DNA of 64,000 nucleotides from Glycera tridactyla (lineage: Eukaryota). The stretch is taken from positions 8,370,001 to 8,434,000 of the forward strand of contig OZ286476.1 in NCBI GenBank assembly GCA_965644265.1, written 5' to 3'. Below, piece by piece: positions 1 to 64,000 of this stretch. How positions within the stretch are numbered: position 1 is the stretch's first letter; every line of letters starts with the position of its first letter. A program made the translations under genes and the position numbers. The notes under the pieces are model-generated. The model searched no databases. It was not told the DNA's origin and worked only from the letters and a program-made list of their open reading frames with translations.

Positions 1-1182
1 AAATATGGAGTTGATGTACCACAGGATAGAGATGACAGAGCTAGACACACTCCATGTGAAGGATATCTCAGGGTCAAAATATGGAGTTGATGTACACCAG
101 GCTAGAGATAGCAGAGCTAGACACACTCCATGTGGAGGATATCTGAGGGTCAAAATATGGAGTTGATGTACACCAGGCTAGAGATGACAGAGCTAGACAC
201 AGTCCATGTGAAGGATATCTCAGGGTCAGAATATGGAGTTGATGTACCACAGGCTAGAGATGACAGAGCTTGTCACAGTCCATGTGGAGGATATCTCAGG
301 GTCGAAATATGGAGTTGATGTACCACAGGCTAGGGATGACAGAGCTAGGCACACTCCATGTGAAGGATATCTCAGGGTCAAAATATGGAGTTGATGTACA
401 CCAGGCTAGAGATAGCAGAGCTAGACACACTCCATGTGGAGGATATCTCAGGGTCAAAATGTGGAGTTGATGTACCACAGGCTAGAGATAGCAGAGCTAG
501 ACACAGTCCATGTGGAGGATATCACAGGGTCAAAATATGGAGTTGATGTACCACAGGCTAGAGATGACAGAGCTAGACACAGTCCATGTGGAGGATATCT
601 CAGGGTCAAGATATGGAGTTGATGTACCACAGGCTAGAGATGACAAAGCCAGACACAGTCCATGTGGAGGATATCTCAGGGTCAAAATATGGAGTTGATG
701 TACCACAGGCTAGAGATAGCAGAGCTAGACACACTCCATGTGGAGGATATCTCAGGGTCAAAATATGGAGTTGATGTACACCAGGTTAGAGATAGCAGAG
801 CTAGACACACTCCATGTGGAGGGTATCTCAGGGTCAGAATATGGAGTTGATGTACCACAGGCTAGAGATGACAGAGCTAGACACACTCCATGTGAGGGAT
901 ATCTCAGGGTCAAAATATGGAGTTGATGTACACCAGGCTAGAGATAGCAGAGCTAGACACACTCCATGTGGAGGATATCTCAGGGTCAAAATATGGAGTT
1001 GATGTACACCAGGCTAGAGATGACAGAGCTAGATACAGTCCATGTGAAGGATATCTCAGGGTCAAAATATGGAGTTGATGTACACCAGGCTAGAGATAGC
1101 AGGGCTAGACACAGTCCATGTGAAGGATGTCTCAGGGTCAGAATATGGAGTTGATGTACACCAGGCTGGAGATGACGTAGCT
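1..1182 (+). repeat. 76-bp tandem minisatellite, about 15.5 copies in window (continues past left edge)
   Basis: Unit AAATATGGAGTTGATGTACCACAGGCTAGAGATGACAGAGCTAGACACACTCCATGTGAAGGATATCTCAGGGTCA recurs at 1, 77 ... 1141 (period 76); ORF-track starts are offset by multiples of 76. Confidence 0.97.
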
Positions 1183-1560
1183 AATGTCTGTCAAGTTTAA
1201 TCACTGAGCGTATGTTTTTCGCCCTCATATCGCGAATTCACTTCAGATTGAAATGTAACTTGAAAACAGACCTTGTTGAGATCCCCGACGACTAGAAGTG
1301 TGATCACGCTGAGGTACACTTGTTTATTTCACCTTGAAACGTTGAATATGTAAATTTCACGCTTGTTTCATGCTATGTGCAGCGGCCGTATATCTACTGT
1401 TCTGCATAGAAATATTCGCCGATAATGGCCGGAAAGACGCAATGAAATGATGGCATAATCCCCTTCTAAAGCTTACAGACAACCCACGACTGATCGCCAG
1501 AAGATCTGTACATTCCATTCTTGCCATTCGGAGTAAAACTGGACAAGAATTGACGAGATT

Positions 1561-3367
1561 TTGAGATTTGAAAAAACTTTATTCACAGTTTAGCTTCGAC
1601 CGAAGTCGCACTACAAGCTTTTGTGGTCATGCAACAAAACAGGTTTGAAAATACAACTATTACAACAAGTAAATCAAAATGAATACAAATAATTATATAC
1701 AAGAAAAATTCGATGCAGTCATACATAATTACGATACAAAAAATTCAATGGTGCTAGGTGAACACAGAGGCAGTATTTATGATATGTACAGAATTTTAGA
1801 TAGTTGATGACTAGTTGACAGATTTATTAGGCAGATTGGAAAATGGGGAATTGGATAAATCGGTGGATATTAGTTTTACTTTTACTTTGAAGGCTAACGA
1901 GATCATATGGATTTGGCATTGGATATAGTGAGTAGGTTAAGAAATATATTTAAGGTGAAATGATAGAGCACCTATAGAAATGGGGTGATATGGAAATGTG
2001 GAAATGGTAACATGAAAAAATATATATAAACACACATATATGTACCTAGACAAAGTTACGTACACGCTGGTACATTAACCCACAGCAGAATTATAGAAAA
2101 TATGCAGCCAGAGCTCGCCATTTTAACCATATATAGGTACAGATATATCATGATCACTCAATATATGTTAGTTGCAACCCATGTATTCCCGCTTACTTCG
2201 TGAGTATACATGGAAGAATACAGTATAGTAGTCATCTCTCCCACCAATCCCATTTATCTTATTTCATTTTTATCTTACGTCATCCCCTTGGTTATTCATA
2301 TTGTGATGCCCGAAATACGATTTACATTTTATCTTAAGGGTTACCAAAGAGGCACTGTCTCTAAGCTGTATTGGCACAGAGTTCCACAGTTTTATCCCTC
2401 TAAAAATCACACTCCGTGTCGCGAATTGCGTTCTGAGTCTAGGTATATGGAGATCCTGTCGGACAGACTGCCTAGTTAGCCTTCCAGTCACATTTGCCCT
2501 TGTTCTTATTTTATGACCATGAGTATTATTCAGCGGCATATTTATCATCTTATAAAATTCTATAATAAGTTGCCTCTTACGTAGCTACTCCAGATAGGGT
2601 ACCTTCAAGGTTCTATGGCACTCAGTAGCTGAGTAGCAGTGTGGATTACTCCACACAATTCTCAAACAACGATTCTTGGCTACTTGCAGCCTACTTGCCT
2701 GTTCCTGATTTAGGCTTCCATAAATGTGACCGTTGTAGCTAAGGAGAGACTGTATCAGGGAATGATACAGAAACAGAGCTCTTTGACTGCTGATATAGGG
2801 GCGGATGTGTGCTAGCGCTGACTTAAGAATATAGACCTTTCTTAGCAAATAACTGACATGAGCATCAAATGTTAGATTGCTATCTAGCATAATTCCTAGA
2901 TACTTGTAGTTGGGTACCCGCTGAATAATATTCCCCCCATAGGTGTGTCTGAGGACGAGTACCAAAGATCATGATTGATGATTTATCGAGATTTAGTGAG
3001 AGTTTCAAAAACATGAACCACTCACTCAATAATGCAATAGCCCTCTCTAATTTGATAGCCATCTCAGTTTCATTTGATGCTCTGGCACATACCGCAGTAT
3101 CATCGGCGTATAAATAGGGGGTACAGTCATGCAAAATAGTTGGCAATTCATTAACATATATCACAAATGAAAGTGGCCCCAAGGTTGAACCTTGGGGCAC
3201 TCCGCAGGTAATCGTACGATTTGAAGATATAGCACCATCGAATTTCACTGACTGTTGGCGGTTTGACAGATACGACCGAAACCACTCCACTGCACCATAT
3301 CTAAAACCAACCTCCTGAAGCCTTGTAAGTAAGCGAGCATGATCAACCGTATCGCACGCCTTCTCCG
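1561..3367 (-). mobile_element. 5'-truncated non-LTR retrotransposon (L2/CR1/Jockey-type LINE) fragment
   Basis: RT motifs on minus strand; 3' end near 1561-1590 has AATAAA then a T-run/TCAAATCTCAA tail; the segment is absent from the paralogous copy near 12200, whose flanks join directly. Confidence 0.85.
2270..3360 (-). pseudogene. Frameshifted LINE reverse transcriptase C-terminal half
   Basis: DTVDH..LL, EWFRSYLSNRQQSV, CGVPQGSTLGPLSF, YLYADDTAV, LSLNLDKS, YKYLGIMLDSNLTF, FRGIKLWNSVP, split over ORFs 2880-3290, 2585-2965 and 2270-2548. Confidence 0.9.
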
Positions 3368-5859
3368 CGTCTGAAACGTACCTGCCACATTTGGATTCGA
3401 CAGTGTTTAGGCATAGTCTATGTGAAGTGGACCAGGATCAGTTCTCTCTCAATGACTAGCAACCATCAGTGAGTCTTCATGCCACAAATGACCAACAACG
3501 TGATGTGCAGTTCAATGATTTATTCCGCGTGATGCACAGCATGCACAGTTTAAGATACAACCATGAAAACCTGTAGGGAAGGTAGGAGGTGAGACCGGTT
3601 CTCCATACCCCGACCACGTGTAGAGAAGCTCAAGTTCTGGTCTGCCTGTCCACCTTCACCCACACATTTATATACCATATGGACACATGTGTGTGTCAAC
3701 GTGACTCACACAACTACTTCCTCAATCAATATAACACTGCCAGACTTCTTAGGCCCAATAATGAGGACCAATACAAGACATGGCCGACTTGTGAAATATA
3801 ACAATCCGGTTCCACCTCGTTCTATCTGGTTCTGTCTGGTTGTGTCTGGTTCTGGCTCATGTGGCCAATATTGGCACATCCACAGTTCCTGTATAACAGT
3901 ACACTACAATCGGACATGCTGCCTATGCCACATGACCAATTTCTATAACAACCATAATATCAGAATTCCTCATAGCGCAATATATGATACTATATCATCC
4001 GAAAACGAGATCGCATCACACAGCAAAATATCACACAACAACAGGTGCTGTGTGCTCACAAGTGCTTTTCCTGATAGATTTCGTTGAGAGATGGTGGGGA
4101 TAATCCTGCCACAAGAGGACAAGCAAGGCAAATTATCTGAAAAAATCGTATTGGTGACATACGGATGTGACAGACCAACTATAAACTACCTGGAAGCTGG
4201 GTGACAGATGATGACTGATGTTTCGTGTTACACCTGGCGGCAATTTCCTGAAGCTGATACAAAACATGTGCGTCACCTATGTACACGTATTGTGTGACAC
4301 AGGCACACAGGAAATAAAATACACTGAGGCTACCTCATGTGCATATAATCCTAATACCTGTATCATTTCCCCATTATTATATCCACCTCATGATTCCTTT
4401 GCGTTTGGGTGCGGCCATCTTGGAAAATCAGTGACGGTGATGTACACTAATGGCTTCGCGTTTAGAAGCTGCCAGTGAATGTAATTGCCGGAAATAGCTG
4501 GATTGATTGATGTTGTTCAACATCCTCTCGACAACCCATGGGTCATTCCAGACCGGAAGATACTTCTGTATTATTGTGAAGCCTTTCATGACACAAAATG
4601 TTGTATTCCGTATTCAACGTGTTTCGAAACCTAAAACATATAACTATCCGTTGAATAGGGAACATCATTGCGAGGGGAAACTTGCCAGTTTTTCACCAAC
4701 AGTTTACGTTAAACAGTCAAAGGTCATTGGCAGGCAATGCATTAATGTTGTCCCTCCTGTTCGGAAAAGAAATAGTAATATTTGGAGTCATTCAAGGCAA
4801 AATCATATCGAAATTATTAATCCTAAGCATTGATAATCCTGAAGATGAAATGAGATGGAAATTTCAGATACTCATCCATCAATGATAAAATTATGATAAT
4901 GATGATAATCAGCACTTTCGAACAGTATACCATCAACAGTCAAATTGCATTGACGAGCACTGCACCGAAGTTGGTCCTCTTGTTCGAGAAAGATAGTCAT
5001 GTTCAAATCAATTCAAGGCATCTTGTCAAAAATGTTGATCTAGGCAGTGGTACTTCTGAAGATGAAATGAGGTGGAAGATTGAGGAATTCGTTTATTGAT
5101 GGCTAGAACTTATATTTATCTCAGGAACTGAGTGGCAAAATATGTTCTGCAGATACGTGCCTTGTCTGACATTTACTGTGTGGTGAAATCAATCATTTGT
5201 AAAAGCAGCCTACAGCATCACCCACTCTTGTCTCTTGGGACAAATAAGATGGATGTGCCTGAGGGTGGGAATATACAAACTGGAAATGTCGAACAGAGCT
5301 CGTACGTCAGAGTGGCGTCATGCCAGATTTTGAACAGCCTGTCATGGGAGTTAACACCATTGCGTGAATGATAGCTTCACATTACATGACGTGGATGTGT
5401 AGCAGGGAGCTGACATTGCTTATCATAAATGAAGTCGACAAGTCTCTACGATAGCTACATCCTCTGATTGCTATCATTTATAACCGGTGTTCACAGACAG
5501 GGATGTAATTTCTGCGATTACACAGCCTGAATACATTCTCACATATATGCGTGTACGTGTGATGATGATGATGATGATACCATTTATTAGATAAAGCAAA
5601 CACTTCTGATAACCTCTATTTGCAGCTGCTGTCTACCTCAGCGGGGCACACTTGAGTCTACAACCCTAGCCAGGCTGATTGACAGATGTGGTTATAGTTC
5701 TCTAAAGAGTACCGTTAATTAGGTATAGCTATAATAGAAGATGGGTCCCCTGAATGGATATCGTTTTCCAAATGAATGAATCGAGAATTCTTCATTGTCC
5801 ATGATGACATTTCATTCGGTGCTCTACCTTCGCAGGCAGGTGGTGAACGTTATCATCAT

Positions 5860-5904
<45 letters not shown>

Positions 5905-5981
5905 CAGTAGTAGTATCATTATTATTATCAACAACATCATCATCACTATTATCATAGTTATTGTCATTATTATCATTATTA

Positions 5982-6054
<73 letters not shown>

Positions 6055-6495
6055 TATCATCATCATCATTGTTATATTATTTTTTTTAATATCATTATTA
6101 CTATCATTATTGTGTAGAGGAAGAAGACCCAACGAATCACATACTCCGAAAATGTCAGTTTATTCCTCTGGTGTGGACAGCAGGAAGACAGATGATCATG
6201 CAGAGAACATGCAACAACGAGCGACTCAATACAGGGCACATCAAGACTCATGCTGAAGGAGATTCTTGAGAAGAAATGGGAGCTCAGACTCAGTGGAAGG
6301 TCATGGAGAATCCACGAAGCTTTTCGGACTGCGTCCTCATCAGGTGGTTTTTGTTATAATTATTTTTATCACTATTATCATCATGATTATTATCATAATC
6401 ATTATTATCATCATAATCATTATAAGTATCATTATTGTTATTGACATCATTATTATTATCATTACTTTTATCATAATCATCATTACTATTATCAT

Positions 6496-6575
<80 letters not shown>

Positions 6576-6600
6576 ACATCATCATTATTTTCATAATTCT
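5860..6600. repeat. Compound trinucleotide microsatellites (AGT)n, (ATT)n, (ATC)n
   Basis: Direct reading of 5860-6110 and 6355-6600. Confidence 0.95.
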
Positions 6601-8239
6601 TATCATTACGTATGGCATCTGTTCTTGGTCAATATATGCTACGTCATTGGTCCCCTGCAGGCGCCACTTACACCAAACCTGAACACAAGATGATGTGATC
6701 ACTGAAAGGTTGTCGAGTGGAATCCATACATACAGCTTCTGTCGTGTGTTGATATGATGGATTGTCAACTGGACCATGGACCAACTAACTACGATGGCAA
6801 TGGTACTAGTGTCATCCATGCTGAAATGGAGAAATCCTGGTGAAGCATAGAAAGGCAAACCTGTACTATCAGAGACTCGAGACGTGTGGGTCGATGAACC
6901 AGATGTGACAGCTGGCTTCTGGGTGAGTATACTGATGTTGATGGTTAGACATTGTAGGATCTACTCACCTCCTTATATACGTCGACACTCGTGTGATATA
7001 CTCAGTGCTGTGTGCACTGTGGGAATGGAGCAGGGTATGTTGAAAATATCTCAACACTTCTCATCTTGAACTATGCTCATCAGACATGATAAATCATAGA
7101 GATTGCATATGCTTGCATGCATCATGATGTTATATACATTTATATACAGTCACATCTGTGATCCGTATATATACTAGGGATATATTCATGGAGACAAATG
7201 GTTATTTGGTGGGGGCATGAGAGTAACAAGTGAGTGAGACAAAGAGGCAGACAACAATGCAAGAGGAAGGAAGAGCGCGAGATAGATAGGTGAAAATACA
7301 CGTCATCTCCTAGCTCAATTCCACTGATCTCTATCAAATCCAAATGTGGCGAGATTATCATACCTGAATGGTTTTGGAGAAGTTTACATCATCATTGCAT
7401 TGCAGATCCGATGGGGATATTGCCGCCATACTCACCGTGAAACCAGCGTCAAATCAACATAATTGGTATTTCATGGTGGAATATACAAGGAAACATAGCC
7501 GAGTTCACATACTCAGTCACAGGAGATATCAATAATGTCTATCAGCGTGTTTTGTTTGAATCCGATGCGAATTCGCGATGCTAGAGCGATCAACGTTTCC
7601 ACCATGATTAAACTTGACAGACTTCACCAGTTATCCATTCCATCACAGTTGGCATTGGAACCGTGTAAGTGATACCTGCAGGGGGCGGAACATCTCGTTC
7701 TCACTGACCAGGAAGATAGGGCATATGCAAAATCATCTTGGTTGATTCATCCTTTTCAACCAGGAACAGTCAGACGAACACAGAAGAAAAAGCCATCGCT
7801 AGATAAGTCAAAATCGATAAAGGATTAAAGCTTAAGCGGCCGGAATTTAATTTGAATCAATAATTAATCTTATCTCATTGACAGAAATCTTTTTCATTTT
7901 TCGTATACATGGTCAGCATCTATATACATTTATCATGATGGTCAAAAGTTGCGATTGTAGTCATTACCACGATACAGGAAGGTAAACTTTGAAGACATGT
8001 TGAGAGAAGGGGTCACTTGAATGGTATGCGGTCTTGATAAGCATCCCCAGTGATTGCAGCAGTCATCTGAATCAGCACAAGTAGCCAGTAGTTGGCAGAA
8101 ATCAGAGAACTTGGCGCCACATTTGTCACAATAAAGCCAGCCATCTAGTTAGCCACTATCAGTGATATTCAAGCTTGATAAACACTGCCAGGGTTTACTT
8201 GCACGCTATGACATGGTGAACACTCATAATAACATTCTC

Positions 8240-8353
8240 TCTCTCTCTCCTTTCATCTACCCATCTATGTATCTTTCCCCTGCCGTCGGCTCTCTCATCT
8301 CTCTCTGTCTCTCTCTTTCTATCTCTCTGTCCCTGTACTCTCTCTCTGTCCCG

Positions 8354-8399
<46 letters not shown>

Positions 8400-8420
8400 T
8401 CTCTCTCTCTCTCTATCTGT
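8240..8420. repeat. (CT)n-rich microsatellite
   Basis: Direct reading. Confidence 0.9.
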
Positions 8421-10480
8421 TTTCTCTCGATATCTAGGTACGCACTCATTCTCGGCTCTCCCTCACCTTTTTCATGTCCCTTTCATTGACTCTCTCAGTT
8501 TCTGTCCTTCTCTGACACTCAACCCTATTTTTCGACGTCCTGTACCTATCCTCCTTCTCGTTCTCTCCCATTCTCTCTCATTGTCTCTCTACTCTTTTTT
8601 TAGTCACTCTCTTCACTGCGTCACTCTTTTTCCCGATATGGTCGCTATCATTCCAGTTTCATCCATAGCAGATGGACTGTAAGAAATACATTGAAGACGT
8701 ATGGGTGGTCACATTGATGGCATTCATCTTCGTTGAGAAATGGATTGTAGACGATTGAAGACTCAGTGTTATGAGAAGAAACAATTCCTTCCTCGATACA
8801 GAGGAGTAACTATGATAACTGAATGACAGGAACGAACAACAATCCAGGGTTGAGCAATAATGTATATGGGGGACAAGAAGCGGTGAGATGCGATTATCCC
8901 CCGCCCCATACAATCACCTCCTAGTCTATCTCTCACACACACTTTCTTCACCTCCCAGTCTTTCTCTTCTACCGTTTCTCTATCTTTCGCAATTTTTTCC
9001 ACTTTTCTACCTGCCTCATTCGACCTCTTTCTTCCCATCTCCNNNNNNNNNNNNNNNNNNNNNNNNNNNNNNNNNNNNNNNNNNNNNNNNNNNNNNNNNN
9101 NNNNNNNNNNNNNNNNNNNNNNNNNNNNNNNNNNNNNNNNNNNNNNNNNNNNNNNNNNNNNNNNNNNNNNNNNNNNNNNNNNNNNNNNNNNNNNNNNNNN
9201 NNNNNNNNNNNNNNNNNNNNNNNNNNNNNNNNNNNNNNNNNNNNNNNNNNAGTCAAATTTTCATCAGCCCTTCCCCATTCTCCCCTGGGAGCAAGTTGTC
9301 TCTCTCGCTCTCTCTCTCTTTCTGATTTTCCCTTTTTTATCTCTCCCTAATCTCTTTCGTTCTCTTTTTTCTTTCAATTCCTTTCGGTAACTCTCTCTCC
9401 TTTTTTTCGCTGTCCCCCTGTCTCTTTTATCTCGTTATATAAGGGACCACCGAACAATCTATCCAGGAATTTGTTGGGCATTCTTCCATATCATTATTTT
9501 CGTTTGGATGATACAGAAATGAGATTAAAGAGGTTGAAGGGATTTCAGCGTTGAAGTATTCTAGTTGTCAGGAGTGAATTGAGTCTCAATATTATTCTCC
9601 TAGATGTAATTTCGATCGGCTTGGATATTATTCGTTCACCTGTGAATGACAAAGCTATAATAGATAACGTTGTCGGGAATCACATCAGTTTCAGAGGACA
9701 AACCAACACAAATTTCCGCTAGAGATTGATCTGTACGCAGAAAGGAGAAACCGTGGTTGCGTTTGACTGCTCGATCATTGTCGTCATGCTGGTGTTTGAA
9801 TTATGGCATTATCTGCAGCAGAACCATATGAAGTATCGATGCTGATGTCGTCCTGTTCTTTACTCATAGAAACACCACATACTAGATCCCAAGAAACAGA
9901 ATTTATATAGCATTACAGTACTTTCCGGACGAGTTATAAACTGTCAGTGGACATATTCTTCCAGTTCTTTATCAGTGTACCTGAAAGTGTCTGCAGTGNN
10001 NNNNNNNNNNNNNNNNNNNNNNNNNNNNNNNNNNNNNNNNNNNNNNNNNNNNNNNNNNNNNNNNNNNNNNNNNNNNNNNNNNNNNNNNNNNNNNNNNNNN
10101 NNNNNNNNNNNNNNNNNNNNNNNNNNNNNNNNNNNNNNNNNNNNNNNNNNNNNNNNNNNNNNNNNNNNNNNNNNNNNNNNNNNNNNNNNNNNNNNNNNNN
10201 NNNNNNNNNNNNNNNNNNNNNNNNNNNNNNNNNNNNNNNNNNNNNNNNNNNNNNNNNNNNNNNNNNNNNNNNNNNNNNNNNNNTTGCCATGTAATTGTGT
10301 GAATCTGAGATATAAACTGTTCAGAGAGAGATGTGCAGGTTGGTACATCCCAACAGGTATAAAAGATTCATGAAGCCTATGGAGCCTCATGAACTCGGAG
10401 AATGACAGGTAGCAGCTGTACTTGAAATCAACTGTCTTGAGCAAGTGGAGTTGATACTACATCGGATCGAGGGGTGATTT

Positions 10481-10550
10481 GTTGGTTAGTTGGTTGATTG
10501 GTTGGTTAGTTCTTGTTCAACGTCACGTCAGCACCATCTGAATTTATATA
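10481..10550 (-). repeat. Possible SINE-like 3' end with (AACC)n tail; related copies near 17290-17350 and 23776-23845
   Basis: Minus strand reads ...GGTGCTGACGTGACGTTGAACAAGAAC followed by AACC/AATC repeats; three dispersed similar copies; no A/B-box head found. Confidence 0.3.
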
Positions 10551-10996
10551 GCACTACAGTACTTTCCCGAAAAGTTATAAACTGTCAGTGGACATATTCT
10601 TCCAGTCCTTGACAAACATGCTGATATACGCCGTCTATGCTGCTTCCGATATAGCTCATCTGTATAGTTTGCCTTTGCTCGGAACCTGCTCTACTAGAAC
10701 ACAGAGACCTTCCCTGACCTATTTCACGTGGCATATCTCCTAATCCACCATCTGTGGATGTCAGTAATCACATGCCGAAGCCTCACCTGTATCAATACAA
10801 AACAGCATATATCTAATATCAATACAAATTACCGACTCTTGTGATCTCAAGGAGCAGTGCCCAAGTACATTCTACCCAGTCTTATTTCAATTATGTTCAA
10901 TGTATTCCTCAACTGCTTATATTTCACTCTGGTTTTCTTACTGGAGCACTAGAAATTATCAGTGTAACTGAATGTGTCTGCAGTGATTAAATAAAA

Positions 10997-11032
<36 letters not shown>

Positions 11033-11699
11033 GATGGGCGGGTGCTGTTGAGAGGCTGGGAGTATTGGTAGGAGGCATTTTTGAGGCTCTGCATAGCTGA
11101 CAGTATAGACACTTTTCCAAATGTATCAGGCGAAACCAAATGTATCCAATAATGGCATATTTGGACTCTGTCAAATCTGAAACTGGTATCTTTCACTGGC
11201 TCTATTCACCATATCTCAGCCGATTTAAGTTTGCATGACACGTCTATCATTGAAAGAACTTGTCTATGACCAAACCTTTTTTCCCAGATAATCTGCTTAT
11301 AATGAAACTGTCACGTCATTGGCAGATTATCCCTTCTGAAATGAGAGGGTTACGACAGCGGCTCTCTCTATCAACGCAAAAATAAAACCACATATCTAAG
11401 GTACTGGGGTGGATATTCATATGTGGAGTTCGCCGTGATCACATTTTTGTCACCAGAGATGTAAGCAAAGTATATATACATCAATCAAGCATCGATTGTC
11501 GAAGGAAAGACAACATGGATGTCGGGTGAAGATTTTGTGCAATTGGGTTTTCTGAGAGAACATGGGTGATTCGACATTCGTTAACCTGATCGAAGGTCGG
11601 TGATCCCAGGTTCAAATCCATAAGAAATCGAATGATTACTGAAAATTATCTGTACATTTCGATGATGTATCTTGAAACGTAGTTGAATTCTGAGATGTA

Positions 11700-14304
11700 T
11701 GTCAGGGTCAAAATATAGGGTTGATGCACACTAGGCTAGAGATAGCAGATCTAGACACAGTCCATGTGAAGGATATCTCAGGGTCAAAATATGTAGTTGA
11801 TGTACACTAAGTTAGAGATGACATAGCTAAAGTCTGTCAAGTTTAATCATGGAGCGTGCGTTTTTCGCCCTCATATCGCGAATTCACTTCAGATTGGAAT
11901 GAAACTTAAAGACAGACCTTGCCTAAATCCCCGACGACTAAAAATGTGATCACGCCTAGGTACACTTGTTTATTTCACCTCGGAAAGCTGAATATGTCAA
12001 TTTCACGCTTGTTTCACGCTATGTGCGGCAGCCGTAACTTCACTGTTCTGCATAGAAATATTCGCAGATAATGGCCGGAAAAATGCGATGAGATGATGGC
12101 ATAATCCCCTTCTAAAACATACAGACAACCCAAGACTGATCGCCAGAAGATCTGTACATTCCATTCTTGCCATTTGGAGTCAAGCTGGACGAGAAATGAC
12201 AAAGTTAGCGTCTGAAACGTACCTGCCACATTTGGATTCGACAGAGTTTAGAAGTAGTCTATGTGAAGTGGACCAGGATCACTTCTCTCTCAATGGCAAG
12301 CAACCATCAGTGAGTCTTCATGCCACAAACGACCAACGACGTGATGTCCAGTTCAATGATTTATTCCCTGTGCTGTACAGCATGCGTAGTAAAAGATACA
12401 ACCATGACAATCGGTAGGAAAGGTAGGAGACGAGACTGGTTCTTCATATATCCGTCCTCGTGTAGAGATGCCTAGGTTCTGGTCTGCCTGTCCACCTTCA
12501 CCCACATATTTATATACCATATGGTCACATGTGCGCGTCAACGTGACTCACACAACTACTTCCTCAATCAATCCGGTTCTACCCCGTGCTATCTGATTCT
12601 GTCTGGTTTTGTCTGGTTCTGACTCATGTGGCCAATTTTGGTACGTCCACAGTTCTTGTATAACAGTACTCTACAATCGGTGTTGCCGCCTATACCACAC
12701 TGTCCTACAGAATAACAGAAATGCTCATAGCATGATATATGATACTATATCCGAAGATGATATCCATTACACAACAAGATATCACCTATAAACGAGTGCT
12801 GTGGTTTTCCCCTTCAGTTCCATTGAGAGATAGTTGCGATAATCTTGCCACAAGAGGATGAGCAAGGCAAATTATTTAAAAATCGCACGGGTCACATACG
12901 GACGTGACAGACCAACAGTAAACTACCTGGAAGCTGGGTGACAGATGATGACTGATGTTTTGTGTTACACCTGGCAGCAATTTCCTAAAGCTGATACAAA
13001 ACATGTGCGTCACCTATGTACACGTATTGTGTGACACAGGCACACAGGAAATAGAAAACACTGAGGCTACCTCATGTGCATGTAATCCTAATACCTTTAT
13101 CATTTCCTCATTATCATATTCACCTCGTGATCCCTTTGCTTTTGGGTGCAGCCATCTTGGAAAATCAGCGACGGTGATTTACAATAATGGTTAACGTTTA
13201 GAAGCTGCCAGTACATGTCATCGCCGGGAATTGGCGATGATATTCAACATCCTCTCCACAACCCATGGGTCATTCCTGACCGGGAGATACTTGTGTATTA
13301 TCACAAAGCATTTCATGACACAAATTGTTGTATTCCATATTCAACGTGTTTCGATACCTAAGACATATAACTATCGTTGAAGAAAGGAACGTCATTACGA
13401 GAGGAAACTTGCCAGTCTCTCACCAACAGTTTGCGTCCAACAGTCAAAGGTTATTGACAGGCAATGCATTGAAGTTGGTCCTCCTGTTCGGAAAAGAAAT
13501 AGTTATATTTGAAGTCATTCAAGGCAAGGCAAAATAATGTTGAATAATAATGATATCTCATGATATATATATCTCAAATATGTTACAAATCAGCACATTC
13601 GAACAGTATACCTTCAACAGTCAAATAGCATTGCTGAGCAATGTACCGAGGTTGGTCCTCTTGTTCGAGGAGGATAGTCATGTTCAAACCAATTCAAGGC
13701 ATCTTGTCAGAAATGTTGATTAAAGCAGTGGTACTTCTGAAGATTGAATGAGCTGGAAGATTAAGGAATTTGTATATTGATAGCTAGAACTTTCATTCAT
13801 CCCAAGAACTGAGTGGCAAAATATGTTCTGCAGACACGTGCCTTGTCTGACATTCACTGTGTGGTGGAATCAATCATTTGTAGAAGCAGTCTACAGCATC
13901 ACTCACACTTGTCTCTTGGGACAAATAAGATGGATGTGCCTGAAGGTGGGAATATACAAACTGGGAATGTAGAACAGAGCTCATACGTCAGAGTGGCGTC
14001 ATGTCTGATTTTAATCACCCTGTCATGGGAGTTAACACCATTGCATGAATGATAGCTTTACATCACGTGACGTGGATGTGAAGCAGGGAGCTGACATTGC
14101 ACATCATAAATGAAATCAACAAGTCTCTACGATAGCTGCATCCTCTGATTGCAGCCATTCATAACCGATGTTCACAGACAGCGATGATATTTCTCCGATT
14201 TGACACCCTGAATACAGACTCACATACGTGCGTGTACTTGTGATGATGATGAGGAATATGATGATGATGAATATGATGAATATGATGATGATGATGAATA
14301 TGAA

Positions 14305-14341
<37 letters not shown>

Positions 14342-16960
14342 GTGTCATGCTTTTTTCGAAGGCAAAATACCTCTATACATTCTTTCATCATTGAATGAAT
14401 AGAGTTGATGAATTATATATTGCATTTTGAGGACTGTGTTGAGAGAGTGGAAAACCATATTCACAAAGCAGGCCACAAACGATCTTGAGTGGCTACTCCA
14501 TTCTCGAACTACTAGATGAGAGCAGGTCACTGACTTGCTCGTGTGTTCAGTCAGCTATAAAAGCAAACGCTCTTCCCACACTCGTTATTGCATACCATCC
14601 ATTAGATGAAACAAACATCAGTCCCATTTTTGATAACCTCCATTTGCGGCTGCTGTGCACTGCAGTGGGGCACGCTTGAGTCTACAACAATAGCTATAGG
14701 CTGACTGGAAAATCTGGTTATAGTGAGCTGCGTATCATCCACTGGTACCGCCGCCCGAAGAATCTCAGAAATAGCCTAGTTCGAGCAAAACTCTCTACAC
14801 CACGCCCCCCAAAAATACAGGGAGGCCTGATCTGTGAGACCAGAAACGAATGCGATATGAAAAACTGTAGATATTGTGCAATTCTGCAAAAATCGGGGAG
14901 AATAACTAGCTCATTCACGGGCAGAAGTTTTTCGCCAGAAAAAATTTTACCTGCAAAAGTACAAATCTGGTATACTGTATTTCGTGTAAAAAATGCGAAA
15001 AATAGTATGTGGGACAAACAAAACTGAGATGCATGGACCGCTTTCAGGCCCACATAAATACCATCCAGTCGAGAGATCTCAAACAACAGACTGACATCAG
15101 CAGGCACTTCAATCTCCCAGGTCACATTGGCAGGAGGATATGAAGATTCATATTCTGGACTTTATTTATGCATTCCTGGATGAACCACATGCGGCCAAAT
15201 TGCGTGATGACACTGAATTCAGGTGGATTCACTGATTCAGAACACAGCTTCCCATGGGAATGAACACCATTGACAAGCTGAAAATATATATAAGGATAAG
15301 AGGAAAAAATAATAATGCAGAAAATCTTTCCATGGTTCGGGTCCACAGTTTGGGTTCCCAGGATGAGTGAGACAAAGAGGCAGACAACAATGCAAGAGGA
15401 AGGAAGAGCGCGAGATGAATAGGTGAAAATACACGTCATCTCCTAGCTCAATTCTACTGATCTCTGTCAAATCCAAATGTGGCGAGATTATCACACCTGA
15501 ATGGTTTTGCAGAAGTTTACATCATCATTGCATTACAGATCCAATGGGGATATTGCCGCCATCCTCACCGTGGAACCAGCATTAAATCAACATAATTGGT
15601 ATTTTATGGTGGAATATACAAGGAAACCTAGCCGAGTTCACATACTTAGTCACCAGAGATATCAAAAATGTCTGTCAGCGTGTTTTGTTTAAATGCGATG
15701 GGAATTCGCGATGCTAGAGCGATGAACGTTTTCACCAAGATTAAATTTGACAGACTCCATGAGTTATCCATTCCATTACAGTTGGCATAGGAAGCGCGAC
15801 AATGACTGACACACGACCGAGGAATCTGAATGATTTTTCTCGTTTAATACGGTCATCAATTTCAAACAATTCATTTGTCGCCGAGGATGAATGCCATAGA
15901 CGGAATTGTTTTGTGTTTAAGTTCTCTCGTTCAGGGTATGCATTTTGAATATCAGAACAATAGCAATCGACAAACTGGAATGATTCCTAGGATTGGACCT
16001 AGACTGCATTCTATACAGTTTTCAAATTACTCGGCAATTTATTTCATTACGCGGTTGGTTGAATCCTCCGACAGAAAGCTACCATTTCGTCCATTGCTAC
16101 TTAGAAGGGTTGTAGGTTTGTTTGACTGTTTCGACTGATTTCAGTTCACCACAGTGTTTTGTATGAAATTCAATCAACATGGTCTAAGTGACATTCCAGA
16201 GAAGTATGTTTTTCACCAGGAAATGAATCCAGAGGGGATGGCACTAGGATGTATAGTAACGGACCTTCTATCGTTGAAAGCTTCATTATAATGATGTGGG
16301 GCCCAAGGTTCCATGTGCAGATGTATAGGAAAGGGTGGAAATTAGAAGGGTTCAGGCACCACTCTGTTAAGATCAGAGAGGGGCTACAGGCCTGATCCTG
16401 ACAATGGAGCGCCCACCTGACAGGAAATGTCGAAGGAAGGCAATGTATTATCTATATTATCCACGAGAAGATGTCCTTGTATGCCCTTATATCAAACCAG
16501 GACGCAATGACCCTTGAATCGTCCCCTGGATGAAATTCGCGTGGAACCCTCTTTGAATTTCGTGAAATAGCATCATCGCACAATCTAGTTGAACATCTTC
16601 AAGTACTATGATGATCATGAATATCAATTTCAGGCATCGCTGTAAGGCTTGCGTGTCAGTTCACAACCAGTTACATAGCGAGATATGCCACCAACAGGTT
16701 CATCCGCTATTTGTCACGTATGTAGAGGTGTATCTGAACTGACGGCTACTCGCCCTTGACGACCTCTTATTTCTCTCATCATGTATCCAGAGTTCGCGAG
16801 AAAGCTGGCACTTGCCATGAATCCGGAATCTAGAGCATAATAATATGCGCTGATACCTGTCATCAAGGTCCGATCAACCAATCAATTATCCCTGACTGCG
16901 ACCTGGAAATTTGAGATAGCCGCCTCTGTATCATTTCTGCCCTGAGAAGACTCTTTTTCA
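11700..16960 (+). repeat. Segmental repeat, copy B, starting with ~1.7 units of the 76-bp minisatellite
   Basis: 76-bp unit at ~11700-11830 followed by the same flank as at 1180; colinear with copy A, and with copy C through the Penelope fragment to ~16960 (matches ~28970). Confidence 0.8.
14733..15290 (+). pseudogene. Penelope-like element 3' fragment, GIY-YIG endonuclease (frameshifted)
   Basis: YRRPKNLRNSLVRAKL, CDMKNCRYC, YVGQTKLRCMDR..AH, SRHFNLPGH, RWIH...PMGMN; paralogue of 26727-27290. Confidence 0.8.
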
Positions 16961-19813
16961 TGGTCAAGGTTGATTGCTCAGGAACTCGAGTGTATACGCA
17001 TTGAAACCTGGACAAACGGACGCAAAAACATAACGTAGAGACACACATTCACCGCTAAATGAAGTCATTCACCCACACAGATTCATGGCAAAAATATACT
17101 GCCTCTTCGGTTTTGACGCCGAAAGTGCACGGATAGAGATTCGGAATGATCCACAGGTTCCGAAATTAGACCACACCGCAACTATTTCGTCAGAATTATA
17201 TGCACGAGAAAAATTAGGTATCTGCTCCCTGTACATGACATCAACTGTCTTGAGCGAGTAAAGTTGATACTACTTCTGATCGAGGGGATGGTTGGTTTCT
17301 TGGTTGGTTGACTGTTGTTTAACGTCAGGTCAGCACCATCGGTGCTATATTGTGACGACCACGCAATTGGCATGAGTGGGACCTTCAAAACATCCTCTTC
17401 TTGGTCCCAACTGAAAGGTAGAAATTGGTTAAATTCACGGACACTCAAGGTGGCCATTTTGAGGATCCATGAATCAATTGATCATGATCCCTAATTTGTC
17501 TCATAGAGAACCATGAGTTGAATATTTGAAGATCTCATTCCGAATATTGGAGACCCATATTTGATATATGCACAACCATGGATGATACACGGTACTTCTC
17601 AGAATATAGTAAGACGACATTGGTGTGTGAGATCCGCGTTATTCCCTACGAGGTTGGTTCCATCTCACTTTTCTCACATGGCTATTTCTGATTTATTGCA
17701 AGAAACGAACCTTACTCATCCCCTGCGTCAGTTGCGCACAGATGCACCGACGTGCGTTCGGTTTGTTTACCTGACCCGCGTTCGCCGGCTGGCGTTACTG
17801 CAGGGTAACTTCACCATAGCAACGATTGTATCAGTATGAGTGACGTGACGTTACAATGCACAGGATGCACCGGCAGCCAGGAGTGTGAGATTCATGTAAT
17901 GTCACACATCCCCAATCTCACAATCATAATGACGAAGTCATGTGAGAACATCAAAAGATTGAGGTCGCAAAATGACGGATTCACCGATCTTGATGGATAT
18001 TTCAGGTTTGCCATATCTCAATTAGGGAACACCTTTTATCATTCACGAATATTGCAAAATAAATATCGTTCCAAAATGTGTTCATCGCGAATCCTTCTTC
18101 AGTCACTGATTTGCATTTCATATATCAGGGTCGATGTTCTAAATTTAAACATATTGCCCATTTTTCTGATAGCTAATGTGGATACCCACATACACATTCT
18201 CATGCATATCATGCGCTGTCCCCATCAGTACTCAACTCTTCAGCCAACTTTCAAAATCTAATAGAACTATGTTAGACTTATATTTTAGAAACGTTTGTAT
18301 CAAGAGATGAACAGTTATACCAAATCGGATTGCTTGTAGAGAAGATTCCACCATTAGAAAACCAATCTGTGGGAGGGATGCAAAGAGCAGACAGTTGTAG
18401 GAATCTATTATCCTGCGCACCATGATCCGTCTTATAGCAGCCACTTCTGGCACAAACATACAAAAGCTCATTTCGAACTATGAAATCTTCGAACTATGAA
18501 ATCTTCGAACATCGTTTATTTCATGTAGGACAGAGCAGAGTGACCCGAATAAATCCAAAGAAAATATCAGCTTCTGAAGAAGAGAAAAGGTGAATTTCAC
18601 ATCAGCGTCGTATGCTAGGGTATATCATGTCTTGCTTGCAATTTGCGAAACCTCAGAGTCCTCTGCAACAAATAGAAAGTCTAAGATAGGATAACCACCC
18701 CTAGGCTCATCATCGTAGTCAATACATAAAAGGTCATTGTCCTCGAACGTGTTACAGAAGACACAATCACCTCTCTAAATATTTATCTTCCAGCAACCTA
18801 GAAGAAAAGTTTCACGAATCACACAATCTGTGTCACACCTACGTGGACATGAATAATCAAGGCTCATCTTAGTCCTTGGAGAATAGGTTCAATTAAAGAG
18901 AGCACTCTGCTTGCATACCTGATGAGTTCTGTTTCCGTATAGGCATCGAATACTTGATCAATCTGTAGTGACATGAAGCTGGATCAGATTACGGAGCTGA
19001 AAAAAAAGGACCAAAATAACAGCAGCTGTTCGTTTCGATATTCTATTAGGCCACCCAAGGTCGAACAATCTTATTGCTGACTGGGGTATGTTTGTCAGTG
19101 GCTCAATGACATATATCGGACTCACTCGGACATTACCAGACTCTGAAAGTATTCATGCCTTTAAGAAGAGAATACATTCAACTACCTCAAATGTGAAGAG
19201 CACAGTCACAATGGAAACCTGAGCTTGAAATTGTCAATCACAAGTGTTGGTTCGTTATTGTCTGCGAATCGAAGATGGTCAGTGAATATCGACCGAAATC
19301 CTCAAGGTAATACTGTATGCCTACTTTCAACCTAGAGTCAAATTTACCGTCGAATATGTTAAAGAGTTTGTGAATCATGTTAGTGTACATTCTATTCTAC
19401 TACGTTCAGACTGTGCTACGAGTGTTTATTTGTGTATGATTTCTGTAACTCCGATGTTTGAAGGGAAGATTTTTTCCTGGATACACTTCCGACAATAAAG
19501 ATTTATGATGCCTTTATGAAACCATCATGAAGTAGCCTCAATAAGTATTCTGCCATCGCATGATGTCTGGACTGTCAGCTACTCCCACTCAATATACGTT
19601 CAGCTTCCCCATATCATCTTGTAATCGAGGTTTGTGTGAGTGATACCTGCAGGGGCGGAACATCTTGTTCTCACTCACCAGGAATTTAGGGCATATACGA
19701 AATCATCTTGGTTGATTTATCCCCTTCAACCAGAAATAGTCAGACGAACACAAAAGAAAAAGCCATCGCGAGATAAGTCAAAATATATATGGGATTGAAG
19801 CTTAGACATTTAT

Positions 19814-19929
19814 AACAAGAACGTATGCTGATCGAATGAAGTCACAATATTTCACGAGGTGGGACTACTTTCGGGCAGTCCCATCGAGTGGAATATTGCG
19901 ACTTCATTCGATAAGCATACGTTCTTGTT
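19814..19929. other. 116-bp fold-back hairpin (MITE-like or hairpin RNA)
   Basis: 53-bp arms 19814-19866 and 19877-19929 are reverse complements with 6 mismatches. Confidence 0.85.
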
Positions 19930-20204
19930 TTTATACCACAGGTAATCTTAGTAATGAAGCAATATCATGAAGAAATCAATTCCAAACAGCTTCTAATTGG
20001 TGAAGATTGGCGTGTCACGTTATGCGAAAGAGTACAGTAACAAAGATGGAGCCCCACGGGAAGCACTGTTACGTCACAATGAGTGGGTGTTACCCTGCTT
20101 ACGGTCGATTGTTACGTCATCAAGCGTCGCAAAGAACGCCGAAACGTAGACACGTACTTCTACGGGACATTATATAGGTCATTGATTCGGCACAGATTCT
20201 CAGA

Positions 20205-21543
20205 CGTACACGCATTATGTGAGTATGTATTCAGTCTGTGTAATCACAGAAATTTCACCGCTGTTTGTAAACATCGATTGACGAATGACTGCAATCAGAG
20301 GATGTAGCTATCGTGGAGACTTGTTAATTTTATTTAGGATAAGCAATGTCAGCTCCCTGCTACACATCAACGTCACGTAATGTAAAGCTATCATTCACGC
20401 AAGGTGTTAACTCCCATGACAGGGTGTTTAGAATCTGGCATGACGCCACTCTGACGTATGAGCTCTGTTCACCATTTTCAGTTTGTATATTCCCACATTC
20501 AGGTAAATCCATTATTTGTCCTGAGAGACAAGACTGAGTGATGCTGTAGACTACTTGTACAAATGATTGATTTCACCACACATTGAATGGCAGATAAGTC
20601 ACGTGTCTGCAGAACATATTTTGCCACTCAGTTCCTTGATCTTCCGCTTCATTTGATCTTCAGAAGTACCACTGCCTAAATCAACATTTTTGACTGGGTT
20701 TGAACATGACTATCTCTCTTGAACAAGAGGACCAACTTCGGTGCATTGCTCGTCAATGCCATTTGACTGTTGAAGGTATAATCATCATCATTATCATCAT
20801 TATGATTATCATAATTATTATTATTTTAATTATCATTATCATTTGAATCATCATTATTATCATTATTATTATCATTATTTTTATCATCATCATCTTTATC
20901 ATCAATTATCATTATTGGATGAGTATCTGAATCTTCCATCTCCTTTCATTTTCAGGATCATCAATGCTTAGGATTAATAATTTCGATATGATTTTCCCTT
21001 GAATGACTTCAAATATGACTAGTTCTTCCCCGAACAGGAGGAACAACTTCAATGCATTGCCTGTCAATGTCGTTTGACTGTTGAACGAAAACTGTTGGTG
21101 AGAAACTGACAAGTTTCCCCTCGCAATGACGTTGCCTTGTTTAACGGATAGTTATATGTATTAGGTATTGAAACACGTTGAATACGGAATTCAACAATTT
21201 GTGTCATGAAAGGCTTTACAATAATACAAAAGCATCTTCCGGTCTGGAATGACCCATGGGTTGTCAAGAGGATGTTGAACAACATCAATCGATCCATTTC
21301 TGCTGATAACATTTACTGGCAGCTTCCAAATGTGAAGCCATTATTGTACATCACCGTCACTGATTTTTCAAGAGGGCCGCACCAAAAAGCAAAGGAATCA
21401 CGAGGTGAATATAATAATGGGGAAATGATAAAGGTATTAGGATTACATGCACATGCGGTAGCCTCAGTGTATTCTATTTCCTGTGTGCCTGTGTCACAAA
21501 ATACGTGTACATAGGTGTCACATATGTTCTGTATCAGCTTCAG
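20205..21543 (-). repeat. Inverted partial copy of the segmental repeat (corresponds to ~4250-5560)
   Basis: Reverse complements of GGAACTGAGTGGCAAAA, CGATAGCTACATCCTCTGATTGC and CTGAAGCTGATAC occur in inverted order. Confidence 0.85.
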
Positions 21544-22689
21544 CTCTCTTTTCAGTCGCTCTCTTCACTGCGTCACTATTTTTTCATGATATGGTCGCTA
21601 TCATTCTTATATCGTCCATAGCAAATGGACTGTGAGGAATACATTGAAGATGTATGGGTGGTCACATTGATGGCATTCATCTTCGTCAAGAAATGGATTG
21701 TTTGCAATTGATGACTCAGTGTTATGAGAAAAACTATTCCTTTCCTTTCCTCGAGCAATAATTTATATTGGGACAAGAATGGGTGAGTTGCAATTACCCC
21801 CCTTCCCCCTTCTATCTCTCACACACACTCTCTACACCTCCAAGTCTTTCTCTTTTAACGTTTCCTCATCTTTCTCAATGTTTTTCACTTTTCTACCTGC
21901 CTCTTATGACCTATTTCCTTCCGTTTCTGACCCNNNNNNNNNNNNNNNNNNNNNNNNNNNNNNNNNNNNNNNNNNNNNNNNNNNNNNNNNNNNNNNNNNN
22001 NNNNNNNNNNNNNNNNNNNNNNNNNNNNNNNNNNNNNNNNNNNNNNNNNNNNNNNNNNNNNNNNNNNNNNNNNNNNNNNNNNNNTCCCCTCCCCAGTCTC
22101 CGCTTGAAGCATGCTGTCTCTCTCACTGTCCCCCTTTCTCATTTTCCCTTTCTCATCTTTCCCTACTCTATTTCGTTCTCTTTTTCCTCTCAATTCCTTT
22201 CGGTAACTCTCTCTCCCTTTTCTTGCTGTCCCCCTGCATCTCCTCATATAAGAGAACCATCAAACAATCTATCCGGGATTTGTCAAGCATTCTTCCGTAT
22301 GATTATTTCAGTTTTGGTGATACAAAAATGAGATTGAAGGGGTTGAAGAGATTTCAGCGTTGATGAATTCTAGTTGTCAGGAATGAATTGAGTCTCAATA
22401 TCATTCTCCTCGATGTAAATTCAGTTAGCTTGGATATCATCCGTTCACCAGTGAATGACTAATCTAGAATAGATAACGTTCTCGGGAATCACATCAGTTT
22501 TAGAGGACAAACCAATATAAATTTCCGCTAGAGATTGATCTGTATACTAAAAGAAAAAAAACGTGGTTACGTTTGACTGTTCGATCATTGTCGTCATGCT
22601 GGAGTTTGAATGATGTCATTATCTGCAGCAAACCATATGAGTTACCGATGCTGATGTTGTCCTGCCCTTTACCCATGGAATAACAACAG

Positions 22690-23265
22690 TTTTTTTTTCA
22701 TTTCTTTATTTACTCTCGGTAGCAGCCTGATATCTGAAAACTAGATACACTCGAGGCTGTGGAGAACAATTAACATATATACAATATACAATATCAAATA
22801 TACAATATATACAACATCAATGGAAATAGCAGATACATGTAGAGTGAAGATATGACATGACTTGACGTGTTTTATTACTGGTGCAAACGGCTCAGGGCAG
22901 GGGGAGAGATTTACATTATAGGTTGTTTAACTTGTCTATTTCTGTTCGTCTTAGTGTATTACGGACAGTCTTTATACAGTTAGTGTTTTTGTGTTCGTTA
23001 TCTAGGCAGTTCCAGAGATGACTTCCTTGAATGAAAATGTTTTTTTTGCTGGTCTCACATCGTAAACGGGGTATGTCGATACGGCTTTCAAGTGACTGTC
23101 TGGTCCTGATGTGGGTCGCTTTCTTTATTATAATACGGTTTGCTATCAATGGCGGCGCTTGTCTAGTCGATATCTTGTGGATTTCTATGGTTGATCTTAT
23201 GTTTCTTTGGCTTTGTAAGTATAGTATACCAGTACTCTTGTGGATGTATGCGCTCGGTGTAAGTC
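22690..23265 (-). mobile_element. LINE (L2/CR1-type) 3' terminal fragment
   Basis: ORF 22916-23149 HIRTRQ...IDIPRLRCETSKKNIFIQGSHLWNCL is a typical LINE ORF2 C-terminus; AATAAA and A-run at the 3' end; absent from the paralogous site near 9860-9890. Confidence 0.7.
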
Positions 23266-26209
23266 GCCCTACTCGATCCCAAGAAACAGAATTTATATAG
23301 CATTACAATTTTTTCCTGAAACGATATAGACTGTCAGTGGACATATTCTTCCAGTCCTTTACAAACATGCTGATGTCGTCCTGTCCTTTACTCATAGAAA
23401 CACCACATACTAGATCCCAAGAAACAGAATCTATATAGCATTCAGTACTTTCCCGAAAAATTATAAAATGTCATTGGACATATTCTTCCAGTACTTTATT
23501 AGTGTACCTGAAAGTGTCTGCAGTGATTAAATGAAGGTTTGTCTGTCTGTCTGTCTGTCTGTCGTAGCTTTATCATAATTGGCATGTAATTGTGTGAATC
23601 TGAGATATAAACTGTTCAGAGGCAGATGTGCAGGTTGGTACATGTCAATAGGTATAAAAGATTCATGAAGCCTATGGAGCCTCATGAACTCGGAGAATGA
23701 CAGGTAGCAGCTGTACCTGACATCAACTGTCTTGAGCAAGTGGAGTTGATACTACATCGGATCGAGGGGGTGATTTGTTGGTTGGTTGGTTGATTGGTTG
23801 GTTAGTTCTTGTTCAACGTCACGTAAGCACCATCTGAATTTATATAGCATCACAGTACTTTCCGGAAAAGTTATAAACTGTCAGTGGACATATTCTTCCA
23901 GTCCTTAACAAACATGCTGATATTTGCCGTCTGTGCTGCTTCCGGTATAGTTCATCTGTATGGTTTGCCTTTGCTCGGAACCTGCTCTACTAGAACACAA
24001 AGACCTTCCCCGACCTATTTCACGTGGCACATCTCCTAATCCAACGTCTGTAAACGTCAGTAATCACATGCCGAAGCCTCACCTGTATCAATACAAAACA
24101 GCATCTATCTGATATCAATACAAATTACCGACTCTTGTGATCTCAAGGAGCAGTGCCCGAGTAAATTCTAACTAGCATTTTTGCAATTATGTTCAATGTA
24201 TTCCTCAAATGCTTATATTTCACTCTGGTCATCTTACTCGAACACTAAGAATTATCAGTGTAACTGAATGTGTCTGCAGTGATCGAATAAAAGGTTGTCT
24301 GTCTCTCTGTCTGTCTGTCTGTCTGATGGGTGGGCGCTGTTGAGAGGCTGGGAGTATGAGCAGGAGGCGTTTTTGAGGCTCTGCATAGCTGACAGTATAG
24401 ACGATTTTTCCAAATGTATCAGGCGATACCAAATGTATCCAATGATGGCATATTTGGATTCTGACAAATCCGAAACTGACGGGTATCTATTCACCATTTC
24501 TCATCCGATTTAAGTTTGCATGACACGTCTATCATTGAAAGAACTTGTCTATGACCAAACTTTTTTTCCAGATAATCTGCTTATAATGAAAATGTCACGT
24601 CATCGGCGGATTATCCCTTCTGTAATGATAGGGATACGATAGCGGCTCCCTCTATCAACGCAAAATAAATCCACATATCTGAGGTACTGGGATGGATATT
24701 CACATGTGGACTTCGCCGTGATCGCATTTTCGTCACCAGAGATGTAACCAAAGTATATCAATAAGTTGCATTTCAATCGAGCATCGATTTCCGAAGAATG
24801 AAACAAACATGAGTGTCGGGTGAAGAATTTGTGCAATTGAGTTTTCTCGGAGAACATGGGTAATTGAACATTTGTTAACCTGGTCGAAGGTTAAAATCGG
24901 ATGATTTCTGAAAATTTGATTTGTACATTTCGATGGTGTGTTGTGACACGCAGTTACATTCTGGGATGAATGTTGGATGGTCGCGCTGATCTTGCCACAA
25001 GAGAATAAGCAAGGCAAATTATCTAAAAATCGCAAGGGTCACATACGGACGTGACAGACCAACAGTAAACTACCTGGAAGCGTGGTGACAGATGATGACT
25101 GATGTTTTGTGTTACACCTGGCAGCAATTTCCTGAAGCTGATACAAAACATGTGCGTCACCTATGTACACGTATTGTGTGACACAGGCACACAGGAAATA
25201 GAATACACTGAGGCTACCTTATGTGCATGTAATCCTGATACCTTTATCATTTCCCCATTATTATATTCACCTCGTGATTTCTTTTGGGTGCGGCCATCTT
25301 GGAAAATCAGCGACAGTGATGTACAATACTAGCTTCACATTGAGAAGCTGCCAGTAGATATAATCGCCGGATATCGATAGATTGATGTTGTTCAACATCC
25401 TCTCGACAACCCATGGGTCATTCCAGACAGGCAGGTACTTTTGTATCAATGTAAAGCCTTTCATGACACAAATTGTTGTATTCCGTATTCAACGTGTTTC
25501 AATAACAACGACATATAAGTATCCGTTGAACAAGGGGACGTTATTGCGAGGGGAACAAATCAGCACATTCGAACAGTATACCTTCAACAGTCGAATGGCA
25601 TTGACAAGCAATGCACCGAAGTTGGCCCTCTTGTTCAAGAAGATAGTCATGTTCAAACAAATTCAAGTCATCTTGTCAAAAATGTTAATTTGAGCAGTGG
25701 TACTTCGGAAAGTGAAATGAGGTGGAAGATCAAGGAATTCGTTTATTGATGGCGGGGGCTTTTATTAATGCCAGGAACTGAGTGGCAAAATATGTTGTGC
25801 AGACACGTGCCTTGTCTGACATTCACTGTGTGGTAAAATCAATCAGTTGTGCAAGGAACCTACAGCATCACTCACTCTTGTCTCTTGGGACAAATGAGAT
25901 GGATGTGCCTGAAGGTGGGAATATACAAACTTGAAATGTAGAACAGAGCTCATACGTCAGAGTGGAGTCATGTCTGATTTTGAAGAGCCTGTCATGGGAG
26001 TTGACACCATTGCGTGAATGATAGCTTTACATTACGTGACGTGGATGTGAAGCAAGGAGCTGACATTGCTTATCCTAAATGAAATCAACAAGTCGCTAGG
26101 ATAGCTACATCCTCTGATTGCAGCCATTCATAACCGATGTTCACAGACAGCGATGATATTTCTTCGATCAGACACCCTGAATACAGACTCAAATACGTGC
26201 GTGACGTGT

Positions 26210-26266
26210 GATGATGATGATGATGAATATGCTGAATATGCTGAATATGATGATGATGATGATGAC

Positions 26267-26335
<69 letters not shown>
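26210..26335. repeat. (GAT)n microsatellite (paralogue at 14240-14340)
   Basis: Direct reading. Confidence 0.95.
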
Positions 26336-26339
<4 letters not shown>

Positions 26340-26726
26340 TCATGCTTTTTTTAAAGGCAAAATACCTCTATACACTCGGTCATCATTGAATGAATAGAGT
26401 TGATGAATGATATATTGCATCTTGAGGACTGTGTTGAGAGAGTGGAAAATCATATTCACAAAGCAGGCCAGAAAAGAGCTTGAGTGGCTACTACATTCTC
26501 GAACTACTAGATGAAAGCAGGTCACTAACTTGCTCGTGTGTTCAGTCAGCTATAAAAGCAATCGCTATTCCCACACTCGTTATGGCATACCATCCATTAG
26601 ATAAAATAAACACCAGTCCCATTTCTGATAACCTCCATTTGCAGCTGCTGTGCACTGCAGCGGAGCACGCTTGAGTCTACAACAACAGCTAGGCTGACTG
26701 GAGAATCCGGTTATAGTGAGCTGCGT

Positions 26727-27290
26727 ATCATCCACTGGTACCGCCGCCCTAAGAATCTGAGGAAAAGGCTAGTTCGAGCAAAACTCTCTACACCACGCCC
26801 CCCTCCCCCCCGAAAATACAGGAAGGCCTGAACTGTGAGACCAGAAACAAATGCAATATGAAGAACTGTAGATATTGTGCAATTCTGGGAAAATCTGGGA
26901 GAATAACTAGCTCATTCACGGGCAGAATTTTTTTCGCTAGAAAAAATGTTACCTGCAAAAGTACAAATCTGATATACTGTATTCCGTGTAAAAAATGCAA
27001 AAAACAGTATGTGGGACAAACAAAACTGAGATGCATGGATCGCCTTCAGGCCCACATAAATACCATCCAGTCAAAAGATCTCAAACAACAGACTGACATC
27101 AGCAGGCACTTCAATCTCCCAGGTCACATTGGCAGGAGGATGTGAAGATTCATATTATGGACTTTATGCATTCCTAGATGAACCACATGCGGCCAAACTG
27201 CGTGATGACACTGAATTCAGGTGGATTCACTGATTCAGAACACAGCTTCTAGAACACAGATTCCCATGGGAATAAACACCATTGACAAGC
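26727..27290 (+). pseudogene. Penelope-like element 3' fragment, GIY-YIG endonuclease
   Basis: ORF 26858-27145: CRYC..., TCKSTNLIYCIPCKKCKKQYVGQTKLRCMDRLQAH...SRHFNLPGH, preceded by YRRPKNLRKRLVRAKL, typical of the Penelope/Neptune EN domain; no RT part and broken frames downstream. Confidence 0.85.
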
Positions 27291-29595
27291 TAATAATATA
27301 TGTCAGGATAAGAGGAAAAAATAATAATGCAGAAAATCTTCTCATGGTTCGGGTCCACAGTTTGGGTTCCCAGGGGGACCAGCACACCGACAATGGAGGC
27401 GCGGGCCAACCCCTCGATAATGGTGAGAGAGACAAGTGAGTGAGACAAAGAGGCAGACAACAATGCAAGAGATAGGAAGAGCGCGATATAGATAGGTGAA
27501 AATACACGTCATCTCCTAGCTCAAATCCGCTGCTCTCTGTCAAATCCAAATGTGGCGAGATTATCACACATGAATGGTTTCGAGGAAGTTTACATCATCA
27601 TTGCATGACAGATCTGATGGGGATATTGCCGCCACACTCACCGTGAAATCAACATAATTGGTATTTCATGGTGGAATATACAAGGAAACTTAGCCAAGTT
27701 CACATACTTAGTCACCGGAGATATCGTGATGCTAGAGCAATGAACGTTCCAGCCATGATCAAACTCGACAGATTTCACGAGTTATCCATCCCATTACAGT
27801 TGGCATGGGAACCGTGACAATGACTGACACACGACTGGGGAATACGAATGATTTTTCTCGTTTAATACGATCATCAATTTCAAACAATTTGTTCGTCGGC
27901 GAAAATGATTGCCATCGACGGAATTGTTTTGTGTTCAAGTTCTCTAGTTCAGGGTATGCATTTTAAATATTAGAACAAGAGCAATCAACAAATTGGAATG
28001 ATTCCTGGGATTGGACCTCGACTGCATTCTTTACAGTCTTCATATCACTCGGCAATTTTCTTTATTACGTGGTTGGTTGAAACCTCCGACCGAAAGGTAC
28101 CATTTTGGCCCATCTCTACTTGGAAAGGTTGTAGGTTTGTTTGAATGTTTCGACTGATTTCAGAGAGTTTCATATGAAATCTAATCAATATGGTCTAAGC
28201 GACATTCCGAAGATGTATATTTTTTTCACCAGGAAATAAATCCAGAGGAGATGGCACTAGCATGTATAGTAACGGACTTGCTATCTTCGATAGCTTCATT
28301 ATGATGATTGGGGACCCAAGGTTCCATGTGAAGATGTATGGGAAAGGGTAGAAATTAGAAGGACACAAGCACCACTCTGTTAAGATCAGAGAGGGACTAC
28401 GGGCCTGGTCCGGACAATGTAGCGCCCACCTGACAGGAAATTTCGAAGGAAGGCAATGTATTACCTATATAATCCATGAGAAGATGTCCTCGTGTGCCCT
28501 TTTATCAAAACAGGACGCCATGACCCTTAAACCACCCAGGGGATGAAGTCCGCTTTGAATCCCCCTTGAATTTCGTGAAATAGCATCATTGCATGATCTA
28601 GTTGAACATCTTTAGGTACTATAATGATAATGAATATAAATCTCAGGCATCGCTGTAAGGCTTCCGTGTCAGTTGAAAACCAGTTACATAGTGAGATATG
28701 CCACCAACGGGTTCATCCGCTATTTGTCACGTATGTAGAGGTGTATCTGAACTGACGGCTACTCGCCCTTGACGACCTCTTATTTCTCTCATCATGTATC
28801 CAGAGTTCGCGAGAAAGCTTGCACTTGCCATGAATCTTGAATCTGGGGCATAATGATACGCGCTGATACCTGTCATCAAGGTCCGACCAACCAATCAATT
28901 ATCCCCCACTGTGACCTGGAAATTTGAGATAGCCGCCTCTGTATCATTTTCGCCCTGAGAAGACTCTTTTGTAGAGACACACATAGAACTGCCATGGCTC
29001 TCCCTGACAAACAAGGGCAAGGTCCCATGAAGGTCAATTCCCCTCATTTCTGACCTACCCTATCTGATGCAAAATATACAGGCTGTTCCACTCATCAGGG
29101 AAATGAGGATTGACCTTCAGCATGTAGCTATGTTGTCACCTTCCACAAAAATCATAGGACCTCAACACATGGGACAATAGTCTGTGTTGATGTAAGAGAA
29201 GTTTCCATGGAAACCTGCAAAAATGCTAAATTTGGACAATTTCCAGCTCACCAGATCAAGAAAACTTTCATCAACAATTTGGGCCCTATGGTTTCATTTT
29301 AGGGCTGTGTGGATTTTGTACTAATATGAAATCGGTTCTCATGTGGAGGGGCAGGAACGGCCTGTACGAATTGAAAAAAACTTGATTTTTTTAACCATTT
29401 TTGGTCATTTGTCCTCGGTTACCATAGCAACCATGAAGCAAAGAATATAAAAGTCTTTCAAAAATATTCTTGTAAGTCAAATACTATGATGGCATCATTC
29501 GGTCATGTGTCAGCGATAACTATCGTTAGCGACCACCTGAGCAATACAGACGGCCTGTAGAACGAATGTCTTTCAGTTACCTGGCAAATGACTAG

Positions 29596-29974
29596 TGTGA
29601 GGGGACTAGGAACGATTCTCTCTTTGCAGGCAGAGGATCAACGACGTTTTCAAAATCCAAGATACAGCTTTATTTCCCCATGAATACAGCAAAGTACAAC
29701 TATGTACAGCGGCTATGGGGGAAGGCCAGGAGAGCTTCAGAACTGACTTCATGAAGTCCAACCACTCAATGAGTCCTCAGTAGAGCTCCAAAGCTCCCAC
29801 CTTCTATCACAGTCGTATATATAGTAAGATGTCGACCAGTTCACATAGGTAGTTCACGCACCCTTCTTTCATGAAATCTCGCATAATAACATGAACAACA
29901 TGTTTTCAGTTACGACTCACTATCATGCGTCAAGGTCAAGGTCACGACCTTGACTCATGTGTACCATCCACACA
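29596..29974 (-). mobile_element. Possible solo LTR
   Basis: Minus strand starts TGTG, has a TATATATA box then AATAAA, and ends CACA; ~380 bp; no matching TSD, PBS or PPT seen. Confidence 0.35.
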
Positions 29975-32934
29975 AAGGAAAAACTTGCATAAGACAGTTG
30001 GATAAATAGAATCAGACAGGAGAAGTCGTTAAGGTGAACAATACGTCTGCTCATATGATGTATGTCACAGTAGAATTTGGGCGCTCACGTTTTATCTAAC
30101 CCCTGATATCCCACATCCCACCATCGAACATCATCTTTTTCGTATATCGAGAATTAGGCGTTGAGACACGCATTTTGTACGTATATGTCAACAGAGTAGT
30201 GAATTTTATTTTTCGGCCTAATATCAGATGGTTACCATGGCNNNNNNNNNNNNNNNNNNNNNNNNNNNNNNNNNNNNNNNNNNNNNNNNNNNNNNNNNNN
30301 NNNNNNNNNNNNNNNNNNNNNNNNNNNNNNNNNNNNNNNNNNNNNNNNNNNNNNNNNNNNNNNNNNNNNNNNNNNNNNNNNNNNNNNNNNNNNNNNNNNN
30401 NNNNNNNNNNNNNNNNNNNNNNNNNNNNNNNNNNNNNNNNNNNNNNNNNNNNNNNNNNNNNNNNNNNNNNNNNNNNNNNNNNNNNNNNNNNNNNNNNNNN
30501 NNNNNNNNNNNNNNNNNNNNNNNNNNNNNNNNNNNNNNNNNNNNNNNNNNNNNNNNNNNNNNNNNNNNNNNNNNNNNNNNNNNNNNNNNNNNNNNNNNNN
30601 NNNNNNNNNNNNNNNNNNNNNNNNNNNNNNNNNNNNNNNNNNNNNNNNNNNNNNNNNNNNNNNNNNNNNNNNNNNNNNNNNNNNNNNNNNNNNNNNNNNN
30701 NNNNNNNNNNNNNNNNNNNNNNNNNNNNNNNNNNNNNNNNNNNNNNNNNNNNNNNNNNNNNNNNNNNNNNNNNNNNNNNNNNNNNNNNNNNNNNNNNNNN
30801 NNNNNNNNNNNNNNNNNNNNNNNNNNNNNNNNNNNNNNNNNNNNNNNNNNNNNNNNNNNNNNNNNNNNNNNNNNNNNNNNNNNNNNNNNNNNNNNNNNNN
30901 NNNNNNNNNNNNNNNNNNNNNNNNNNNNNNNNNNNNNTCTTTCTGTCTGTCTTTCTATCAATTGGTCTGTCTGCCTCTCCATCTGTTTGTATGTCTGTAT
31001 GTTTGTTTGTCCGTCTGCATATCTGCCAAATACCAATTGTATTTTCATGATAAGACCAGACTGAAAATGTGACCTAGGGTGCCAATGTATACTGTAAATG
31101 TCCATCTGGAGGGAGGTGACTGGATGAAGTAGTCTTTTGAATGATTCCATCAATTGGATCGGCATCTCGTTCAAATTTGTATCATACTCGATTGCACCGA
31201 TTAAAATTGAACAAATCCTCCATTTGTGCCTCATCTTCTTGAAAATGTCTTGCAAATTTACGCGTGAGTACAACAACGAGTTGGTGATGTGAGAAGTTGA
31301 ATTCTGCACCATCCGGCTAGTATATACCACTGAGAAACCATCATATGAGATGAAAGAAGTTTGTTTTAGTATTTACGAATATAAACAGATTGGATCTAGC
31401 ACATGCGAGGGGGCTCCCACATGAACGACAGGCTTTATGAGATGTCAAGCTTTAATGGCTGGCGTGTCCTCCCATGTGTCCCAAGTGATCAGGAAAGGTT
31501 CAGTCACACGGTCATGTTCCTATACTGGCTACATGGCAAGTTGATTGCCATGCCACATTTGACCAACTTTTTATGGGATTGTTACCATCAAGTTCACATT
31601 GCAATTTGTGTGCAGTGATTCCATGATTGTGAAATGGTAGATGTATGGGGGACCCATTGAATTTCAAGTTCGCCAGGCTTCAATACTGCGAGGAACGAAC
31701 CAAATCGATTCCTACAGATACATTATAACAACACCTTATTGAACAATATGCATGAAACATGATGTTTCAGTGACATATCAAATGACTCAAGTGAGATAAC
31801 ATGAAATGATCCTCGCAAGAAAGCATATTTCCATTGAGTATTCAGCCGATGATCGGCTTTCAACCACACAAATGATACAAATAGGAGCATAAAAACATGA
31901 CCAATAACATATATGAATATGAATGTTTCATAGACATATCATATACCACGAATAGAGATGAAATAGAATATGAAATCTTGTTTCATCCTCGCAAAAATAA
32001 TATGTCCATTGCTCATAATTTTTCGAGTGTATGTGATTTTGCATCGTTAGAGAACACATCGCAATATCATCGGTTGATTGTGATGTCATCAATTGTTCAT
32101 AGTTATTGTTCAATACCTTCCACTATGTGTCAACAATCCTGTTCTGGATGAATACACATTTGTATGTATGTCACGTGAGAAAATATCCTAAGAGTGACAG
32201 GGTCTCAACGTCTAACCAAACAAGCATGGTCCCTTGTAAGACACGTATAATTGTAAAGAAGGGTTAATAGACAGGGTTACGGATCAATATCTGAGGGAAA
32301 AATTAGTATTGTTTGTATATACATGGAGGCCATAAAACGAGACGTGCCTTGCATGAGGATGCTAATGAATATCATCACATCAACAACAAAGGATTGATGC
32401 AAGGGCCCTCGCCATAACAGAAAATGCATAAGACATTCTCCAAAAATCATTATTCGTATCACATCTCATGTTCTCTCTGCTTTTGTTGACCAAAATATAT
32501 TCGGCACTGCATCACATCTGTAGTTTCTCAGCTATATAATTTACATACGCACTGCATATACATATCTGTGTATCACTTGTTTTCTTTCTGTCCAATATGA
32601 GATTTGAACGAACCAAGTTACATTTCTGATGTTTTTGAATTCCCAGGGGCTATCACTATGCATTTACCGACAATAGTACAATTTCATTGAATTTCTTGTC
32701 ATTGGATCTCCCCTGTCCCTCAAAAGATTTACGTCAATCCATCTGGGGAATCGTGTGATGTGTAGGTGGCTTGCAGTTTTTCGTCATTCATCTTTTGGTG
32801 TATTGGGTTATGATGAATGTTTCTATGTTCACCTTATGCTGAGGGTTCAGAGGCATGCGTCTCTCTCTCTCTCTTTCTCTCTCTCCCTCTCTCCCTCTCT
32901 CCCTCTCTCTATCTCTCTCGCTATATACATATAT

Positions 32935-32946
32935 ATACATTGGACG

Positions 32947-32990
<44 letters not shown>

Positions 32991-33006
32991 TTGTCGTCCA
33001 ATGTAT
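32935..33006. repeat. 17-bp perfect inverted repeat enclosing an (AT)n tract
   Basis: ATACATTGGACGACAAC ... (AT)n ... GTTGTCGTCCAATGTAT. Confidence 0.9.
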
Positions 33007-34049
33007 TATTCATTTACAACACTCACGTTTCTTATTCATTTCTCTGTTTACAGGGGGAAGACACAGATAAATCAGGTGAGACACGTTCCTTCGAGTACCG
33101 TAGTCGAGTGAATCTTTATTTGCAATCAGAATGTGCATGCCAACTACTCGCTTCTGCACTTGGATCAGCTGCAGGAGAGGGGAGATGAAGGGGGTGGGAG
33201 CAGAAAAAAGACATTTGAGATGATCCATTGAAAGGGTGTAAAACTGGCCAGTAAATCTATTGGTTGATTGAGTACCTTGAAGGTCATCTGGTTGCAGATT
33301 ATGCTACAGTGGGCGTCATCGGTAATAGCCTCTTTATAGTATTATTAAGCTACAGACAGATGGGTGGTTGAGAACAGGCATATTGTTGTGCCGGCGGTTT
33401 TCGATGCTGATATCGATTATGATAAAATCATAGCTATAGTTTCCAGGTCATCATCATAGATAAATGTTGTGGAGGCATGCATATTCTAGACGAAGTACGT
33501 ATGATTTCTTGTTAGTTTAGAATCAAGAAAAATATCAACATACTAAAACTAGATGTCGATCAATCTTGTCTTGTAGACCACATTTTTTTTCCACAAGCGC
33601 AGATTTGCAACCAATACTATGGCAACAACAAATTTCATCGAAATAATCCTTTCTCTGTCATTTATACCGAGGTTAGTGCCATTATAGAAATAGCCAGATC
33701 TGTCTTTTTCCCATCATAGATTTCTGACTGTGCTTCGGAAGGCCACTGGTACTTCATAAGGCTACTGACACATTTTCAACTTCCACATCCAGAATCATGA
33801 ATTTCACTGAACTTTTATTGCATCGATGGGATCATACCCCACCAACCTGAAAAGTGTTTCAGAAGTCAACTTCGAGAATGTCCATATCGAATTTGTTTGA
33901 GATGATGCAGTAATGGCCCTGCGGTGGGCCCTAATGGGGGGAATCCATTGGATTATTTGATCTGAGGTGGCAAGTGCCAAGAGTGTCCTGGCATCAGCCC
34001 TCGGCTAATGCTATCGCCAATGAAACGATCGCTGATCTCTCAATGAAAC

Positions 34050-34055
34050 CATGCG
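34050..34055 (+). other. Left 6-bp target-site duplication CATGCG
   Basis: Identical to 63347-63352; a 6-bp TSD is the Polinton norm. Confidence 0.95.
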
Positions 34056-34196
34056 AGTAGTACTATGTACAGATATAGCTTGATTTATGGCTTGACCGCT
34101 ATGATCGCTGCTGGATAGTTCGAGATTTGTCCACCAGGTGGCGGGATTTTATTTTTTTATTTGGTGTTGAATCAGTGGCGGATGGCGGAGGAAGTA
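34056..34196 (+). repeat. Left terminal inverted repeat (141 bp)
   Basis: AGTAGTACTATGTACAGATATAGC...GGCGGAGGAAGTA; exact reverse complement of 63206-63346 by base-by-base comparison. Confidence 0.97.
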
Positions 34197-34371
34197 CCGC
34201 CAGATTTAACTGCCGTTAGGTGGCAGGTGTTGGAATGAGATGGTGTGAGTCTTGATGGATGGGTGGTGGTGGGGTGGGGTGTGGGGAGGGGGAATTTTTT
34301 CTTGGGTTGGGAGGGTGTGAGACAGGTGATGGGGGGAAGGGAGGAAAGATGGGCTGGGTGGGGATGGGGCT

Positions 34372-34428
34372 GAGGCAGGTGGTCGGGAGGCAGGTGGTTA
34401 GGAGGCAGGTGGTTGGGAGGCAGGTGTT
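34372..34428 (+). repeat. Subterminal 15-bp tandem repeat x4 (GAGGCAGGTGGTYRG)
   Basis: Units start at 34372, 34387, 34402 and 34417 in a G-rich tract. Confidence 0.9.
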
Positions 34429-34739
34429 GTGATGAATGGGAGGGAGGGTGAAGAATATAGGAAGAGGATGGGTAAAAAATTGTATTGTTTGCATATTCCA
34501 TCCGCCAATCCATTGTCCTATGTTTTCGCGCCACGATGAATGACTGGTGAAGAGGTGATGTTGTTTCAATGACTGATGGGATTGAAATGAGATGATTAAT
34601 GAAAGAGAGAGCTCCTATCACGTGGTCAGTCAAGAGGGATTAATATCGTCATAATTCAAATGATGCACATGATGGTAGCCAATGAGATCCTTGTATATGA
34701 CTGAAATATAGAGATATCGCCCTGATGATTCCTCATTCA

Positions 34740-34747
34740 TATATAAG
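34740..34747 (+). promoter_or_regulatory. Putative TATA box of the left-end gene
   Basis: TATATAAG ~70 bp upstream of ATG 34812 (context GCCATGA); CACGTG E-box at 34619-34624. Confidence 0.5.
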
Positions 34748-34811
34748 GTGAAAACACATTATAACTGCACAGAATGATTAAGATCATTACTTCCTTTTTT
34801 ATCTTGTTGCC

Positions 34812-36448
34812 ATGACTGAAGATTTGGAGAAATATTGGGATTCTTTCTTTAGCGAGAAGTTTACACAAGAGGAAGCGGAGGAGTCCCAAAACCAACTCAA
34901 GGATAGCGAGGAAAGTGACGAACCCTTTCCCAAATTCACCTTATACACCCCATCTGACAATATAAATAATCGCCAAAAACGACGGATAAACAATCCTGGA
35001 GAAGAAACATTGAACATTCCGAAAAAGCGAGCTATACTTCACAGGGAAGGACTTAATAAGAAGATAGCTGAAACCAACTATTCACCTCAATTTTACGAAT
35101 ATACTGAATCCATAATTCCTCCTTCTCAGACTCCTGTGAGGAAAACTATTGGACATTCTGTTGATAATATTGATCAACCTCTCGATTTGAGTATGCGGAA
35201 ATCAAGGATGAGGATTGATTTGAATTCAGGTGATGAAAGTCATACAGTGTGGACCCGGGATTCTCCTCCCAAGACAGGTGAAGATTCTGATATGGAATCA
35301 GAAGATACAGACTATCTTTCATCACCCGTCATTGCTCCATCAACTCCAAATGGAAGAAAATATGTGTTCAAACCTTCATTTGCATTTGAAGGACACAATC
35401 CTGAAAATGATGGAATCGGGATTTATTATGGTAAGTTTTCCAATATTTGACTTTTCCCATGAAATCCACTTATTGATACTGATTCATGGATTAGGCTACT
35501 TGCCTTTGATTTCTAGACCTTGGTTGAGTCTGAGATAATAGATGAAGGGTGGATAGAAGAGTGAGAGTGAGTGTGAGTGTGAGAGAGTTAGAGTGAAGGA
35601 TTCGGGAGTGATGGGAAGTTCAATGGAAAGAGAGAGAGATGCACTCAGTCATTTCTCTGTAGATTGCCTTGGTGGAGTGAAATACTTGCTCCCTTTAATG
35701 TCAGCCTATATTTCAGGTATGTGATGTATAGAGGAGGTTCCTGTATGATTATGAGATTATTTCATGAATCAATTTTTTTATGCTTTCAGAAGAGGGAATC
35801 CTGTATATGGAAGTTGGCATAGATCGGATTGTACGTTTTACCTGTCGCAAACCAACGGAGATTGAATGCATGCGCCAAATACCATATGATGGGGCACCAG
35901 AGGATCATAAAATTGTTGTATCTCTGCAGCGGTGGTATAGAATGTCTAAGCTTCAGGATCATGTGAAAGAAGCTGTGGAGCAAATAATTGGAGATAATCC
36001 TGTGGAGACGAAATTACATCTTGGTGGTCTGCTATATTTGCAGGTCAGCTCAAAGTATCAGAATGTCCAAATAAGACAATATTCCATCCCAAACAACAAC
36101 AACAACAGAAAAATGTATGCTTCCAAGTTTGGTGTAGCTATGAGTATACCTGAGTATGCCTATTTTGCATCAATGTTACCAAAGTTCAATGAGAGAAATA
36201 TTGCATTCAATTGTTTCAAACCTTGTTATGAGGAGGATGCTCATGATGAAAATTGTTTGGAGTGTTATCCAAATAAAAAACCCAACCGGGTTATTGGGAA
36301 CAAGGAGCCTAATGGAGGTGGTCGGAGGTTTTTGAAAATTGGGGTTGGTGAAAAACTGTTTCCCAATCCTGCAGGGACACCATCATTGCTTCATTCTCGC
36401 CATATGTTCAAATTAGGCGAGGTTGATGGTGTCAATGTATATGACTGA
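34812..36448 (+). CDS. Two-exon protein (~425 aa): acidic disordered N-terminus with PLDLS motif plus PC4/Sub1-like domain; exons 34812-35430 and 35790-36448
   Basis: Donor G|GTAAGT at 35431 (phase 1) and acceptor TTTCAG at 35789 (phase 1) join the 212-aa and 222-aa ORFs in frame. KLHLGGLLYLQVSSKYQNVQIRQY...KFGVAMSIPEY resembles the PC4 pattern (YVSV...IDIREY...KGISL). Confidence 0.7.
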
Positions 36449-37483
36449 AAAAAAAGGAAGTAATCAGGAAGACCTTTGTTCCATAAAATTGTGTTTTATT
36501 CAACCAGAAACTCAATTGGACTTTTCAAACATTGATCAGATGAATAAGAATATATGGTCATATATCAAAATATAAAATTTGTGAACAATATTAGACNNNN
36601 NNNNNNNNNNNNNNNNNNNNNNNNNNNNNNNNNNNNNNNNNNNNNNNNNNNNNNNNNNNNNNNNNNNNNNNNNNNNNNNNNNNNNNNNNNNNNNNNNNNN
36701 NNNNNNNNNNNNNNNNNNNNNNNNNNNNNNNNNNNNNNNNNNNNNNNNNNNNNNNNNNNNNNGACAGATAGGTAGATATATATGGAAGGACAAAGATATA
36801 AAAAATATATAAATGGTGGTGGGTAGACATGTAGACAAGTAGGAATGAATATACGCATACATAAAGAAATATGTTGAACAATTTACTATCTATGGTTATG
36901 ATTGTAATTATGATTATGATATGACATCAAGAAAGGTATGGATTTATTAACATTTTTTGGTATAGTATGTAATGACATGATTAAATCCAAATGCATTGGT
37001 CTAATTCTCATGTAATTGACCTTTCATTCTCCCCCTGATTATGTATTATCAATATAGAGCATGGTGATAGTGTACAGCTTTGACTTTTCATTACCAAATC
37101 TTGATCTTTGCATGACATTATCCATGACTTGGTAATGAAATTTAGGACCTAGATAATATAACAGCATCTATCATCAAAAGAATAAATTGACAAGAAGAAT
37201 AGGTTGAATGAATGATTTCTATTTTCACTGAAATGTTTTTTTAATTATATTTTTTTCCAATTATAATTCAATCATGGAAACACTTTCAAGAAAACAAATG
37301 TAATAACTTGCATAACTGATAATACTCATTGAATGTGATGCAGAAAGAACAAATCATCATGCTAAAATTATTCAAACACAAACAAACAAACCATCCGTGA
37401 GTCTAGATATCAGTCTGATAGTGATTATATATTACTGGAAGTATAATTCACCCAATTTTCAACCTTATAAATCCAGAAGATTG

Positions 37484-40400
37484 TTAATCAGGATCAGAGC
37501 GTAGCCTGACAGTTCTGGGAGTAATAATCTTCTTTGTGATTTTCTTCAAATGAGTTGAGGCACTGTCATTGACATTTCGCGGGTTCATTTGAGCAATTGC
37601 TAAATCTGTGACAGATTTTTGGTGATGTTCTCTATTTTCACTGTTTTCTGTCAGTGAGGGAATGGAACACTGTTCCTGTTTTGAGATCATCATGATAGCT
37701 TCACTGTCTTCAGTCAATGAGGGGCTTGGACATTGTTCCTCTTTTGAAATCATGAGAGGAGATTCATTCTCTTCACTGATTGAAGGCAAGGAGACCTGAA
37801 GTTGCTGTGAAGTCATCATGATGTCCCCCTGTGAGACTTTGTTTGAGTGATCAGGAACAGGAGAAGAAGAAGGTGAAATCATTGGGCAGTCAGCAAATCG
37901 ATTTGAGGATGACATCATCAGGCTCTCATCAGAGGTCTGCTCAGAGTGATGAGGAGGGGGGATGGAGATGGATATCATTGGGCAAACAGCAAATGGGTTA
38001 GTGGATGATATCATCATGCTCTCATGAGAGGTCTGACTTGAATGGTGATGAGGTGGTGGGGTGAGAGAAAACATTGGGTATTCAGCAAATGATCTTGAAC
38101 ATGAAATTTCATCAGGACAATTGGTTTGAGATGATGAAATCTCAGGTGAATATTCATTAATTTTCCCTGAATAATATTCATTCTTGAAAGTTGTTGATGA
38201 AGAGGATGAAATTGACTGTTTCAGTGATAAAGACTGATGAGATGAATCCATGTTTTTTGGATTGTTTGATGATTTATTTGGAATATCAGTACTTGTATGA
38301 TCATTCACTTCTGACCCATTCAGAGATGAAGGAGAAGACTTTGTCTTACTTTTACCATGGGTGGTATTTAGCCTATATCTGATCAACTCATCAATTTCAT
38401 CAAATTCCTGTTCACTTGTCTTGGTATGAATATCTGCCTTGACTGTAACTTGATTTCCAGCAAATGAGGACTGGGATAAAATTTCCTCAATGGAGGTAAT
38501 GAGTTCATCAGGATTCATATCTGATTTGTCTTCACAAGTAGCAACTGTTTTTTGAGCTGAGGGATGATTAGAAGGTGGACGGGGAGGGTGATGGGAAGGT
38601 GGAGGTGGAGTTGGAGAGGGAGAGTTTGTAGAAAGGGAAGAAGGAGATTTTCCACAGGTATTGTTCAAACTGAAAAATCTTGTGGACACTGATTTAGAAA
38701 CAGTGGCATTGTACGGAGTTGAGTGAATTGCTGGATTGAAACCTGACAGTTCCATTTCTTTTTTTTTCTGAGATTGATGAGCAGAATCTTTATGTGCAAT
38801 ACATGAGAGACTAGTATCAGGATGACTCATCATCATTTGATTGGAACAATTTTGAATAGACTTGGAAACATGAGGTTGCTGAGACATGAATTGAGAATCC
38901 CTCAATGAGGAAATGCATTCCTCTTTTGATGCTGTCAGATTTGCTGTTTGATATCCATCTTGATGTGAATCACCTGATGCTTGATCCAGCCCACCTGTTG
39001 CTTCATTATGATCACCTAATGCTTGTCCATCTGTTGCTTGTCTTAGAACAATGCCATGTTGATCACCATTTGACTGGAAGATAGACATAATAAAAGAAAT
39101 AATTTTCTATTGTTCAGTGTCATATTTTTACATGAAATATTCTGTATGTACTATGATTAGGTGGAATGATTGAATGATTTTCAGAGAATCTGAGAAAGAG
39201 AGGGATGATAAAATGATTTGGTTGAATGATTGAATGAATGATTGATTGAATGATTGAATGATTGATTGATTGAATGATTGATTGATTGATTGATTGATTG
39301 AATGAATGAGTGACATAATGAGAGAATGTGCAGGCAGAGCAAGTAACAGAAACAGAGATGACAATGAACAGGAAAAGACAGAAGTATATATAAAGGGNNN
39401 NNNNNNNNNNNNNNNNNNNNNNNNNNNNNNNNNNNNNNNNNNNNNNNNNNNNNNNNNNNNNNNNNNNNNNNNNNNNNNNNNNNNNNNNNNNNNNNNNNNN
39501 NNNNNNNNNNNNNNNNNNNNNNNNNNNNNNNNNNNNNNNNNNNNNNNNNNNNNNNNNNNNNNNNNNNNNNNACAGACAGTCTGAGAAACAGATGAGAAGT
39601 GGTAGACATGCAGACATTTTGATAACATCAGTCTCACCCTGTTTGAGGCTTGTGGATGAGGTTGAAGTCCATTTCCATCCAACACAGACCTCACTAAGGC
39701 ACAAGTGTTATTTATCTCACTGGATGATATGGCAAAGATTGGATTGGGATTCACCACAGTCCGGATAGATTCTCCATTAGATTCATGTTGAGCAGCAGAG
39801 GATTGGTCATGTTGAGGATTCCCTTGGGGATGTACATTTCCTAGCTCAATGTCAACAGGCATATGACCAAATCTTGTTCGGATTGCATTCAGAAATCTTG
39901 TCCCTGAAAATAAAAAACAAACAAATTCTCATACTTCATTTCAACAAATACTCAATATCTTGACTGATGATCACCATAAAGATCATACCAGAAATCAATC
40001 AGATATCATGGTATCAGAATTTTCAATTCAATAATTTTAATGCTCTTTCCAGGCTCTTTTCTAATGCTCATTCATGAGATGAGAAGAAAAAAAAGGATCA
40101 AAATTGATGAATTCTTAACAATAAGCCAATATGATTTGATATACCCAGTGTTTTCCATGGTCTATTCATTTTTGTTATTGAGACTGAGAGACAGTGTGAG
40201 TGAGTATGTGAGTGTCAGTGAGTGTGATTGATGGCAGTGAGAGAATGAATGAATGGATGAATGAATGAATGGATGGAAAATGAATTGATAAGTGATTTAT
40301 TAGATTGAATGATGAATGATTGATTGATTGATTGATTGATAGATTTGTATAGGTTAGACTATCTGAGGAAAATATGAGAAAAGACTTTTGGAATTCTTAC

Positions 40401-41340
40401 CAATCTTCATGAGGAGATACATCGTGAATGCAATAACAACAAAGGCAAGCATTCCAACAATGATTCCAATGATGTTAGTCATGGTTGTTCCCATCACTCC
40501 TGCTGAAGATGATGATATTCCAGGTAATTCAGGAAGTGTTGTAGGTACATTTGGCTCTTCAGGCGTAAATTGTCCAGTTGATGAGGTCGTTTGAGCTAGG
40601 TGAATGTCTTGTTCAGAGATGGTAGAAGTACCTTGGTCATCTGATACTGATTCAGGTGTCTCAATGAATGCTGATGATGACGGTGATTTGTCATTCGATA
40701 CTGCTGCTGATGGTGGAATAAGGGTTGAACCCGGCGAATGATGATCATTTGATGCAGGGTGAAGATTATCGAATGAGTGATAAGTGGGACTGGTATAAAC
40801 ATGATCTGTAGTCACCTCAATATCGGTGGTCACCTCATCACCGGTAGTCACGTCATCATCGGTAGTCAAATTATTATGGGTAGTTACCTGAATATCATCA
40901 GCTGATGTTGACATTCCAGGAGTGTGAGTGTATTCCTCGTAAATATAAGAGTAATCTGATGTGATGGAGCTAACCTGGTCATAGTTCAATGATGAAGCGA
41001 CAGATGGCGGTGATGAGGTTATTCCGTCTGCTGTCGACGATGACTTATTAGTCTGTCTATCGGCACCGATGTCCGAATATTTATCATCATCTTCTATCGG
41101 CGGAAGATCCTCACAGAACTTATAGTTCTTCCCCAGAACTGTCACGCACTCACACCACGGTTCATCCCAACATCGAGGCATTATTGATCCGGATTTCGCG
41201 TCTCCTGACAACATTCGATGTTTCACCGCGAGTGACCAATCTGGGCGTGATGCGTGAACCTGACGCGCATTGCTAAACAAATTCCCCTTTATTTCGATGT
41301 CAGAAAGTCGTAAATCGCATTGATAGGATTTCCAGATCAA
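37484..41340 (-). CDS. Multi-exon type I membrane glycoprotein (at least 931 aa); exons 41340-40401, 39903-39638, 39073-37484; first exon unresolved
   Basis: In-frame junctions G|GTAAGA (40400) to TTTTCAG (39904), phase 1, and AGG|GTGAGA (39637) to TTCCAG (39074), phase 0. Cys-containing N-domain, S/T mucin-like stalk, TM IIGIIVGMLAFVVIAFTMYLLM, long Ser/Pro-rich tail. Introns contain (TGAA/TGAT)n. Confidence 0.7.
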
Positions 41341-41540
41341 CTGAATGGTGTGGATCGCTTTACCTTATGTTAAACCACTTTGCTCACCCTTGGCACTCAG
41401 ATATGCACAAAATCCAAACTACTTCAGTGCATACCCTTCTGATAGCCAGTAGTATATAACATAACTATGGAGATCATGAATTTTTTTAAACATAAACAAA
41501 CAATTTTGTTCTGGTCAGTATACGTGACGTTTTATTTTTT

Positions 41541-41822
41541 TTCTAATAAATACATTCACAAGCATACAATTTTTTGCTAACTAAATTCATCTACGATATA
41601 TCTCTGCGAAGTCCATCTACAAGTAACACTTCATCAGAATACATTCACAAGATATACATACAGAAAAAATACAATATTTTTTTCTAATAAATACATTCAC
41701 AAGCATACAATTTTTTGCTAACTAAATTCATCTACAATATATCTCTGCTAAGTCCATTTACAAGTAATACTTCATCAGGATACATTCACAAGATATACAT
41801 ACAGAAAAAATACATTCACAAA
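41541..41822 (+). repeat. 141-bp direct tandem duplication (2 copies)
   Basis: TTCTAATAAATACATTCACAAGCATAC... starts at 41541 and 41682. Confidence 0.9.
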
Positions 41823-41893
41823 ATATACATTAATTGAAAAAAAGGGTTATCATGTATTTCTCATTCTTATTTTCATTCATCAGGTTAACCTTC

Positions 41894-42424
41894 TCATAGC
41901 AGACTGAGCACATAATTACAAAGGTCATATTCAGGGAAAGTCAACATCTCTTCAATGATATCACTGTCTTTTTTCCCTTCCAATAATTTCAACCCGTAAT
42001 AACAACAAATGAATCCACAGGTAGATGAATTGAAATGTTGTAATTTCAAAATGTTGAATGAATATAGAGCATTAATTGCATTCTTCATAATGAAAGACAT
42101 GATATGAACCCCATAGTGAGAAGGGGGTTTTCCCATGGGATCAAAGAAATATACATTTATTGGTAAGTTATCAGTCTTTACTGGCTTAGGTAGATGAATT
42201 AATACCCAATGTCTACCTGTATTAAAGTTACGTTCAGTGTTGATAACATACAAACTAGGTCTTTTTTTTACATAGACATGTGGAAGTTCATTGCTAGCAC
42301 AAACCTCCACACATTTAAATTTTTTCATACCATCATAATCACAAAGTATCTGCATGATATCACCAGACAGCATAACGTAATTATTCATGTTAGAGTTTTT
42401 ATGAAAGATTCTTTTTCTATCCAT
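41894..42424 (-). CDS. PRO: Adenain-like cysteine protease (maturation protease)
   Basis: YVINT...GRHWVLI (His), YFFDPMG (Asp), LQHFNSSTCGFIC (Gln, Cys); directly downstream of MCP. Confidence 0.95.
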   Translation of the reverse strand: MDRKRIFHKNSNMNNYVMLSGDIMQILCDYDGMKKFKCVEVCASNELPHVYVKKRPSLYVINTERNFNTGRHWVLIHLPKPVKTDNLPINVYFFDPMGKPPSHYGVHIMSFIMKNAINALYSFNILKLQHFNSSTCGFICCYYGLKLLEGKKDSDIIEEMLTFPEYDLCNYVLSLL

Positions 42425-43877
42425 CAACCTTTATATTTCGTGCAGAATCTACTCTCAATAGTGAATTGTAAGTGGCATATAGTATTACAGTAACTGATTC
42501 TGTAAGTTGAGATGCAAATTTAATATCAAGTTTACTTAATCCTATTGATTGAGGATTAACAAATGGCTCCCCTTGGACACCACCATCGAGATTGAACAGG
42601 TACATGCAGTATCCATTTTTATATTCACCTCTCATTATAGTTGTTATTTTCCTTGGCTTCCCTGTGGATGGAGGAGAAGAGAATGAATATAATGAATCAA
42701 ATGCCTCTAGAAATAGGTCATTATTATAATCTGGTTGAAAAGCTTGTGATGGCACACATGACCCATCAACTGTGAGGCAAAGATAGTTAAGATTGAAATT
42801 CTCAAAATTAAATGGGTTCCTATGGTAGGCTCCATTGAATGCCTCTGATGAGACAAAGGCAACTACTAGTCGTTTTGGTTGAGCTGTGAGAAACAAATTA
42901 TCTAATGGCCATTGAGACATTCCTGAGGGTATAGCTGCTGTCTTTATTTCTGTTCTTTCGAAAGGGTATAGAGCAGGTCCAGCTGATAATCCTGTATTGT
43001 GTCCTAGAAGCATGGCAGGTGAAGGTTTGATCATTGGTACCTTCAATGTAGCCTGCAATATCTCTACTTTGTATTCTCTAGGAGAAGAAGAAGAAGAAGA
43101 AGAAGAAGAAGGTGATGATGATGTATCATCTGTTTCTGTATCTGTGGTTCCTGTTGTTGCTGAGGATGAAGTAGAGGTGGAAGCAGTAGGTTGTGGTCTA
43201 ATCAGTCTGAATTCTTCTGAGTTCTGTGTGAGTTTCAATGTTAGCTGGACAGCATTGAGTAGTAAGCGTTCTTGTTTTGTTAGATCTAAATGAAGTTTAC
43301 CCATCAATTCTACCACATTAGAATTAGATGTGTATGCTCGACGTTGGAAAAAACCTGGATTCATAGTTGCATTTACTGAGGTTGTACTATCCATTCGCCC
43401 ACTTTCATCTTTAAAAAATAACCCCTCCTTGAGTTGACCATCGATATCACTCCAGTCACTTTCTAATAAAGTGTCCATTATACTTCTATATGCATATGCA
43501 GACCCTGAACTGTTTACAAGTTGTTGTTGTAAAAATAGATCGACTTGTTTGAACATAGATGCAACGGGATAGTTAACAAATCCAACAACCTCTGAAGCTG
43601 GAACATCAGTACCGTCGGTAGATGATATCTTAACCTTTAAGTATAAATTGATATTTTTTAAGTCAATATACATCAATGAATTAGGCATTATATTGAATTC
43701 TATTGGAGCTCCTTGTCTGATTTGAGCAATAGGTGAAAAGTTCATGATAATAGTCTTTTCTCTCGAAATGTCCCGTGGTGGTAATGTAAATAGTTCCCAT
43801 TCTGTGGTATATCCATATCTTGTGTCGACACCTGGAGGTGTTTCATCACCGGCAGCACCCGTAGTTTCCATCTCCAT
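42417..43877 (-). CDS. MCP: Major capsid protein, double jelly-roll (Polinton PY), 486 aa
   Basis: LFTLPP, APIEFNI, YIDLKNINLYLKVKI, NYPVASMFKQVDL, YAYRSIMDTLL, PKRLVVAFV, AFNGAYHRNPFNF are Polinton PY-family patterns; size and position fit. Confidence 0.92.
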   Translation of the reverse strand: MEMETTGAAGDETPPGVDTRYGYTTEWELFTLPPRDISREKTIIMNFSPIAQIRQGAPIEFNIMPNSLMYIDLKNINLYLKVKISSTDGTDVPASEVVGFVNYPVASMFKQVDLFLQQQLVNSSGSAYAYRSIMDTLLESDWSDIDGQLKEGLFFKDESGRMDSTTSVNATMNPGFFQRRAYTSNSNVVELMGKLHLDLTKQERLLLNAVQLTLKLTQNSEEFRLIRPQPTASTSTSSSATTGTTDTETDDTSSSPSSSSSSSSSPREYKVEILQATLKVPMIKPSPAMLLGHNTGLSAGPALYPFERTEIKTAAIPSGMSQWPLDNLFLTAQPKRLVVAFVSSEAFNGAYHRNPFNFENFNLNYLCLTVDGSCVPSQAFQPDYNNDLFLEAFDSLYSFSSPPSTGKPRKITTIMRGEYKNGYCMYLFNLDGGVQGEPFVNPQSIGLSKLDIKFASQLTESVTVILYATYNSLLRVDSARNIKVDG

Positions 43878-43888
43878 GATAATATGAG

Positions 43889-44272
43889 TTAGAATACTGG
43901 TTTACGTCCTTTTCGCGATGAGGAACTGTGTTTTTTCTTCCCACGTTTAACCTTGAATGTTTTTCTCTTCTTTGTAATTCCTGAAGGTCTCACTCTCCGA
44001 GTAGGTCGTTTTCGCCTTCGTGATTTGCGAGATTTACGTCCTCTCCTATGTCCGACTCCAACAATGTCTGCTGCTTGTTCAACAGCGGCCATGGCTGGGG
44101 AAATTGAAACAATCTCTCCTGGTTTGGCTGATGATGATGATGATGATGAATGATGTTTTCCACCTATCTTTCCAACAATTGTAAATCCAGAGGAATATGG
44201 TATATGTCCTTTTGATTGAGCATCAAAATGACGCTCAAATTGACCTACTTGTCCTTGACTCCAGGAGGCCAT
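43889..44272 (-). CDS. Small Arg/Lys-rich basic protein, putative DNA-condensing core protein (127 aa)
   Basis: C-terminal half RRGRKSRKSRRRKRPTRRVRPSGITKKRKTFKVKRGKKK; lies between mCP and MCP. Confidence 0.65.
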   Translation of the reverse strand: MASWSQGQVGQFERHFDAQSKGHIPYSSGFTIVGKIGGKHHSSSSSSSAKPGEIVSISPAMAAVEQAADIVGVGHRRGRKSRKSRRRKRPTRRVRPSGITKKRKTFKVKRGKKKHSSSSRKGRKPVF

Positions 44273-44715
44273 GATTTACTAGAGAACCTTAGTATAGCAA
44301 GGGATTTGCTGCTCAAAAAATCACAATGTCTCAATGTGTTATCAACAATTTGAACTCTTATTCTAGTAATGGATTTTCTATCCACGATTACTCCACCCTC
44401 TCCTATGGGTGATAGCAGAATAGATTGGTTCTTCTTTTTTTTATTTAAGAAGCATGATGCACATATTTTTTGCTCAGTTTCACTTATTATTGATGGGCGT
44501 ATACAATCAACAATGATATGAACACATGGTGGTAAATTGTCATTACTTCTTATGGTAGTAATGACTCCTTCAACAGCACAATACCATTGACCAGGTAAAG
44601 ATAATGTATAAGGTAATTCCACAGTGAAATCATGAGGAGTGTTATTTGGATGAATATTGGCACTGTCATCACTTGATATATGAACTGTGAAGCTAAGTTC
44701 ATTTGATTGAGTCAT
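44245..44715 (-). CDS. mCP: Minor capsid (penton, single jelly-roll; Polinton PX), ~156 aa from ATG 44715
   Basis: SFTVHISSDDSANIHPNNTPHDFTVELPYTLSLPGQWYCAV matches the PX N-terminal pattern (F...L.S......P.N....F...LP..L.L.G.W.V); ends ITRIRVQIVD...SKSLAILRF. Confidence 0.8.
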   Translation of the reverse strand: MTQSNELSFTVHISSDDSANIHPNNTPHDFTVELPYTLSLPGQWYCAVEGVITTIRSNDNLPPCVHIIVDCIRPSIISETEQKICASCFLNKKKKNQSILLSPIGEGGVIVDRKSITRIRVQIVDNTLRHCDFLSSKSLAILRFSSKSWPPGVKDK

Positions 44716-44734
44716 TTTTTTTCTGTGCAGGTGG

Positions 44735-46003
44735 TTATTTTTTTTTACTTGGAAATACATCCGATTTCGGAATCCATTGGTTGAATTTAGCTGGAAACCC
44801 AACAAAGCTTACAAGATATTCTTCCTTATTTTTTCCATTAGGTTGAGAGATAGATCTTTTTTTAATGATTTTATTTATGTCATATAGCTTATGTTGTTTT
44901 GGCTCGGCTACTTTTTGCAGTTCTGCTGCATAGAAAGTGCCAATCAATATCTCGTCTTTTGCATCTCGTATCTTGTAAACCTGAATGCCTTCCCTGAATC
45001 TTCTTGAATCAATATAAAGTATTTCTTTACTCCATCTTTCAGTATATTCTCTGTCCAACTTGGCAGGTACCTTGCTGATTCTGACAGGAGTTCCTATGGG
45101 AAACTTGAATTTGCGCCTTTTGCGTTCTCTTCGTTTCCTTTCATCTTTCTCTCTTAATTGATTTTCCAGAAGTTGATCCTCATTCAGATCAGGAACATTC
45201 ATAGTTTCTTTGTCTGTCTGTGCATGCTTATGTGAATTAGGAGGAGATGAATTATTTCTATCACTGTCCTTCGTTCGTTTTTGTCTACTTAAGAGTTGAT
45301 TATATTCAATTAGGATTGGGTTTTCTTGGATAGCTTGATTGGGAGACATATTGAGTGATGAATGATGGGTGTTATTATACCCCTCCACAAGATCTTGTAA
45401 GACATCAATATATTTTGATGTCTTATTATCCTGCATGTATTTCATCATCCTTTTTTTCAAACTTTTCCAACATCTTTCAATAAAAGCTGCCTGACTAAGA
45501 TTGGAGGTGAATGTCTGTCCTATATGTCGGTTTTTTAAAAACTCAGATACATTGTAATTGGTAAATTCACTTCCACGATCAGTCCTGATAGTTCTGGGTT
45601 TTTCACCCATTGAATTGAATATATCTTTGAGAGCTGATATTATTTCCCTGCCTGATTTTGTTTTCAAAGGTCTTATCCATAACTTTCTTGAAAATGTGTC
45701 TATAGCTCCAAGAAGGTATCTAATTTGATTGTTATATTTCATATATTTATGGAGGTCAGCTAGATCACATTCAAGCATTCGTGATGATGCCGATACCTCT
45801 ATATGATTAGTTTTGAACTTTCGTCTCACTTCTTTGTTAAGGGTGTATGTATCTTCACTTGACAAAAATTGTTTGATCTGAGGTAGACTTATGTTGAACT
45901 TCCCTTCATTTTGAACTGTGTGAAACAATTTTTCAGCTGACTGATAACTCCCACCTTTTCTCAAATTTCTATACAGATTTCGTAGATATCTTTGCCATCT
46001 CAT
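44735..46003 (-). CDS. INT: Retroviral-like DDE integrase with C-terminal chromodomain, 422 aa
   Basis: LECDLAD, IRTDRGSEF, FIERCWKSLK (D-33-E); chromodomain YDINKII...EYLVSFVGFPAKFNQWIP. Confidence 0.96.
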   Translation of the reverse strand: MRWQRYLRNLYRNLRKGGSYQSAEKLFHTVQNEGKFNISLPQIKQFLSSEDTYTLNKEVRRKFKTNHIEVSASSRMLECDLADLHKYMKYNNQIRYLLGAIDTFSRKLWIRPLKTKSGREIISALKDIFNSMGEKPRTIRTDRGSEFTNYNVSEFLKNRHIGQTFTSNLSQAAFIERCWKSLKKRMMKYMQDNKTSKYIDVLQDLVEGYNNTHHSSLNMSPNQAIQENPILIEYNQLLSRQKRTKDSDRNNSSPPNSHKHAQTDKETMNVPDLNEDQLLENQLREKDERKRRERKRRKFKFPIGTPVRISKVPAKLDREYTERWSKEILYIDSRRFREGIQVYKIRDAKDEILIGTFYAAELQKVAEPKQHKLYDINKIIKKRSISQPNGKNKEEYLVSFVGFPAKFNQWIPKSDVFPSKKK

Positions 46004-46452
46004 TTTTTTTCTCCCCCAACAATATCACGTGATAATCCAACAACAGTATTTTTATGGTTAGCTCTTATTTTGGGAGAAGGAAGAATATAACCCAGGCTAG
46101 CTGATAAAAGAGAGACCCAAACTGTTGTATGCTCAGATCCTATGCTCAAATTCAGTATACATGCAATACAAATGATATAAATCAATATGGCTTGAGCATA
46201 GAATGATTCTTTTGAAAAAACCTTGTTCTTTATGCATAATCCTGGGACATTGCTCTCATCTGTGCGTGTACTTTGTCTAGAAGGTATAACTGGATGAAAC
46301 GAGTCCTGTTCAATTCCAGTATCTGAATTAGGTCTACTTTCTGACCCCCTTCCTATCACTCCTATGTGAGGGTCTTCATGGAACGGTGACGTCCCAAGTG
46401 ATAAGCTAAAAGGTCTAGTGGAAGAAGTATGTTCCACAGTAACCCCATCCAT
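46000..46452 (-). CDS. Small membrane protein with hydrophobic hairpin (150 aa)
   Basis: FYAQAILIYIICIACILNLSIG...VWVSLLSASLGYILPSPK: two hydrophobic segments; resembles a small protein I recall from invertebrate Polintons; its stop overlaps the INT ATG. Confidence 0.6.
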   Translation of the reverse strand: MDGVTVEHTSSTRPFSLSLGTSPFHEDPHIGVIGRGSESRPNSDTGIEQDSFHPVIPSRQSTRTDESNVPGLCIKNKVFSKESFYAQAILIYIICIACILNLSIGSEHTTVWVSLLSASLGYILPSPKIRANHKNTVVGLSRDIVGGEKK

Positions 46453-46552
46453 TGTGGTTTGGATGGAAATATAATCATTGAAAAAACCTTACTGATTATT
46501 TTATTCTATATTTGGACATGCTCTTTCCTATGAATTCATCAACATCATGTAA

Positions 46553-47197
46553 TTAACTCATGTAACACAGTATGTTCAGCTCTGTTAAAAGAGAAGAAAT
46601 AATATTTAAATATTTGAGACTATCTTTGAGACCTGTGATAACAATACTTCCAGATCTAAATATCAGAAAGGAAACTGACCCTTTCTTCACTGGTATAGCC
46701 TGTAAAATTTCTGGTTCATATTGAGCCTGAAACATTGAAATAATATTATTAAAACAATCTGCTGATAGCTTAGGGAACTTGACCACAGCAGATATAGCTT
46801 GAACTGAAATCCTATTTAGCATTACAAGTATACCCTTCCTTTGAAGGAGGCGACAAAATTTCCTAACATTCAGCCTTCCTTCTTCAATTGTCCTGTTACC
46901 ATTAACTGATATATATCCTGATTGGAAAATCAAAGCAGTAGGTCTTCCTTTACCTATAGATTGATGTCTCAGTATAGCACAATTCATTCTTCTTGGATTA
47001 TATTCAATATTCACAAAAACCCTTGTGATATGCTTGATGTCTATCGTACACCCTACCCTTGTAGCACATAAAACATTTGTACAGCATACCTCAAGGTCAG
47101 AGTTCAATCCACAGCTTACGAAGCTTTTTCCTTCGTTCTTGAAGTCCATCCATCTTTTTCTTGGTGATGCTTCTTCGTCTCTTGGTGACATTACCAT
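46553..47197 (-). CDS. TBP: TATA-binding-protein (TBP) homologue, divergent, intronless (~214 aa from ATG 47197)
   Basis: Both TBP repeats are recognisable: NVLCATRVGCTIDIKHI..NIEYNPRRMNCAILR..TALIFQSGYISVNG..EEGRLNVRKFCRLLQRKG and AQYEPEILQAI..SFLIFRSGSIVITGLK; compare TBP NIVSTVNLGCKLDL..NAEYNPKRFAAVIMR..TALIFSSGKMVCTG..YEPELFPGL..LLIFVSGKVVLTGAK. Confidence 0.92.
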   Translation of the reverse strand: MVMSPRDEEASPRKRWMDFKNEGKSFVSCGLNSDLEVCCTNVLCATRVGCTIDIKHITRVFVNIEYNPRRMNCAILRHQSIGKGRPTALIFQSGYISVNGNRTIEEGRLNVRKFCRLLQRKGILVMLNRISVQAISAVVKFPKLSADCFNNIISMFQAQYEPEILQAIPVKKGSVSFLIFRSGSIVITGLKDSLKYLNIISSLLTELNILCYMS

Positions 47198-47522
47198 CAG
47201 TATTCTTGGAATCAGGTAAGACTTTATGATTGATGGTAGAGGTATCGTTTGGTTTCTGAAGATCTGATGACTCAGTTGTAATAGTATTATCACTATTGTC
47301 CATGTATCTATGATCATGAGAGCTTGGTGAAGACTCAGGCTCAGGTTTTAAATCTTGTTGCATGTGTTCACTGTCTGGCTGCTCTGCATCATGTGATTTG
47401 TTTGATGGCTGATGGGAGTCATATAAACCAGCACTATCAACAAGACTGTCATCCATCATTTCGCTATTCAGAAAGCCTTCAAGCTTTCCTGATGGTACAA
47501 GGAAATACTCCTTGATTTTCAT
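47097..47522 (-). CDS. Hypothetical protein (~141 aa), possibly a reduced PZ-like protein
   Basis: ATG 47522 overlaps the upstream stop (ATGA); starts MKIKEYFLVP and ends RKLWIEL, with a disordered middle. Confidence 0.5.
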   Translation of the reverse strand: MKIKEYFLVPSGKLEGFLNSEMMDDSLVDSAGLYDSHQPSNKSHDAEQPDSEHMQQDLKPEPESSPSSHDHRYMDNSDNTITTESSDLQKPNDTSTINHKVLPDSKNTDGNVTKRRRSITKKKMDGLQERRKKLRKLWIEL

Positions 47523-47887
47523 ATCCTTCTTTTTGGTTTGCTTTGAATCTTCCATATTAATTGATCTATGTTCTTGAATATTAACTTAACAAACTGTATA
47601 GTTTCAGGAATATGGCTAAGGATAATTTGTTTCTTGATTTGAGGACCGGTATTTTCTTCAGTAAGAGAAAGCAAGAAGTTCTTAATTTCCTTCAGTTGAT
47701 CGCGTTTTGCTTGAGAAAGTCCAAAACTACCATAAAAAACATTAACTCCTACAGCACCTATAGCTTTAGCCTGATCTAAAGACATGCGCTCCAGCAGTTT
47801 TTTTTGCAGGTGCAATTCTGCAGGAGCATTATTCAAGGCAAAAAAAAATGGTCTCTGATGCCTAACAAGATCATAAGTTGAAGACAT
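47519..47887 (-). CDS. Small helical Polinton protein following the ATPase (122 aa)
   Basis: AKAIGAVGVNVFYGSFGLSQAKRDQLKEIKNFLLSL resembles the small ORF commonly downstream of Polinton ATPases; the resemblance is from memory. Confidence 0.55.
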   Translation of the reverse strand: MSSTYDLVRHQRPFFFALNNAPAELHLQKKLLERMSLDQAKAIGAVGVNVFYGSFGLSQAKRDQLKEIKNFLLSLTEENTGPQIKKQIILSHIPETIQFVKLIFKNIDQLIWKIQSKPKRRI

Positions 47888-48021
47888 AATAAACCATTCT
47901 ATCCTTAATCTAAATGAGGATTGCTAACTGTCTATATATGTCCTTGACTCTATTCCTATGTCACTGACTACTATGTACTCTATGTCACTGACTACTATGT
48001 ACTCCTATGACTGCTAATGTC

Positions 48022-48732
48022 TCATCCTAAGGAATAGAATTTCATAATTTCCATCGGAAATATATCAGTTCTAAGTCTTACTTCATCTGGGACATTAGCT
48101 GTCATATCAATTACCAAATACCCAAAAGGTCTATTTTTTATAGCTTTTTGATATGCCTGTACAACCAAATCTTTCTTACCGGGAAACATTTGCCTACTCA
48201 ATGTGGTTATTTGGTCAGCACCCCTTGCATTTTCAAACAGACAAATATAAGATGCATTCAATGTAATTGACCTGCTGAATTTTCCCTGTTGGTACAAATT
48301 GTGAGACACGTAGAGTACTGAAGTACCCATGTGATGAGCTTTGACAGTGAAAAAGTCAAAGATCAATTCAGATGATACAACCTCTCTCATTAAATCATCA
48401 ACTACCAGTATCAAATGGGTTTTAGCAGGGGAAACTAGTTCGTCAAGGAGGTCATCAGTGGGGAGTCCATGATTGAAAACTATATTAGGGAAGGATTTTC
48501 GCATCCTTTTGAATAATGGTTGATCTGCAGAATAGCAGTACAATATGGAGATATCCCTATTCATTCTGTTTTCGAACATGGATTGAGCGAAATATAACAA
48601 GTTGTAGATGAAAGTGGTTTTTCCACTCCCTGACCTACCACAAATTATGAAGCTGGAATTCTCCTTGAAAAGTATCCTACCAGTATTGTTGACACCAGAG
48701 GAAGCCCTTGCTTTGATTGGTAACTCAGTCAT
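48022..48732 (-). CDS. ATP: A32/FtsK-like genome packaging ATPase, 236 aa
   Basis: Walker A GRSGSGKT, Walker B LILVVDD, FTVKAHH, SRSITLNASYICLF, PFGYLVID, RLRTDIFP. Confidence 0.96.
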   Translation of the reverse strand: MTELPIKARASSGVNNTGRILFKENSSFIICGRSGSGKTTFIYNLLYFAQSMFENRMNRDISILYCYSADQPLFKRMRKSFPNIVFNHGLPTDDLLDELVSPAKTHLILVVDDLMREVVSSELIFDFFTVKAHHMGTSVLYVSHNLYQQGKFSRSITLNASYICLFENARGADQITTLSRQMFPGKKDLVVQAYQKAIKNRPFGYLVIDMTANVPDEVRLRTDIFPMEIMKFYSLG

Positions 48733-49004
48733 TGTAGGGAGAATATTGATGATGAACTGCTATCTTCTTTCTAATCAAGGGGTCAACTGAAATACTATCT
48801 ACTTTCTAGCTTCTTAAGCCAGAGGTCAAATGAAAAAATACCTACTTCCTGGTTGCTCTAATTTCTAAGTCAAGGAAGGGACAAGAGTGAAGACAACTAC
48901 TTCCTATGATATGGGAATATGGAGCCAAAAAAAACAAGAACAAAAGAGATCTGATATGAATATATATTGACAGGATCTGTTCTCATCCATCCACCTTGTT
49001 GATA

Positions 49005-49135
49005 CAAGATTACATGGTCCACACAGGGACCTCCTACAGTCAGTGCAAGATTACATGGTCCACACAGGGACCTCCTACAGTCGGTACAAGATTACATAGT
49101 CCACACAGGGACCTCCTACAGTCGGTAAAAGATTA
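49005..49135 (+). repeat. 41-bp tandem repeat x3 plus partial copy, intergenic between POLB and ATP
   Basis: CAAGATTACATGGTCCACACAGGGACCTCCTACAGTCRGTR starts at 49005, 49046 and 49087. Confidence 0.92.
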
Positions 49136-49355
49136 TATTGCTCCTCTACAATGATTATAATTTTATATGTAGAAACACCATACAATGCAAACCTGTCACA
49201 TCATCTATACACCAGAAAAACTGAGTAAGCTATATGACTGTAAAGATTTCATAGCTTTTCTATCAGGAAGATAGCTATGTAATCACTACTATTATATAGC
49301 TTCCTATCAGCATGAATCAATGAAAAACTAGCTGATTATATGCAATGCACCCTAC

Positions 49356-52300
49356 TCAATATCCTATTGGATGTGAAGTCAGGTCTGGATGAAACACACG
49401 TTTGTCACTCGTCAAGCCATACCTCTTAATTTGATGTTTGGTGTTGACTGTCATTGACCGTTTTATTCGAAATATATGAGCATTTGAGACTTCAACCTCA
49501 AGACCATATTTCAGTGGACACTGACTTTCATTGTCATTATCATTGTCATTAAAGTCTGGTTCACATTGACTATCGATGGACCTAGAAATCCGATTACCAT
49601 ACTCTGTAACCATCGATTTCATAACAGATAAATTCATGTGGTTTGCTGCTTCCATACTCAACGTGAAACCCTTATACTTCATCACAGTGTCATTGTTCGA
49701 TAGAACATATCCATAACTCTTTGGGCCAGATGAAAAAAACGTGGTTATGTGAGTTCCTTCAGGTATTTCTGAGGTGAGGTCACCCAGATATGGACCCAAT
49801 GGAAGACAGTGGTCAGGAGAATCAGCTCTATAAATCAATGAGTCCGTATCACAGTACATGGCACGTCTCCCACAACTGTCAACTAGTGAATATAGGTGCA
49901 TCCTACCATAAGCAGTAATAAATGCTGCTAAAATGACATTATCTGTGGGACCTGAATGTAAAGTCTCTCCCCGATTGGAATATTCTAGAAGTAATGTATC
50001 CGGGTCCATTATGTTGAAATCAGTGATATCTGAACGCACATCAGACATAATATCATATAAGGCACTAGGATTCTGACTGTTTACTATCTTTGTTTTAGAT
50101 TTTCCCACTCTTTGCGCCAACTTACCGTACATGGCATTAAGAAGAAGCTTAGCCATCGTCCTTTTAGATGAGTTATATTCCATCTTTTCATCATCTAACT
50201 GTACTCCTTCAACCTTAAAAAAATTTTCAATAAATTCTTGTTTTTGTTGAGGAGATTGACAATGCGATGGGAAACCAGTGCTCTCTGTCTTAATCTTGAG
50301 AAATAAATTAACATACTCCTGAAAGAAATTGCAATTTTCACCTGTAAATGAGTCCAAAGTGTTTTCTGTGGTAGCATCGAAATGATAAACTTCATGCACT
50401 TTTTGAACTTTATATCCCTTTGATCTTGCTAGTTGAATTTCAGGTGTCACCCATGTACCAGTTAAGGCTCGTTGATGCTCTGAGCAATCACAGAAACGTT
50501 GGGGTTCAGGTAATTCAGAACATGATCGACATAGAACAAAAAGCAACTTATTCCGAGCTCTTGATGGTAATACAGGAAGGTCCAATGTCCTGGGAGGGAT
50601 GATGGTAATTTTTGCTACACCAAAATAGCTCTCCAATGTCAGATCAAATCCACCCTGAATTATATCTGAAGTCATTACTTCAGGGTGACCCACTGGAAAT
50701 ACCTGATTTTTCATGATCCAAGGGTACAAGGATGTAACATCAACGTACTCTACACGTGGATATTGTACCCCATTGACAATGACTGGAGGGTTGACATTTT
50801 CATCCTCAGTGTATCCCATTTGGAAAACCTCCACCCTCCCTCCATAATAACCATCTCTAGGATCAAGGGGGTCTTCATAATCAAATACAGAATTGACAAT
50901 TATTTCAACTAATGGATCATATTTCATTAAAGTACGAAATTCATGTTCCCACATAACCCGGACTACATATCCCATATCAATTAGTGATTGCTCAACATCT
51001 ACTGTATTTTGATATATTTCATTGAATGTCCGTTTTGTTCTTTGGCACTGTATGCGATCTCTACTAAAAGGAAAACACTGAGGACATGCATGGAACCAAC
51101 ATCCATGAAAATAGAATATTGTGTCTCCTAATACTGGAATATGAACAATTGGTTTCAGAGGCAAAGGTCGGTTATCTCCAGTCATAAAACCATCAGCGTA
51201 CACAACTCTTCCATCTCGCAATCGAATTCCCACCTCAGACCAATTTCCTGAATGATATAAGTGGATAGATTCTGATTGAGAGACATAGGTAAGCCATTGT
51301 AAGGATATCTTACTTGAGCCATGAAGATAAGACCTGTATCCTCCAGGTGGGACACGTGCCATGTCAGTTGAAATGAAATGTTTCCTATCTATAGAATATC
51401 CATTGGGTAAGTTTTCATTCGAGACCATTCCATTTCCATCTAGTAAATCTATCTTAACCTTTCCTCCTCTCTGTACTGCAGGATAGCTAATCGAAAGATT
51501 AATGTCTGGTCTAGCTTCATACATGGGATCAAGTTTTAAAGAGAGTCTGATTTTCTCAGAAATGAACTTTGATTGATAAATTCTCATCGCAAGATTAGCC
51601 AATGTAATTGACTTTTCATATGGGTCTATTTCAGTTAGCTGTTTAACAATTTGCTTGAATTTCAAACAAGTCAAACGAAGGATGGTTACATCATTCTCAC
51701 AGTATGAAATCAATTCATCATAAAAGTTGAATATTTCATTATTCTGTATCTTTTCAGAGTGCCATTCCAAGAACCTTTGAGCAACCTCTGGTTTCATGGA
51801 TGAAACACCATAAAATTTCACATCTGGATAAGGACCAATATAATTTTGATTTGATGCAATATTAAAAAAATGAGGAAAATACCCTTTGCATATAGCAGTG
51901 CTGATCTCATTAGAATCTTCATCCTCAGTGTTCATCAATCCAAAAGCAGATGGCAAAGAACTAAGAGGGAAAGGTAAAAACTTGTAATTATCAACAAACC
52001 TCAAAGCAATGGGATCTTTTAGTTCCATGAATATCAACTTTGTTCCAGCAAAGATAACATCTGCTGGTTGAATATTTCTTTTCTGAAGAAGTTCTTGTAA
52101 AACCAATATATGATCGAACCCACTCCCATTATGAGAAATAATTGTTGCCCCGTCATGTTGAGGTTTTAATAACCAATCCGTGAATTTCAACAAACTGTCA
52201 TCCCCATAAAATATGTGCTGCCTGATTCCACATGAACTATCTCTACAACATTTTTTTTGATTGAAGTCCCTCGCAGGTTTCTTTTTGGATTTTAGTTTAC

Positions 52301-54383
52301 ACCTCATGCTACACCTATCACCGCACCTATCACATTCTATATGTGCACCAAATGGTAAATCGGAACAGTCATCACATATTTTTTGCGCCACCACCAAGGT
52401 TGCCTTATGCTGAGAGCTACCACAAGATGATGAATTGCAATGCAAACATCGTGAGCAATTGGAGCAGGGTGATGGCTGGAATTTACACTTATCACAACGA
52501 ACAGGAGGAAGAATGTTTCCTTTATCACACTCATATTTGGAATCTTGTGAGGTCTCTATGTCAAAGAAAATGATTAGATGATCTCTCTGACATAAAAGGA
52601 TTGGACTAACAAGACTTTTTGATCTAATATAGCATTCATGCCTCTCTAAAAAGTAGCTTTCACATTTTGAGCAATAATACTCTCCACATTCATGAAGAGA
52701 ACGAGGACGTTTCTTAGATTCCATGACCTTCTTACACCTGACACACATCCACCACTTTATACAATAGTCATCTTTGTGCAAAAAAAAACATGTCATGTTA
52801 CCAAAGTATGAGGTACATGCCAAACAAGAGAGAAGAGGACCTTCAATCTCATTTCCCTTGCAATAATTCGATTGACACTTGATACATTTTGGACCTGAAC
52901 AACACACAGTACTGTTATTCCGTTTTGGCTTGCAACATTCTTCACAAATGGACCTCTGATCAAAGAAGGCATTTAATTTAGTTATAGCGTCATAATGACA
53001 AGGAGATAAGATATCACCTGGATCAATACGATGGTGATAGACATATACTTTCACCCAACCCATTTCTTTAGCATGATCAGAAGGTTTCCTAACAAATCGA
53101 TTTCCTCCAAGTTGAGATATAACATAAACACCACATTCCAATACATGCTCAATTCTCTCAATGTCACCTAATGTAATTTCGGATTGGTCACTTAAATCAG
53201 CCTCCTCAAGTAATTTAGCTAAGGCCCTATCTTGAATTCTCCCTCTCCATTCCCTAATGGACTTATATACCTGAGGTGAGGTTTTACGGATTCGAAAAGC
53301 TGTGCAAAGATAATCATTGTCATTTTCAGTCTTTTCTTGCTCAAATTTCTCTCTTGTAATCTGCACAGCATATGCCCAAGATACAATTATTGCTCGTGGT
53401 AGGCATGTTTTATCACCTTCATTTCTTATACGAACTAAGCTACGCTTTGAATATAATGAGTCCAAATCGTCATTTACTAAGGATAGGGTTTTTCTACCAA
53501 GACCACTTCCTGTAATAGCTCTCAAAATGCATACAGAAATAAAAAAAGTCCTATCAATTCTAACCTCCTTCTTTGATTGAAGAACTACTGAAATTCTATT
53601 CAATATGCCATTAACATCAAGGTTTTTGAACAGATCAACTGGAATGCATATGGGACTATCAAGAAATTCTTGATCGATAACGATTTTAACATAATCATCT
53701 GCTCGACATGATGAACTGATACCTTCTAATATCTTCTCAAATATCTTTCTTATGATATCTTCAACATCAACAATAGTGACAGGAGATAATGAAGATATGA
53801 ATCCCTGCTGAGGTATAATTTTGAACAAAGTACCATTGACAAGGTCACCATGAAAGGGATCATATGACATTCTATGTACATGAAAGAGATCCCTGTTTTC
53901 ATCTGCCAAACGGTCATATATACCATCAAATTGATCAGAAGTTGAATGAGGGACAGCATTGGGTATACTAGGAGAGGTAGATGTTGAAATTTGAGAAGGT
54001 GAGGCATCTTCAAGAGGTTGAGGTAAGGGCAAACGGCTCAATTCAGTCTCAGGTACTGCTGAATCAGTAATTATCCTATTCGTAGGTGATGAAATGAGGT
54101 CACTGTGTATCAGTTCATGTGGTACATGAGTATTAGATATTGACAATGGAGACATGAATATATTTCCATGCTGTTGATCCTGATGATCAGCGTGGAGTAC
54201 CTGACCTCCACTAGATCGAAGATTATATGTTGATCTCACCACATCCTTTTGAGATTTTTTTCTTTTATCACGTGAGCGTGACTGGTATAACTGATGAGGT
54301 TTCCGTTTCCTCAATACTCTGCGAGATGATGGTCTTGACCCTCTACCTCGCCCCACTTGTTGTCTTGAAGAAAACCAAGATGC
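49356..54383 (-). CDS. POLB: Protein-primed family B DNA polymerase (with N-terminal terminal-protein region); last exon 54383-49356, 1675 aa
   Basis: Exo I FFDIET, Exo II HNGSGFD, Exo III YCENDV, polymerase motifs YVDVTSLYP, KLLLNAMYGK, YCDTDS, GPKSYG; Vsr-like insert DGF...FHGCWFHAC. The ORF has no ATG at its start and begins at acceptor TTTGTTTCAG (54384). Confidence 0.98.
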   Translation of the reverse strand, partial: ASWFSSRQQVGRGRGSRPSSRRVLRKRKPHQLYQSRSRDKRKKSQKDVVRSTYNLRSSGGQVLHADHQDQQHGNIFMSPLSISNTHVPHELIHSDLISSPTNRIITDSAVPETELSRLPLPQPLEDASPSQISTSTSPSIPNAVPHSTSDQFDGIYDRLADENRDLFHVHRMSYDPFHGDLVNGTLFKIIPQQGFISSLSPVTIVDVEDIIRKIFEKILEGISSSCRADDYVKIVIDQEFLDSPICIPVDLFKNLDVNGILNRISVVLQSKKEVRIDRTFFISVCILRAITGSGLGRKTLSLVNDDLDSLYSKRSLVRIRNEGDKTCLPRAIIVSWAYAVQITREKFEQEKTENDNDYLCTAFRIRKTSPQVYKSIREWRGRIQDRALAKLLEEADLSDQSEITLGDIERIEHVLECGVYVISQLGGNRFVRKPSDHAKEMGWVKVYVYHHRIDPGDILSPCHYDAITKLNAFFDQRSICEECCKPKRNNSTVCCSGPKCIKCQSNYCKGNEIEGPLLSCLACTSYFGNMTCFFLHKDDYCIKWWMCVRCKKVMESKKRPRSLHECGEYYCSKCESYFLERHECYIRSKSLVSPILLCQRDHLIIFFDIETSQDSKYECDKGNILPPVRCDKCKFQPSPCSNCSRCLHCNSSSCGSSQHKATLVVAQKICDDCSDLPFGAHIECDRCGDRCSMRCKLKSKKKPARDFNQKKCCRDSSCGIRQHIFYGDDSLLKFTDWLLKPQHDGATIISHNGSGFDHILVLQELLQKRNIQPADVIFAGTKLIFMELKDPIALRFVDNYKFLPFPLSSLPSAFGLMNTEDEDSNEISTAICKGYFPHFFNIASNQNYIGPYPDVKFYGVSSMKPEVAQRFLEWHSEKIQNNEIFNFYDELISYCENDVTILRLTCLKFKQIVKQLTEIDPYEKSITLANLAMRIYQSKFISEKIRLSLKLDPMYEARPDINLSISYPAVQRGGKVKIDLLDGNGMVSNENLPNGYSIDRKHFISTDMARVPPGGYRSYLHGSSKISLQWLTYVSQSESIHLYHSGNWSEVGIRLRDGRVVYADGFMTGDNRPLPLKPIVHIPVLGDTIFYFHGCWFHACPQCFPFSRDRIQCQRTKRTFNEIYQNTVDVEQSLIDMGYVVRVMWEHEFRTLMKYDPLVEIIVNSVFDYEDPLDPRDGYYGGRVEVFQMGYTEDENVNPPVIVNGVQYPRVEYVDVTSLYPWIMKNQVFPVGHPEVMTSDIIQGGFDLTLESYFGVAKITIIPPRTLDLPVLPSRARNKLLFVLCRSCSELPEPQRFCDCSEHQRALTGTWVTPEIQLARSKGYKVQKVHEVYHFDATTENTLDSFTGENCNFFQEYVNLFLKIKTESTGFPSHCQSPQQKQEFIENFFKVEGVQLDDEKMEYNSSKRTMAKLLLNAMYGKLAQRVGKSKTKIVNSQNPSALYDIMSDVRSDITDFNIMDPDTLLLEYSNRGETLHSGPTDNVILAAFITAYGRMHLYSLVDSCGRRAMYCDTDSLIYRADSPDHCLPLGPYLGDLTSEIPEGTHITTFFSSGPKSYGYVLSNNDTVMKYKGFTLSMEAANHMNLSVMKSMVTEYGNRISRSIDSQCEPDFNDNDNDNESQCPLKYGLEVEVSNAHIFRIKRSMTVNTKHQIKRYGLTSDKRVFHPDLTSHPIGY

Positions 54384-54717
54384 CTGAAACAAATGTACTC
54401 AATATACACTAGTTGTCATGAATGGGAATCAACCAAAAACATTGACAGATAATATAGTGATGATGCAATGTAAATGACAATGACAACAACGACAACAACA
54501 AGAACAACAACGATGATGACGATGGAGAGAGAAATGATCAGGAGACGACGGCAACGCTAAAGGCAATAATGAGATGAGATAACAATGATGACAAAAACAA
54601 CAACAACAAAATTGAAAAAAAGATAAATTTCCATGGGAATGATGTCATAGAAGAAATCAATATTGACGTCACACTGACAAGAATCAGCGATCATGTCAAC
54701 AACAAAAGATGTATATA

Positions 54718-57700
54718 TTAATTATTTAAAATTGGTTCAAATACCTGATGTGAATGATTCGTCTCCTTATGCTGCAATAATTTCTCAATGGATGTGTAGC
54801 GAGCGGAATTTCTCTCTGTCTCGGTTTTTGCTTGCAAAAGGCAGGTATAACAACATACCATCATTACATTGGAATCAGTATCTGGCTCTTTGTGCTTAAC
54901 AATGTCCTTATTCAATAGGAACTTGGTCACTCTCTCATCAGTATGTTTCTCATCCTCGTCACTCACCTCATTGTCCTCAGCTTCATCGTCAGCATCATTA
55001 TCATAGTCAATGTCAGAATACCCCTTATTTTGTTCATTTATCTCATCATCATCATCATCACTACTTTCACCATTACCACATTCACCTCCCCCACTGCCAC
55101 CGCACCTGTCATCACCACCATCACTACCTTCACCTTGACTATCATTATCATTTNNNNNNNNNNNNNNNNNNNNNNNNNNNNNNNNNNNNNNNNNNNNNNN
55201 NNNNNNNNNNNNNNNNNNNNNNNNNNNNNNNNNNNNNNNNNNNNNNNNNNNNNNNNNNNNNNNNNNNNNNNNNNNNNNNNNNNNNNNNNNNNNNNNNNNN
55301 NNNNNNTCATTACCATAACATGAAACAGGGACATAATTTGACTGGAAAGAATTTACATCATTAATTTGATGAGCAGTACTATTGACATCATGGATATTTT
55401 CCTTTACACTAAGTACATTGTCATTTTTGAATGTGACTGATGATACACTAACTCTTCGATTAATATGAGGTGACAATACAGGAGATGAAGAAGGAGTGAC
55501 AAGAATTTCTGAAATTGAATGATTGATTTGTCTTGGAGAACAATCAAACACAGGAGAACAAAGATAATCCTGCATGGGGACTGAAACAACATCTTGACTA
55601 TTCAATTCAAACCCACTTTTAAACGGTGATATATCAACATTTGAAATATTCCTGTCAATTCTTTTATGCTCATTATCCATATTGTTATCATTACCTTGAC
55701 CATTGCTATCGTCATTGTCATCATTACCTTCACCATTGCTGTCGTCATTGTCATCATTACCTTGACCATTGCTGTCGTCATCGTCATCATTACCTTCACC
55801 ATTGCTGTCGTCATCGTCATCATTACCTTCACCATTGCTGTCGTCATCGTCATCATTACCTTCACCATTGCTGTCGTCGTCATCGTCATCACCACCACCA
55901 CCACCGCCACTGTCACCACCACCAGCGCCGCTGTNNNNNNNNNNNNNNNNNNNNNNNNNNNNNNNNNNNNNNNNNNNNNNNNNNNNNNNNNNNNNNNNNN
56001 NNNNNNNNNNNNNNNNNNNNNNNNNNNNNNNNNNNNNNNNNNNNNNNNNNNNNNNNNNNNNNNNNNNNCCATCACATTTGATATTTCTGACCATGGATCT
56101 GATATCAATCCTGCTACATATATTACGAAATTTCTTCTGTACAGATTTCAAGTCATAGATAGGAACAGATACAAGACTATTAGCAGATGATACCTTGGAA
56201 TCAACATTACCTTCATTTTCAGCACTGATACAAGAAATAACAGTATCATCATTAGTAAGATCTATAACATCATTATGTTCACCATTTATGATTACATTTG
56301 GATTTGACAGAGGTGAGAAGCAAGGAAAAGAAGATTCAGATGAGAGATTCCCATTTCCAGGACAATGACTAGGAAAAATAAAGGTAGAAGGATCTGAATT
56401 ATCCGTTCCGTAATGTGAAGCTTGGAGGAGAGCATGCTTTTCAACAGAAGGAGATACACACCTGATGTGACTTGACGATGTAGTGGGTTTATCAACCATT
56501 GTTCTCCTATCAGGTACGTCAGCTGCGGAAATAGAGACATCCTGTGGTCTTGTCTCCCCATAAACATCACTAGATGGTAGTTTTCTGGATGGTGTATTTC
56601 TGGACCGAGATAGCTTTGAACGTGAGTGATGTTTGCGTTCCTTCGACAGAGGTATTTCTGGTATCCCGGGTACAGTTTTTGTCTGAGACAAATGTCCATT
56701 CAATGAAGATCGAGAAGAAATATTTCCTCCCTTGTTATCGGCTGAAACATAACTTGACGACGAAGACATGGGAACATTACTCCCATGGATGACTGAAGAA
56801 CATATGGTAGCAGATACTGATTGTGGAACAATCTCAGCAGAAGAGTGATCGTTAGCAGAGGACAATACTGGTGAGACTCTCATGAGATGAAATCCAGGAT
56901 ATGGAGATATATGGGTATATTTTGAATCATATGATCCGGATATATGATGACCACTAGTTTTATCAGGACAATTCACATGAGAAGGTAGAAAAGTGGGAGT
57001 ATCATTCGCATAATTCGTTCCTGACTGAAAGTCCAAAGTCAAAGGATTATCAGATGCTGTCACTGGAGGAGTATCCAAGTGCATTGTGCGAGTCTGAGAG
57101 AGGTCCAGACCGACTGACAAACAAGAAGGAACAGATGCACTAGGTTGACTATCATATGTGGAACGTACATCCGCATCAGACATTATCGAGTGAGATACAT
57201 TCCGGAGTTGATCAAAAACACCTGATCTAACACTGGTGGAGCAAGGTGAGTGATCTCTCAAATTGTCCCTAATATATTCACCAACATCAGCTGATGTCTT
57301 CTGAAATGTCTCTAGTGAATCATTGGTCGATTGTCTATGTCTATATCCATGGATTTGATCAGAAGTATCATAATCAGACTTTATGATATTCTGATCAATG
57401 AGTAAATTTCCCGAAGACAATTGATCACCTTGGCTTTTTGGTATAGGCACACTTGATGATGGGGTGATAGACACAGTAGAATGATAAGATTCATTCTTCT
57501 GTTCTGAAGGTAATATACTTCTATTGTCCAAAAATGACACTCTCCGTTTCTTTGAACGATGCAAAGCTTCATGATTGTGTGAAATTACAGAGTCTTTCCC
57601 ACATGGAGGGATGGAAGGTGCATTGCTACAAGTGCTTGTTTTTGCTGATTTACCAGCAGAGCGAATACATACAGTTTGAGTGTGATGATCATGATGACGG

Positions 57701-57826
57701 ACTGATGGACATGAATGCATATTGTGAGCATCTGCTGATGAGGAGCGCTTACGTTTCTCTCGAAGTACAGATTTCATAACATGACCAACAGTGTTAAGTG
57801 CTTTTACTAGTCTACGACACACACGC
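54718..57826 (-). CDS. Ser-rich/acidic low-complexity ORF (~1030 aa across two N-gaps); probable upstream exon of POLB
   Basis: Acceptor TTTCATTTCAG at 57827; donor CAG|GTATTT at 54744 in phase 0, matching the POLB acceptor; VIDLT motif; atypical C-x2-C-x23-H-x4-H; frame continuity across the gaps is unverified. Confidence 0.6.
55689..55890 (-). repeat. 33-bp coding tandem repeat x6 (NGEGNDDDDDS)
   Basis: Units start at 55689, 55722, 55755, 55788, 55821 and 55854. Confidence 0.92.
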
Positions 57827-57922
57827 CTGAAATGAAAGAAAGAAAAAAAGTTCTATTTTGTTCAATCGCACCAATCATTTCACATTGACTTTCATTATTC
57901 GCATCTTAGTGATTCATAATCG

Positions 57923-58040
57923 TCATTGTCTGAATTATCGTCTCAGTCAACGTCAAAGTCATTATCTGAATCATCGTCTCAGTCAACGTCAAAGTCATTA
58001 TCTGAATCATCGTCTCAGTCAACGTCACAGTCATTATCTA
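57923..58040. repeat. 36-bp tandem repeat x3 plus partial copy
   Basis: TCATTATCTGAATCATCGTCTCAGTCAACGTCAAAG starts at 57923, 57959, 57995 and 58031. Confidence 0.9.
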
Positions 58041-58335
58041 ATTTGACGTCAGATTAATTGCCAGAGTCTTCGTCGATACCATTCATGTTCACAGTCATCG
58101 TCACATTCATCACCTCTCAGCAGTAGGGTCATCATCATCATCATCATCTTCTCAGCAGCAGGGTCATCATCACCTCCACCTTCACCTTTACTACCGACTG
58201 CTCACTATCATTTCCATCACTTACATCATCAAACATCACCACCGTCATCATCACCATGACTACACTCAACAGGGTGGACCTCGAACATGAACAGAAAATG
58301 AGGGAGATACAAATAATATTGTCATGTCCACTTAC

Positions 58336-58591
58336 ATTCCGTAACGAATAGTTGAGTCCGAATTATCCTTCTCCTTGTGGTTACAAGATAAACAACGCTG
58401 CCTTGAACTGGTTACATTATGATCCATCATATGTTTTCTAGATGTACTATCCACTGCAGCTGTATCCCCTATGATGTTAGGTAGAGACAAATTTGGTACA
58501 TTCCGTCTGGTGATGGAGTCAGGTTTTGAAGTGTCATCTACAGTTTCATCATGATCATCATTCTCCCATGATGATATATCACTCACTCCAT
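58336..58591 (-). CDS. Internal exon upstream of the 1030-aa ORF
   Basis: Donor AT|GTAAGT at 58335 (phase 2) matches acceptor 57827 (phase 2); acceptor TATATTCAG at 58592. Confidence 0.5.
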
Positions 58592-58840
58592 CTGAATATA
58601 CAGTCAGCTCTTAGTTCATATGTTGTGTTGATGATATATGTATATCGATATATTCCTACTTTTAAACCCCTTCTAATCTAAGCTCGTATACTATCCTTAG
58701 CATGAAATTATTCTTGAAAGTGACCTCATTCCTAAATCTAGACCCTATATGAGAGGTTATATGAGTCATATGTTATCTATCGATTATATATTTCTTCTAA
58801 GAAGCTACCCTATCATATAAGTAAACATGATTTTGCCAAT

Positions 58841-59416
58841 TTAGGAAACACACCTAATGCAGGCCTCAGCGGATTTTACTAACCACTGCCTGATATCTCG
58901 ATACTGACCATCAAAAAGGTCACAAGGATCACACAATAGTCGCCAAAATAACTTCTCCCAATAACGAGAAGGAACAGGGGAAAAATAAGCATCCTTATCT
59001 ACTTCTTCAAGTTGCTTCTGAAGCATTGCTTGAGCTTCCAGGACCACAAACTTCGAAAAGGTCATATGATATCTGCAAGTATATTCTGTATCCACACATT
59101 CGCAATCAAACAATTTTATCGGATCCATAAGCCAAAAGTCTTCAATCGCCATTCTAACATACTGAGGGGCTTGAAGTACTATTCCCTTCTGTTCAGATAA
59201 TGATATGATTCGCCCTAGTATAGAACACAGTTCAGTTGTAACACAGTCCTCAGCAATGGAGATTAGAACCAAATGAGGAGGATGGGGGCCAGCGTTGCCT
59301 GAATCGGTATCTGGCTTAAACCAGTCTACAATAAGGAAAATAATAACACAGGCTTTAATGAGATAAGTAACCATGAGGTCATATCTCAATATCATGATCA
59401 ACAAAATCATATGCAT
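58841..59416 (-). CDS. Hypothetical protein/exon (191-aa ORF; likely starts at acceptor TTATTGTAG)
   Basis: Protein-like helical composition; no recognisable family. Confidence 0.45.
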   Translation of the reverse strand: MHMILLIMILRYDLMVTYLIKACVIIFLIVDWFKPDTDSGNAGPHPPHLVLISIAEDCVTTELCSILGRIISLSEQKGIVLQAPQYVRMAIEDFWLMDPIKLFDCECVDTEYTCRYHMTFSKFVVLEAQAMLQKQLEEVDKDAYFSPVPSRYWEKLFWRLLCDPCDLFDGQYRDIRQWLVKSAEACIRCVS

Positions 59417-60125
59417 GATTGCTATGGTCAGGATCCTCAGTCAGTAAATCATCAGGTTCAAATTCTTCTTCGAGGAATGAAATTTCTGGACTGTCATGAA
59501 CTTCAGGACAATAATCAGTGACATAAAGGTAATCAAGGTCACTGATATAACCATCATCTAATCGACCGTCATGAACGTTTTCAAGACCATCGTCTTCAGC
59601 ATCATCCAGAGAAATATCATGAATGTAACGATCATCAATTTCATTTGTACTGACTGTGTCATTATCATTGACATTCGTTGCATGATCACTTATACCCATA
59701 TTCTGACATTCAGGTCGAAAGCAATCATGACATATGTTCATTGAACATGAAGCATTGTCAAAAAAATGACGATGACGATGACGATGATGATTCATACTAC
59801 TTTCTGGATGTACAAGACATCTATCTCTCATTACATCAACAGTATATTCAAAAGTATTACCATGACGTGAGGATATCTCATTAAATGATACTCTAGAATT
59901 GATATCTTGTGAACTATCTATCAAATTATATCTGACATTACATGATAGAGATATTATCAATTCTGACTCAGATGGAGATGTCACTGAACCAGAGGTCTCT
60001 GTAAGTTTCGTCTGCGTTTTCGTAATCATCCTCCTCCTCATCGTCGCTAGAAACATGAAGAAAAAGGAATGCCCTAACATAGTCCTCATTCTCGAAACCA
60101 GAGGTTGCAAACTGGTAGAAATCAT
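59379..60125 (-). CDS. Hypothetical acidic protein/exon with His/Cys cluster (248-aa ORF)
   Basis: HHRHRHRH..CSMNICHDCFRPEC then an Asp/Glu-rich tail; overlaps neighbouring ORFs in other frames, so the structure is unresolved. Confidence 0.4.
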   Translation of the reverse strand: MISTSLQPLVSRMRTMLGHSFFFMFLATMRRRMITKTQTKLTETSGSVTSPSESELIISLSCNVRYNLIDSSQDINSRVSFNEISSRHGNTFEYTVDVMRDRCLVHPESSMNHHRHRHRHFFDNASCSMNICHDCFRPECQNMGISDHATNVNDNDTVSTNEIDDRYIHDISLDDAEDDGLENVHDGRLDDGYISDLDYLYVTDYCPEVHDSPEISFLEEEFEPDDLLTEDPDHSNHAYDFVDHDIEI

Positions 60126-61768
60126 CCTTATTGAATCGTATCAAAGACCTGACTGTTTTTCTCAGTCGAGAATATGGTATATAGCTTTTTTGAAATACAA
60201 TCTTATGAAGTGTGATGTACACCATCTGATAATGATCACATGTCCTAGCAAGATGTTTGAAAGGACGTGATAAATATCTGGGAAGTTTAGATCTAACATC
60301 TTTCATCAGATCTACCAACAGGTCATTTCCTTCAGAGGGGCTCAAATATCTATCATTCATTACTGAATTGACTACACAATTTTCTCGATGAAGACCAAGA
60401 TGATCAATAAGCATTTGCATTGCTTTAGTGAAATAGTACTCTTCATTTCCCTCAGTTATATCCCAATCAGCAAGATCTAGTACTACTTCCATAAATGTCA
60501 TATACTGTGAAGTTAGAGCATCCAAACAAATTTGCTCTATGGCTGTGTACAGATGGTCAACTCCGGCATTTACTGCAACAACACAATCAGCAAAGAATTA
60601 CTCTATGACTTTCCGATCAAATGTGTGGGTACAGATATATTCTTTCAGTCTGATAAAAGTATATTGATCAAGCTACTCATCAAACAAGCTGGCCAAATTA
60701 TCATCTGCATATATATCATCATCATCAAAAAACTCAAACCCCTTTGTCACCAAAGATTTTTCCTGACATTTCAGTCTCCCCATCTGCTGAAATACGATTT
60801 GGACATTTGATCTTGCCAAGCTGAGCAAATTTTGATGCTCAATTCGGTCAGTCATGACCAATACCCAAACAACATGGCCATGGATAAGGAGAGCTGGATT
60901 GAAGCTCAAACGGACAGGCGGGTCCTCAAGCTGAAGTCTAGCCAACAGTAAACCTTGCACTCGACTACAAATTGTGTCTACATAATCTATACCATCTCTC
61001 ATTATAGGCATCACAGAAGCATCTTTCTGTAACATACGCTCAACTGGGTGTGAATTGATCACAGCCAAAGCACTTTGAACAAAACCCAGAGGGGAGCGAT
61101 CAAATTTTCCGAGACCCTGAGCAGTACACAACATCGAGTTGACAAGATTAAGTATGACGCCGTTGATCTCTCTTAAAGTGACAGAAGATACCAATTGACG
61201 TAATCTAGATGGTGTAATGTGAGGAAGATCGCTGTCGTCACTTGAAGATATATCTTCAAAACTAGGGATATTTCGCAGAAAGTCTCGTGTGGTCGCCGCT
61301 TCGTCTAGGGAAACCAGTCCAAAGCACTCTAGATTGCACAAGATGCAAATTTTATGAAACAGAAGAAAAGGAAATAATCCCTTTTAAATAATACTGATAT
61401 AAGCTCATATAGATAAAAAATCAAATATTTCAGATTATGTGTATTGCCTTCTCAATTCCTAAATGACAAGTAATATTTTCCATCATCATCTTTGAAGTGA
61501 AGATATTTCTTGAGCCTCATATCAATAGAGCACCTTTTCATATATTTCACTCACCAGAGAATTCGTCATTTGCACATGCTGATGCATTTCCATTCTCCTT
61601 TGATGCATCAGATGATGATCCACCCGAGGAAGGAGGATCAGAAGCGGTGGAAGCTCCTTCAGCAGAGGGGGGATCTGCTTCAGAAGAGGTAGCTCCTTCT
61701 GCATTCGAAATTTCATCTCCCAAGCCATTATCAGGAGGGACAGGCACTGCTCCATTGGTAGCATCCAT
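59968..61768 (-). CDS. Right-end spliced accessory gene: exon 61768-61555, exon from 61328; short form stops at 60673 (289 aa); frame continues to 59968
   Basis: Donor CTG|GTGAGT (61554, phase 1) joins acceptor AATCTAG (61329, phase 1) in frame; the 222-aa and 185-aa ORFs share one frame separated by TAG 60675-60673 and TAA 60600-60598. Confidence 0.55.
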
Positions 61769-62317
61769 AGTTAGTGCTGAAATAATATGAGTCCGGGATG
61801 TGTATCTCACAAAGATGTTCGCCAAAACTTGAAGACAGCAGATGATATACTCCCTCTCTGATATTACAGCGATGAAAATAAACATTCAGCAACCAAGACC
61901 AATGTCATGCACTGATAAAGAATGTCAAGAATTACATTCATATAACGGCTTCTCTGATTGGTCAAGAGAATAAACATTTTTTTATCATCATTTGCTATAT
62001 GTGGTACATTTCTTGTGAAAAGTCTCCCCAAGCTGACAAACATGGAGGAGGAAAGACAACATTGAAATACAATGAATGGAGGCAACTACGGCGAAGATAG
62101 TTTTAGCAGATAAAAATTTACAAAAGATTTCAGGCTAAAGCTCTTCCGTTTACATAACCCAGTGAACAAACATACGGACACCTGCCATCTTTCCGACAAA
62201 CAGCATACTCATCATAACAACTCCACACTATTCACCAATCAAAATATGTTGCATCATTCAAAATTTTGAGATCAGGCTATTTTCAATACAATCATAAACT
62301 TAATTTATGGCGATGAT

Positions 62318-62329
62318 AGTCACGTGACT
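62318..62329. promoter_or_regulatory. 12-bp palindromic E-box AGTCACGTGACT upstream of the right-end gene
   Basis: Perfect palindrome containing the USF/TFE-type GTCACGTGAC motif; function not shown. Confidence 0.35.
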
Positions 62330-63205
62330 TATTTCCACCTAAGGACAAGGTGAATGATGAACTTTCATTCAGTCAACCTCAGACATTGGAACAGTTTAGA
62401 TCACATCANNNNNNNNNNNNNNNNNNNNNNNNNNNNNNNNNNNNNNNNNNNNNNNNNNNNNNNNNNNNNNNNNNNNNNNNNNNNNNNNNNNNNNNNNNNN
62501 NNNNNNNNNNNNNNNNNNNNNNNNNNNNNNNNNNNNNNNNNNNNNNNNNNNNNNNNNNNNNNNNNNNNNNNNNNNNNNNNNNNNNNNNNNNNNNNNNNNN
62601 NNNNNNNNNNNNNNNNNNNNNNNNNNNNNNNNNNNNNNNNNNNNNNNNNNNNNNNNNNNNNNNNNNNNNNNNNNNNNNNNNNNNNNNNNNNNNNNNNNNN
62701 NNNNNNNNNNNNNNNNNNNNNNNNNNNNNNNNNNNNNNNNNNNNNNNNNNNNNNNNNNNNNNNNNNNNNNNNNNNNNNNNNNNNNNNNNNNNNNNNNNNN
62801 NNNNNNNNNNNNNNNNNNNNNNNNNNNNNNNNNNNNNNNNNNNNNNNNNNNNNNNNNNNNNNNNNNNNNNNNNNNNNNNNNNNNNNNNNNNNNNNNNNNN
62901 NNNNNNNNNNNNNNNNNNNNNNNNNNNNNNNNNNNNNNNNNNNNNNNNNNNNNNNNNNNNNNNNNNCCTCTTCACCTACATTCGGTATTTTTTTCAAGCT
63001 TGAAGGAAGGACAGAAAGGTGGTGATTACTCATACATGAATACATGCATTCACATCACCAACACCCAGTCAAACATCAACTTCCCTCCGCACATCTGCCG
63101 TCATGCACCATCCGACAGTAAATCAAACATCAGCTTCCCTCAGCAAACACAGGCCATTATTCTCCATCACCTGCCTACCATCTCACCCTCCCCTGAATCC
63201 AGGCC

Positions 63206-63346
63206 TACTTCCTCCGCCATCCGCCACTGATTCAACACCAAATAAAAAAATAAAATCCCGCCACCTGGTGGACAAATCTCGAACTATCCAGCAGCGATCA
63301 TAGCGGTCAAGCCATAAATCAAGCTATATCTGTACATAGTACTACT
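63206..63346 (-). repeat. Right terminal inverted repeat (141 bp)
   Basis: Exact reverse complement of 34056-34196. Confidence 0.97.
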
Positions 63347-63352
63347 CATGCG
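63347..63352 (+). other. Right 6-bp target-site duplication CATGCG
   Basis: Identical to 34050-34055. Confidence 0.95.
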
Positions 63353-64000
63353 GTCATCATACAGTTTATTCTGAACCTCGTTAATGGAGCTACATAAATT
63401 GGGGGAAGCACCTAGGTTGATGCTAGCTGACATATTTGTGGCACCTGTTCCTCCAAGAAATTGATTAGCAATACCCATCTGTCAAATTCAACTGCAGCTA
63501 CTCACGATGGATATTATCCCTCCTATATCTTCACAAATTTCACCCATTCCACCATTGTTTGTGATCGAAATAGTATAAAATAGAAGTGAACCCAGGTCTG
63601 TCTATTGCCTTGTCGCAACAAACGAACGCGCGGCATCGTTAGTTGGCCCTCTTACAATGATCATGACAGCATAATGCAATTCCCAGTGTCGGAGCCATCT
63701 CGTAAGCGTAATATAAGCACGGAAAAGGGCGTACAATACAACAACAACAACAACAATAACAATAAGCATAAGAAGTGCTTCGATCAAGTATACGCACTAA
63801 ATTCGTGTGTTTCTCCTCAAGTAATTTCAGGTATTTCTAATAAATTCTCATCGGGTCACTTACAAATATCAAACAATGTTCCTTGAACGATTATCGGCAT
63901 CGTAGCATTTGAGGAATGATCTACGAAAAATAGGCAGCACGAAGAACGGTGGATCGACAGTGAATGGGATGACACACAGCGGCATCATCATCTGCTTTGG

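What the first reader, a model, noticed from the sequence alone, without database searches (positions are those of the whole stretch)
34056..63346. System view: an endogenous virus with its own transcription-control kit and an adenovirus-like genome plan
Seen in one element: an inward-facing spliced left-end gene (PLDLS + PC4-like), a spliced membrane glycoprotein, a compact intronless virion cluster containing TBP, a polymerase apparently needing an upstream exon, and an inward-facing spliced right-end gene with an acidic-aromatic tail. Known: adenoviruses have spliced E1A (PLDLS) at the left, E3 membrane proteins, E2B Pol/pTP completed by splicing and leftward E4 at the right; PC4 and TBP are general Pol II cofactors. 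Inference: a staged early/late programme in which TBP, PC4, a CtBP antagonist and an activator act together. This is the best candidate for an undescribed system in the window.
Basis: partly seen in the sequence, partly recalled or inferred. Interest (0 to 1): 0.85.

Follow-up and report, generated by a model that had tools for sequence, protein, structure and literature searches.

The report
Maverick endogenous virus with own TBP
This is a 29-kb Polinton/Maverick-type (adintovirus-like) virus-like element, recently integrated and with no visible breaks; the element type is already known, and its noteworthy feature is a divergent TATA-binding protein shared with its relatives, alongside a few apparently spliced regulatory-looking genes at the two ends.

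Summary
The coordinates are exact. The element spans 34056-63346, with perfect 141-nt inverted terminal repeats flanked by a 6-bp target duplication (CATGCG). It is a Polinton/Maverick.

- **Core genes:** protein-primed PolB (PF03175), rve integrase with a chromo-like tail, a double-jelly-roll capsid protein (AlphaFold model, Foldseek E 1e-14), an adenain-like protease and an A32-like ATPase. All are uninterrupted ORFs.
- **TBP:** real (Pfam 3e-21, both repeats). It belongs to a separate clade (88% bootstrap). DNA-contact columns are changed across the clade, while the TFIIB- and TFIIA-contact columns are kept.
- **TBP co-occurrence:** TBP relatives and capsid relatives appear to share four contigs.
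- **PLDLS:** present once.
- **"PC4-like" ORF:** only a low-confidence tandem PC4/PUR/Whirly-type fold, with no sequence match.
- **End genes:** both have canonical, phase-compatible GT-AG introns, but these are predictions without RNA evidence.
- **Mucin-like membrane protein:** no leader exon was found.
- **Polymerase:** it has an in-frame ATG, so it need not be spliced.

No homology to adenovirus E1A, E3, E4 or pTP was found, and the strand plan differs from adenovirus. A coordinated "transcription kit" remains an inference. I rate this a new variant of a known kind, of moderate interest.

The parts
34050..34055 (.). Left copy of the 6-bp target-site duplication (CATGCG)
   Evidence: the same hexamer directly flanks both ends.
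34056..34196 (+). Left terminal inverted repeat, 141 nt; begins AGTAGTA
   Evidence: 100% complementary to 63206-63346. The tool's 142nd position is the adjoining TSD base.
34222..34426 (+). Subterminal GGCAGGTG motifs (5 copies, 4 of them in a 15-nt tandem array at 34372-34426)
   Evidence: 9 copies in the window against 0.67 expected; the tandem array.
34740..34747 (+). The only canonical TATA box at a sensible promoter position, 72 nt before the left gene's ATG
34812..35430 (+). Left-end gene, predicted exon 1: acidic, disordered-looking, contains PLDLS (nt 35178)
   Evidence: Donor G|GTAAGT verified.
35431..35789 (+). Predicted GT-AG intron of the left-end gene (359 nt), phase-compatible with both ORFs
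   Evidence: phase 1 plus 2. The N-terminus of homolog P0001 reads like a translated acceptor tract at the same place. No RNA evidence.
35790..36448 (+). Left-end gene, predicted exon 2: tandem four-strand-plus-helix (PC4/PUR/Whirly-type) nucleic-acid-binding domain
   Evidence: No sequence-level match.
37484..39088 (-). 534-aa Ser/Thr/Pro-rich repetitive ORF, no membrane helix, function unknown
39572..39862 (-). 97-aa ORF piece ending at gap 39398-39571; preceded by an acceptor-like site; unverified
40354..41340 (-). Mucin-like protein with one C-terminal membrane helix. The ORF opens right after an acceptor-like CAG. No start codon or signal peptide was identified.
41536..41814 (.). 141-nt tandem repeat (2 copies, 96% alike) between the protease gene and the membrane-protein gene
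41894..42427 (-). Adenain/Ulp1-type cysteine protease (sub-threshold matches)
   Evidence: Peptidase_C5 at 0.0035 and C48 at 0.0048. ASFV S273R protease, with His and Cys motifs aligned.
42417..43877 (-). Major capsid protein, double jelly roll
   Evidence: 42 relatives, best 59% identity; model pLDDT 81. Sputnik, PBCV-1, SGIV and mavirus capsid proteins at E 1e-14. BFVD.
43889..44272 (-). 127-aa protein with a highly basic C-terminal half (core, pX-like candidate)
   Evidence: Assigned by composition and position only.
44245..44805 (-). Candidate minor capsid (penton) protein
   Evidence: Position next to the capsid gene. No Pfam or PDB match. Unverified.
44735..46003 (-). rve integrase with a C-terminal chromo-like domain
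   Evidence: rve 1.8e-13. Chromo 0.0012 and MSL3 chromo-like 2.4e-4, both below the curated cut-offs..
46000..46452 (-). 150-aa ORF with one hydrophobic helix, function unknown
46553..47317 (-). TATA-binding-protein homolog (core is residues ~76-250; true start codon uncertain)
47097..47887 (-). Two small ORFs (152 aa acidic with a basic tail, and 122 aa), function unknown
48022..48732 (-). Packaging ATPase candidate (A32/FtsK-HerA type), P-loop present
   Evidence: Pox_A32 at 5.9e-4, below cut-off..
49003..49135 (.). 41-nt tandem repeat (3.2 copies) between the PolB and ATPase genes
49356..54392 (-). Protein-primed family B DNA polymerase: a 1678-codon open frame with a ~740-residue N-terminal extension that includes a Cys-rich region
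   Evidence: PF03175 at 4.7e-35; acceptor-like site at the ORF's start, basic stretch before the first in-frame ATG (codon 79).
54718..57822 (-). Large Ser-rich and acidic-repeat ORF upstream of PolB, interrupted by two assembly gaps; preceded by an acceptor-like site at 57826
   Evidence: No family match.
58332..60525 (-). Four overlapping ORFs (84, 191, 248 and 185 aa) with further donor- and acceptor-like sites; two end in acidic tails; gene models unresolved
60673..61328 (-). Right-end gene, predicted exon 2, ending in the acidic-aromatic tail
   Evidence: No family or PDB match.
61329..61554 (-). Predicted GT-AG intron of the right-end gene (226 nt), phase-compatible
61555..61768 (-). Right-end gene, predicted exon 1 (71 codons, Ser/Ala/acidic-rich); CCAAT-like box upstream
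63206..63346 (-). Right terminal inverted repeat
63347..63352 (.). Right copy of the target-site duplication (CATGCG)

Best explanation
SHOWN
- The region is one integrated Polinton/Maverick-type virus-like element of the adintovirus kind, nominally 29,291 nt including 1,185 N.
- It entered this site recently: the terminal repeats are identical, the 6-bp duplication is intact, and every recognisable core gene is a single open frame.
- It carries a morphogenesis block on the minus strand: packaging ATPase, capsid protein, probable penton and core protein, and protease.
- The integrase and a TBP gene sit inside that block, and a protein-primed polymerase lies upstream of it.

INFERRED
- The outer genes are built differently from the virion block: they have predicted introns and disordered acidic regions, and the left gene has the element's only well-placed TATA box. 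This suggests host-Pol-II-driven regulatory ('early-type') genes, while the intron-free block has no TATA boxes.
- The TBP belongs to a clade of its own that travels with the capsid gene in relatives.
- Across the clade the DNA-contact columns are altered, while the TFIIB- and TFIIA-contact columns are kept.
- Most likely, therefore, it assembles host initiation factors on promoter sequences that ordinary TBP does not prefer, that is, on the element's own TATA-less promoters.
- The left-end protein joins a PLDLS-bearing tail to a tandem PC4/PUR/Whirly-type fold. Its most likely job is binding single-stranded nucleic acid, either in replication or in transcription.
- CtBP binding is possible, but it rests on one short motif.
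For: - **Element identity:** (TIR, TSD, AG...CT ends; PolB PF03175 at 4.7e-35, rve at 1.8e-13, chromo-like tail, protease and ATPase sub-threshold; capsid model pLDDT 81; double-jelly-roll capsids at E 1e-14; best BFVD match a bracovirus-borne protein at 26% identity, E 1.9e-27).
- **Intactness:**. No copy or fragment in the flanks.
- **TBP is real:**
- **TBP clade:**: 7 hits at E 1e-30 or lower and 40-44% identity, against about 1e-12 to 1e-16 for ordinary long TBPs; 88% of 300 NJ bootstraps.
- **TBP column shares:** the window and all 8 clade members have Met at the yeast-F99 column, Asn at T124, Ser at V161 and non-Asn at N159. E186 and E188 are kept 8 of 8. Residue roles come from my own knowledge of yeast TBP; the numbering was read from the alignment.
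- **Co-occurrence:** the longest-contig lengths and sources of capsid relatives equal those of TBP relatives four times: 10668, 24122, 19741 and 7528.
- **Two gene styles:** splice sites and phases; TATA scan.
- **Left-end protein:**
Against: - No RNA evidence exists for any intron, promoter or timing.
- The host is unknown.
- TBP co-occurrence is inferred from equal contig lengths, not read from DNA.
- No shared promoter motif was found in the intergenic stretches of the virion block, so there is no visible target for a variant TBP.
- The model of the PC4/PUR-like domain is poor (pLDDT 49) and no Foldseek match reaches E 0.001.
- The protease, ATPase and chromodomain matches are below the curated cut-offs. 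The penton is unverified.
- An OTU domain in the PolB N-terminus, a hallmark of adintoviruses, was not detected.
- Five assembly gaps hide part of the element.
Confidence: 0.75

Rival explanations
1. One reading: TBP, a PC4 cofactor, a CtBP antagonist (PLDLS) and an acidic activator form one coordinated kit that runs a staged adenovirus-like early/late programme.
For: All four features are present in one apparently intact element. The end genes face inward and have predicted introns. A canonical TATA box precedes only the left gene. GGCAGGTG (E-box-type) arrays sit next to both terminal repeats; from my own knowledge, such boxes are bound by repressors that use CtBP.
Against: There is no homology to E1A, E3, E4 or pTP. 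PC4 is supported only as a fold class, from a weak model. PLDLS is one 5-residue motif whose conservation is untested. The acidic tail is a matter of composition only. Co-occurrence in relatives is indicated for TBP alone. The strand layout differs from adenovirus.
Confidence: 0.2
2. The left-end protein is the element's replication single-strand-DNA-binding protein, the functional counterpart of the DNA-binding proteins of other protein-primed replicons, and not a transcription cofactor.
For: The fold class of PC4, PUR-alpha, Whirly and MRP binds single-stranded nucleic acid, and two units in one chain give a complete binding module. The element replicates by a protein-primed PolB yet has no other recognisable single-strand-binding protein. 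From my own knowledge, a phage PC4-like protein serves in replication and recombination.
Against: The fold assignment is of low confidence. The disordered acidic N-terminal half with PLDLS looks more like a regulator. There are no data on expression or binding.
Confidence: 0.35
3. The TBP gene is a recent passenger copied from the host, or a decoy that blocks host transcription, rather than a factor for the element's own promoters.
For: Virus-like elements do pick up host genes. The adintovirus preprint lists TBP among 'homologs of host proteins'. No target motif was found.
Against: A recent capture is contradicted by 30-38% identity to ordinary TBPs, by a distinct clade with shared substitutions, and by apparent linkage to capsid relatives that are themselves only 53-59% identical. 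A decoy role is not excluded: the kept TFIIB and TFIIA columns fit either reading.
Confidence: 0.15
4. The long accessory ORFs and splice sites are chance features of a dead repeat or an assembly artefact.
For: There are five gaps in 29 kb. Several accessory ORFs are low-complexity and match no family.
Against: The 141-nt terminal repeats are perfect and the target duplication is exact. Open frames of 422 to 1678 codons occur in DNA of about 37% G+C. The capsid, TBP and PC4/PUR-like ORFs have conserved relatives.
Confidence: 0.05

Closest known systems
Polinton/Maverick elements (self-synthesizing transposons / polintoviruses)
   Same: Terminal inverted repeats beginning AG and ending CT, a 6-bp target duplication, protein-primed PolB, rve integrase, double-jelly-roll capsid protein, adenain-like protease, A32-type ATPase, and a size in the 15-40 kb range.
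   Different: It carries a TBP gene inside the virion block, a PC4/PUR/Whirly-type gene and several large low-complexity ORFs. The papers I could search do not describe these for Polintons.
Adintoviruses (Starrett et al. 2021, PMC8502044; Buck et al. 2024 preprint)
   Same: A PF03175-type ('Alpha') PolB with a long N-terminal extension, an integrase with a chromo-like C-terminus, adenovirus-type virion genes, and motif-bearing regulatory-looking ORFs upstream of PolB.
   Different: The hallmark OTU-like domain was not detected. No PLA2X, gasdermin-like or cupiennin-like gene was seen. Reciprocal hexon BLAST against the reference viruses was not done. The host is unknown. TBP is drawn in that paper only for related MELD viruses in the section on non-animal datasets.
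Adenoviruses
   Same: Inverted terminal repeats, protein-primed PolB, hexon-type capsid protein, adenain-type protease, packaging ATPase, inward-facing (predicted) spliced genes at the two ends, and a PLDLS motif in the left-end gene, as in E1A (the E1A point is from my own knowledge).
   Different: No detectable homolog of E1A, E3, E4, pTP or DBP. The virion genes and PolB are on the same strand. An integrase and a target duplication are present. The element is a chromosomal insertion.
Cellular TBP and TBP-related factors; TBP-like genes of other DNA viruses
   Same: A two-repeat TBP saddle. The TFIIB-contact Glu pair and the basic/aromatic TFIIA patch are conserved.
   Different: Only two of the four DNA-kinking Phe positions are kept in the window's protein, and three of four in most of its clade. 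The central Asn of repeat 2 and neighbouring DNA-contact positions are replaced clade-wide. There is no long N-terminal domain. Unlike giant viruses, this element has no RNA polymerase of its own, so the protein would have to work with host polymerases.
PC4/Sub1, PUR-alpha, Whirly, MRP1/2 (four-strand-plus-helix single-strand-binding fold)
   Same: The predicted secondary structure is two units of four strands plus a helix. Single units superpose on the PC4 C-terminal domain (TM 0.72-0.76 over 64-65 residues), and the pair superposes on PUR-alpha repeats I-II and on MRP1/2.
   Different: No sequence-level match to the PC4 family. There are two units in one chain rather than a homodimer. It is followed by a Cys/His-rich and Gly-rich tail, and in the splice model it is preceded by a disordered PLDLS-bearing half.

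Membership tests
Polinton/Maverick | Long terminal inverted repeats with 5'-AG...CT-3' ends | tested here: met
   141 nt, 100% identical, starts AG and ends CT.
Polinton/Maverick | 6-bp target-site duplication | tested here: met
   CATGCG on both sides.
Polinton/Maverick | Protein-primed family B DNA polymerase | tested here: met
   PF03175 at E 4.7e-35.
Polinton/Maverick | Retrovirus-like rve integrase | tested here: met
   PF00665 at E 1.8e-13..
Polinton/Maverick | Double-jelly-roll major capsid protein | tested here: met
   model pLDDT 81; virophage, PBCV-1 and iridovirus capsid proteins at E 1e-14, probability 1.0.
Polinton/Maverick | Minor capsid (penton) protein | tested here: inconclusive
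   The candidate ORF 44245-44805 is assigned by position only. No match.
Polinton/Maverick | Adenain/Ulp1-like cysteine protease | tested here: inconclusive
   E 0.0035-0.0048, below the cut-offs; weak match to a viral clan-CE protease, with His and Cys aligned.
Polinton/Maverick | A32/FtsK-HerA packaging ATPase | tested here: inconclusive
   Pox_A32 at E 5.9e-4, below cut-off. P-loop and Walker B seen..
Adintoviridae (as defined in PMC8502044 and the 2024 preprint) | [quoted passage not shown] | tested here: inconclusive
   A ~740-residue N-terminal extension exists, but there is no OTU match in Pfam or PDB.
Adintoviridae | Integrase with a C-terminal chromodomain | tested here: inconclusive
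   Chromo at E 0.0012 and MSL3 chromo-like at 2.4e-4 on the last 83 residues, both below the curated cut-offs.
Adintoviridae | Hexon recognisable by reciprocal BLASTP with reference adintovirus hexons | not tested
   In BFVD an 'Adintovirus sp.' protein matched at fold level only (rank 18).
Adintoviridae | Animal host | not testable with these tools
   The host of the window is not given. The flanks hold only a reverse-transcriptase fragment.
Adenovirus-type genome plan | Homologs of E1A, pTP, DBP, E3 or E4 proteins | tested here: not met
   no such Pfam family, even at relaxed E-values. Only the PLDLS motif is present.
Adenovirus-type genome plan | Late virion genes on the strand opposite to the polymerase unit (from my own knowledge of adenovirus maps) | tested here: not met
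   PolB and all virion genes are on the minus strand.
TBP family (PF00352) | Two tandem TBP repeats forming the saddle | tested here: met
   E 3.3e-21, two stretches; aligned over both repeats.
TBP family (canonical TATA-binding type) | Four DNA-kinking Phe residues and the paired central Asn residues | tested here: not met
   the window has Met and Leu at two of the four Phe columns and Ala at the repeat-2 Asn column. The Met and the non-Asn are clade-wide.
PC4/Sub1 family (PF02229) | Sequence match to the family model | tested here: not met
   no hit at E up to 10; no PC4 chain among the PDB hits.
PC4/PUR/Whirly fold class | Four antiparallel strands followed by a helix, paired into a two-unit module | tested here: inconclusive
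   the pattern is predicted twice, but pLDDT is 49; the best E is 1.7e-3, with matches almost all from this fold class.
CtBP-binding proteins | PxDLS motif in an accessible region, conserved among relatives | tested here: inconclusive
   The motif is present once in a disordered-looking region. Conservation was not tested because no search was left and relatives' DNA was not fetched.

The most novel reading that the evidence does not exclude
A small nuclear DNA virus-like element without its own RNA polymerase carries a promoter-specificity switch. Its TBP variant keeps the surfaces for host TFIIB and TFIIA but has a remodelled DNA face. It would redirect host polymerase to the element's TATA-less virion genes, much as an alternative sigma factor does in bacteria. 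The TATA-bearing left-end gene would start the cycle and, through its PLDLS motif, relieve CtBP-dependent repression at the E-box-type arrays next to the terminal repeats.
Probability: 0.15. Interest if true: 0.8.

Novelty: new variant of a known kind. Interest (0 to 1): 0.5.

Why it matters
Polintons/Mavericks are among the most widespread virus-like elements of eukaryotes, and almost nothing is known about how their genes are switched on. If a lineage of these elements stably carries its own TBP, with a changed DNA-binding face but preserved contacts to host initiation factors, that gives a concrete and testable handle on the question. It would also be a rare case of a small, polymerase-less DNA virus bringing a general transcription factor. 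The element is also a clean reference example: exact ends, no visible breaks, and two contrasting styles of gene architecture. That makes it well suited to annotating this class in genome assemblies.

Tried and rejected
1. **Exact-product look-up** of the window's TBP and integrase to find the host: nothing on record.
2. **Word-based homolog search with TBP:** no hit. The full HMMER scan was needed.
3. **Names for relatives:** three cluster look-ups gave almost none. The nearest non-clade TBPs (about 170 aa, metagenome contigs) could therefore not be identified. My passing idea that the gene derives from an animal TBP-like factor is untested and dropped.
4. **Sequence tests for PC4, OTU, E1A, pTP, E3 and E4:** all negative.
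5. **Paralogy among the right-end ORFs:** none. **Internal repeat of the PC4/PUR-like ORF by BLASTP:** not significant.
6. **Upstream signal-peptide exon for the membrane protein:** none convincing.
7. **Shared promoter motif in the virion block:** k-mer sharing is within the null, and the candidate TCATAGGAA is not enriched. CATATATAR is at chance level.
8. **LxCxE:** one copy in the right-end gene, at chance level.
9. **Other searches:** no Rfam family, tRNA or PHROG hits of note. No PDB hits for the right-end proteins or the penton candidate.
10. **A first tree script timed out**. A second had invalid distances because fragments were included.

Full report
**Scope and rules followed**

I read and compared the sequences as they stand.
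- Predicted exons were searched one by one, by reference. Splice models were checked by arithmetic on coordinates only.

One slip has to be declared. None of these letters was sent to a tool. None is written in the notes or in this report, and none is used as evidence. The PC4 and OTU statements below rest on the cited calls alone. The yeast TBP letters used for numbering came from the alignment printed.

**Gaps first**

The element holds five runs of N, 1,185 of its 29,291 nominal positions.
- Two lie between genes: 36597-36762 and 62409-62966.
- One (39398-39571) truncates a 97-codon ORF piece and abuts a (TTGA)n microsatellite.
- Two (55154-55306 and 55935-56068) lie inside the large minus-strand ORF 54718-57822, next to 33-nt tandem repeats that code for acidic residues.

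Each sequenced piece of that ORF has exactly one open frame, and with the nominal gap lengths these frames coincide. Because the gap lengths are estimates, continuity is plausible but not shown. ORFs that the ORF listing draws only through the Ns (for example around 62350-63045 and 36536-36881) are artefacts.

**The observation**

The finding's bounds are exact.
- A 141-nt inverted repeat with 100% complementarity occupies 34056-34196 and 63206-63346.
- The hexamer CATGCG directly flanks both ends.
- The ends read AG...CT and begin with a trinucleotide said twice (AGTAGTA).

These are the signatures of a Polinton/Maverick insertion. The identity of the repeats points to a recent one. No other piece of the element lies in the 34 kb of flank, which holds a reverse-transcriptase fragment.

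**Core genes**

All core genes are on the minus strand and each is a single open frame. I saw no stops, frameshifts or insertions in any recognisable core gene; what the gaps hide is unknown.

| Gene | Coordinates | Evidence |
|---|---|---|
| Protein-primed PolB | 49356-54392 | PF03175 at E 4.7e-35 |
| Packaging-ATPase candidate | 48022-48732 | Pox_A32 at 5.9e-4, P-loop present |
| rve integrase | 44735-46003 | E 1.8e-13, with a chromo-like C-terminus at E 2.4e-4 to 1.2e-3 |
| Capsid protein | 42417-43877 | see below |
| Adenain/Ulp1-type protease | 41894-42427 | sub-threshold |

The capsid protein had no family match, but it has 42 relatives, the best at 59% identity.
- An AlphaFold model from their alignment reached pLDDT 81.
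- The model matched the double-jelly-roll capsid proteins of Sputnik, PBCV-1, a grouper iridovirus and mavirus at E about 1e-14.
- In the viral structure library the best match was an uncharacterised protein of a Cotesia bracovirus (26% identity, E 1.9e-27). From my own knowledge, that bracovirus lineage is known to have taken up a Maverick.

A basic 127-residue protein (43889-44272) and a 186-codon ORF (44245-44805) sit where core and penton proteins are expected. These two are unverified.

**TBP**

ORF 46553-47317 is a true TBP homolog with both repeats (Pfam 3.3e-21; PDB TBPs at 1.8e-18).

A full HMMER scan of 1.84 billion representatives found 1,278 relatives.
- Seven short proteins (198-247 aa) stand far above the rest, at E 1e-35 to 1e-44 and 40-44% identity.
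- Ordinary long TBPs score about 1e-12 to 1e-16.
- In a neighbour-joining tree of 60 near-complete cores, the window's protein groups with these (P0052-P0058, P0060 and P0074) in 88% of 300 bootstraps.

The column shares are the most informative result. Residue roles are from my own knowledge of yeast TBP.
- **Changed in the clade.** At DNA-contact columns the clade differs from the 109 ordinary TBPs as a block: Met for Phe at the first kinking position (8 of 8, against Phe in 103 of 109), Leu for Val-71, Asn for Thr-124, Ser for Val-161, and Ala, Ser or Cys for the central Asn-159.
- **Kept in the clade.** The TFIIB-contact Glu-186 and Glu-188 are kept 8 of 8. The TFIIA patch is changed only conservatively.
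- **Window only.** The window's protein additionally has Leu at the third kinking position.

So the faces that dock host initiation factors are preserved, while the DNA face is remodelled.

**Does TBP travel with the virus genes?**

I could not read the relatives' DNA. However, the tables list the longest contig and the sources for each protein.

| Contig length | Capsid relative | TBP relative |
|---|---|---|
| 10668 | P0010 | P0202 |
| 24122 | P0012 | P0055 |
| 19741 | P0016 | P0060 |
| 7528 | P0049, P0050 | P0058 |

 Four such coincidences cannot reasonably be chance. The TBP gene is therefore very probably a stable component of this lineage and not a recent capture. This fits its 35-41% identity among clade members, against 53-59% for the capsid.

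**Left-end gene**

- A canonical TATA box (34740) lies 72 nt before ATG 34812.
- The 34812 ORF is acidic and disordered-looking. It holds the single PLDLS of the element (nt 35178); shuffles give 0.05 exact matches.
- It runs into a consensus donor (G|GTAAGT, last exon base 35430). A pyrimidine tract plus CAG ends at 35789. The phases (1 and 2) join it in frame to ORF 35780-36448.
- The only homolog found for the second ORF (P0001, 47% identity) has an N-terminus that reads like a translated acceptor tract at the same spot.
- The second ORF has no Pfam or PDB sequence match.
- A two-sequence AlphaFold model is poor (pLDDT 49), but it predicts four strands plus a helix twice over.
- Foldseek returns almost only members of one fold class: MRP1/2 (E 1.7e-3), PUR-alpha repeats I-II, Whirly, and the PC4 and MoSub1 domains (TM 0.72-0.76 over single units).

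'PC4-like' is thus acceptable as a fold class and not as family membership. The two-units-in-one-chain layout is closer to PUR-alpha. That fold binds single strands, so a role as the replicon's DNA-binding protein is a serious rival to a transcription role.

**Right-end gene**

- On the minus strand a CCAAT-like box precedes ATG 61768.
- A 71-codon Ser/Ala/acidic exon ends at a consensus donor (last base 61555).
- An acceptor ends at 61329, and the phases join it in frame to ORF 60673-61341.
- That ORF's last 21 residues hold 9 acidic and 5 aromatic residues.
- It has no relatives in Pfam or PDB.
- Four further overlapping ORFs (58332-60525) have additional donor- and acceptor-like sites, and two have acidic ends. 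They are not detectable paralogs, and I could not resolve their gene models.

**Other claims**

- **'Membrane glycoprotein' (40354-41340).** It has a Ser/Thr-rich domain and one C-terminal membrane helix, and it opens right after an acceptor-like CAG. I found no phase-compatible upstream exon with a signal peptide.
- **Polymerase.** The open frame begins directly after an acceptor-like site, and a basic, nuclear-localisation-like stretch precedes the first in-frame ATG at codon 79. The large upstream ORF is likewise preceded by an acceptor-like site at 57826. A shared leader is conceivable but not required.
- **Adenovirus families.** No E1A, pTP, DBP, E3 or E4 family matched any ORF.
- **Layout.** The virion genes share a strand with PolB, and there is an integrase. 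The 'adenovirus-like plan' is therefore the general kinship already described for adintoviruses and not a specific match.

**Promoters**

Only the left gene has a well-placed canonical TATA box; none precedes the minus-strand genes. I looked for a shared motif in the intergenic stretches of the virion block and found nothing above the null. The proposed target of the variant TBP is therefore unidentified.

**What is known**

- The adintovirus papers define the class and note 'Oncoid' ORFs upstream of PolB.
- Searches pairing Polinton or Maverick with TBP or PC4 found no analysis of such genes.

**Verdict**

- The element is a new, clean member of a known class.
- Its TBP lineage, with a remodelled DNA face, is a variant feature worth following up.
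- The coordinated 'kit' is unproven.

Confidence is 0.75 for the best explanation as a whole. The element's identity as a Polinton/Maverick is the most secure part, and the proposed TBP mechanism the least. Interest is 0.5.

Noticed in passing
34222-34426 (+), 63168-63175 (-), 62179-62186 (-): GGCAGGTG, which has an E-box-type core, occurs 9 times in the window against 0.67 expected. Seven copies sit just inside the two terminal repeats and point inward, four of them in a 15-nt tandem array. The 558-N gap on the right may hide more. They could be binding sites for a host factor or for an element protein.
   Followed up: partly
34056-34062 and 63340-63346: The element's ends begin with a trinucleotide said twice (AGTAGTA). 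From my own knowledge, short terminal reiterations of this sort are what protein-primed replicons use for slide-back initiation.
   Followed up: no
41536-41814, 47954-48009, 49003-49135, 57922-58039: Four intergenic tandem repeats (141 nt x2, 24 nt x2.3, 41 nt x3.2 and 36 nt x3.3) lie upstream of minus-strand genes. They may be promoter or enhancer elements. They share no motif.
   Followed up: partly
60774 (-), in ORF 60673-61341: An LxCxE motif lies about 20 residues before the acidic tail of the right-end protein, the arrangement the adintovirus paper calls 'Oncoid'-like. By count it is at chance level.
   Followed up: partly
47097-47317: The TBP open frame overlaps the preceding 152-codon ORF by about 220 nt. 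The TBP core starts just after that ORF's stop. One relative (P0202) has a similar N-terminal extension. The true start of the TBP gene is uncertain.
   Followed up: partly
52200-52830 (PolB residues ~520-740): A Cys-rich stretch with many CxxC pairs lies between the N-terminal extension and the polymerase domain. It has no family match.
   Followed up: no
54721-55152 (-): The C-terminal piece of the large acidic ORF ends in a short Cys/His-containing segment, with sub-threshold matches to two domains of unknown function.
   Followed up: no
2883-3290 (-): A reverse-transcriptase fragment (RVT_1, E 1.2e-15) in the left flank, i.e. an unrelated retroelement remnant.
   Followed up: no
32928-32987; 39218-39313: A (TA)n microsatellite in the flank, and a (TTGA)24 microsatellite inside the element next to gap 39398-39571.
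   Followed up: no
P0062-P0084 (protein hits): Core-only TBP-like proteins of about 170 aa, mostly from short metagenome contigs, score between the element's clade and ordinary TBPs and share some of the same DNA-face substitutions. Their origin is unknown.
   Followed up: partly

What the first reader, a model, noticed from the sequence alone, without database searches (positions are those of the whole stretch)
46553..47197. Polinton-encoded TBP with a remodelled DNA-binding face, built into the virion/integrase gene cluster
Seen: a two-repeat TBP fold, intronless, between the ATPase and integrase. Its start overlaps the upstream ORF by ~100 nt, so it is integrated in the cluster and not a stray host insertion. 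Against yeast TBP, the TFIIA-side EYNP loop and the TFIIB stirrup YEPE (E186/E188) are kept. Only two of the four DNA-intercalating Phe remain (F116 LIFQSG, F207 LIFRSG); F99 is Met, F190 is Leu, and the second-repeat N159 is Ala. Known: TBP is not a Polinton core gene and adenoviruses lack it; some NCLDVs encode TBP-like proteins; TRF2/TBPL1 lost intercalating Phe and does not bind TATA. Inference: a viral TBP redirecting host Pol II/TFIIA/TFIIB to non-canonical viral promoters, or a decoy sequestering TFIIA/TFIIB. I cannot confirm whether this has been described in other Polintons.
Basis: partly seen in the sequence, partly recalled or inferred. Interest (0 to 1): 0.9.

Follow-up and report, generated by a model that had tools for sequence, protein, structure and literature searches.

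The report
Polinton-borne TATA-binding protein family
A virus-like mobile element (Polinton/Maverick) sitting intact in this genome carries its own diverged copy of the cell's TATA-binding protein. The same kind of gene sits beside the integrase of at least one other Polinton, so a lineage of these elements probably brings its own promoter-recognition factor.

Summary
ORF 46553-47197 (-) encodes a 214-aa two-lobe TBP fold: Pfam PF00352 E=1.8e-21, AlphaFold pLDDT 93, Foldseek TM about 0.8 to solved TBPs.

It lies inside a 29.3-kb Polinton (34056-63346). The element has 141-nt perfect inverted ends, (AGT)2/(ACT)2 termini and a 6-bp duplication. The gene sits between the PolB-ATPase block and the integrase-capsid-protease block.

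Some are family traits and one is not:
- In the closest relatives (37-45% identical), F99->Met, K120->Tyr, V122->Ser, T124->Asn and N159->Ala/Ser/Cys are fixed.
- F190->Leu is nearly private to this copy.
- The TFIIB-stirrup glutamates and the helix-H2 basic patch are kept.
- DNA-face positions are far more conserved than other strand positions (0.37 vs 1.20 bits).

That pattern favours altered DNA recognition using host factors over a decoy.

About 50 of the best 150 database representatives form this non-canonical family. One distant member lies directly upstream of an rve-chromo integrase next to a PolB. Prior literature offers only a figure-legend label.

I stopped there and referred the rest of the neighbourhood census.

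The parts
34056..63346 (.). Whole Polinton/Maverick-type element, 29,291 bp. Five N runs lie inside it and were left as they are.
   Evidence: Inverted repeat found; ends read; N runs listed. pPolB and rve integrase lie inside.
34056..34196 (+). Left terminal inverted repeat. It begins with (AGT)2.
   Evidence: 100% complementary to the right arm. The end motif is the one reported for vertebrate Mavericks (PMC8097293).
63206..63346 (-). Right terminal inverted repeat. It ends with (ACT)2.
34050..34055 (.). Left copy of the 6-bp target-site duplication (CATGCG).
   Evidence: Read directly. The same hexamer is at 63347-63352.
63347..63352 (.). Right copy of the 6-bp target-site duplication (CATGCG).
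46553..47197 (-). TBP-like gene: 214 codons plus stop. The open frame continues upstream to 47317.
47093..47197 (-). N-terminal extension (residues 1-35). A helix and a short strand are predicted at moderate confidence, and a motif is shared with the closest relatives.
46814..47092 (-). N-terminal TBP lobe (residues 36-128). It carries the fixed replacements L43, M71, Y95, S97, N99 and the retained H2 basic patch (R108, R112, K113, R116, R120).
46556..46813 (-). C-terminal TBP lobe (residues 129-214). It has A134 in place of the second Asn, stirrup Glu161 and Glu163, L165 in place of Phe, and retains F180, V186 and T188.
46500..46505 (-). AATAAA hexamer 48 nt after the TBP stop. It is a possible poly(A) signal closing an orf122-orf152-TBP unit.
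   Evidence: Function is inferred.
47097..47555 (-). Upstream ORF of 152 aa with no known domain. It overlaps the TBP start by 101 nt and is in the position of 'pz' by synteny.
   Evidence: Synteny with PMC8097293 is an inference.
47519..47887 (-). ORF of 122 aa with no known domain. It overlaps orf152 by 37 nt and is in the position of 'pm' by synteny.
47954..48009 (.). 24-nt tandem repeat (2.3 copies) in the spacer upstream of orf122. This is a candidate promoter region of the unit that ends with the TBP gene.
   Evidence: Function is inferred.
48022..48732 (-). Putative packaging ATPase of 236 aa, supported by P-loop and weak Pox_A32 hits only.
   Evidence: All hits are below curated thresholds.
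49356..54392 (-). Protein-primed family-B DNA polymerase ORF of 1678 aa.
   Evidence: PF03175 E=6.4e-34. It is 46% identical over 1557 aa to P0166.
46000..46452 (-). ORF of 150 aa between the TBP gene and the integrase. No known domain.
44735..46003 (-). Retrovirus-type integrase of 422 aa with a weak C-terminal chromodomain hit.
   Evidence: rve E=1.8e-13; PFV integrase E about 3e-7.
42417..43877 (-). ORF of 486 aa, a major-capsid candidate by position only.
   Evidence: The order int-orf186-orf127-orf486-pro matches int-mcp-pw-MCP-pro of PMC8097293. There is no sequence hit, and the single-sequence model is unusable (pLDDT 35.8).
41894..42427 (-). Putative adenain/Ulp1-like cysteine protease of 177 aa.
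   Evidence: Peptidase_C5 and C48 hits at E about 4e-3, below thresholds.

Best explanation
The gene encodes an element-borne paralogue of TATA-binding protein that belongs to a Polinton lineage, not to the host.

Shown:
- It has a confident two-lobe TBP saddle.
- It lies inside an intact TIR/TSD-bounded Polinton, between the PolB-ATPase block and the integrase-capsid-protease block.
- It belongs to a distinct, diverse TBP-like family whose members sit next to Polinton genes where context is known.
- The family keeps the two C-lobe stirrup glutamates that contact TFIIB/Brf, and the basic patch on N-lobe helix H2 that TFIIA, TAF1, NC2, Mot1 and Brf1 use.
- The element encodes no recognisable TFIIB.
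- The DNA-facing positions are the most conserved part of the protein, but in a changed state in the N lobe (Leu, Met, Tyr, Ser, Asn in place of Val71, Phe99, Lys120, Val122, Thr124) and at Asn159.

Inferred:
- After entry into the nucleus, or upon activation of the integrated copy, the protein sits on a core-promoter element of the Polinton's own genes.
- The 3' half of that element differs from a canonical TATA box.
- The protein recruits host TFIIB (and TFIIA) and thereby host RNA polymerase II. Element transcription would then be independent of, or distinguishable from, host TFIID.

The extra Phe190->Leu change in this copy may weaken the 5' kink further, or may be a recent private change.
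For: Fold.

Element bounds and gene order.

Composition: GC3 of the gene is 0.293, against 0.295 for PolB and 0.296 for the integrase.

Family:
- The closest relatives score E 1e-44 to 1e-35 at 37-45% identity. Single-copy canonical TBPs reach only about 1e-16.
- hhalign of the close clade scores 388 against the ~170-aa group and 218 against canonical TBPs.

Fixed replacements and retained Glu/basic patch: column counts.

Selection on the face: DNA-face positions have 0.37 bits of entropy against 1.20 for other strand positions (about 1.5 in 10,000 random sets are as low). The N-lobe face alone has 0.19 bits against a core mean of 1.32.

Context elsewhere:
- In L001 the 172-aa relative ends where an rve+chromo integrase starts, with a PolB ORF 3.8 kb away.
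- Relative P0004 and the best PolB relative P0166 both have a longest contig of exactly 24,122 bp.

No TFIIB-like domain was found in any element ORF.

Contrast with giant-virus TBPs, which lose these interfaces and carry their own TFIIB: PMC7221094.
Against: - No binding, expression or transcript data exist.
- No promoter motif is significantly shared by the element's upstream regions. The best 6-mer, CTATAT, occurs 6 times against 1.2 expected, which is not significant after about 1,500 tests.
- Context of relatives is known directly for one locus and indirectly for one more.
- The host species is unknown, so a comparison with the host's own TBP, TBPL1 and TBPL2 was not possible.
- The mapping of yeast contact residues rests on a pairwise alignment that has small gaps near N159. 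The list of contact residues is from my knowledge of the TBP-TATA crystal structures.
- The same retained interfaces would also fit use with Brf factors (Pol III).
Confidence: 0.55

Rival explanations
1. Decoy. The protein does not bind DNA. It soaks up host TFIIB, TFIIA or negative regulators (NC2, Mot1) through the retained interfaces, which shifts host transcription or relieves repression.
For: The TFIIB-stirrup Glu pair and the H2 basic patch are retained. Two of the four Phe and one of the two Asn are lost in this copy.
Against: A decoy should show a relaxed concave face. Instead that face is the most conserved part of the protein across relatives that are only about 40% identical. The replacements are fixed polar or aromatic residues, and relatives keep three of the four Phe.
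Confidence: 0.12
2. Pol III (or Pol I) use. The protein pairs with host Brf1/Brf2 to drive small non-coding RNAs from the element, or to retarget Pol III.
For: The same stirrup Glu and N-lobe basic patch are used by Brf1/Brf2 (PMC7221094), and both are kept.
Against: No tRNA-like or other Rfam RNA is found in the window at gathering scores. The element's known need is expression of about 20 protein-coding ORFs, and an AATAAA follows the gene block.
Confidence: 0.08
3. Passenger. A host TBP-type gene was captured and is carried without function in this copy. The F190->Leu change would be a sign of drift.
For: F190->Leu is nearly private to this copy: Phe in 11 of 15 relatives, Leu in one other. 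No expression data exist.
Against: - The frame is open over its full length in an element with perfect TIRs.
- It is only 25-30% identical to cellular TBPs.
- Family-wide conservation spans elements whose PolBs are themselves only 46% identical.
- Its composition equals that of the core genes.
- Synteny with the integrase is seen in a relative that is only about 36% identical.
Confidence: 0.1
4. Host gene. It is a lineage-specific cellular TBP paralogue (TRF-like) that merely lies near transposon debris.
For: Animals do have TBP paralogues (PMC7221094).
Against: - The gene is 12.5 kb inside the left end and 16 kb inside the right end of a TIR/TSD-bounded element. It is on the strand of all core genes and overlaps its neighbour.
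- No family member carries a gene name or a UniRef entry, and all close ones sit on contigs of 0.7-24 kb.
- A Trp at the N-lobe signature position, reported for TBPL1, is absent.
Confidence: 0.03

Closest known systems
Cellular TATA-binding protein (TBP, PF00352)
   Same: Two-lobe saddle fold, with TM 0.75-0.84 to solved TBPs. It keeps N69, F116, F207, L114, L205, V213 and T215, the stirrup Glu186/Glu188 and the H2 basic patch.
   Different: - Only 25-30% identical, and 76 Pfam bits against 180-231 for canonical TBPs.
- Fixed changes at V71, F99, K120, V122, T124 and N159.
- A three-residue insertion before the S4 strand of the N lobe.
- Encoded by a mobile element and intronless.
TBP-like proteins of giant viruses (Nucleocytoviricota)
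   Same: A virus-encoded TBP fold. Foldseek finds them at E 1e-10 to 1e-4.
   Different: - They are only 9-20% identical to this protein.
- According to PMC7221094 they mostly lose the TFIIB-contact Glu and the N-lobe signature, and they carry their own TFIIB.
- This family keeps both interfaces, and the element has no TFIIB or RNA polymerase.
TBP of mirusviruses
   Same: A TBP gene as a frequent gene of a nuclear-replicating virus group (59% of genomes, PMC10132985).
   Different: Mirusviruses are large (about 350-430 kb), encode RNA polymerase subunits and infect protists. No sequence comparison with them was made here.
Herpesvirus late-gene TBP mimic (KSHV ORF24, HCMV UL87, EBV BcRF1)
   Same: The same working idea: a nuclear DNA virus without its own polymerase supplies a TBP-like promoter reader that brings host Pol II to viral promoters with a variant TATA-type element (PMC4893493 and bioRxiv 10.1101/2025.08.25.672222, listed). 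The fold search returns BcRF1 and UL87-type proteins weakly.
   Different: Those are large proteins with a cryptic TBP-like domain and no detectable sequence similarity to TBP, and they bind Pol II directly. This one is a small bona fide TBP homologue with the TFIIB stirrup intact.
TBPL1/TRF2 of animals
   Same: A TBP paralogue with a changed aromatic residue on the N-lobe DNA face, thought to serve non-TATA promoters (PMC7221094).
   Different: TBPL1 has Trp at the N-lobe signature position. This family has Met at the F99 position and Phe at the F116 position. TBPL1 is a chromosomal host gene. No labelled TBPL1 sequence was available to place in a tree.
'TBP' gene label in MELD viruses with adintovirus-like PolB (Starrett et al. 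2021)
   Same: [quoted passage not shown]
   Different: That paper gives no analysis, and the section concerns non-animal datasets. Which element carries the gene could not be read, because figures and supplements are not held.

Membership tests
TBP family (PF00352) | Two tandem TBP repeats scoring above the Pfam gathering score | tested here: met
   76.2 bits against 22.9, with two stretches matched.
TBP family (PF00352) | Saddle fold of two alpha/beta lobes | tested here: met
   AlphaFold pLDDT 93.1. Foldseek against PDB TBPs gives E about 1e-14 and TM 0.75-0.84.
TBP family (PF00352) | Four DNA-kinking Phe (yeast F99, F116, F190, F207) | tested here: not met
   This copy has M, F, L, F. The close relatives have M, F, F, F in most cases.
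TBP family (PF00352) | Asn pair at the centre of the saddle (yeast N69, N159) | tested here: not met
   N41 is kept. The second position is Ala here, and Ala/Ser/Cys in 10 of 10 full-length close relatives (15 of 15 with fragments).
TBP family (PF00352) | C-lobe stirrup Glu pair that contacts TFIIB/Brf | tested here: met
   E161 and E163 are present. Both are Glu in 15 of 15 close relatives. The role of the pair is taken from PMC7221094.
TBP family (PF00352) | Basic patch on N-lobe helix H2 (the interface for TFIIA, TAF1, NC2, Mot1 and Brf1) | tested here: met
   R108, R112, K113, R116 and R120 are present. R112 and R116 are invariant in the clade. The role is taken from PMC7221094.
TBP family (PF00352) | Binds and bends TATA-box DNA | not testable with these tools
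   No assay is available. There is only conservation of the face.
Polinton/Maverick element | Protein-primed family-B polymerase together with a retrovirus-type integrase | tested here: met
   PF03175 E=6.4e-34. rve E=1.8e-13 and PFV integrase hits.
Polinton/Maverick element | Terminal inverted repeats, 6-bp target-site duplication and the (AGT)2//(ACT)2 end motif | tested here: met
   The features are as described in PMC8097293.
Polinton/Maverick element | Packaging ATPase and adenain-like protease | tested here: inconclusive
   There are only sub-threshold hits: Pox_A32 at 19.8 bits against 22.8, and Peptidase_C5 at 17.5 against 21.3. Position and size fit.
Polinton/Maverick element | Double and single jelly-roll capsid proteins | tested here: inconclusive
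   No sequence hit. The model of orf486 is unusable at pLDDT 35.8. Only the gene order matches.
TBPL1/TRF2 | Trp at the N-lobe signature aromatic position, in a chromosomal host gene | tested here: not met
   The N-lobe aromatic positions are Met and Phe, and the gene lies inside the element. The criterion is from PMC7221094.
Orthogonal viral TBP-TFIIB pair (giant-virus type) | A diverged stirrup co-evolving with a virus-encoded TFIIB | tested here: not met
   The stirrup Glu pair is kept. No TFIIB-like domain was found in any element ORF by Pfam.

The most novel reading that the evidence does not exclude
The whole non-canonical TBP-like family seen here (the close clade plus the ~170-aa group, about 50 of the best 150 database representatives) is carried by Polintons/Mavericks, typically just upstream of the integrase. 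It would then be a third major line of TBP evolution that lives in mobile virus-like elements. Its members would build hybrid initiation complexes: their own promoter reader combined with host TFIIB, TFIIA and Pol II, on an element-specific core promoter. That would give small nuclear DNA elements a private transcription switch.
Probability: 0.35. Interest if true: 0.8.

Novelty: new variant of a known kind. Interest (0 to 1): 0.62.

Why it matters
How Polintons/Mavericks, among the most widespread virus-like elements of eukaryotes, control their own transcription is essentially unknown. They encode no RNA polymerase.

An element-encoded TBP changes that picture. It keeps the host TFIIB and TFIIA interfaces but has a fixed, altered DNA-reading surface. 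This yields a concrete, testable model: a private core promoter read by a private TBP.

It is also a natural contrast to giant-virus TBPs, which went the other way (own TFIIB, lost host interfaces), and to the herpesvirus TBP mimic.

Finally, it offers a natural series of TBP variants that show which saddle residues can change together.

Tried and rejected
- Word-based homologue search with the single protein found nothing. The exhaustive search was needed.
- Exact look-ups of ten window proteins showed that this genome is not in the collection, so copy number could not be counted.
- Cluster look-ups gave no organism names for relatives.
- Long database hits were scanned for fusions of TBP with Polinton domains. 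None was found. They are canonical TBPs fused to unrelated host domains.
- A shared promoter motif was sought in 120-150 nt upstream of 21 element ORFs. Nothing survives multiple testing.
- The bacterial-type promoter/terminator scan is irrelevant and showed no enrichment.
- Capsid identification failed by PDB sequence search, PHROGs and a single-sequence fold.
- Host identification from the flanks failed. They hold only satellites, microsatellites and a reverse-transcriptase fragment.
- Rfam found no RNA family.
- The neighbour-joining tree is only a rough guide, and I rely on the profile comparisons instead.
- dN/dS was not possible. The relatives are too distant at protein level and their DNA was not fetched.
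- No splice model joining orf152 to the TBP frame was tested, because no tool predicts an intron there.
Full report
**1. The observation**

The window has an ORF at 46553..47317 on the minus strand (254 aa).
- The protein matches Pfam TBP (PF00352) with E=1.8e-21 and 76.2 bits against a cut-off of 22.9, with both repeats matched.
- It matches solved yeast, human and plant TBPs at about 1e-18.
- An AlphaFold2 model built on 87 relatives has mean pLDDT 93.1 and pTM 0.84, with the strand/helix order of a TBP saddle.
- Foldseek returns only TBPs at the top, with E about 1e-14, TM 0.75-0.84 normalised to the target and 25-30% identity.
- A second TBP-like sequence is not present in the window.

So the fold is real and far beyond chance.

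**2. The element around it**

A 142-nt perfect inverted repeat pairs 34055-34196 with 63206-63347. Reading the ends shows the following:
- CATGCG is present on both sides, at 34050-34055 and 63347-63352.
- The element proper is 34056-63346.
- It starts with AGTAGT and ends with ACTACT.

Six-bp duplications and the (AGT)2//(ACT)2 end motif are exactly what Barreat and Katzourakis describe for intact vertebrate Mavericks (PMC8097293).

Nearly all long ORFs inside are on the minus strand:
- a 1678-aa protein-primed PolB (PF03175, E=6.4e-34);
- a 236-aa P-loop protein with a sub-threshold Pox_A32 hit;
- orf122, orf152, the TBP gene and orf150;
- an rve integrase with a weak chromodomain hit;
- orf186, orf127 and orf486;
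- a weak adenain/Ulp1-like protease.

The order is polB-atp-x-x ... int-x-x-x-pro. It is the order of the two core modules of vertebrate Mavericks, ppolb-atp-pm-pz and int-mcp-pw-MCP-pro. The TBP gene and orf150 therefore sit at the junction of the two modules, not in the terminal accessory regions. This last step is an inference from synteny. The capsid genes could not be verified.

Other points on the element:
- The core ORFs named above are open over their full length, and I saw no stops or frameshifts in them.
- Five N runs lie inside the element. I left them alone, and they prevent a statement about some other ORFs.
- The perfect ends suggest a recent insertion.
- At 29.3 kb the element is larger than the 12.7-24.6 kb reported for vertebrates.
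- GC3 of the TBP gene (0.293) equals that of PolB (0.295) and the integrase (0.296).

**3. Residues**

I mapped the protein on the yeast core chain printed (chain index plus 60). The list of DNA-contact residues comes from my knowledge of the TBP-TATA crystal structures. The roles of the stirrup Glu pair and of the N-lobe basic patch come from Ravarani et al. 2020 (PMC7221094).

- N69 is kept (N41).
- F99 is Met71.
- F116 is kept (F91).
- N159 is Ala134.
- F190 is Leu165.
- F207 is kept (F180).
- EYNP and YEPE are present.

I add three points:
- The N-lobe strand that carries V122 and T124 is changed (Ser97, Asn99). K120 is Tyr95 and V71 is Leu43.
- The matching C-lobe strand is canonical (Val186, Thr188).
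- The H2 basic patch is kept (R108, R112, K113, R116, R120).

**4. A family, not a one-off**

The exhaustive search found 1320 hits. The best are a clade of proteins of about 180-250 aa at 37-45% identity, with E 1e-44 to 1e-35. Next comes a large set of core-only proteins of about 170 aa. Single-copy canonical TBPs appear only from about 1e-16 (one tandemly duplicated TBP, P0008, scores 8e-31).

Profile comparison puts the close clade much nearer to the ~170-aa group (score 388 over 178 columns) than to canonical TBPs (score 218 over 156 columns). About 50 of the best 150 representatives belong to these two groups.

Column counts for the ten full-length close relatives, with canonical-type sequences alongside:

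| Yeast position | Close relatives (of 10) | Canonical-type sequences |
|---|---|---|
| F99 | Met, 10 | Phe in 91 of 95 |
| K120 | Tyr, 10 | Lys in 81 of 95 |
| V122 | Ser, 10 | Val in 81 of 95 |
| T124 | Asn, 10 | Thr in 79 of 95 |
| V71 | Leu, 9 of 9 with a residue | Val in 85 of 95 |
| N159 | Ala/Ser/Cys, 10 | Asn in 93 of 95 |
| F116 and F207 | Phe, 10 | not tabulated here |
| Two stirrup Glu | Glu, 10 | not tabulated here |

F190 is Phe in 8 of the 10. Leu there is seen only in this copy and in one fragment. The Glu of EYNP is not shared by relatives.

Across nine non-redundant clade members:
- DNA-face positions have a mean entropy of 0.41 bits against 1.32 for the core.
- Compared only with other predicted strand positions, the figures are 0.37 against 1.20 bits. 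About 1.5 in 10,000 random sets are as low.
- The remodelled N-lobe face is the most conserved part, at 0.19 bits.

**5. Where relatives live**

Sources give no organism and almost no names. All close relatives sit on contigs of 0.7-24 kb, and none has a UniRef entry. That is unlike an annotated host gene.

The PolB of this element has named relatives only in animals: a mayfly, a firefly, an oyster and a dragonfly. The host is therefore probably an invertebrate.

The best PolB relative, P0166, is 46% identical over 1557 aa. Its longest contig is 24,122 bp, exactly the longest-contig length of the TBP-like P0004. The two are therefore very probably on one contig.

**6. A possible slip, stated plainly**

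Because relatives are probably parts of virus-like elements of animals, I had decided not to fetch their DNA.

I made one exception, for P0021 of the ~170-aa group. Its contigs are 0.1-0.65 Mb, so I took them for protist, giant-virus or mirusvirus sequence. The returned locus L001 turned out to hold a Polinton-like element:
- The TBP-like gene is at 10001-10519.
- It is followed at once by an rve+chromo integrase at 10519-11628.
- A PolB-family ORF lies 3.8 kb further on, on the other strand.
- A Cys-loop-receptor ligand-binding fragment lies nearby, so the contig may be from an animal.

This may cross the bar. I stopped, made no further look-ups and did not read, align or search L001's DNA. 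I use only the gene table that the tool printed.

That table is nevertheless informative. A relative only about 36% identical shows the same TBP-then-integrase order as the window.

**7. How it most likely works**

Shown:
- a TBP saddle;
- residence in a Polinton lineage;
- retained TFIIB-stirrup and H2 interfaces;
- no TFIIB or RNA polymerase in the element;
- a concave face that is changed but strongly conserved.

Inferred:
- The protein binds a core-promoter element of the Polinton's own genes.
- In TBP-TATA structures the N lobe reads the 3' half of the box. The difference from TATAAA should therefore lie there.
- The protein recruits host TFIIB/TFIIA and Pol II.

A decoy role is less likely, because a decoy's DNA face should drift.

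The three overlapping ORFs orf122, orf152 and TBP (overlaps of 37 and 101 nt) are followed by AATAAA 48 nt after the TBP stop. Upstream of them is a spacer with a 24-nt tandem repeat. They may form one transcription unit. This is inference.

A hint of CTATAT upstream of several genes (6 against 1.2 expected) is not significant.

**8. Comparison with what is known**

- Giant-virus TBP-likes are only 9-20% identical in the structure search. According to PMC7221094 they tend to lose the host interfaces and pair with their own TFIIB. This family does the opposite.
- Mirusviruses often carry a TBP (PMC10132985), but they are large viruses with their own polymerase subunits.
- The herpesvirus late-gene TBP mimic is the nearest working analogue and is not a relative.
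- TBPL1 differs at the signature position and is a host gene.
[quoted passage not shown] 2021 (PMC8502044). No analysis accompanies it.

**9. Verdict**

This is a member of an essentially uncharacterised, Polinton-borne TBP family: a new variant of the known kind 'virus-encoded TBP'.

The main gaps are the context of most relatives, the host species, transcripts and any binding data.

Noticed in passing
window 34056-34061 and 63341-63346: The element's termini carry the (AGT)2//(ACT)2 motif reported for vertebrate Mavericks. The PolB relatives, however, point to invertebrate hosts.
   Followed up: partly
window 41536-41814, 47954-48009, 49003-49135: Tandem repeats (141 nt x2, 24 nt x2.3, 41 nt x3.2) sit in three of the few long intergenic spacers of the element. 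Each is upstream of a gene block, so they are possible regulatory arrays.
   Followed up: no
window 43889-44272 (-): The C-terminal end of orf127 is very rich in Lys/Arg (seen in the upstream print). This resembles a DNA-condensing core protein, and the ORF is in the 'pw' position by synteny.
   Followed up: no
window 54718-57822 (-): A 1034-aa ORF between PolB and the right-hand accessory region has no Pfam hit. It holds a 33-nt tandem repeat (55687-55900) and is interrupted by two N runs.
   Followed up: no
window 37484-39088 (-): orf534 contains 63-nt and 96-nt imperfect tandem repeats (37637-38091) and has no detectable homologue. It may be a repetitive fibre-like or disordered protein.
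   Followed up: no
window 1-1183: A 76-bp satellite with 15.6 copies and 92% matches lies at the left edge of the window.
   Followed up: no
window 2880-3290 (-): A reverse-transcriptase fragment (RVT_1, E=1.2e-15) lies in the flank. The surrounding 34 kb holds microsatellites and no recognisable host gene.
   Followed up: partly
L001 7450-8130 (+): In the other Polinton-like locus, a 226-aa ORF about 1.9 kb upstream of the TBP-like gene has a weak PC4 (transcriptional coactivator p15) hit. That could be a second transcription-related gene. It was seen only in the tool's gene table.
   Followed up: no
window 47093-47197 (-), residues 1-35: The N-terminal extension is predicted to form a helix and a strand (pLDDT about 80). 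It shares a short motif, with Cys residues in several relatives, ahead of the first lobe. Its role is unknown.
   Followed up: partly

Follow-up and report, generated by a model that had tools for sequence, protein, structure and literature searches.

The PolB reading frame of a Maverick/Polinton in Glycera tridactyla is, with a probability that we put at about 0.78, the last of four exons encoding a 2,859-residue precursor, from which a long leader is predicted to be removed by the element's own protease at a QxGxG site. In order, the precursor would comprise a leader predicted at 1,184 residues ahead of E3, the terminal protein, the vOTU and the polymerase. All positions refer to the window, the whole 64,000-nucleotide stretch analysed here. 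The splice sites, their phases and the open frames are present in the window and conserved across related lineages, and we consider it likely that host splicing joins E0, E1, E2 and E3, arranged as follows (a slash marks the exon boundary in splice sites):

61555-61768, minus strand: E0, predicted first coding exon, 214 nt, with an ATG and a phase-1 donor G/GTGAGT
58336-58591, minus strand: E1, 256-nt predicted internal exon, entered in phase 1 and left in phase 2
57827-58335, minus strand: intron 1, 509 nt, GT-AG, phase 2 at both ends
54745-57826, minus strand: E2, 3,082 nt, Ser/acid-rich leader exon with two N runs
54384-54744, minus strand: intron 2, 361 nt, GT-AG, phase 0 at both ends
49356-54383, minus strand: E3, pPolB exon, 1,675 codons, comprising linker, terminal protein, vOTU, exonuclease and palm

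The initial annotation had proposed PolB as the last exon of a spliced polyprotein of ~2,800 aa beginning at 58591. Its size range holds, with 2,859 aa the better figure once a fourth, ATG-bearing exon further upstream is included. Its 5' end does not: a phase-1 acceptor ends with base 58592, and the ATG at 58591, which is in another frame, runs into a stop two codons on, so we rejected that start codon, and the three-exon chain E1-E3 (2,788 codons) is left without a 5' start. E0 has its ATG in good context and contributes 71 acidic/Ser-rich codons; a direct splice from E0 to PolB was rejected as out of frame. Both proposed junctions are as described. Intron 1 has the donor AAT/GTAAGT at 58335 and the acceptor TTTCAG ending at 57827, with matching phases; intron 2 has the donor CAG/GTATTT starting at 54744 and the acceptor TTTGTTTCAG ending at 54384, with the length and phase claimed. 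Intron 2 contains stops in all three frames; the term microsatellite-like applies to ~100 nt in its middle and not to the rest. The PolB ORF indeed lacks a starting ATG, its first in-frame Met being codon 82 of the stop-to-stop ORF (54155), 77 codons past the acceptor and in weak context. In the window 287 bases of E2 are N, and in the sequence immediately flanking each N run, on either side, the leader frame is the only stop-free frame. As for a spliced polyprotein as such, comparison across lineages supports it well, whereas its central junction does not appear in the putative RNA contigs.

The chain lies in an intact 29.3-kb Maverick/Polinton (contig label G000:C47, in a genome of 2.04 Gb), of which three features are needed here:

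34056-34196: left TIR, beginning AGTAGT, with a perfect 6-bp TSD outside
63206-63346: right TIR, identical to the left TIR
41894-42430, minus strand: adenain-like protease gene, PF00770 (Peptidase_C5) E 0.0034, below the curated cut-off, with fitting position and order

The element has the TIRs beginning AGT and 6-bp TSD of a Maverick, a protein-primed PolB (PF03175, E 6.4e-34) whose catalytic motifs were located, and a retrovirus-like integrase (PF00665, E 1.9e-13). The candidate packaging ATPase (Pox_A32, E 6.5e-4) scores below the curated cut-off and fits by position and order. The ORF at 42417-43901 has no Pfam match; we take it, by size, place and motifs, to be the double jelly-roll major capsid protein candidate. 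The ORFs of the element are open. Its family is single-copy in the genome, where the nearest relative is a decayed array of ~80% identity (G000:C28:18627000-18656000, L001-L004) with PolB 5' pieces in inverted and tandem ~4.8-kb units.

We note several further features of the element and its flank. A TBP-like gene with two repeats (46553-47347, minus strand; PF00352, E 3.8e-21) lies between integrase and ATPase. Between the minor and major capsid candidates is a small, very basic, core-protein-like ORF (43889-44272, minus strand), which begins with residues similar to the opening ones of the PolB exon. A 540-codon Ser-rich ORF (37484-39928, minus strand), with another ORF and a repeat-rich spacer ahead of it, may be a second spliced gene. 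The ORF at 40354-41364 (minus strand) is membrane-glycoprotein-like, with a Cys-containing N-terminal part, a Thr/Ser-rich stalk and a C-terminal hydrophobic stretch, and has no Pfam match. The acidic ORF adjoining the left TIR (34782-35450, plus strand) contains PLDLS at 35178-35192, which we take to be the CtBP-binding type motif of adenovirus E1A; the leader of L047, a relative introduced below, also has a PLDLS motif, at about 670-685. The 226-codon ORF at 35768-36448 (plus strand) has no Pfam match and presumably resembles a PC4-type ssDNA-binding protein. In the flank, a reverse-transcriptase-like fragment (2880-3437, minus strand) is presumably from a host LINE.

Within E3 (minus strand), the terminal protein begins at about 53891, and the vOTU Cys and His lie near 53405 and 52997, both invariant in all 11 compared. 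A model of the terminal protein and vOTU reached pLDDT 75; its best Foldseek rows were OTU (E 1.2e-3, prob 0.98) and Dpo4, with no row under E 1e-3. An insertion near 51200 has no Pfam match and, we presume, resembles the VSR nuclease domain of pPolB2 (Jeong et al.). A terminal-protein-like alpha/beta domain followed by an OTU fold with Cys and His is the layout of Krupovic et al. 2024 (PMC11071308), and our weak matches agree with the PolB N-terminal model given in the available part of that paper, which matches OTU and Y-family polymerases.

A protein search for relatives, in which 144 of 250 candidates were scored, yielded 149 matches. The matched families lie at about 62, 51, 49, 37 and 32% identity, which makes a comparative test possible; no relative turned up in the viral contigs searched. 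For the comparison we took the 10 kb lying upstream in each of 27 further copies. A phase-0 AG/GT donor stands at the homologous place in 23/23 copies from nine lineages of this one genome, the window's included, in a table that leaves out copies C1b and C17b and three own-ATG families. In these lineages the donor ends a long low-complexity ORF, directly after the finger in 8/9; after another 217-543 nt comes the phase-0 acceptor that starts the PolB ORF, followed in one copy by a 5-nt deletion. All nine lineages also have the phase-2 intron and, as first exon, one that bears a Met and ends in a phase-1 donor; E1's phase-1 acceptor could be located in eight, with a likely site in the ninth. 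A metagenome-collection contig 47% identical in the TP-vOTU region (L047) has the finger, the donor, an 86-nt intron and the acceptor, and the PolB acceptor is also present in L048. The counts are not independent trials, given that the lineages are related, that splice anchors were selected visually and that acceptors were scored ad hoc.

Indels keep the frame in 25 of 26 cases in E2 versus 7 of 34 in the introns (distinct indels in five families, leaving out copy C10a for E1 and intron 1, where it is misaligned; Fisher P 1.5e-9). The dN/dS of E2 is 0.47 for the most diverged pair and 0.18-0.74 over the 14 pairs with changes. From the indel frame pattern and dN/dS together, we conclude that E2 is coding and the spacers are not. 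Intron length varies by non-multiples of three, yet donor and acceptor phases keep matching among lineages 37-66% identical in the terminal-protein region, and read-through beyond the donor is unrelated among lineages, running for 1-61 codons. In L015, L023, L027 and L033 the introns hold long microsatellites and 151-, 255- and 315-bp tandem repeats, and the exons stay open. In three distant families (L038-L043) a strong ATG follows the PolB acceptor at 6 nt, the conserved upstream donor lies in non-coding DNA, and a separate C2H2-finger ORF is found further upstream. A quick PolB tree, midpoint-drawn and unrooted, places each layout on its own side of a well-supported branch. Judged on sequence, the conserved gene structure is taken to be real.

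Directly behind the PolB acceptor lies a candidate release site for the leader, and a second site of this type lies further into E3:

54345-54359, minus strand: QVGRG, predicted adenain-type leader-release site, nine residues into E3
53502-53516, minus strand: ITGSG, a further site of adenain type, placed after the terminal protein and ahead of the vOTU

The adenain rule is (M/I/L)XGG/X or (M/I/L)XGX/G, Gln is tolerated at P4, and the enzyme cuts pTP at QRGF/G, according to the available text of PMC4246237. A [QH]xG(G/xG) motif stands at residue 6-21 past the acceptor in 9/9 lineages, and also in L047 and L048 (11/11), with a background of 1 in 6,872 leader residues; in 10/11 lineages it precedes the first Met of the exon. 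The earlier suggestion that the leader is cleaved off gains support from this conserved, predicted site. The element's adenain-like protease would probably cut at QxGxG, and it is fairly likely that the leader is a precursor part removed at maturation, comparable to the removed part of adenovirus pTP. Distant homologs comprise 152 proteins, 58 of them with at least 60 residues before the terminal protein; the site occurs in 30 of these 58 versus 2.6 expected from shuffles, and in 11 of the 58 the finger pattern, site and terminal protein stand in one database protein sequence. Because distant homologs join them, these three look like one inherited polypeptide that is intron-interrupted here. 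Leaders longer than ~460 residues were absent among the 150 best database protein matches, and searches spanning up to 2,000 and 2,932 residues found no long annotated fusion protein.

The leader exon has the composition and motifs initially reported: it is Ser-rich and acidic (S 16%, D+E 15% in E2), with 5.8 copies of a 33-bp repeat, VIDLT at 56254-56268 (minus strand) and a CxxC..H..H finger at 54754-54852 (minus strand). About half of the window's E2 is scored disordered, with a conserved N-terminal helix motif; in the eight lineages measured, E2 has 772-1,027 codons, 55-85% scored disordered, and the parts common by blastp are the first helix, a mid island and the finger only. The finger ends just before the donor in L047 as in the 8/9 lineages above, and its ligands are kept in eight lineages. 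Its spacer is 21-22 residues versus 12 in classical C2H2, and no Pfam family passes (best zf-C2H2_4, E 0.26, in one of three fingers scanned). VIDLT is identical to the SIM of PIAS1 given in the consulted part of PMC4907222. Conservation of the SIM across all lineages was rejected, since xIDLT is kept in 3/8 scanned, namely the window's and two sisters of one subclade. The four scanned lineages of the other subclade carry CRNLF/CKNLF, which we liken to the cyclin-docking RNLFGP of p27 (PMC4381256, as far as its text was available), and the window's E2 has no LxCxE. Such motif swapping between subclades would fit a docking scaffold but does not by itself point to the replication compartments initially suggested. 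Drawing on NLS-like, SIM-like and cyclin-docking-like short motifs and one finger, the leader before cleavage might serve as a rapidly evolving scaffold for nuclear docking, bringing the primer-polymerase into structures of the host nucleus, a reading that we regard as rather doubtful.

The RNA-type data are three low-share runs from one study that are only presumed to be RNA. Their contigs have no cover across 54744/54384 or 58335/57827, and neither junction was seen in them, which given the missing cover speaks neither for nor against the junctions. One putative RNA contig, at depth 2.5, carries a different splice:

54831-56461, minus strand: alternative intron, 1,631 nt, GT-AG

If the run is RNA, this joint means that the leader region is transcribed and spliced on the minus strand. 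The splice shifts the frame to a stop at 54787-54785, 40 nt ahead of the main donor, giving a 626-codon leader-only product with no polymerase. Its donor at 56461 is kept in the decayed relative on C28, and another putative RNA contig crosses the donor unspliced. Because AATAAA occurs in intron 2 of 3/9 lineages, leader-only mRNAs are possible; no conserved poly(A) signal was found after E2 or the helical ORFs described below. Contigs of run X1 over 49324-52807, at depth 5-11, are ~87-89% identical to PolB and point to a sister family absent from the assembly search. X1 also skips 72 nt at 53135/53208, but with ends of TT..TC, and this was taken as a deletion in a relative, not a splice.

We weighed three other explanations. 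There may be two genes, E0-E1-E2 encoding a stand-alone disordered finger protein and PolB having its own transcript, with an internal or intron ATG (Met77 here). In the E0-E1-E2 transcript intron 2 would be retained or polyadenylated, which the AATAAA signals would fit; the 54744/54384 junction missing from the putative RNA contigs would suit this arrangement too, as would the outgroup families, in which a strong, conserved ATG follows the PolB acceptor at 6 nt. All lineages carry an in-frame ATG ahead of the terminal protein, in the exon or the last intron-2 codons; in 5/9 lineages one lies in the 3' end of intron 2 versus 1.7 expected, and intron 2 is open in the PolB frame in one lineage (shuffle P 0.005). 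These ATGs, however, range from ~200 codons before to 161 after the acceptor and share no position. Within the exon, the first Met falls at codons 4, 16, 26, 56, 77, 122, 132, 161, 178, 205 and 362 past the acceptor in the 11 lineages, and inside or past the terminal-protein domain in 3/10 lineages with the domain start placed. Initiation at the first exon Met would also leave the cleavage-type site untranslated in 10/11 lineages. Donor and acceptor phases match despite the non-multiple-of-three shifts in intron length, and finger, site and terminal protein occur together within single sequences of distant homologs. We judge two separate genes to be improbable.

The PolB acceptor might also be fed by a short unseen upstream exon, phase-0 or non-coding, which would add no more than a few residues to the polymerase, the long leader then being a separate isoform. 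E2 is unusually long for an internal exon, which we count in favour of this arrangement; it has a precedent in adenovirus E2B, the outgroup families here look alike, and one putative RNA contig has E2 alternatively spliced. The donor of the only conserved ATG exon found, however, is phase 1 and does not match the frame of the PolB acceptor, and the conserved phase-0 donor at the end of E2 would be left without a partner; a short feeding exon thus seems distinctly improbable. Chance splice-like sites in a decaying element, for which one could cite the single-copy family and the commonness of AG/GT at K/Q-V dipeptides (17/51; in-frame AG/GTR stands at 21 of 6,845 codon boundaries in leader ORFs), are very improbable and largely refuted by identical TIRs, a perfect TSD, open ORFs and, at 37-66% identity between lineages in the terminal-protein region, the repeated occurrence of the splice sites, their phases and the indel pattern.

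In the four-exon reading, E0 is separated from E1 by an interval that holds one to four ORFs across lineages, and four in the window:

60673-61304, minus strand: helical ORF A, phase-1 acceptor at 61304 and a second at 61328; predicted alternative E0 product
59968-60572, minus strand: helical ORF B, behind a phase-1 acceptor
59379-60046, minus strand: acidic ORF C, behind a phase-1 acceptor
58841-59325, minus strand: helical ORF D, behind a phase-1 acceptor, with an invariant C-x-C...C..H

Of 21 helical ORFs, 16 have as their best near-start acceptor one that is open and of phase 1, by a crude score and among related lineages, including 4/4 such ORFs in the window's element; E0 therefore likely serves five acceptors. 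We think that E0 is probably a shared start exon whose phase-1 donor chooses among them, four leading to small helical or acidic proteins and the farthest to the polymerase. Host splicing to the near acceptors would give small accessory proteins, and to the far one the replicase precursor. The farthest-acceptor route would keep the polymerase scarce, and the frame-shifting splice inside E2 would likewise limit it. ORF D is modelled confidently as all-helical (pLDDT 88) with four invariant Cys/His, and had no match in Pfam, PDB sequences, protein clusters, Foldseek PDB or BFVD; paralogy among the helical ORFs is weak (hhalign probability 15.6 and 2.4). The whole could amount to an adenovirus-grade splicing programme, in which one start exon and five acceptors yield either accessory proteins or a ~2,900-residue replicase precursor. 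The kilo-residue disordered head of that precursor would attach to the nuclear machinery of the host and be removed by the virion protease at QxGG, a site shared among Polinton polymerases and seemingly not described before. We advance this combined picture tentatively, at a little short of even odds.

Mavericks are annotated as intron-free ORF sets, and elements with apparent introns are treated as eroded. In the accessible portions of the respective sources, intact vertebrate Mavericks are without introns (PMC8097293), nematode Mavericks have intron-free core genes and cargo genes with introns (bioRxiv 2022.07.12.499685), and cryptophyte PLVs have group I introns only (PMC12220804). Intron-free core genes, a trait of vertebrate and nematode elements that does not define the group, do not seem to be present here, given the conserved GT-AG sites and the indels. 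The adintovirus paper (Starrett et al. 2021, PMC8502044) leaves splicing unmentioned in its available text and calls the ORFs upstream of PolB 'Oncoid'; the available parts of the nematode pPolB paper, a 2026 preprint and PMC5803895 contain nothing on spliced polymerases. No paper on a spliced Maverick polymerase was found among the openly accessible papers searched. If our reading is true, existing annotations of the polymerase gene fall a third short throughout entire invertebrate lineages, and upstream 'accessory' ORFs are exons of one transcription unit. The conserved site would be the first testable substrate for the Maverick protease, of interest because Maverick particles are unseen so far. 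The precursor-plus-protease logic of adenovirus pTP would also have a counterpart in the adenoviruses' presumed source group.

Among known systems, the Maverick/Polinton pPolB of Krupovic et al. (PMC11071308) has the same TP-vOTU-EXO-PALM layout; its available text describes two globular N-terminal domains and vOTU cleavage, and neither a spliced kilo-residue leader nor a QxGG site before the terminal protein. Such elements, including the adintoviruses of PMC8502044 with their 'Oncoid' region, share with this one the TIR, TSD and integrase and a variable accessory-ORF region upstream of PolB; the weakly matched ATPase and protease would be further common genes. Distant PolB homologs (P0067, P0039, P0008, P0096 and others) have a C2H2-type finger, QxGG/QxGxG and terminal protein as here, but differ in their unspliced or short finger leaders of at most ~460 residues. 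The initial comparison with adenovirus holds for splicing and for precursor cleavage, and not for scale, since few short exons are joined there rather than a 3-kb exon. The exon added to adenovirus pTP and Pol is tiny. In adenovirus E2B, pTP and Pol mRNAs share common 5' exons with a different junction to the terminal exon, so that N-termini are spliced from shared upstream exons to alternative acceptors (PMC11304566, available part), much as proposed here, and the viral protease processes the pTP precursor, there too at a site with Gln at P4 (PMC4246237, likewise in part). Adenoviridae have separate pTP and Pol genes, an inactive vOTU and no integrase, none of which applies to this element. 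There, terminal protein and polymerase are separate proteins; here, an integrated element would encode one precursor of leader, terminal protein, intact-looking vOTU and polymerase.
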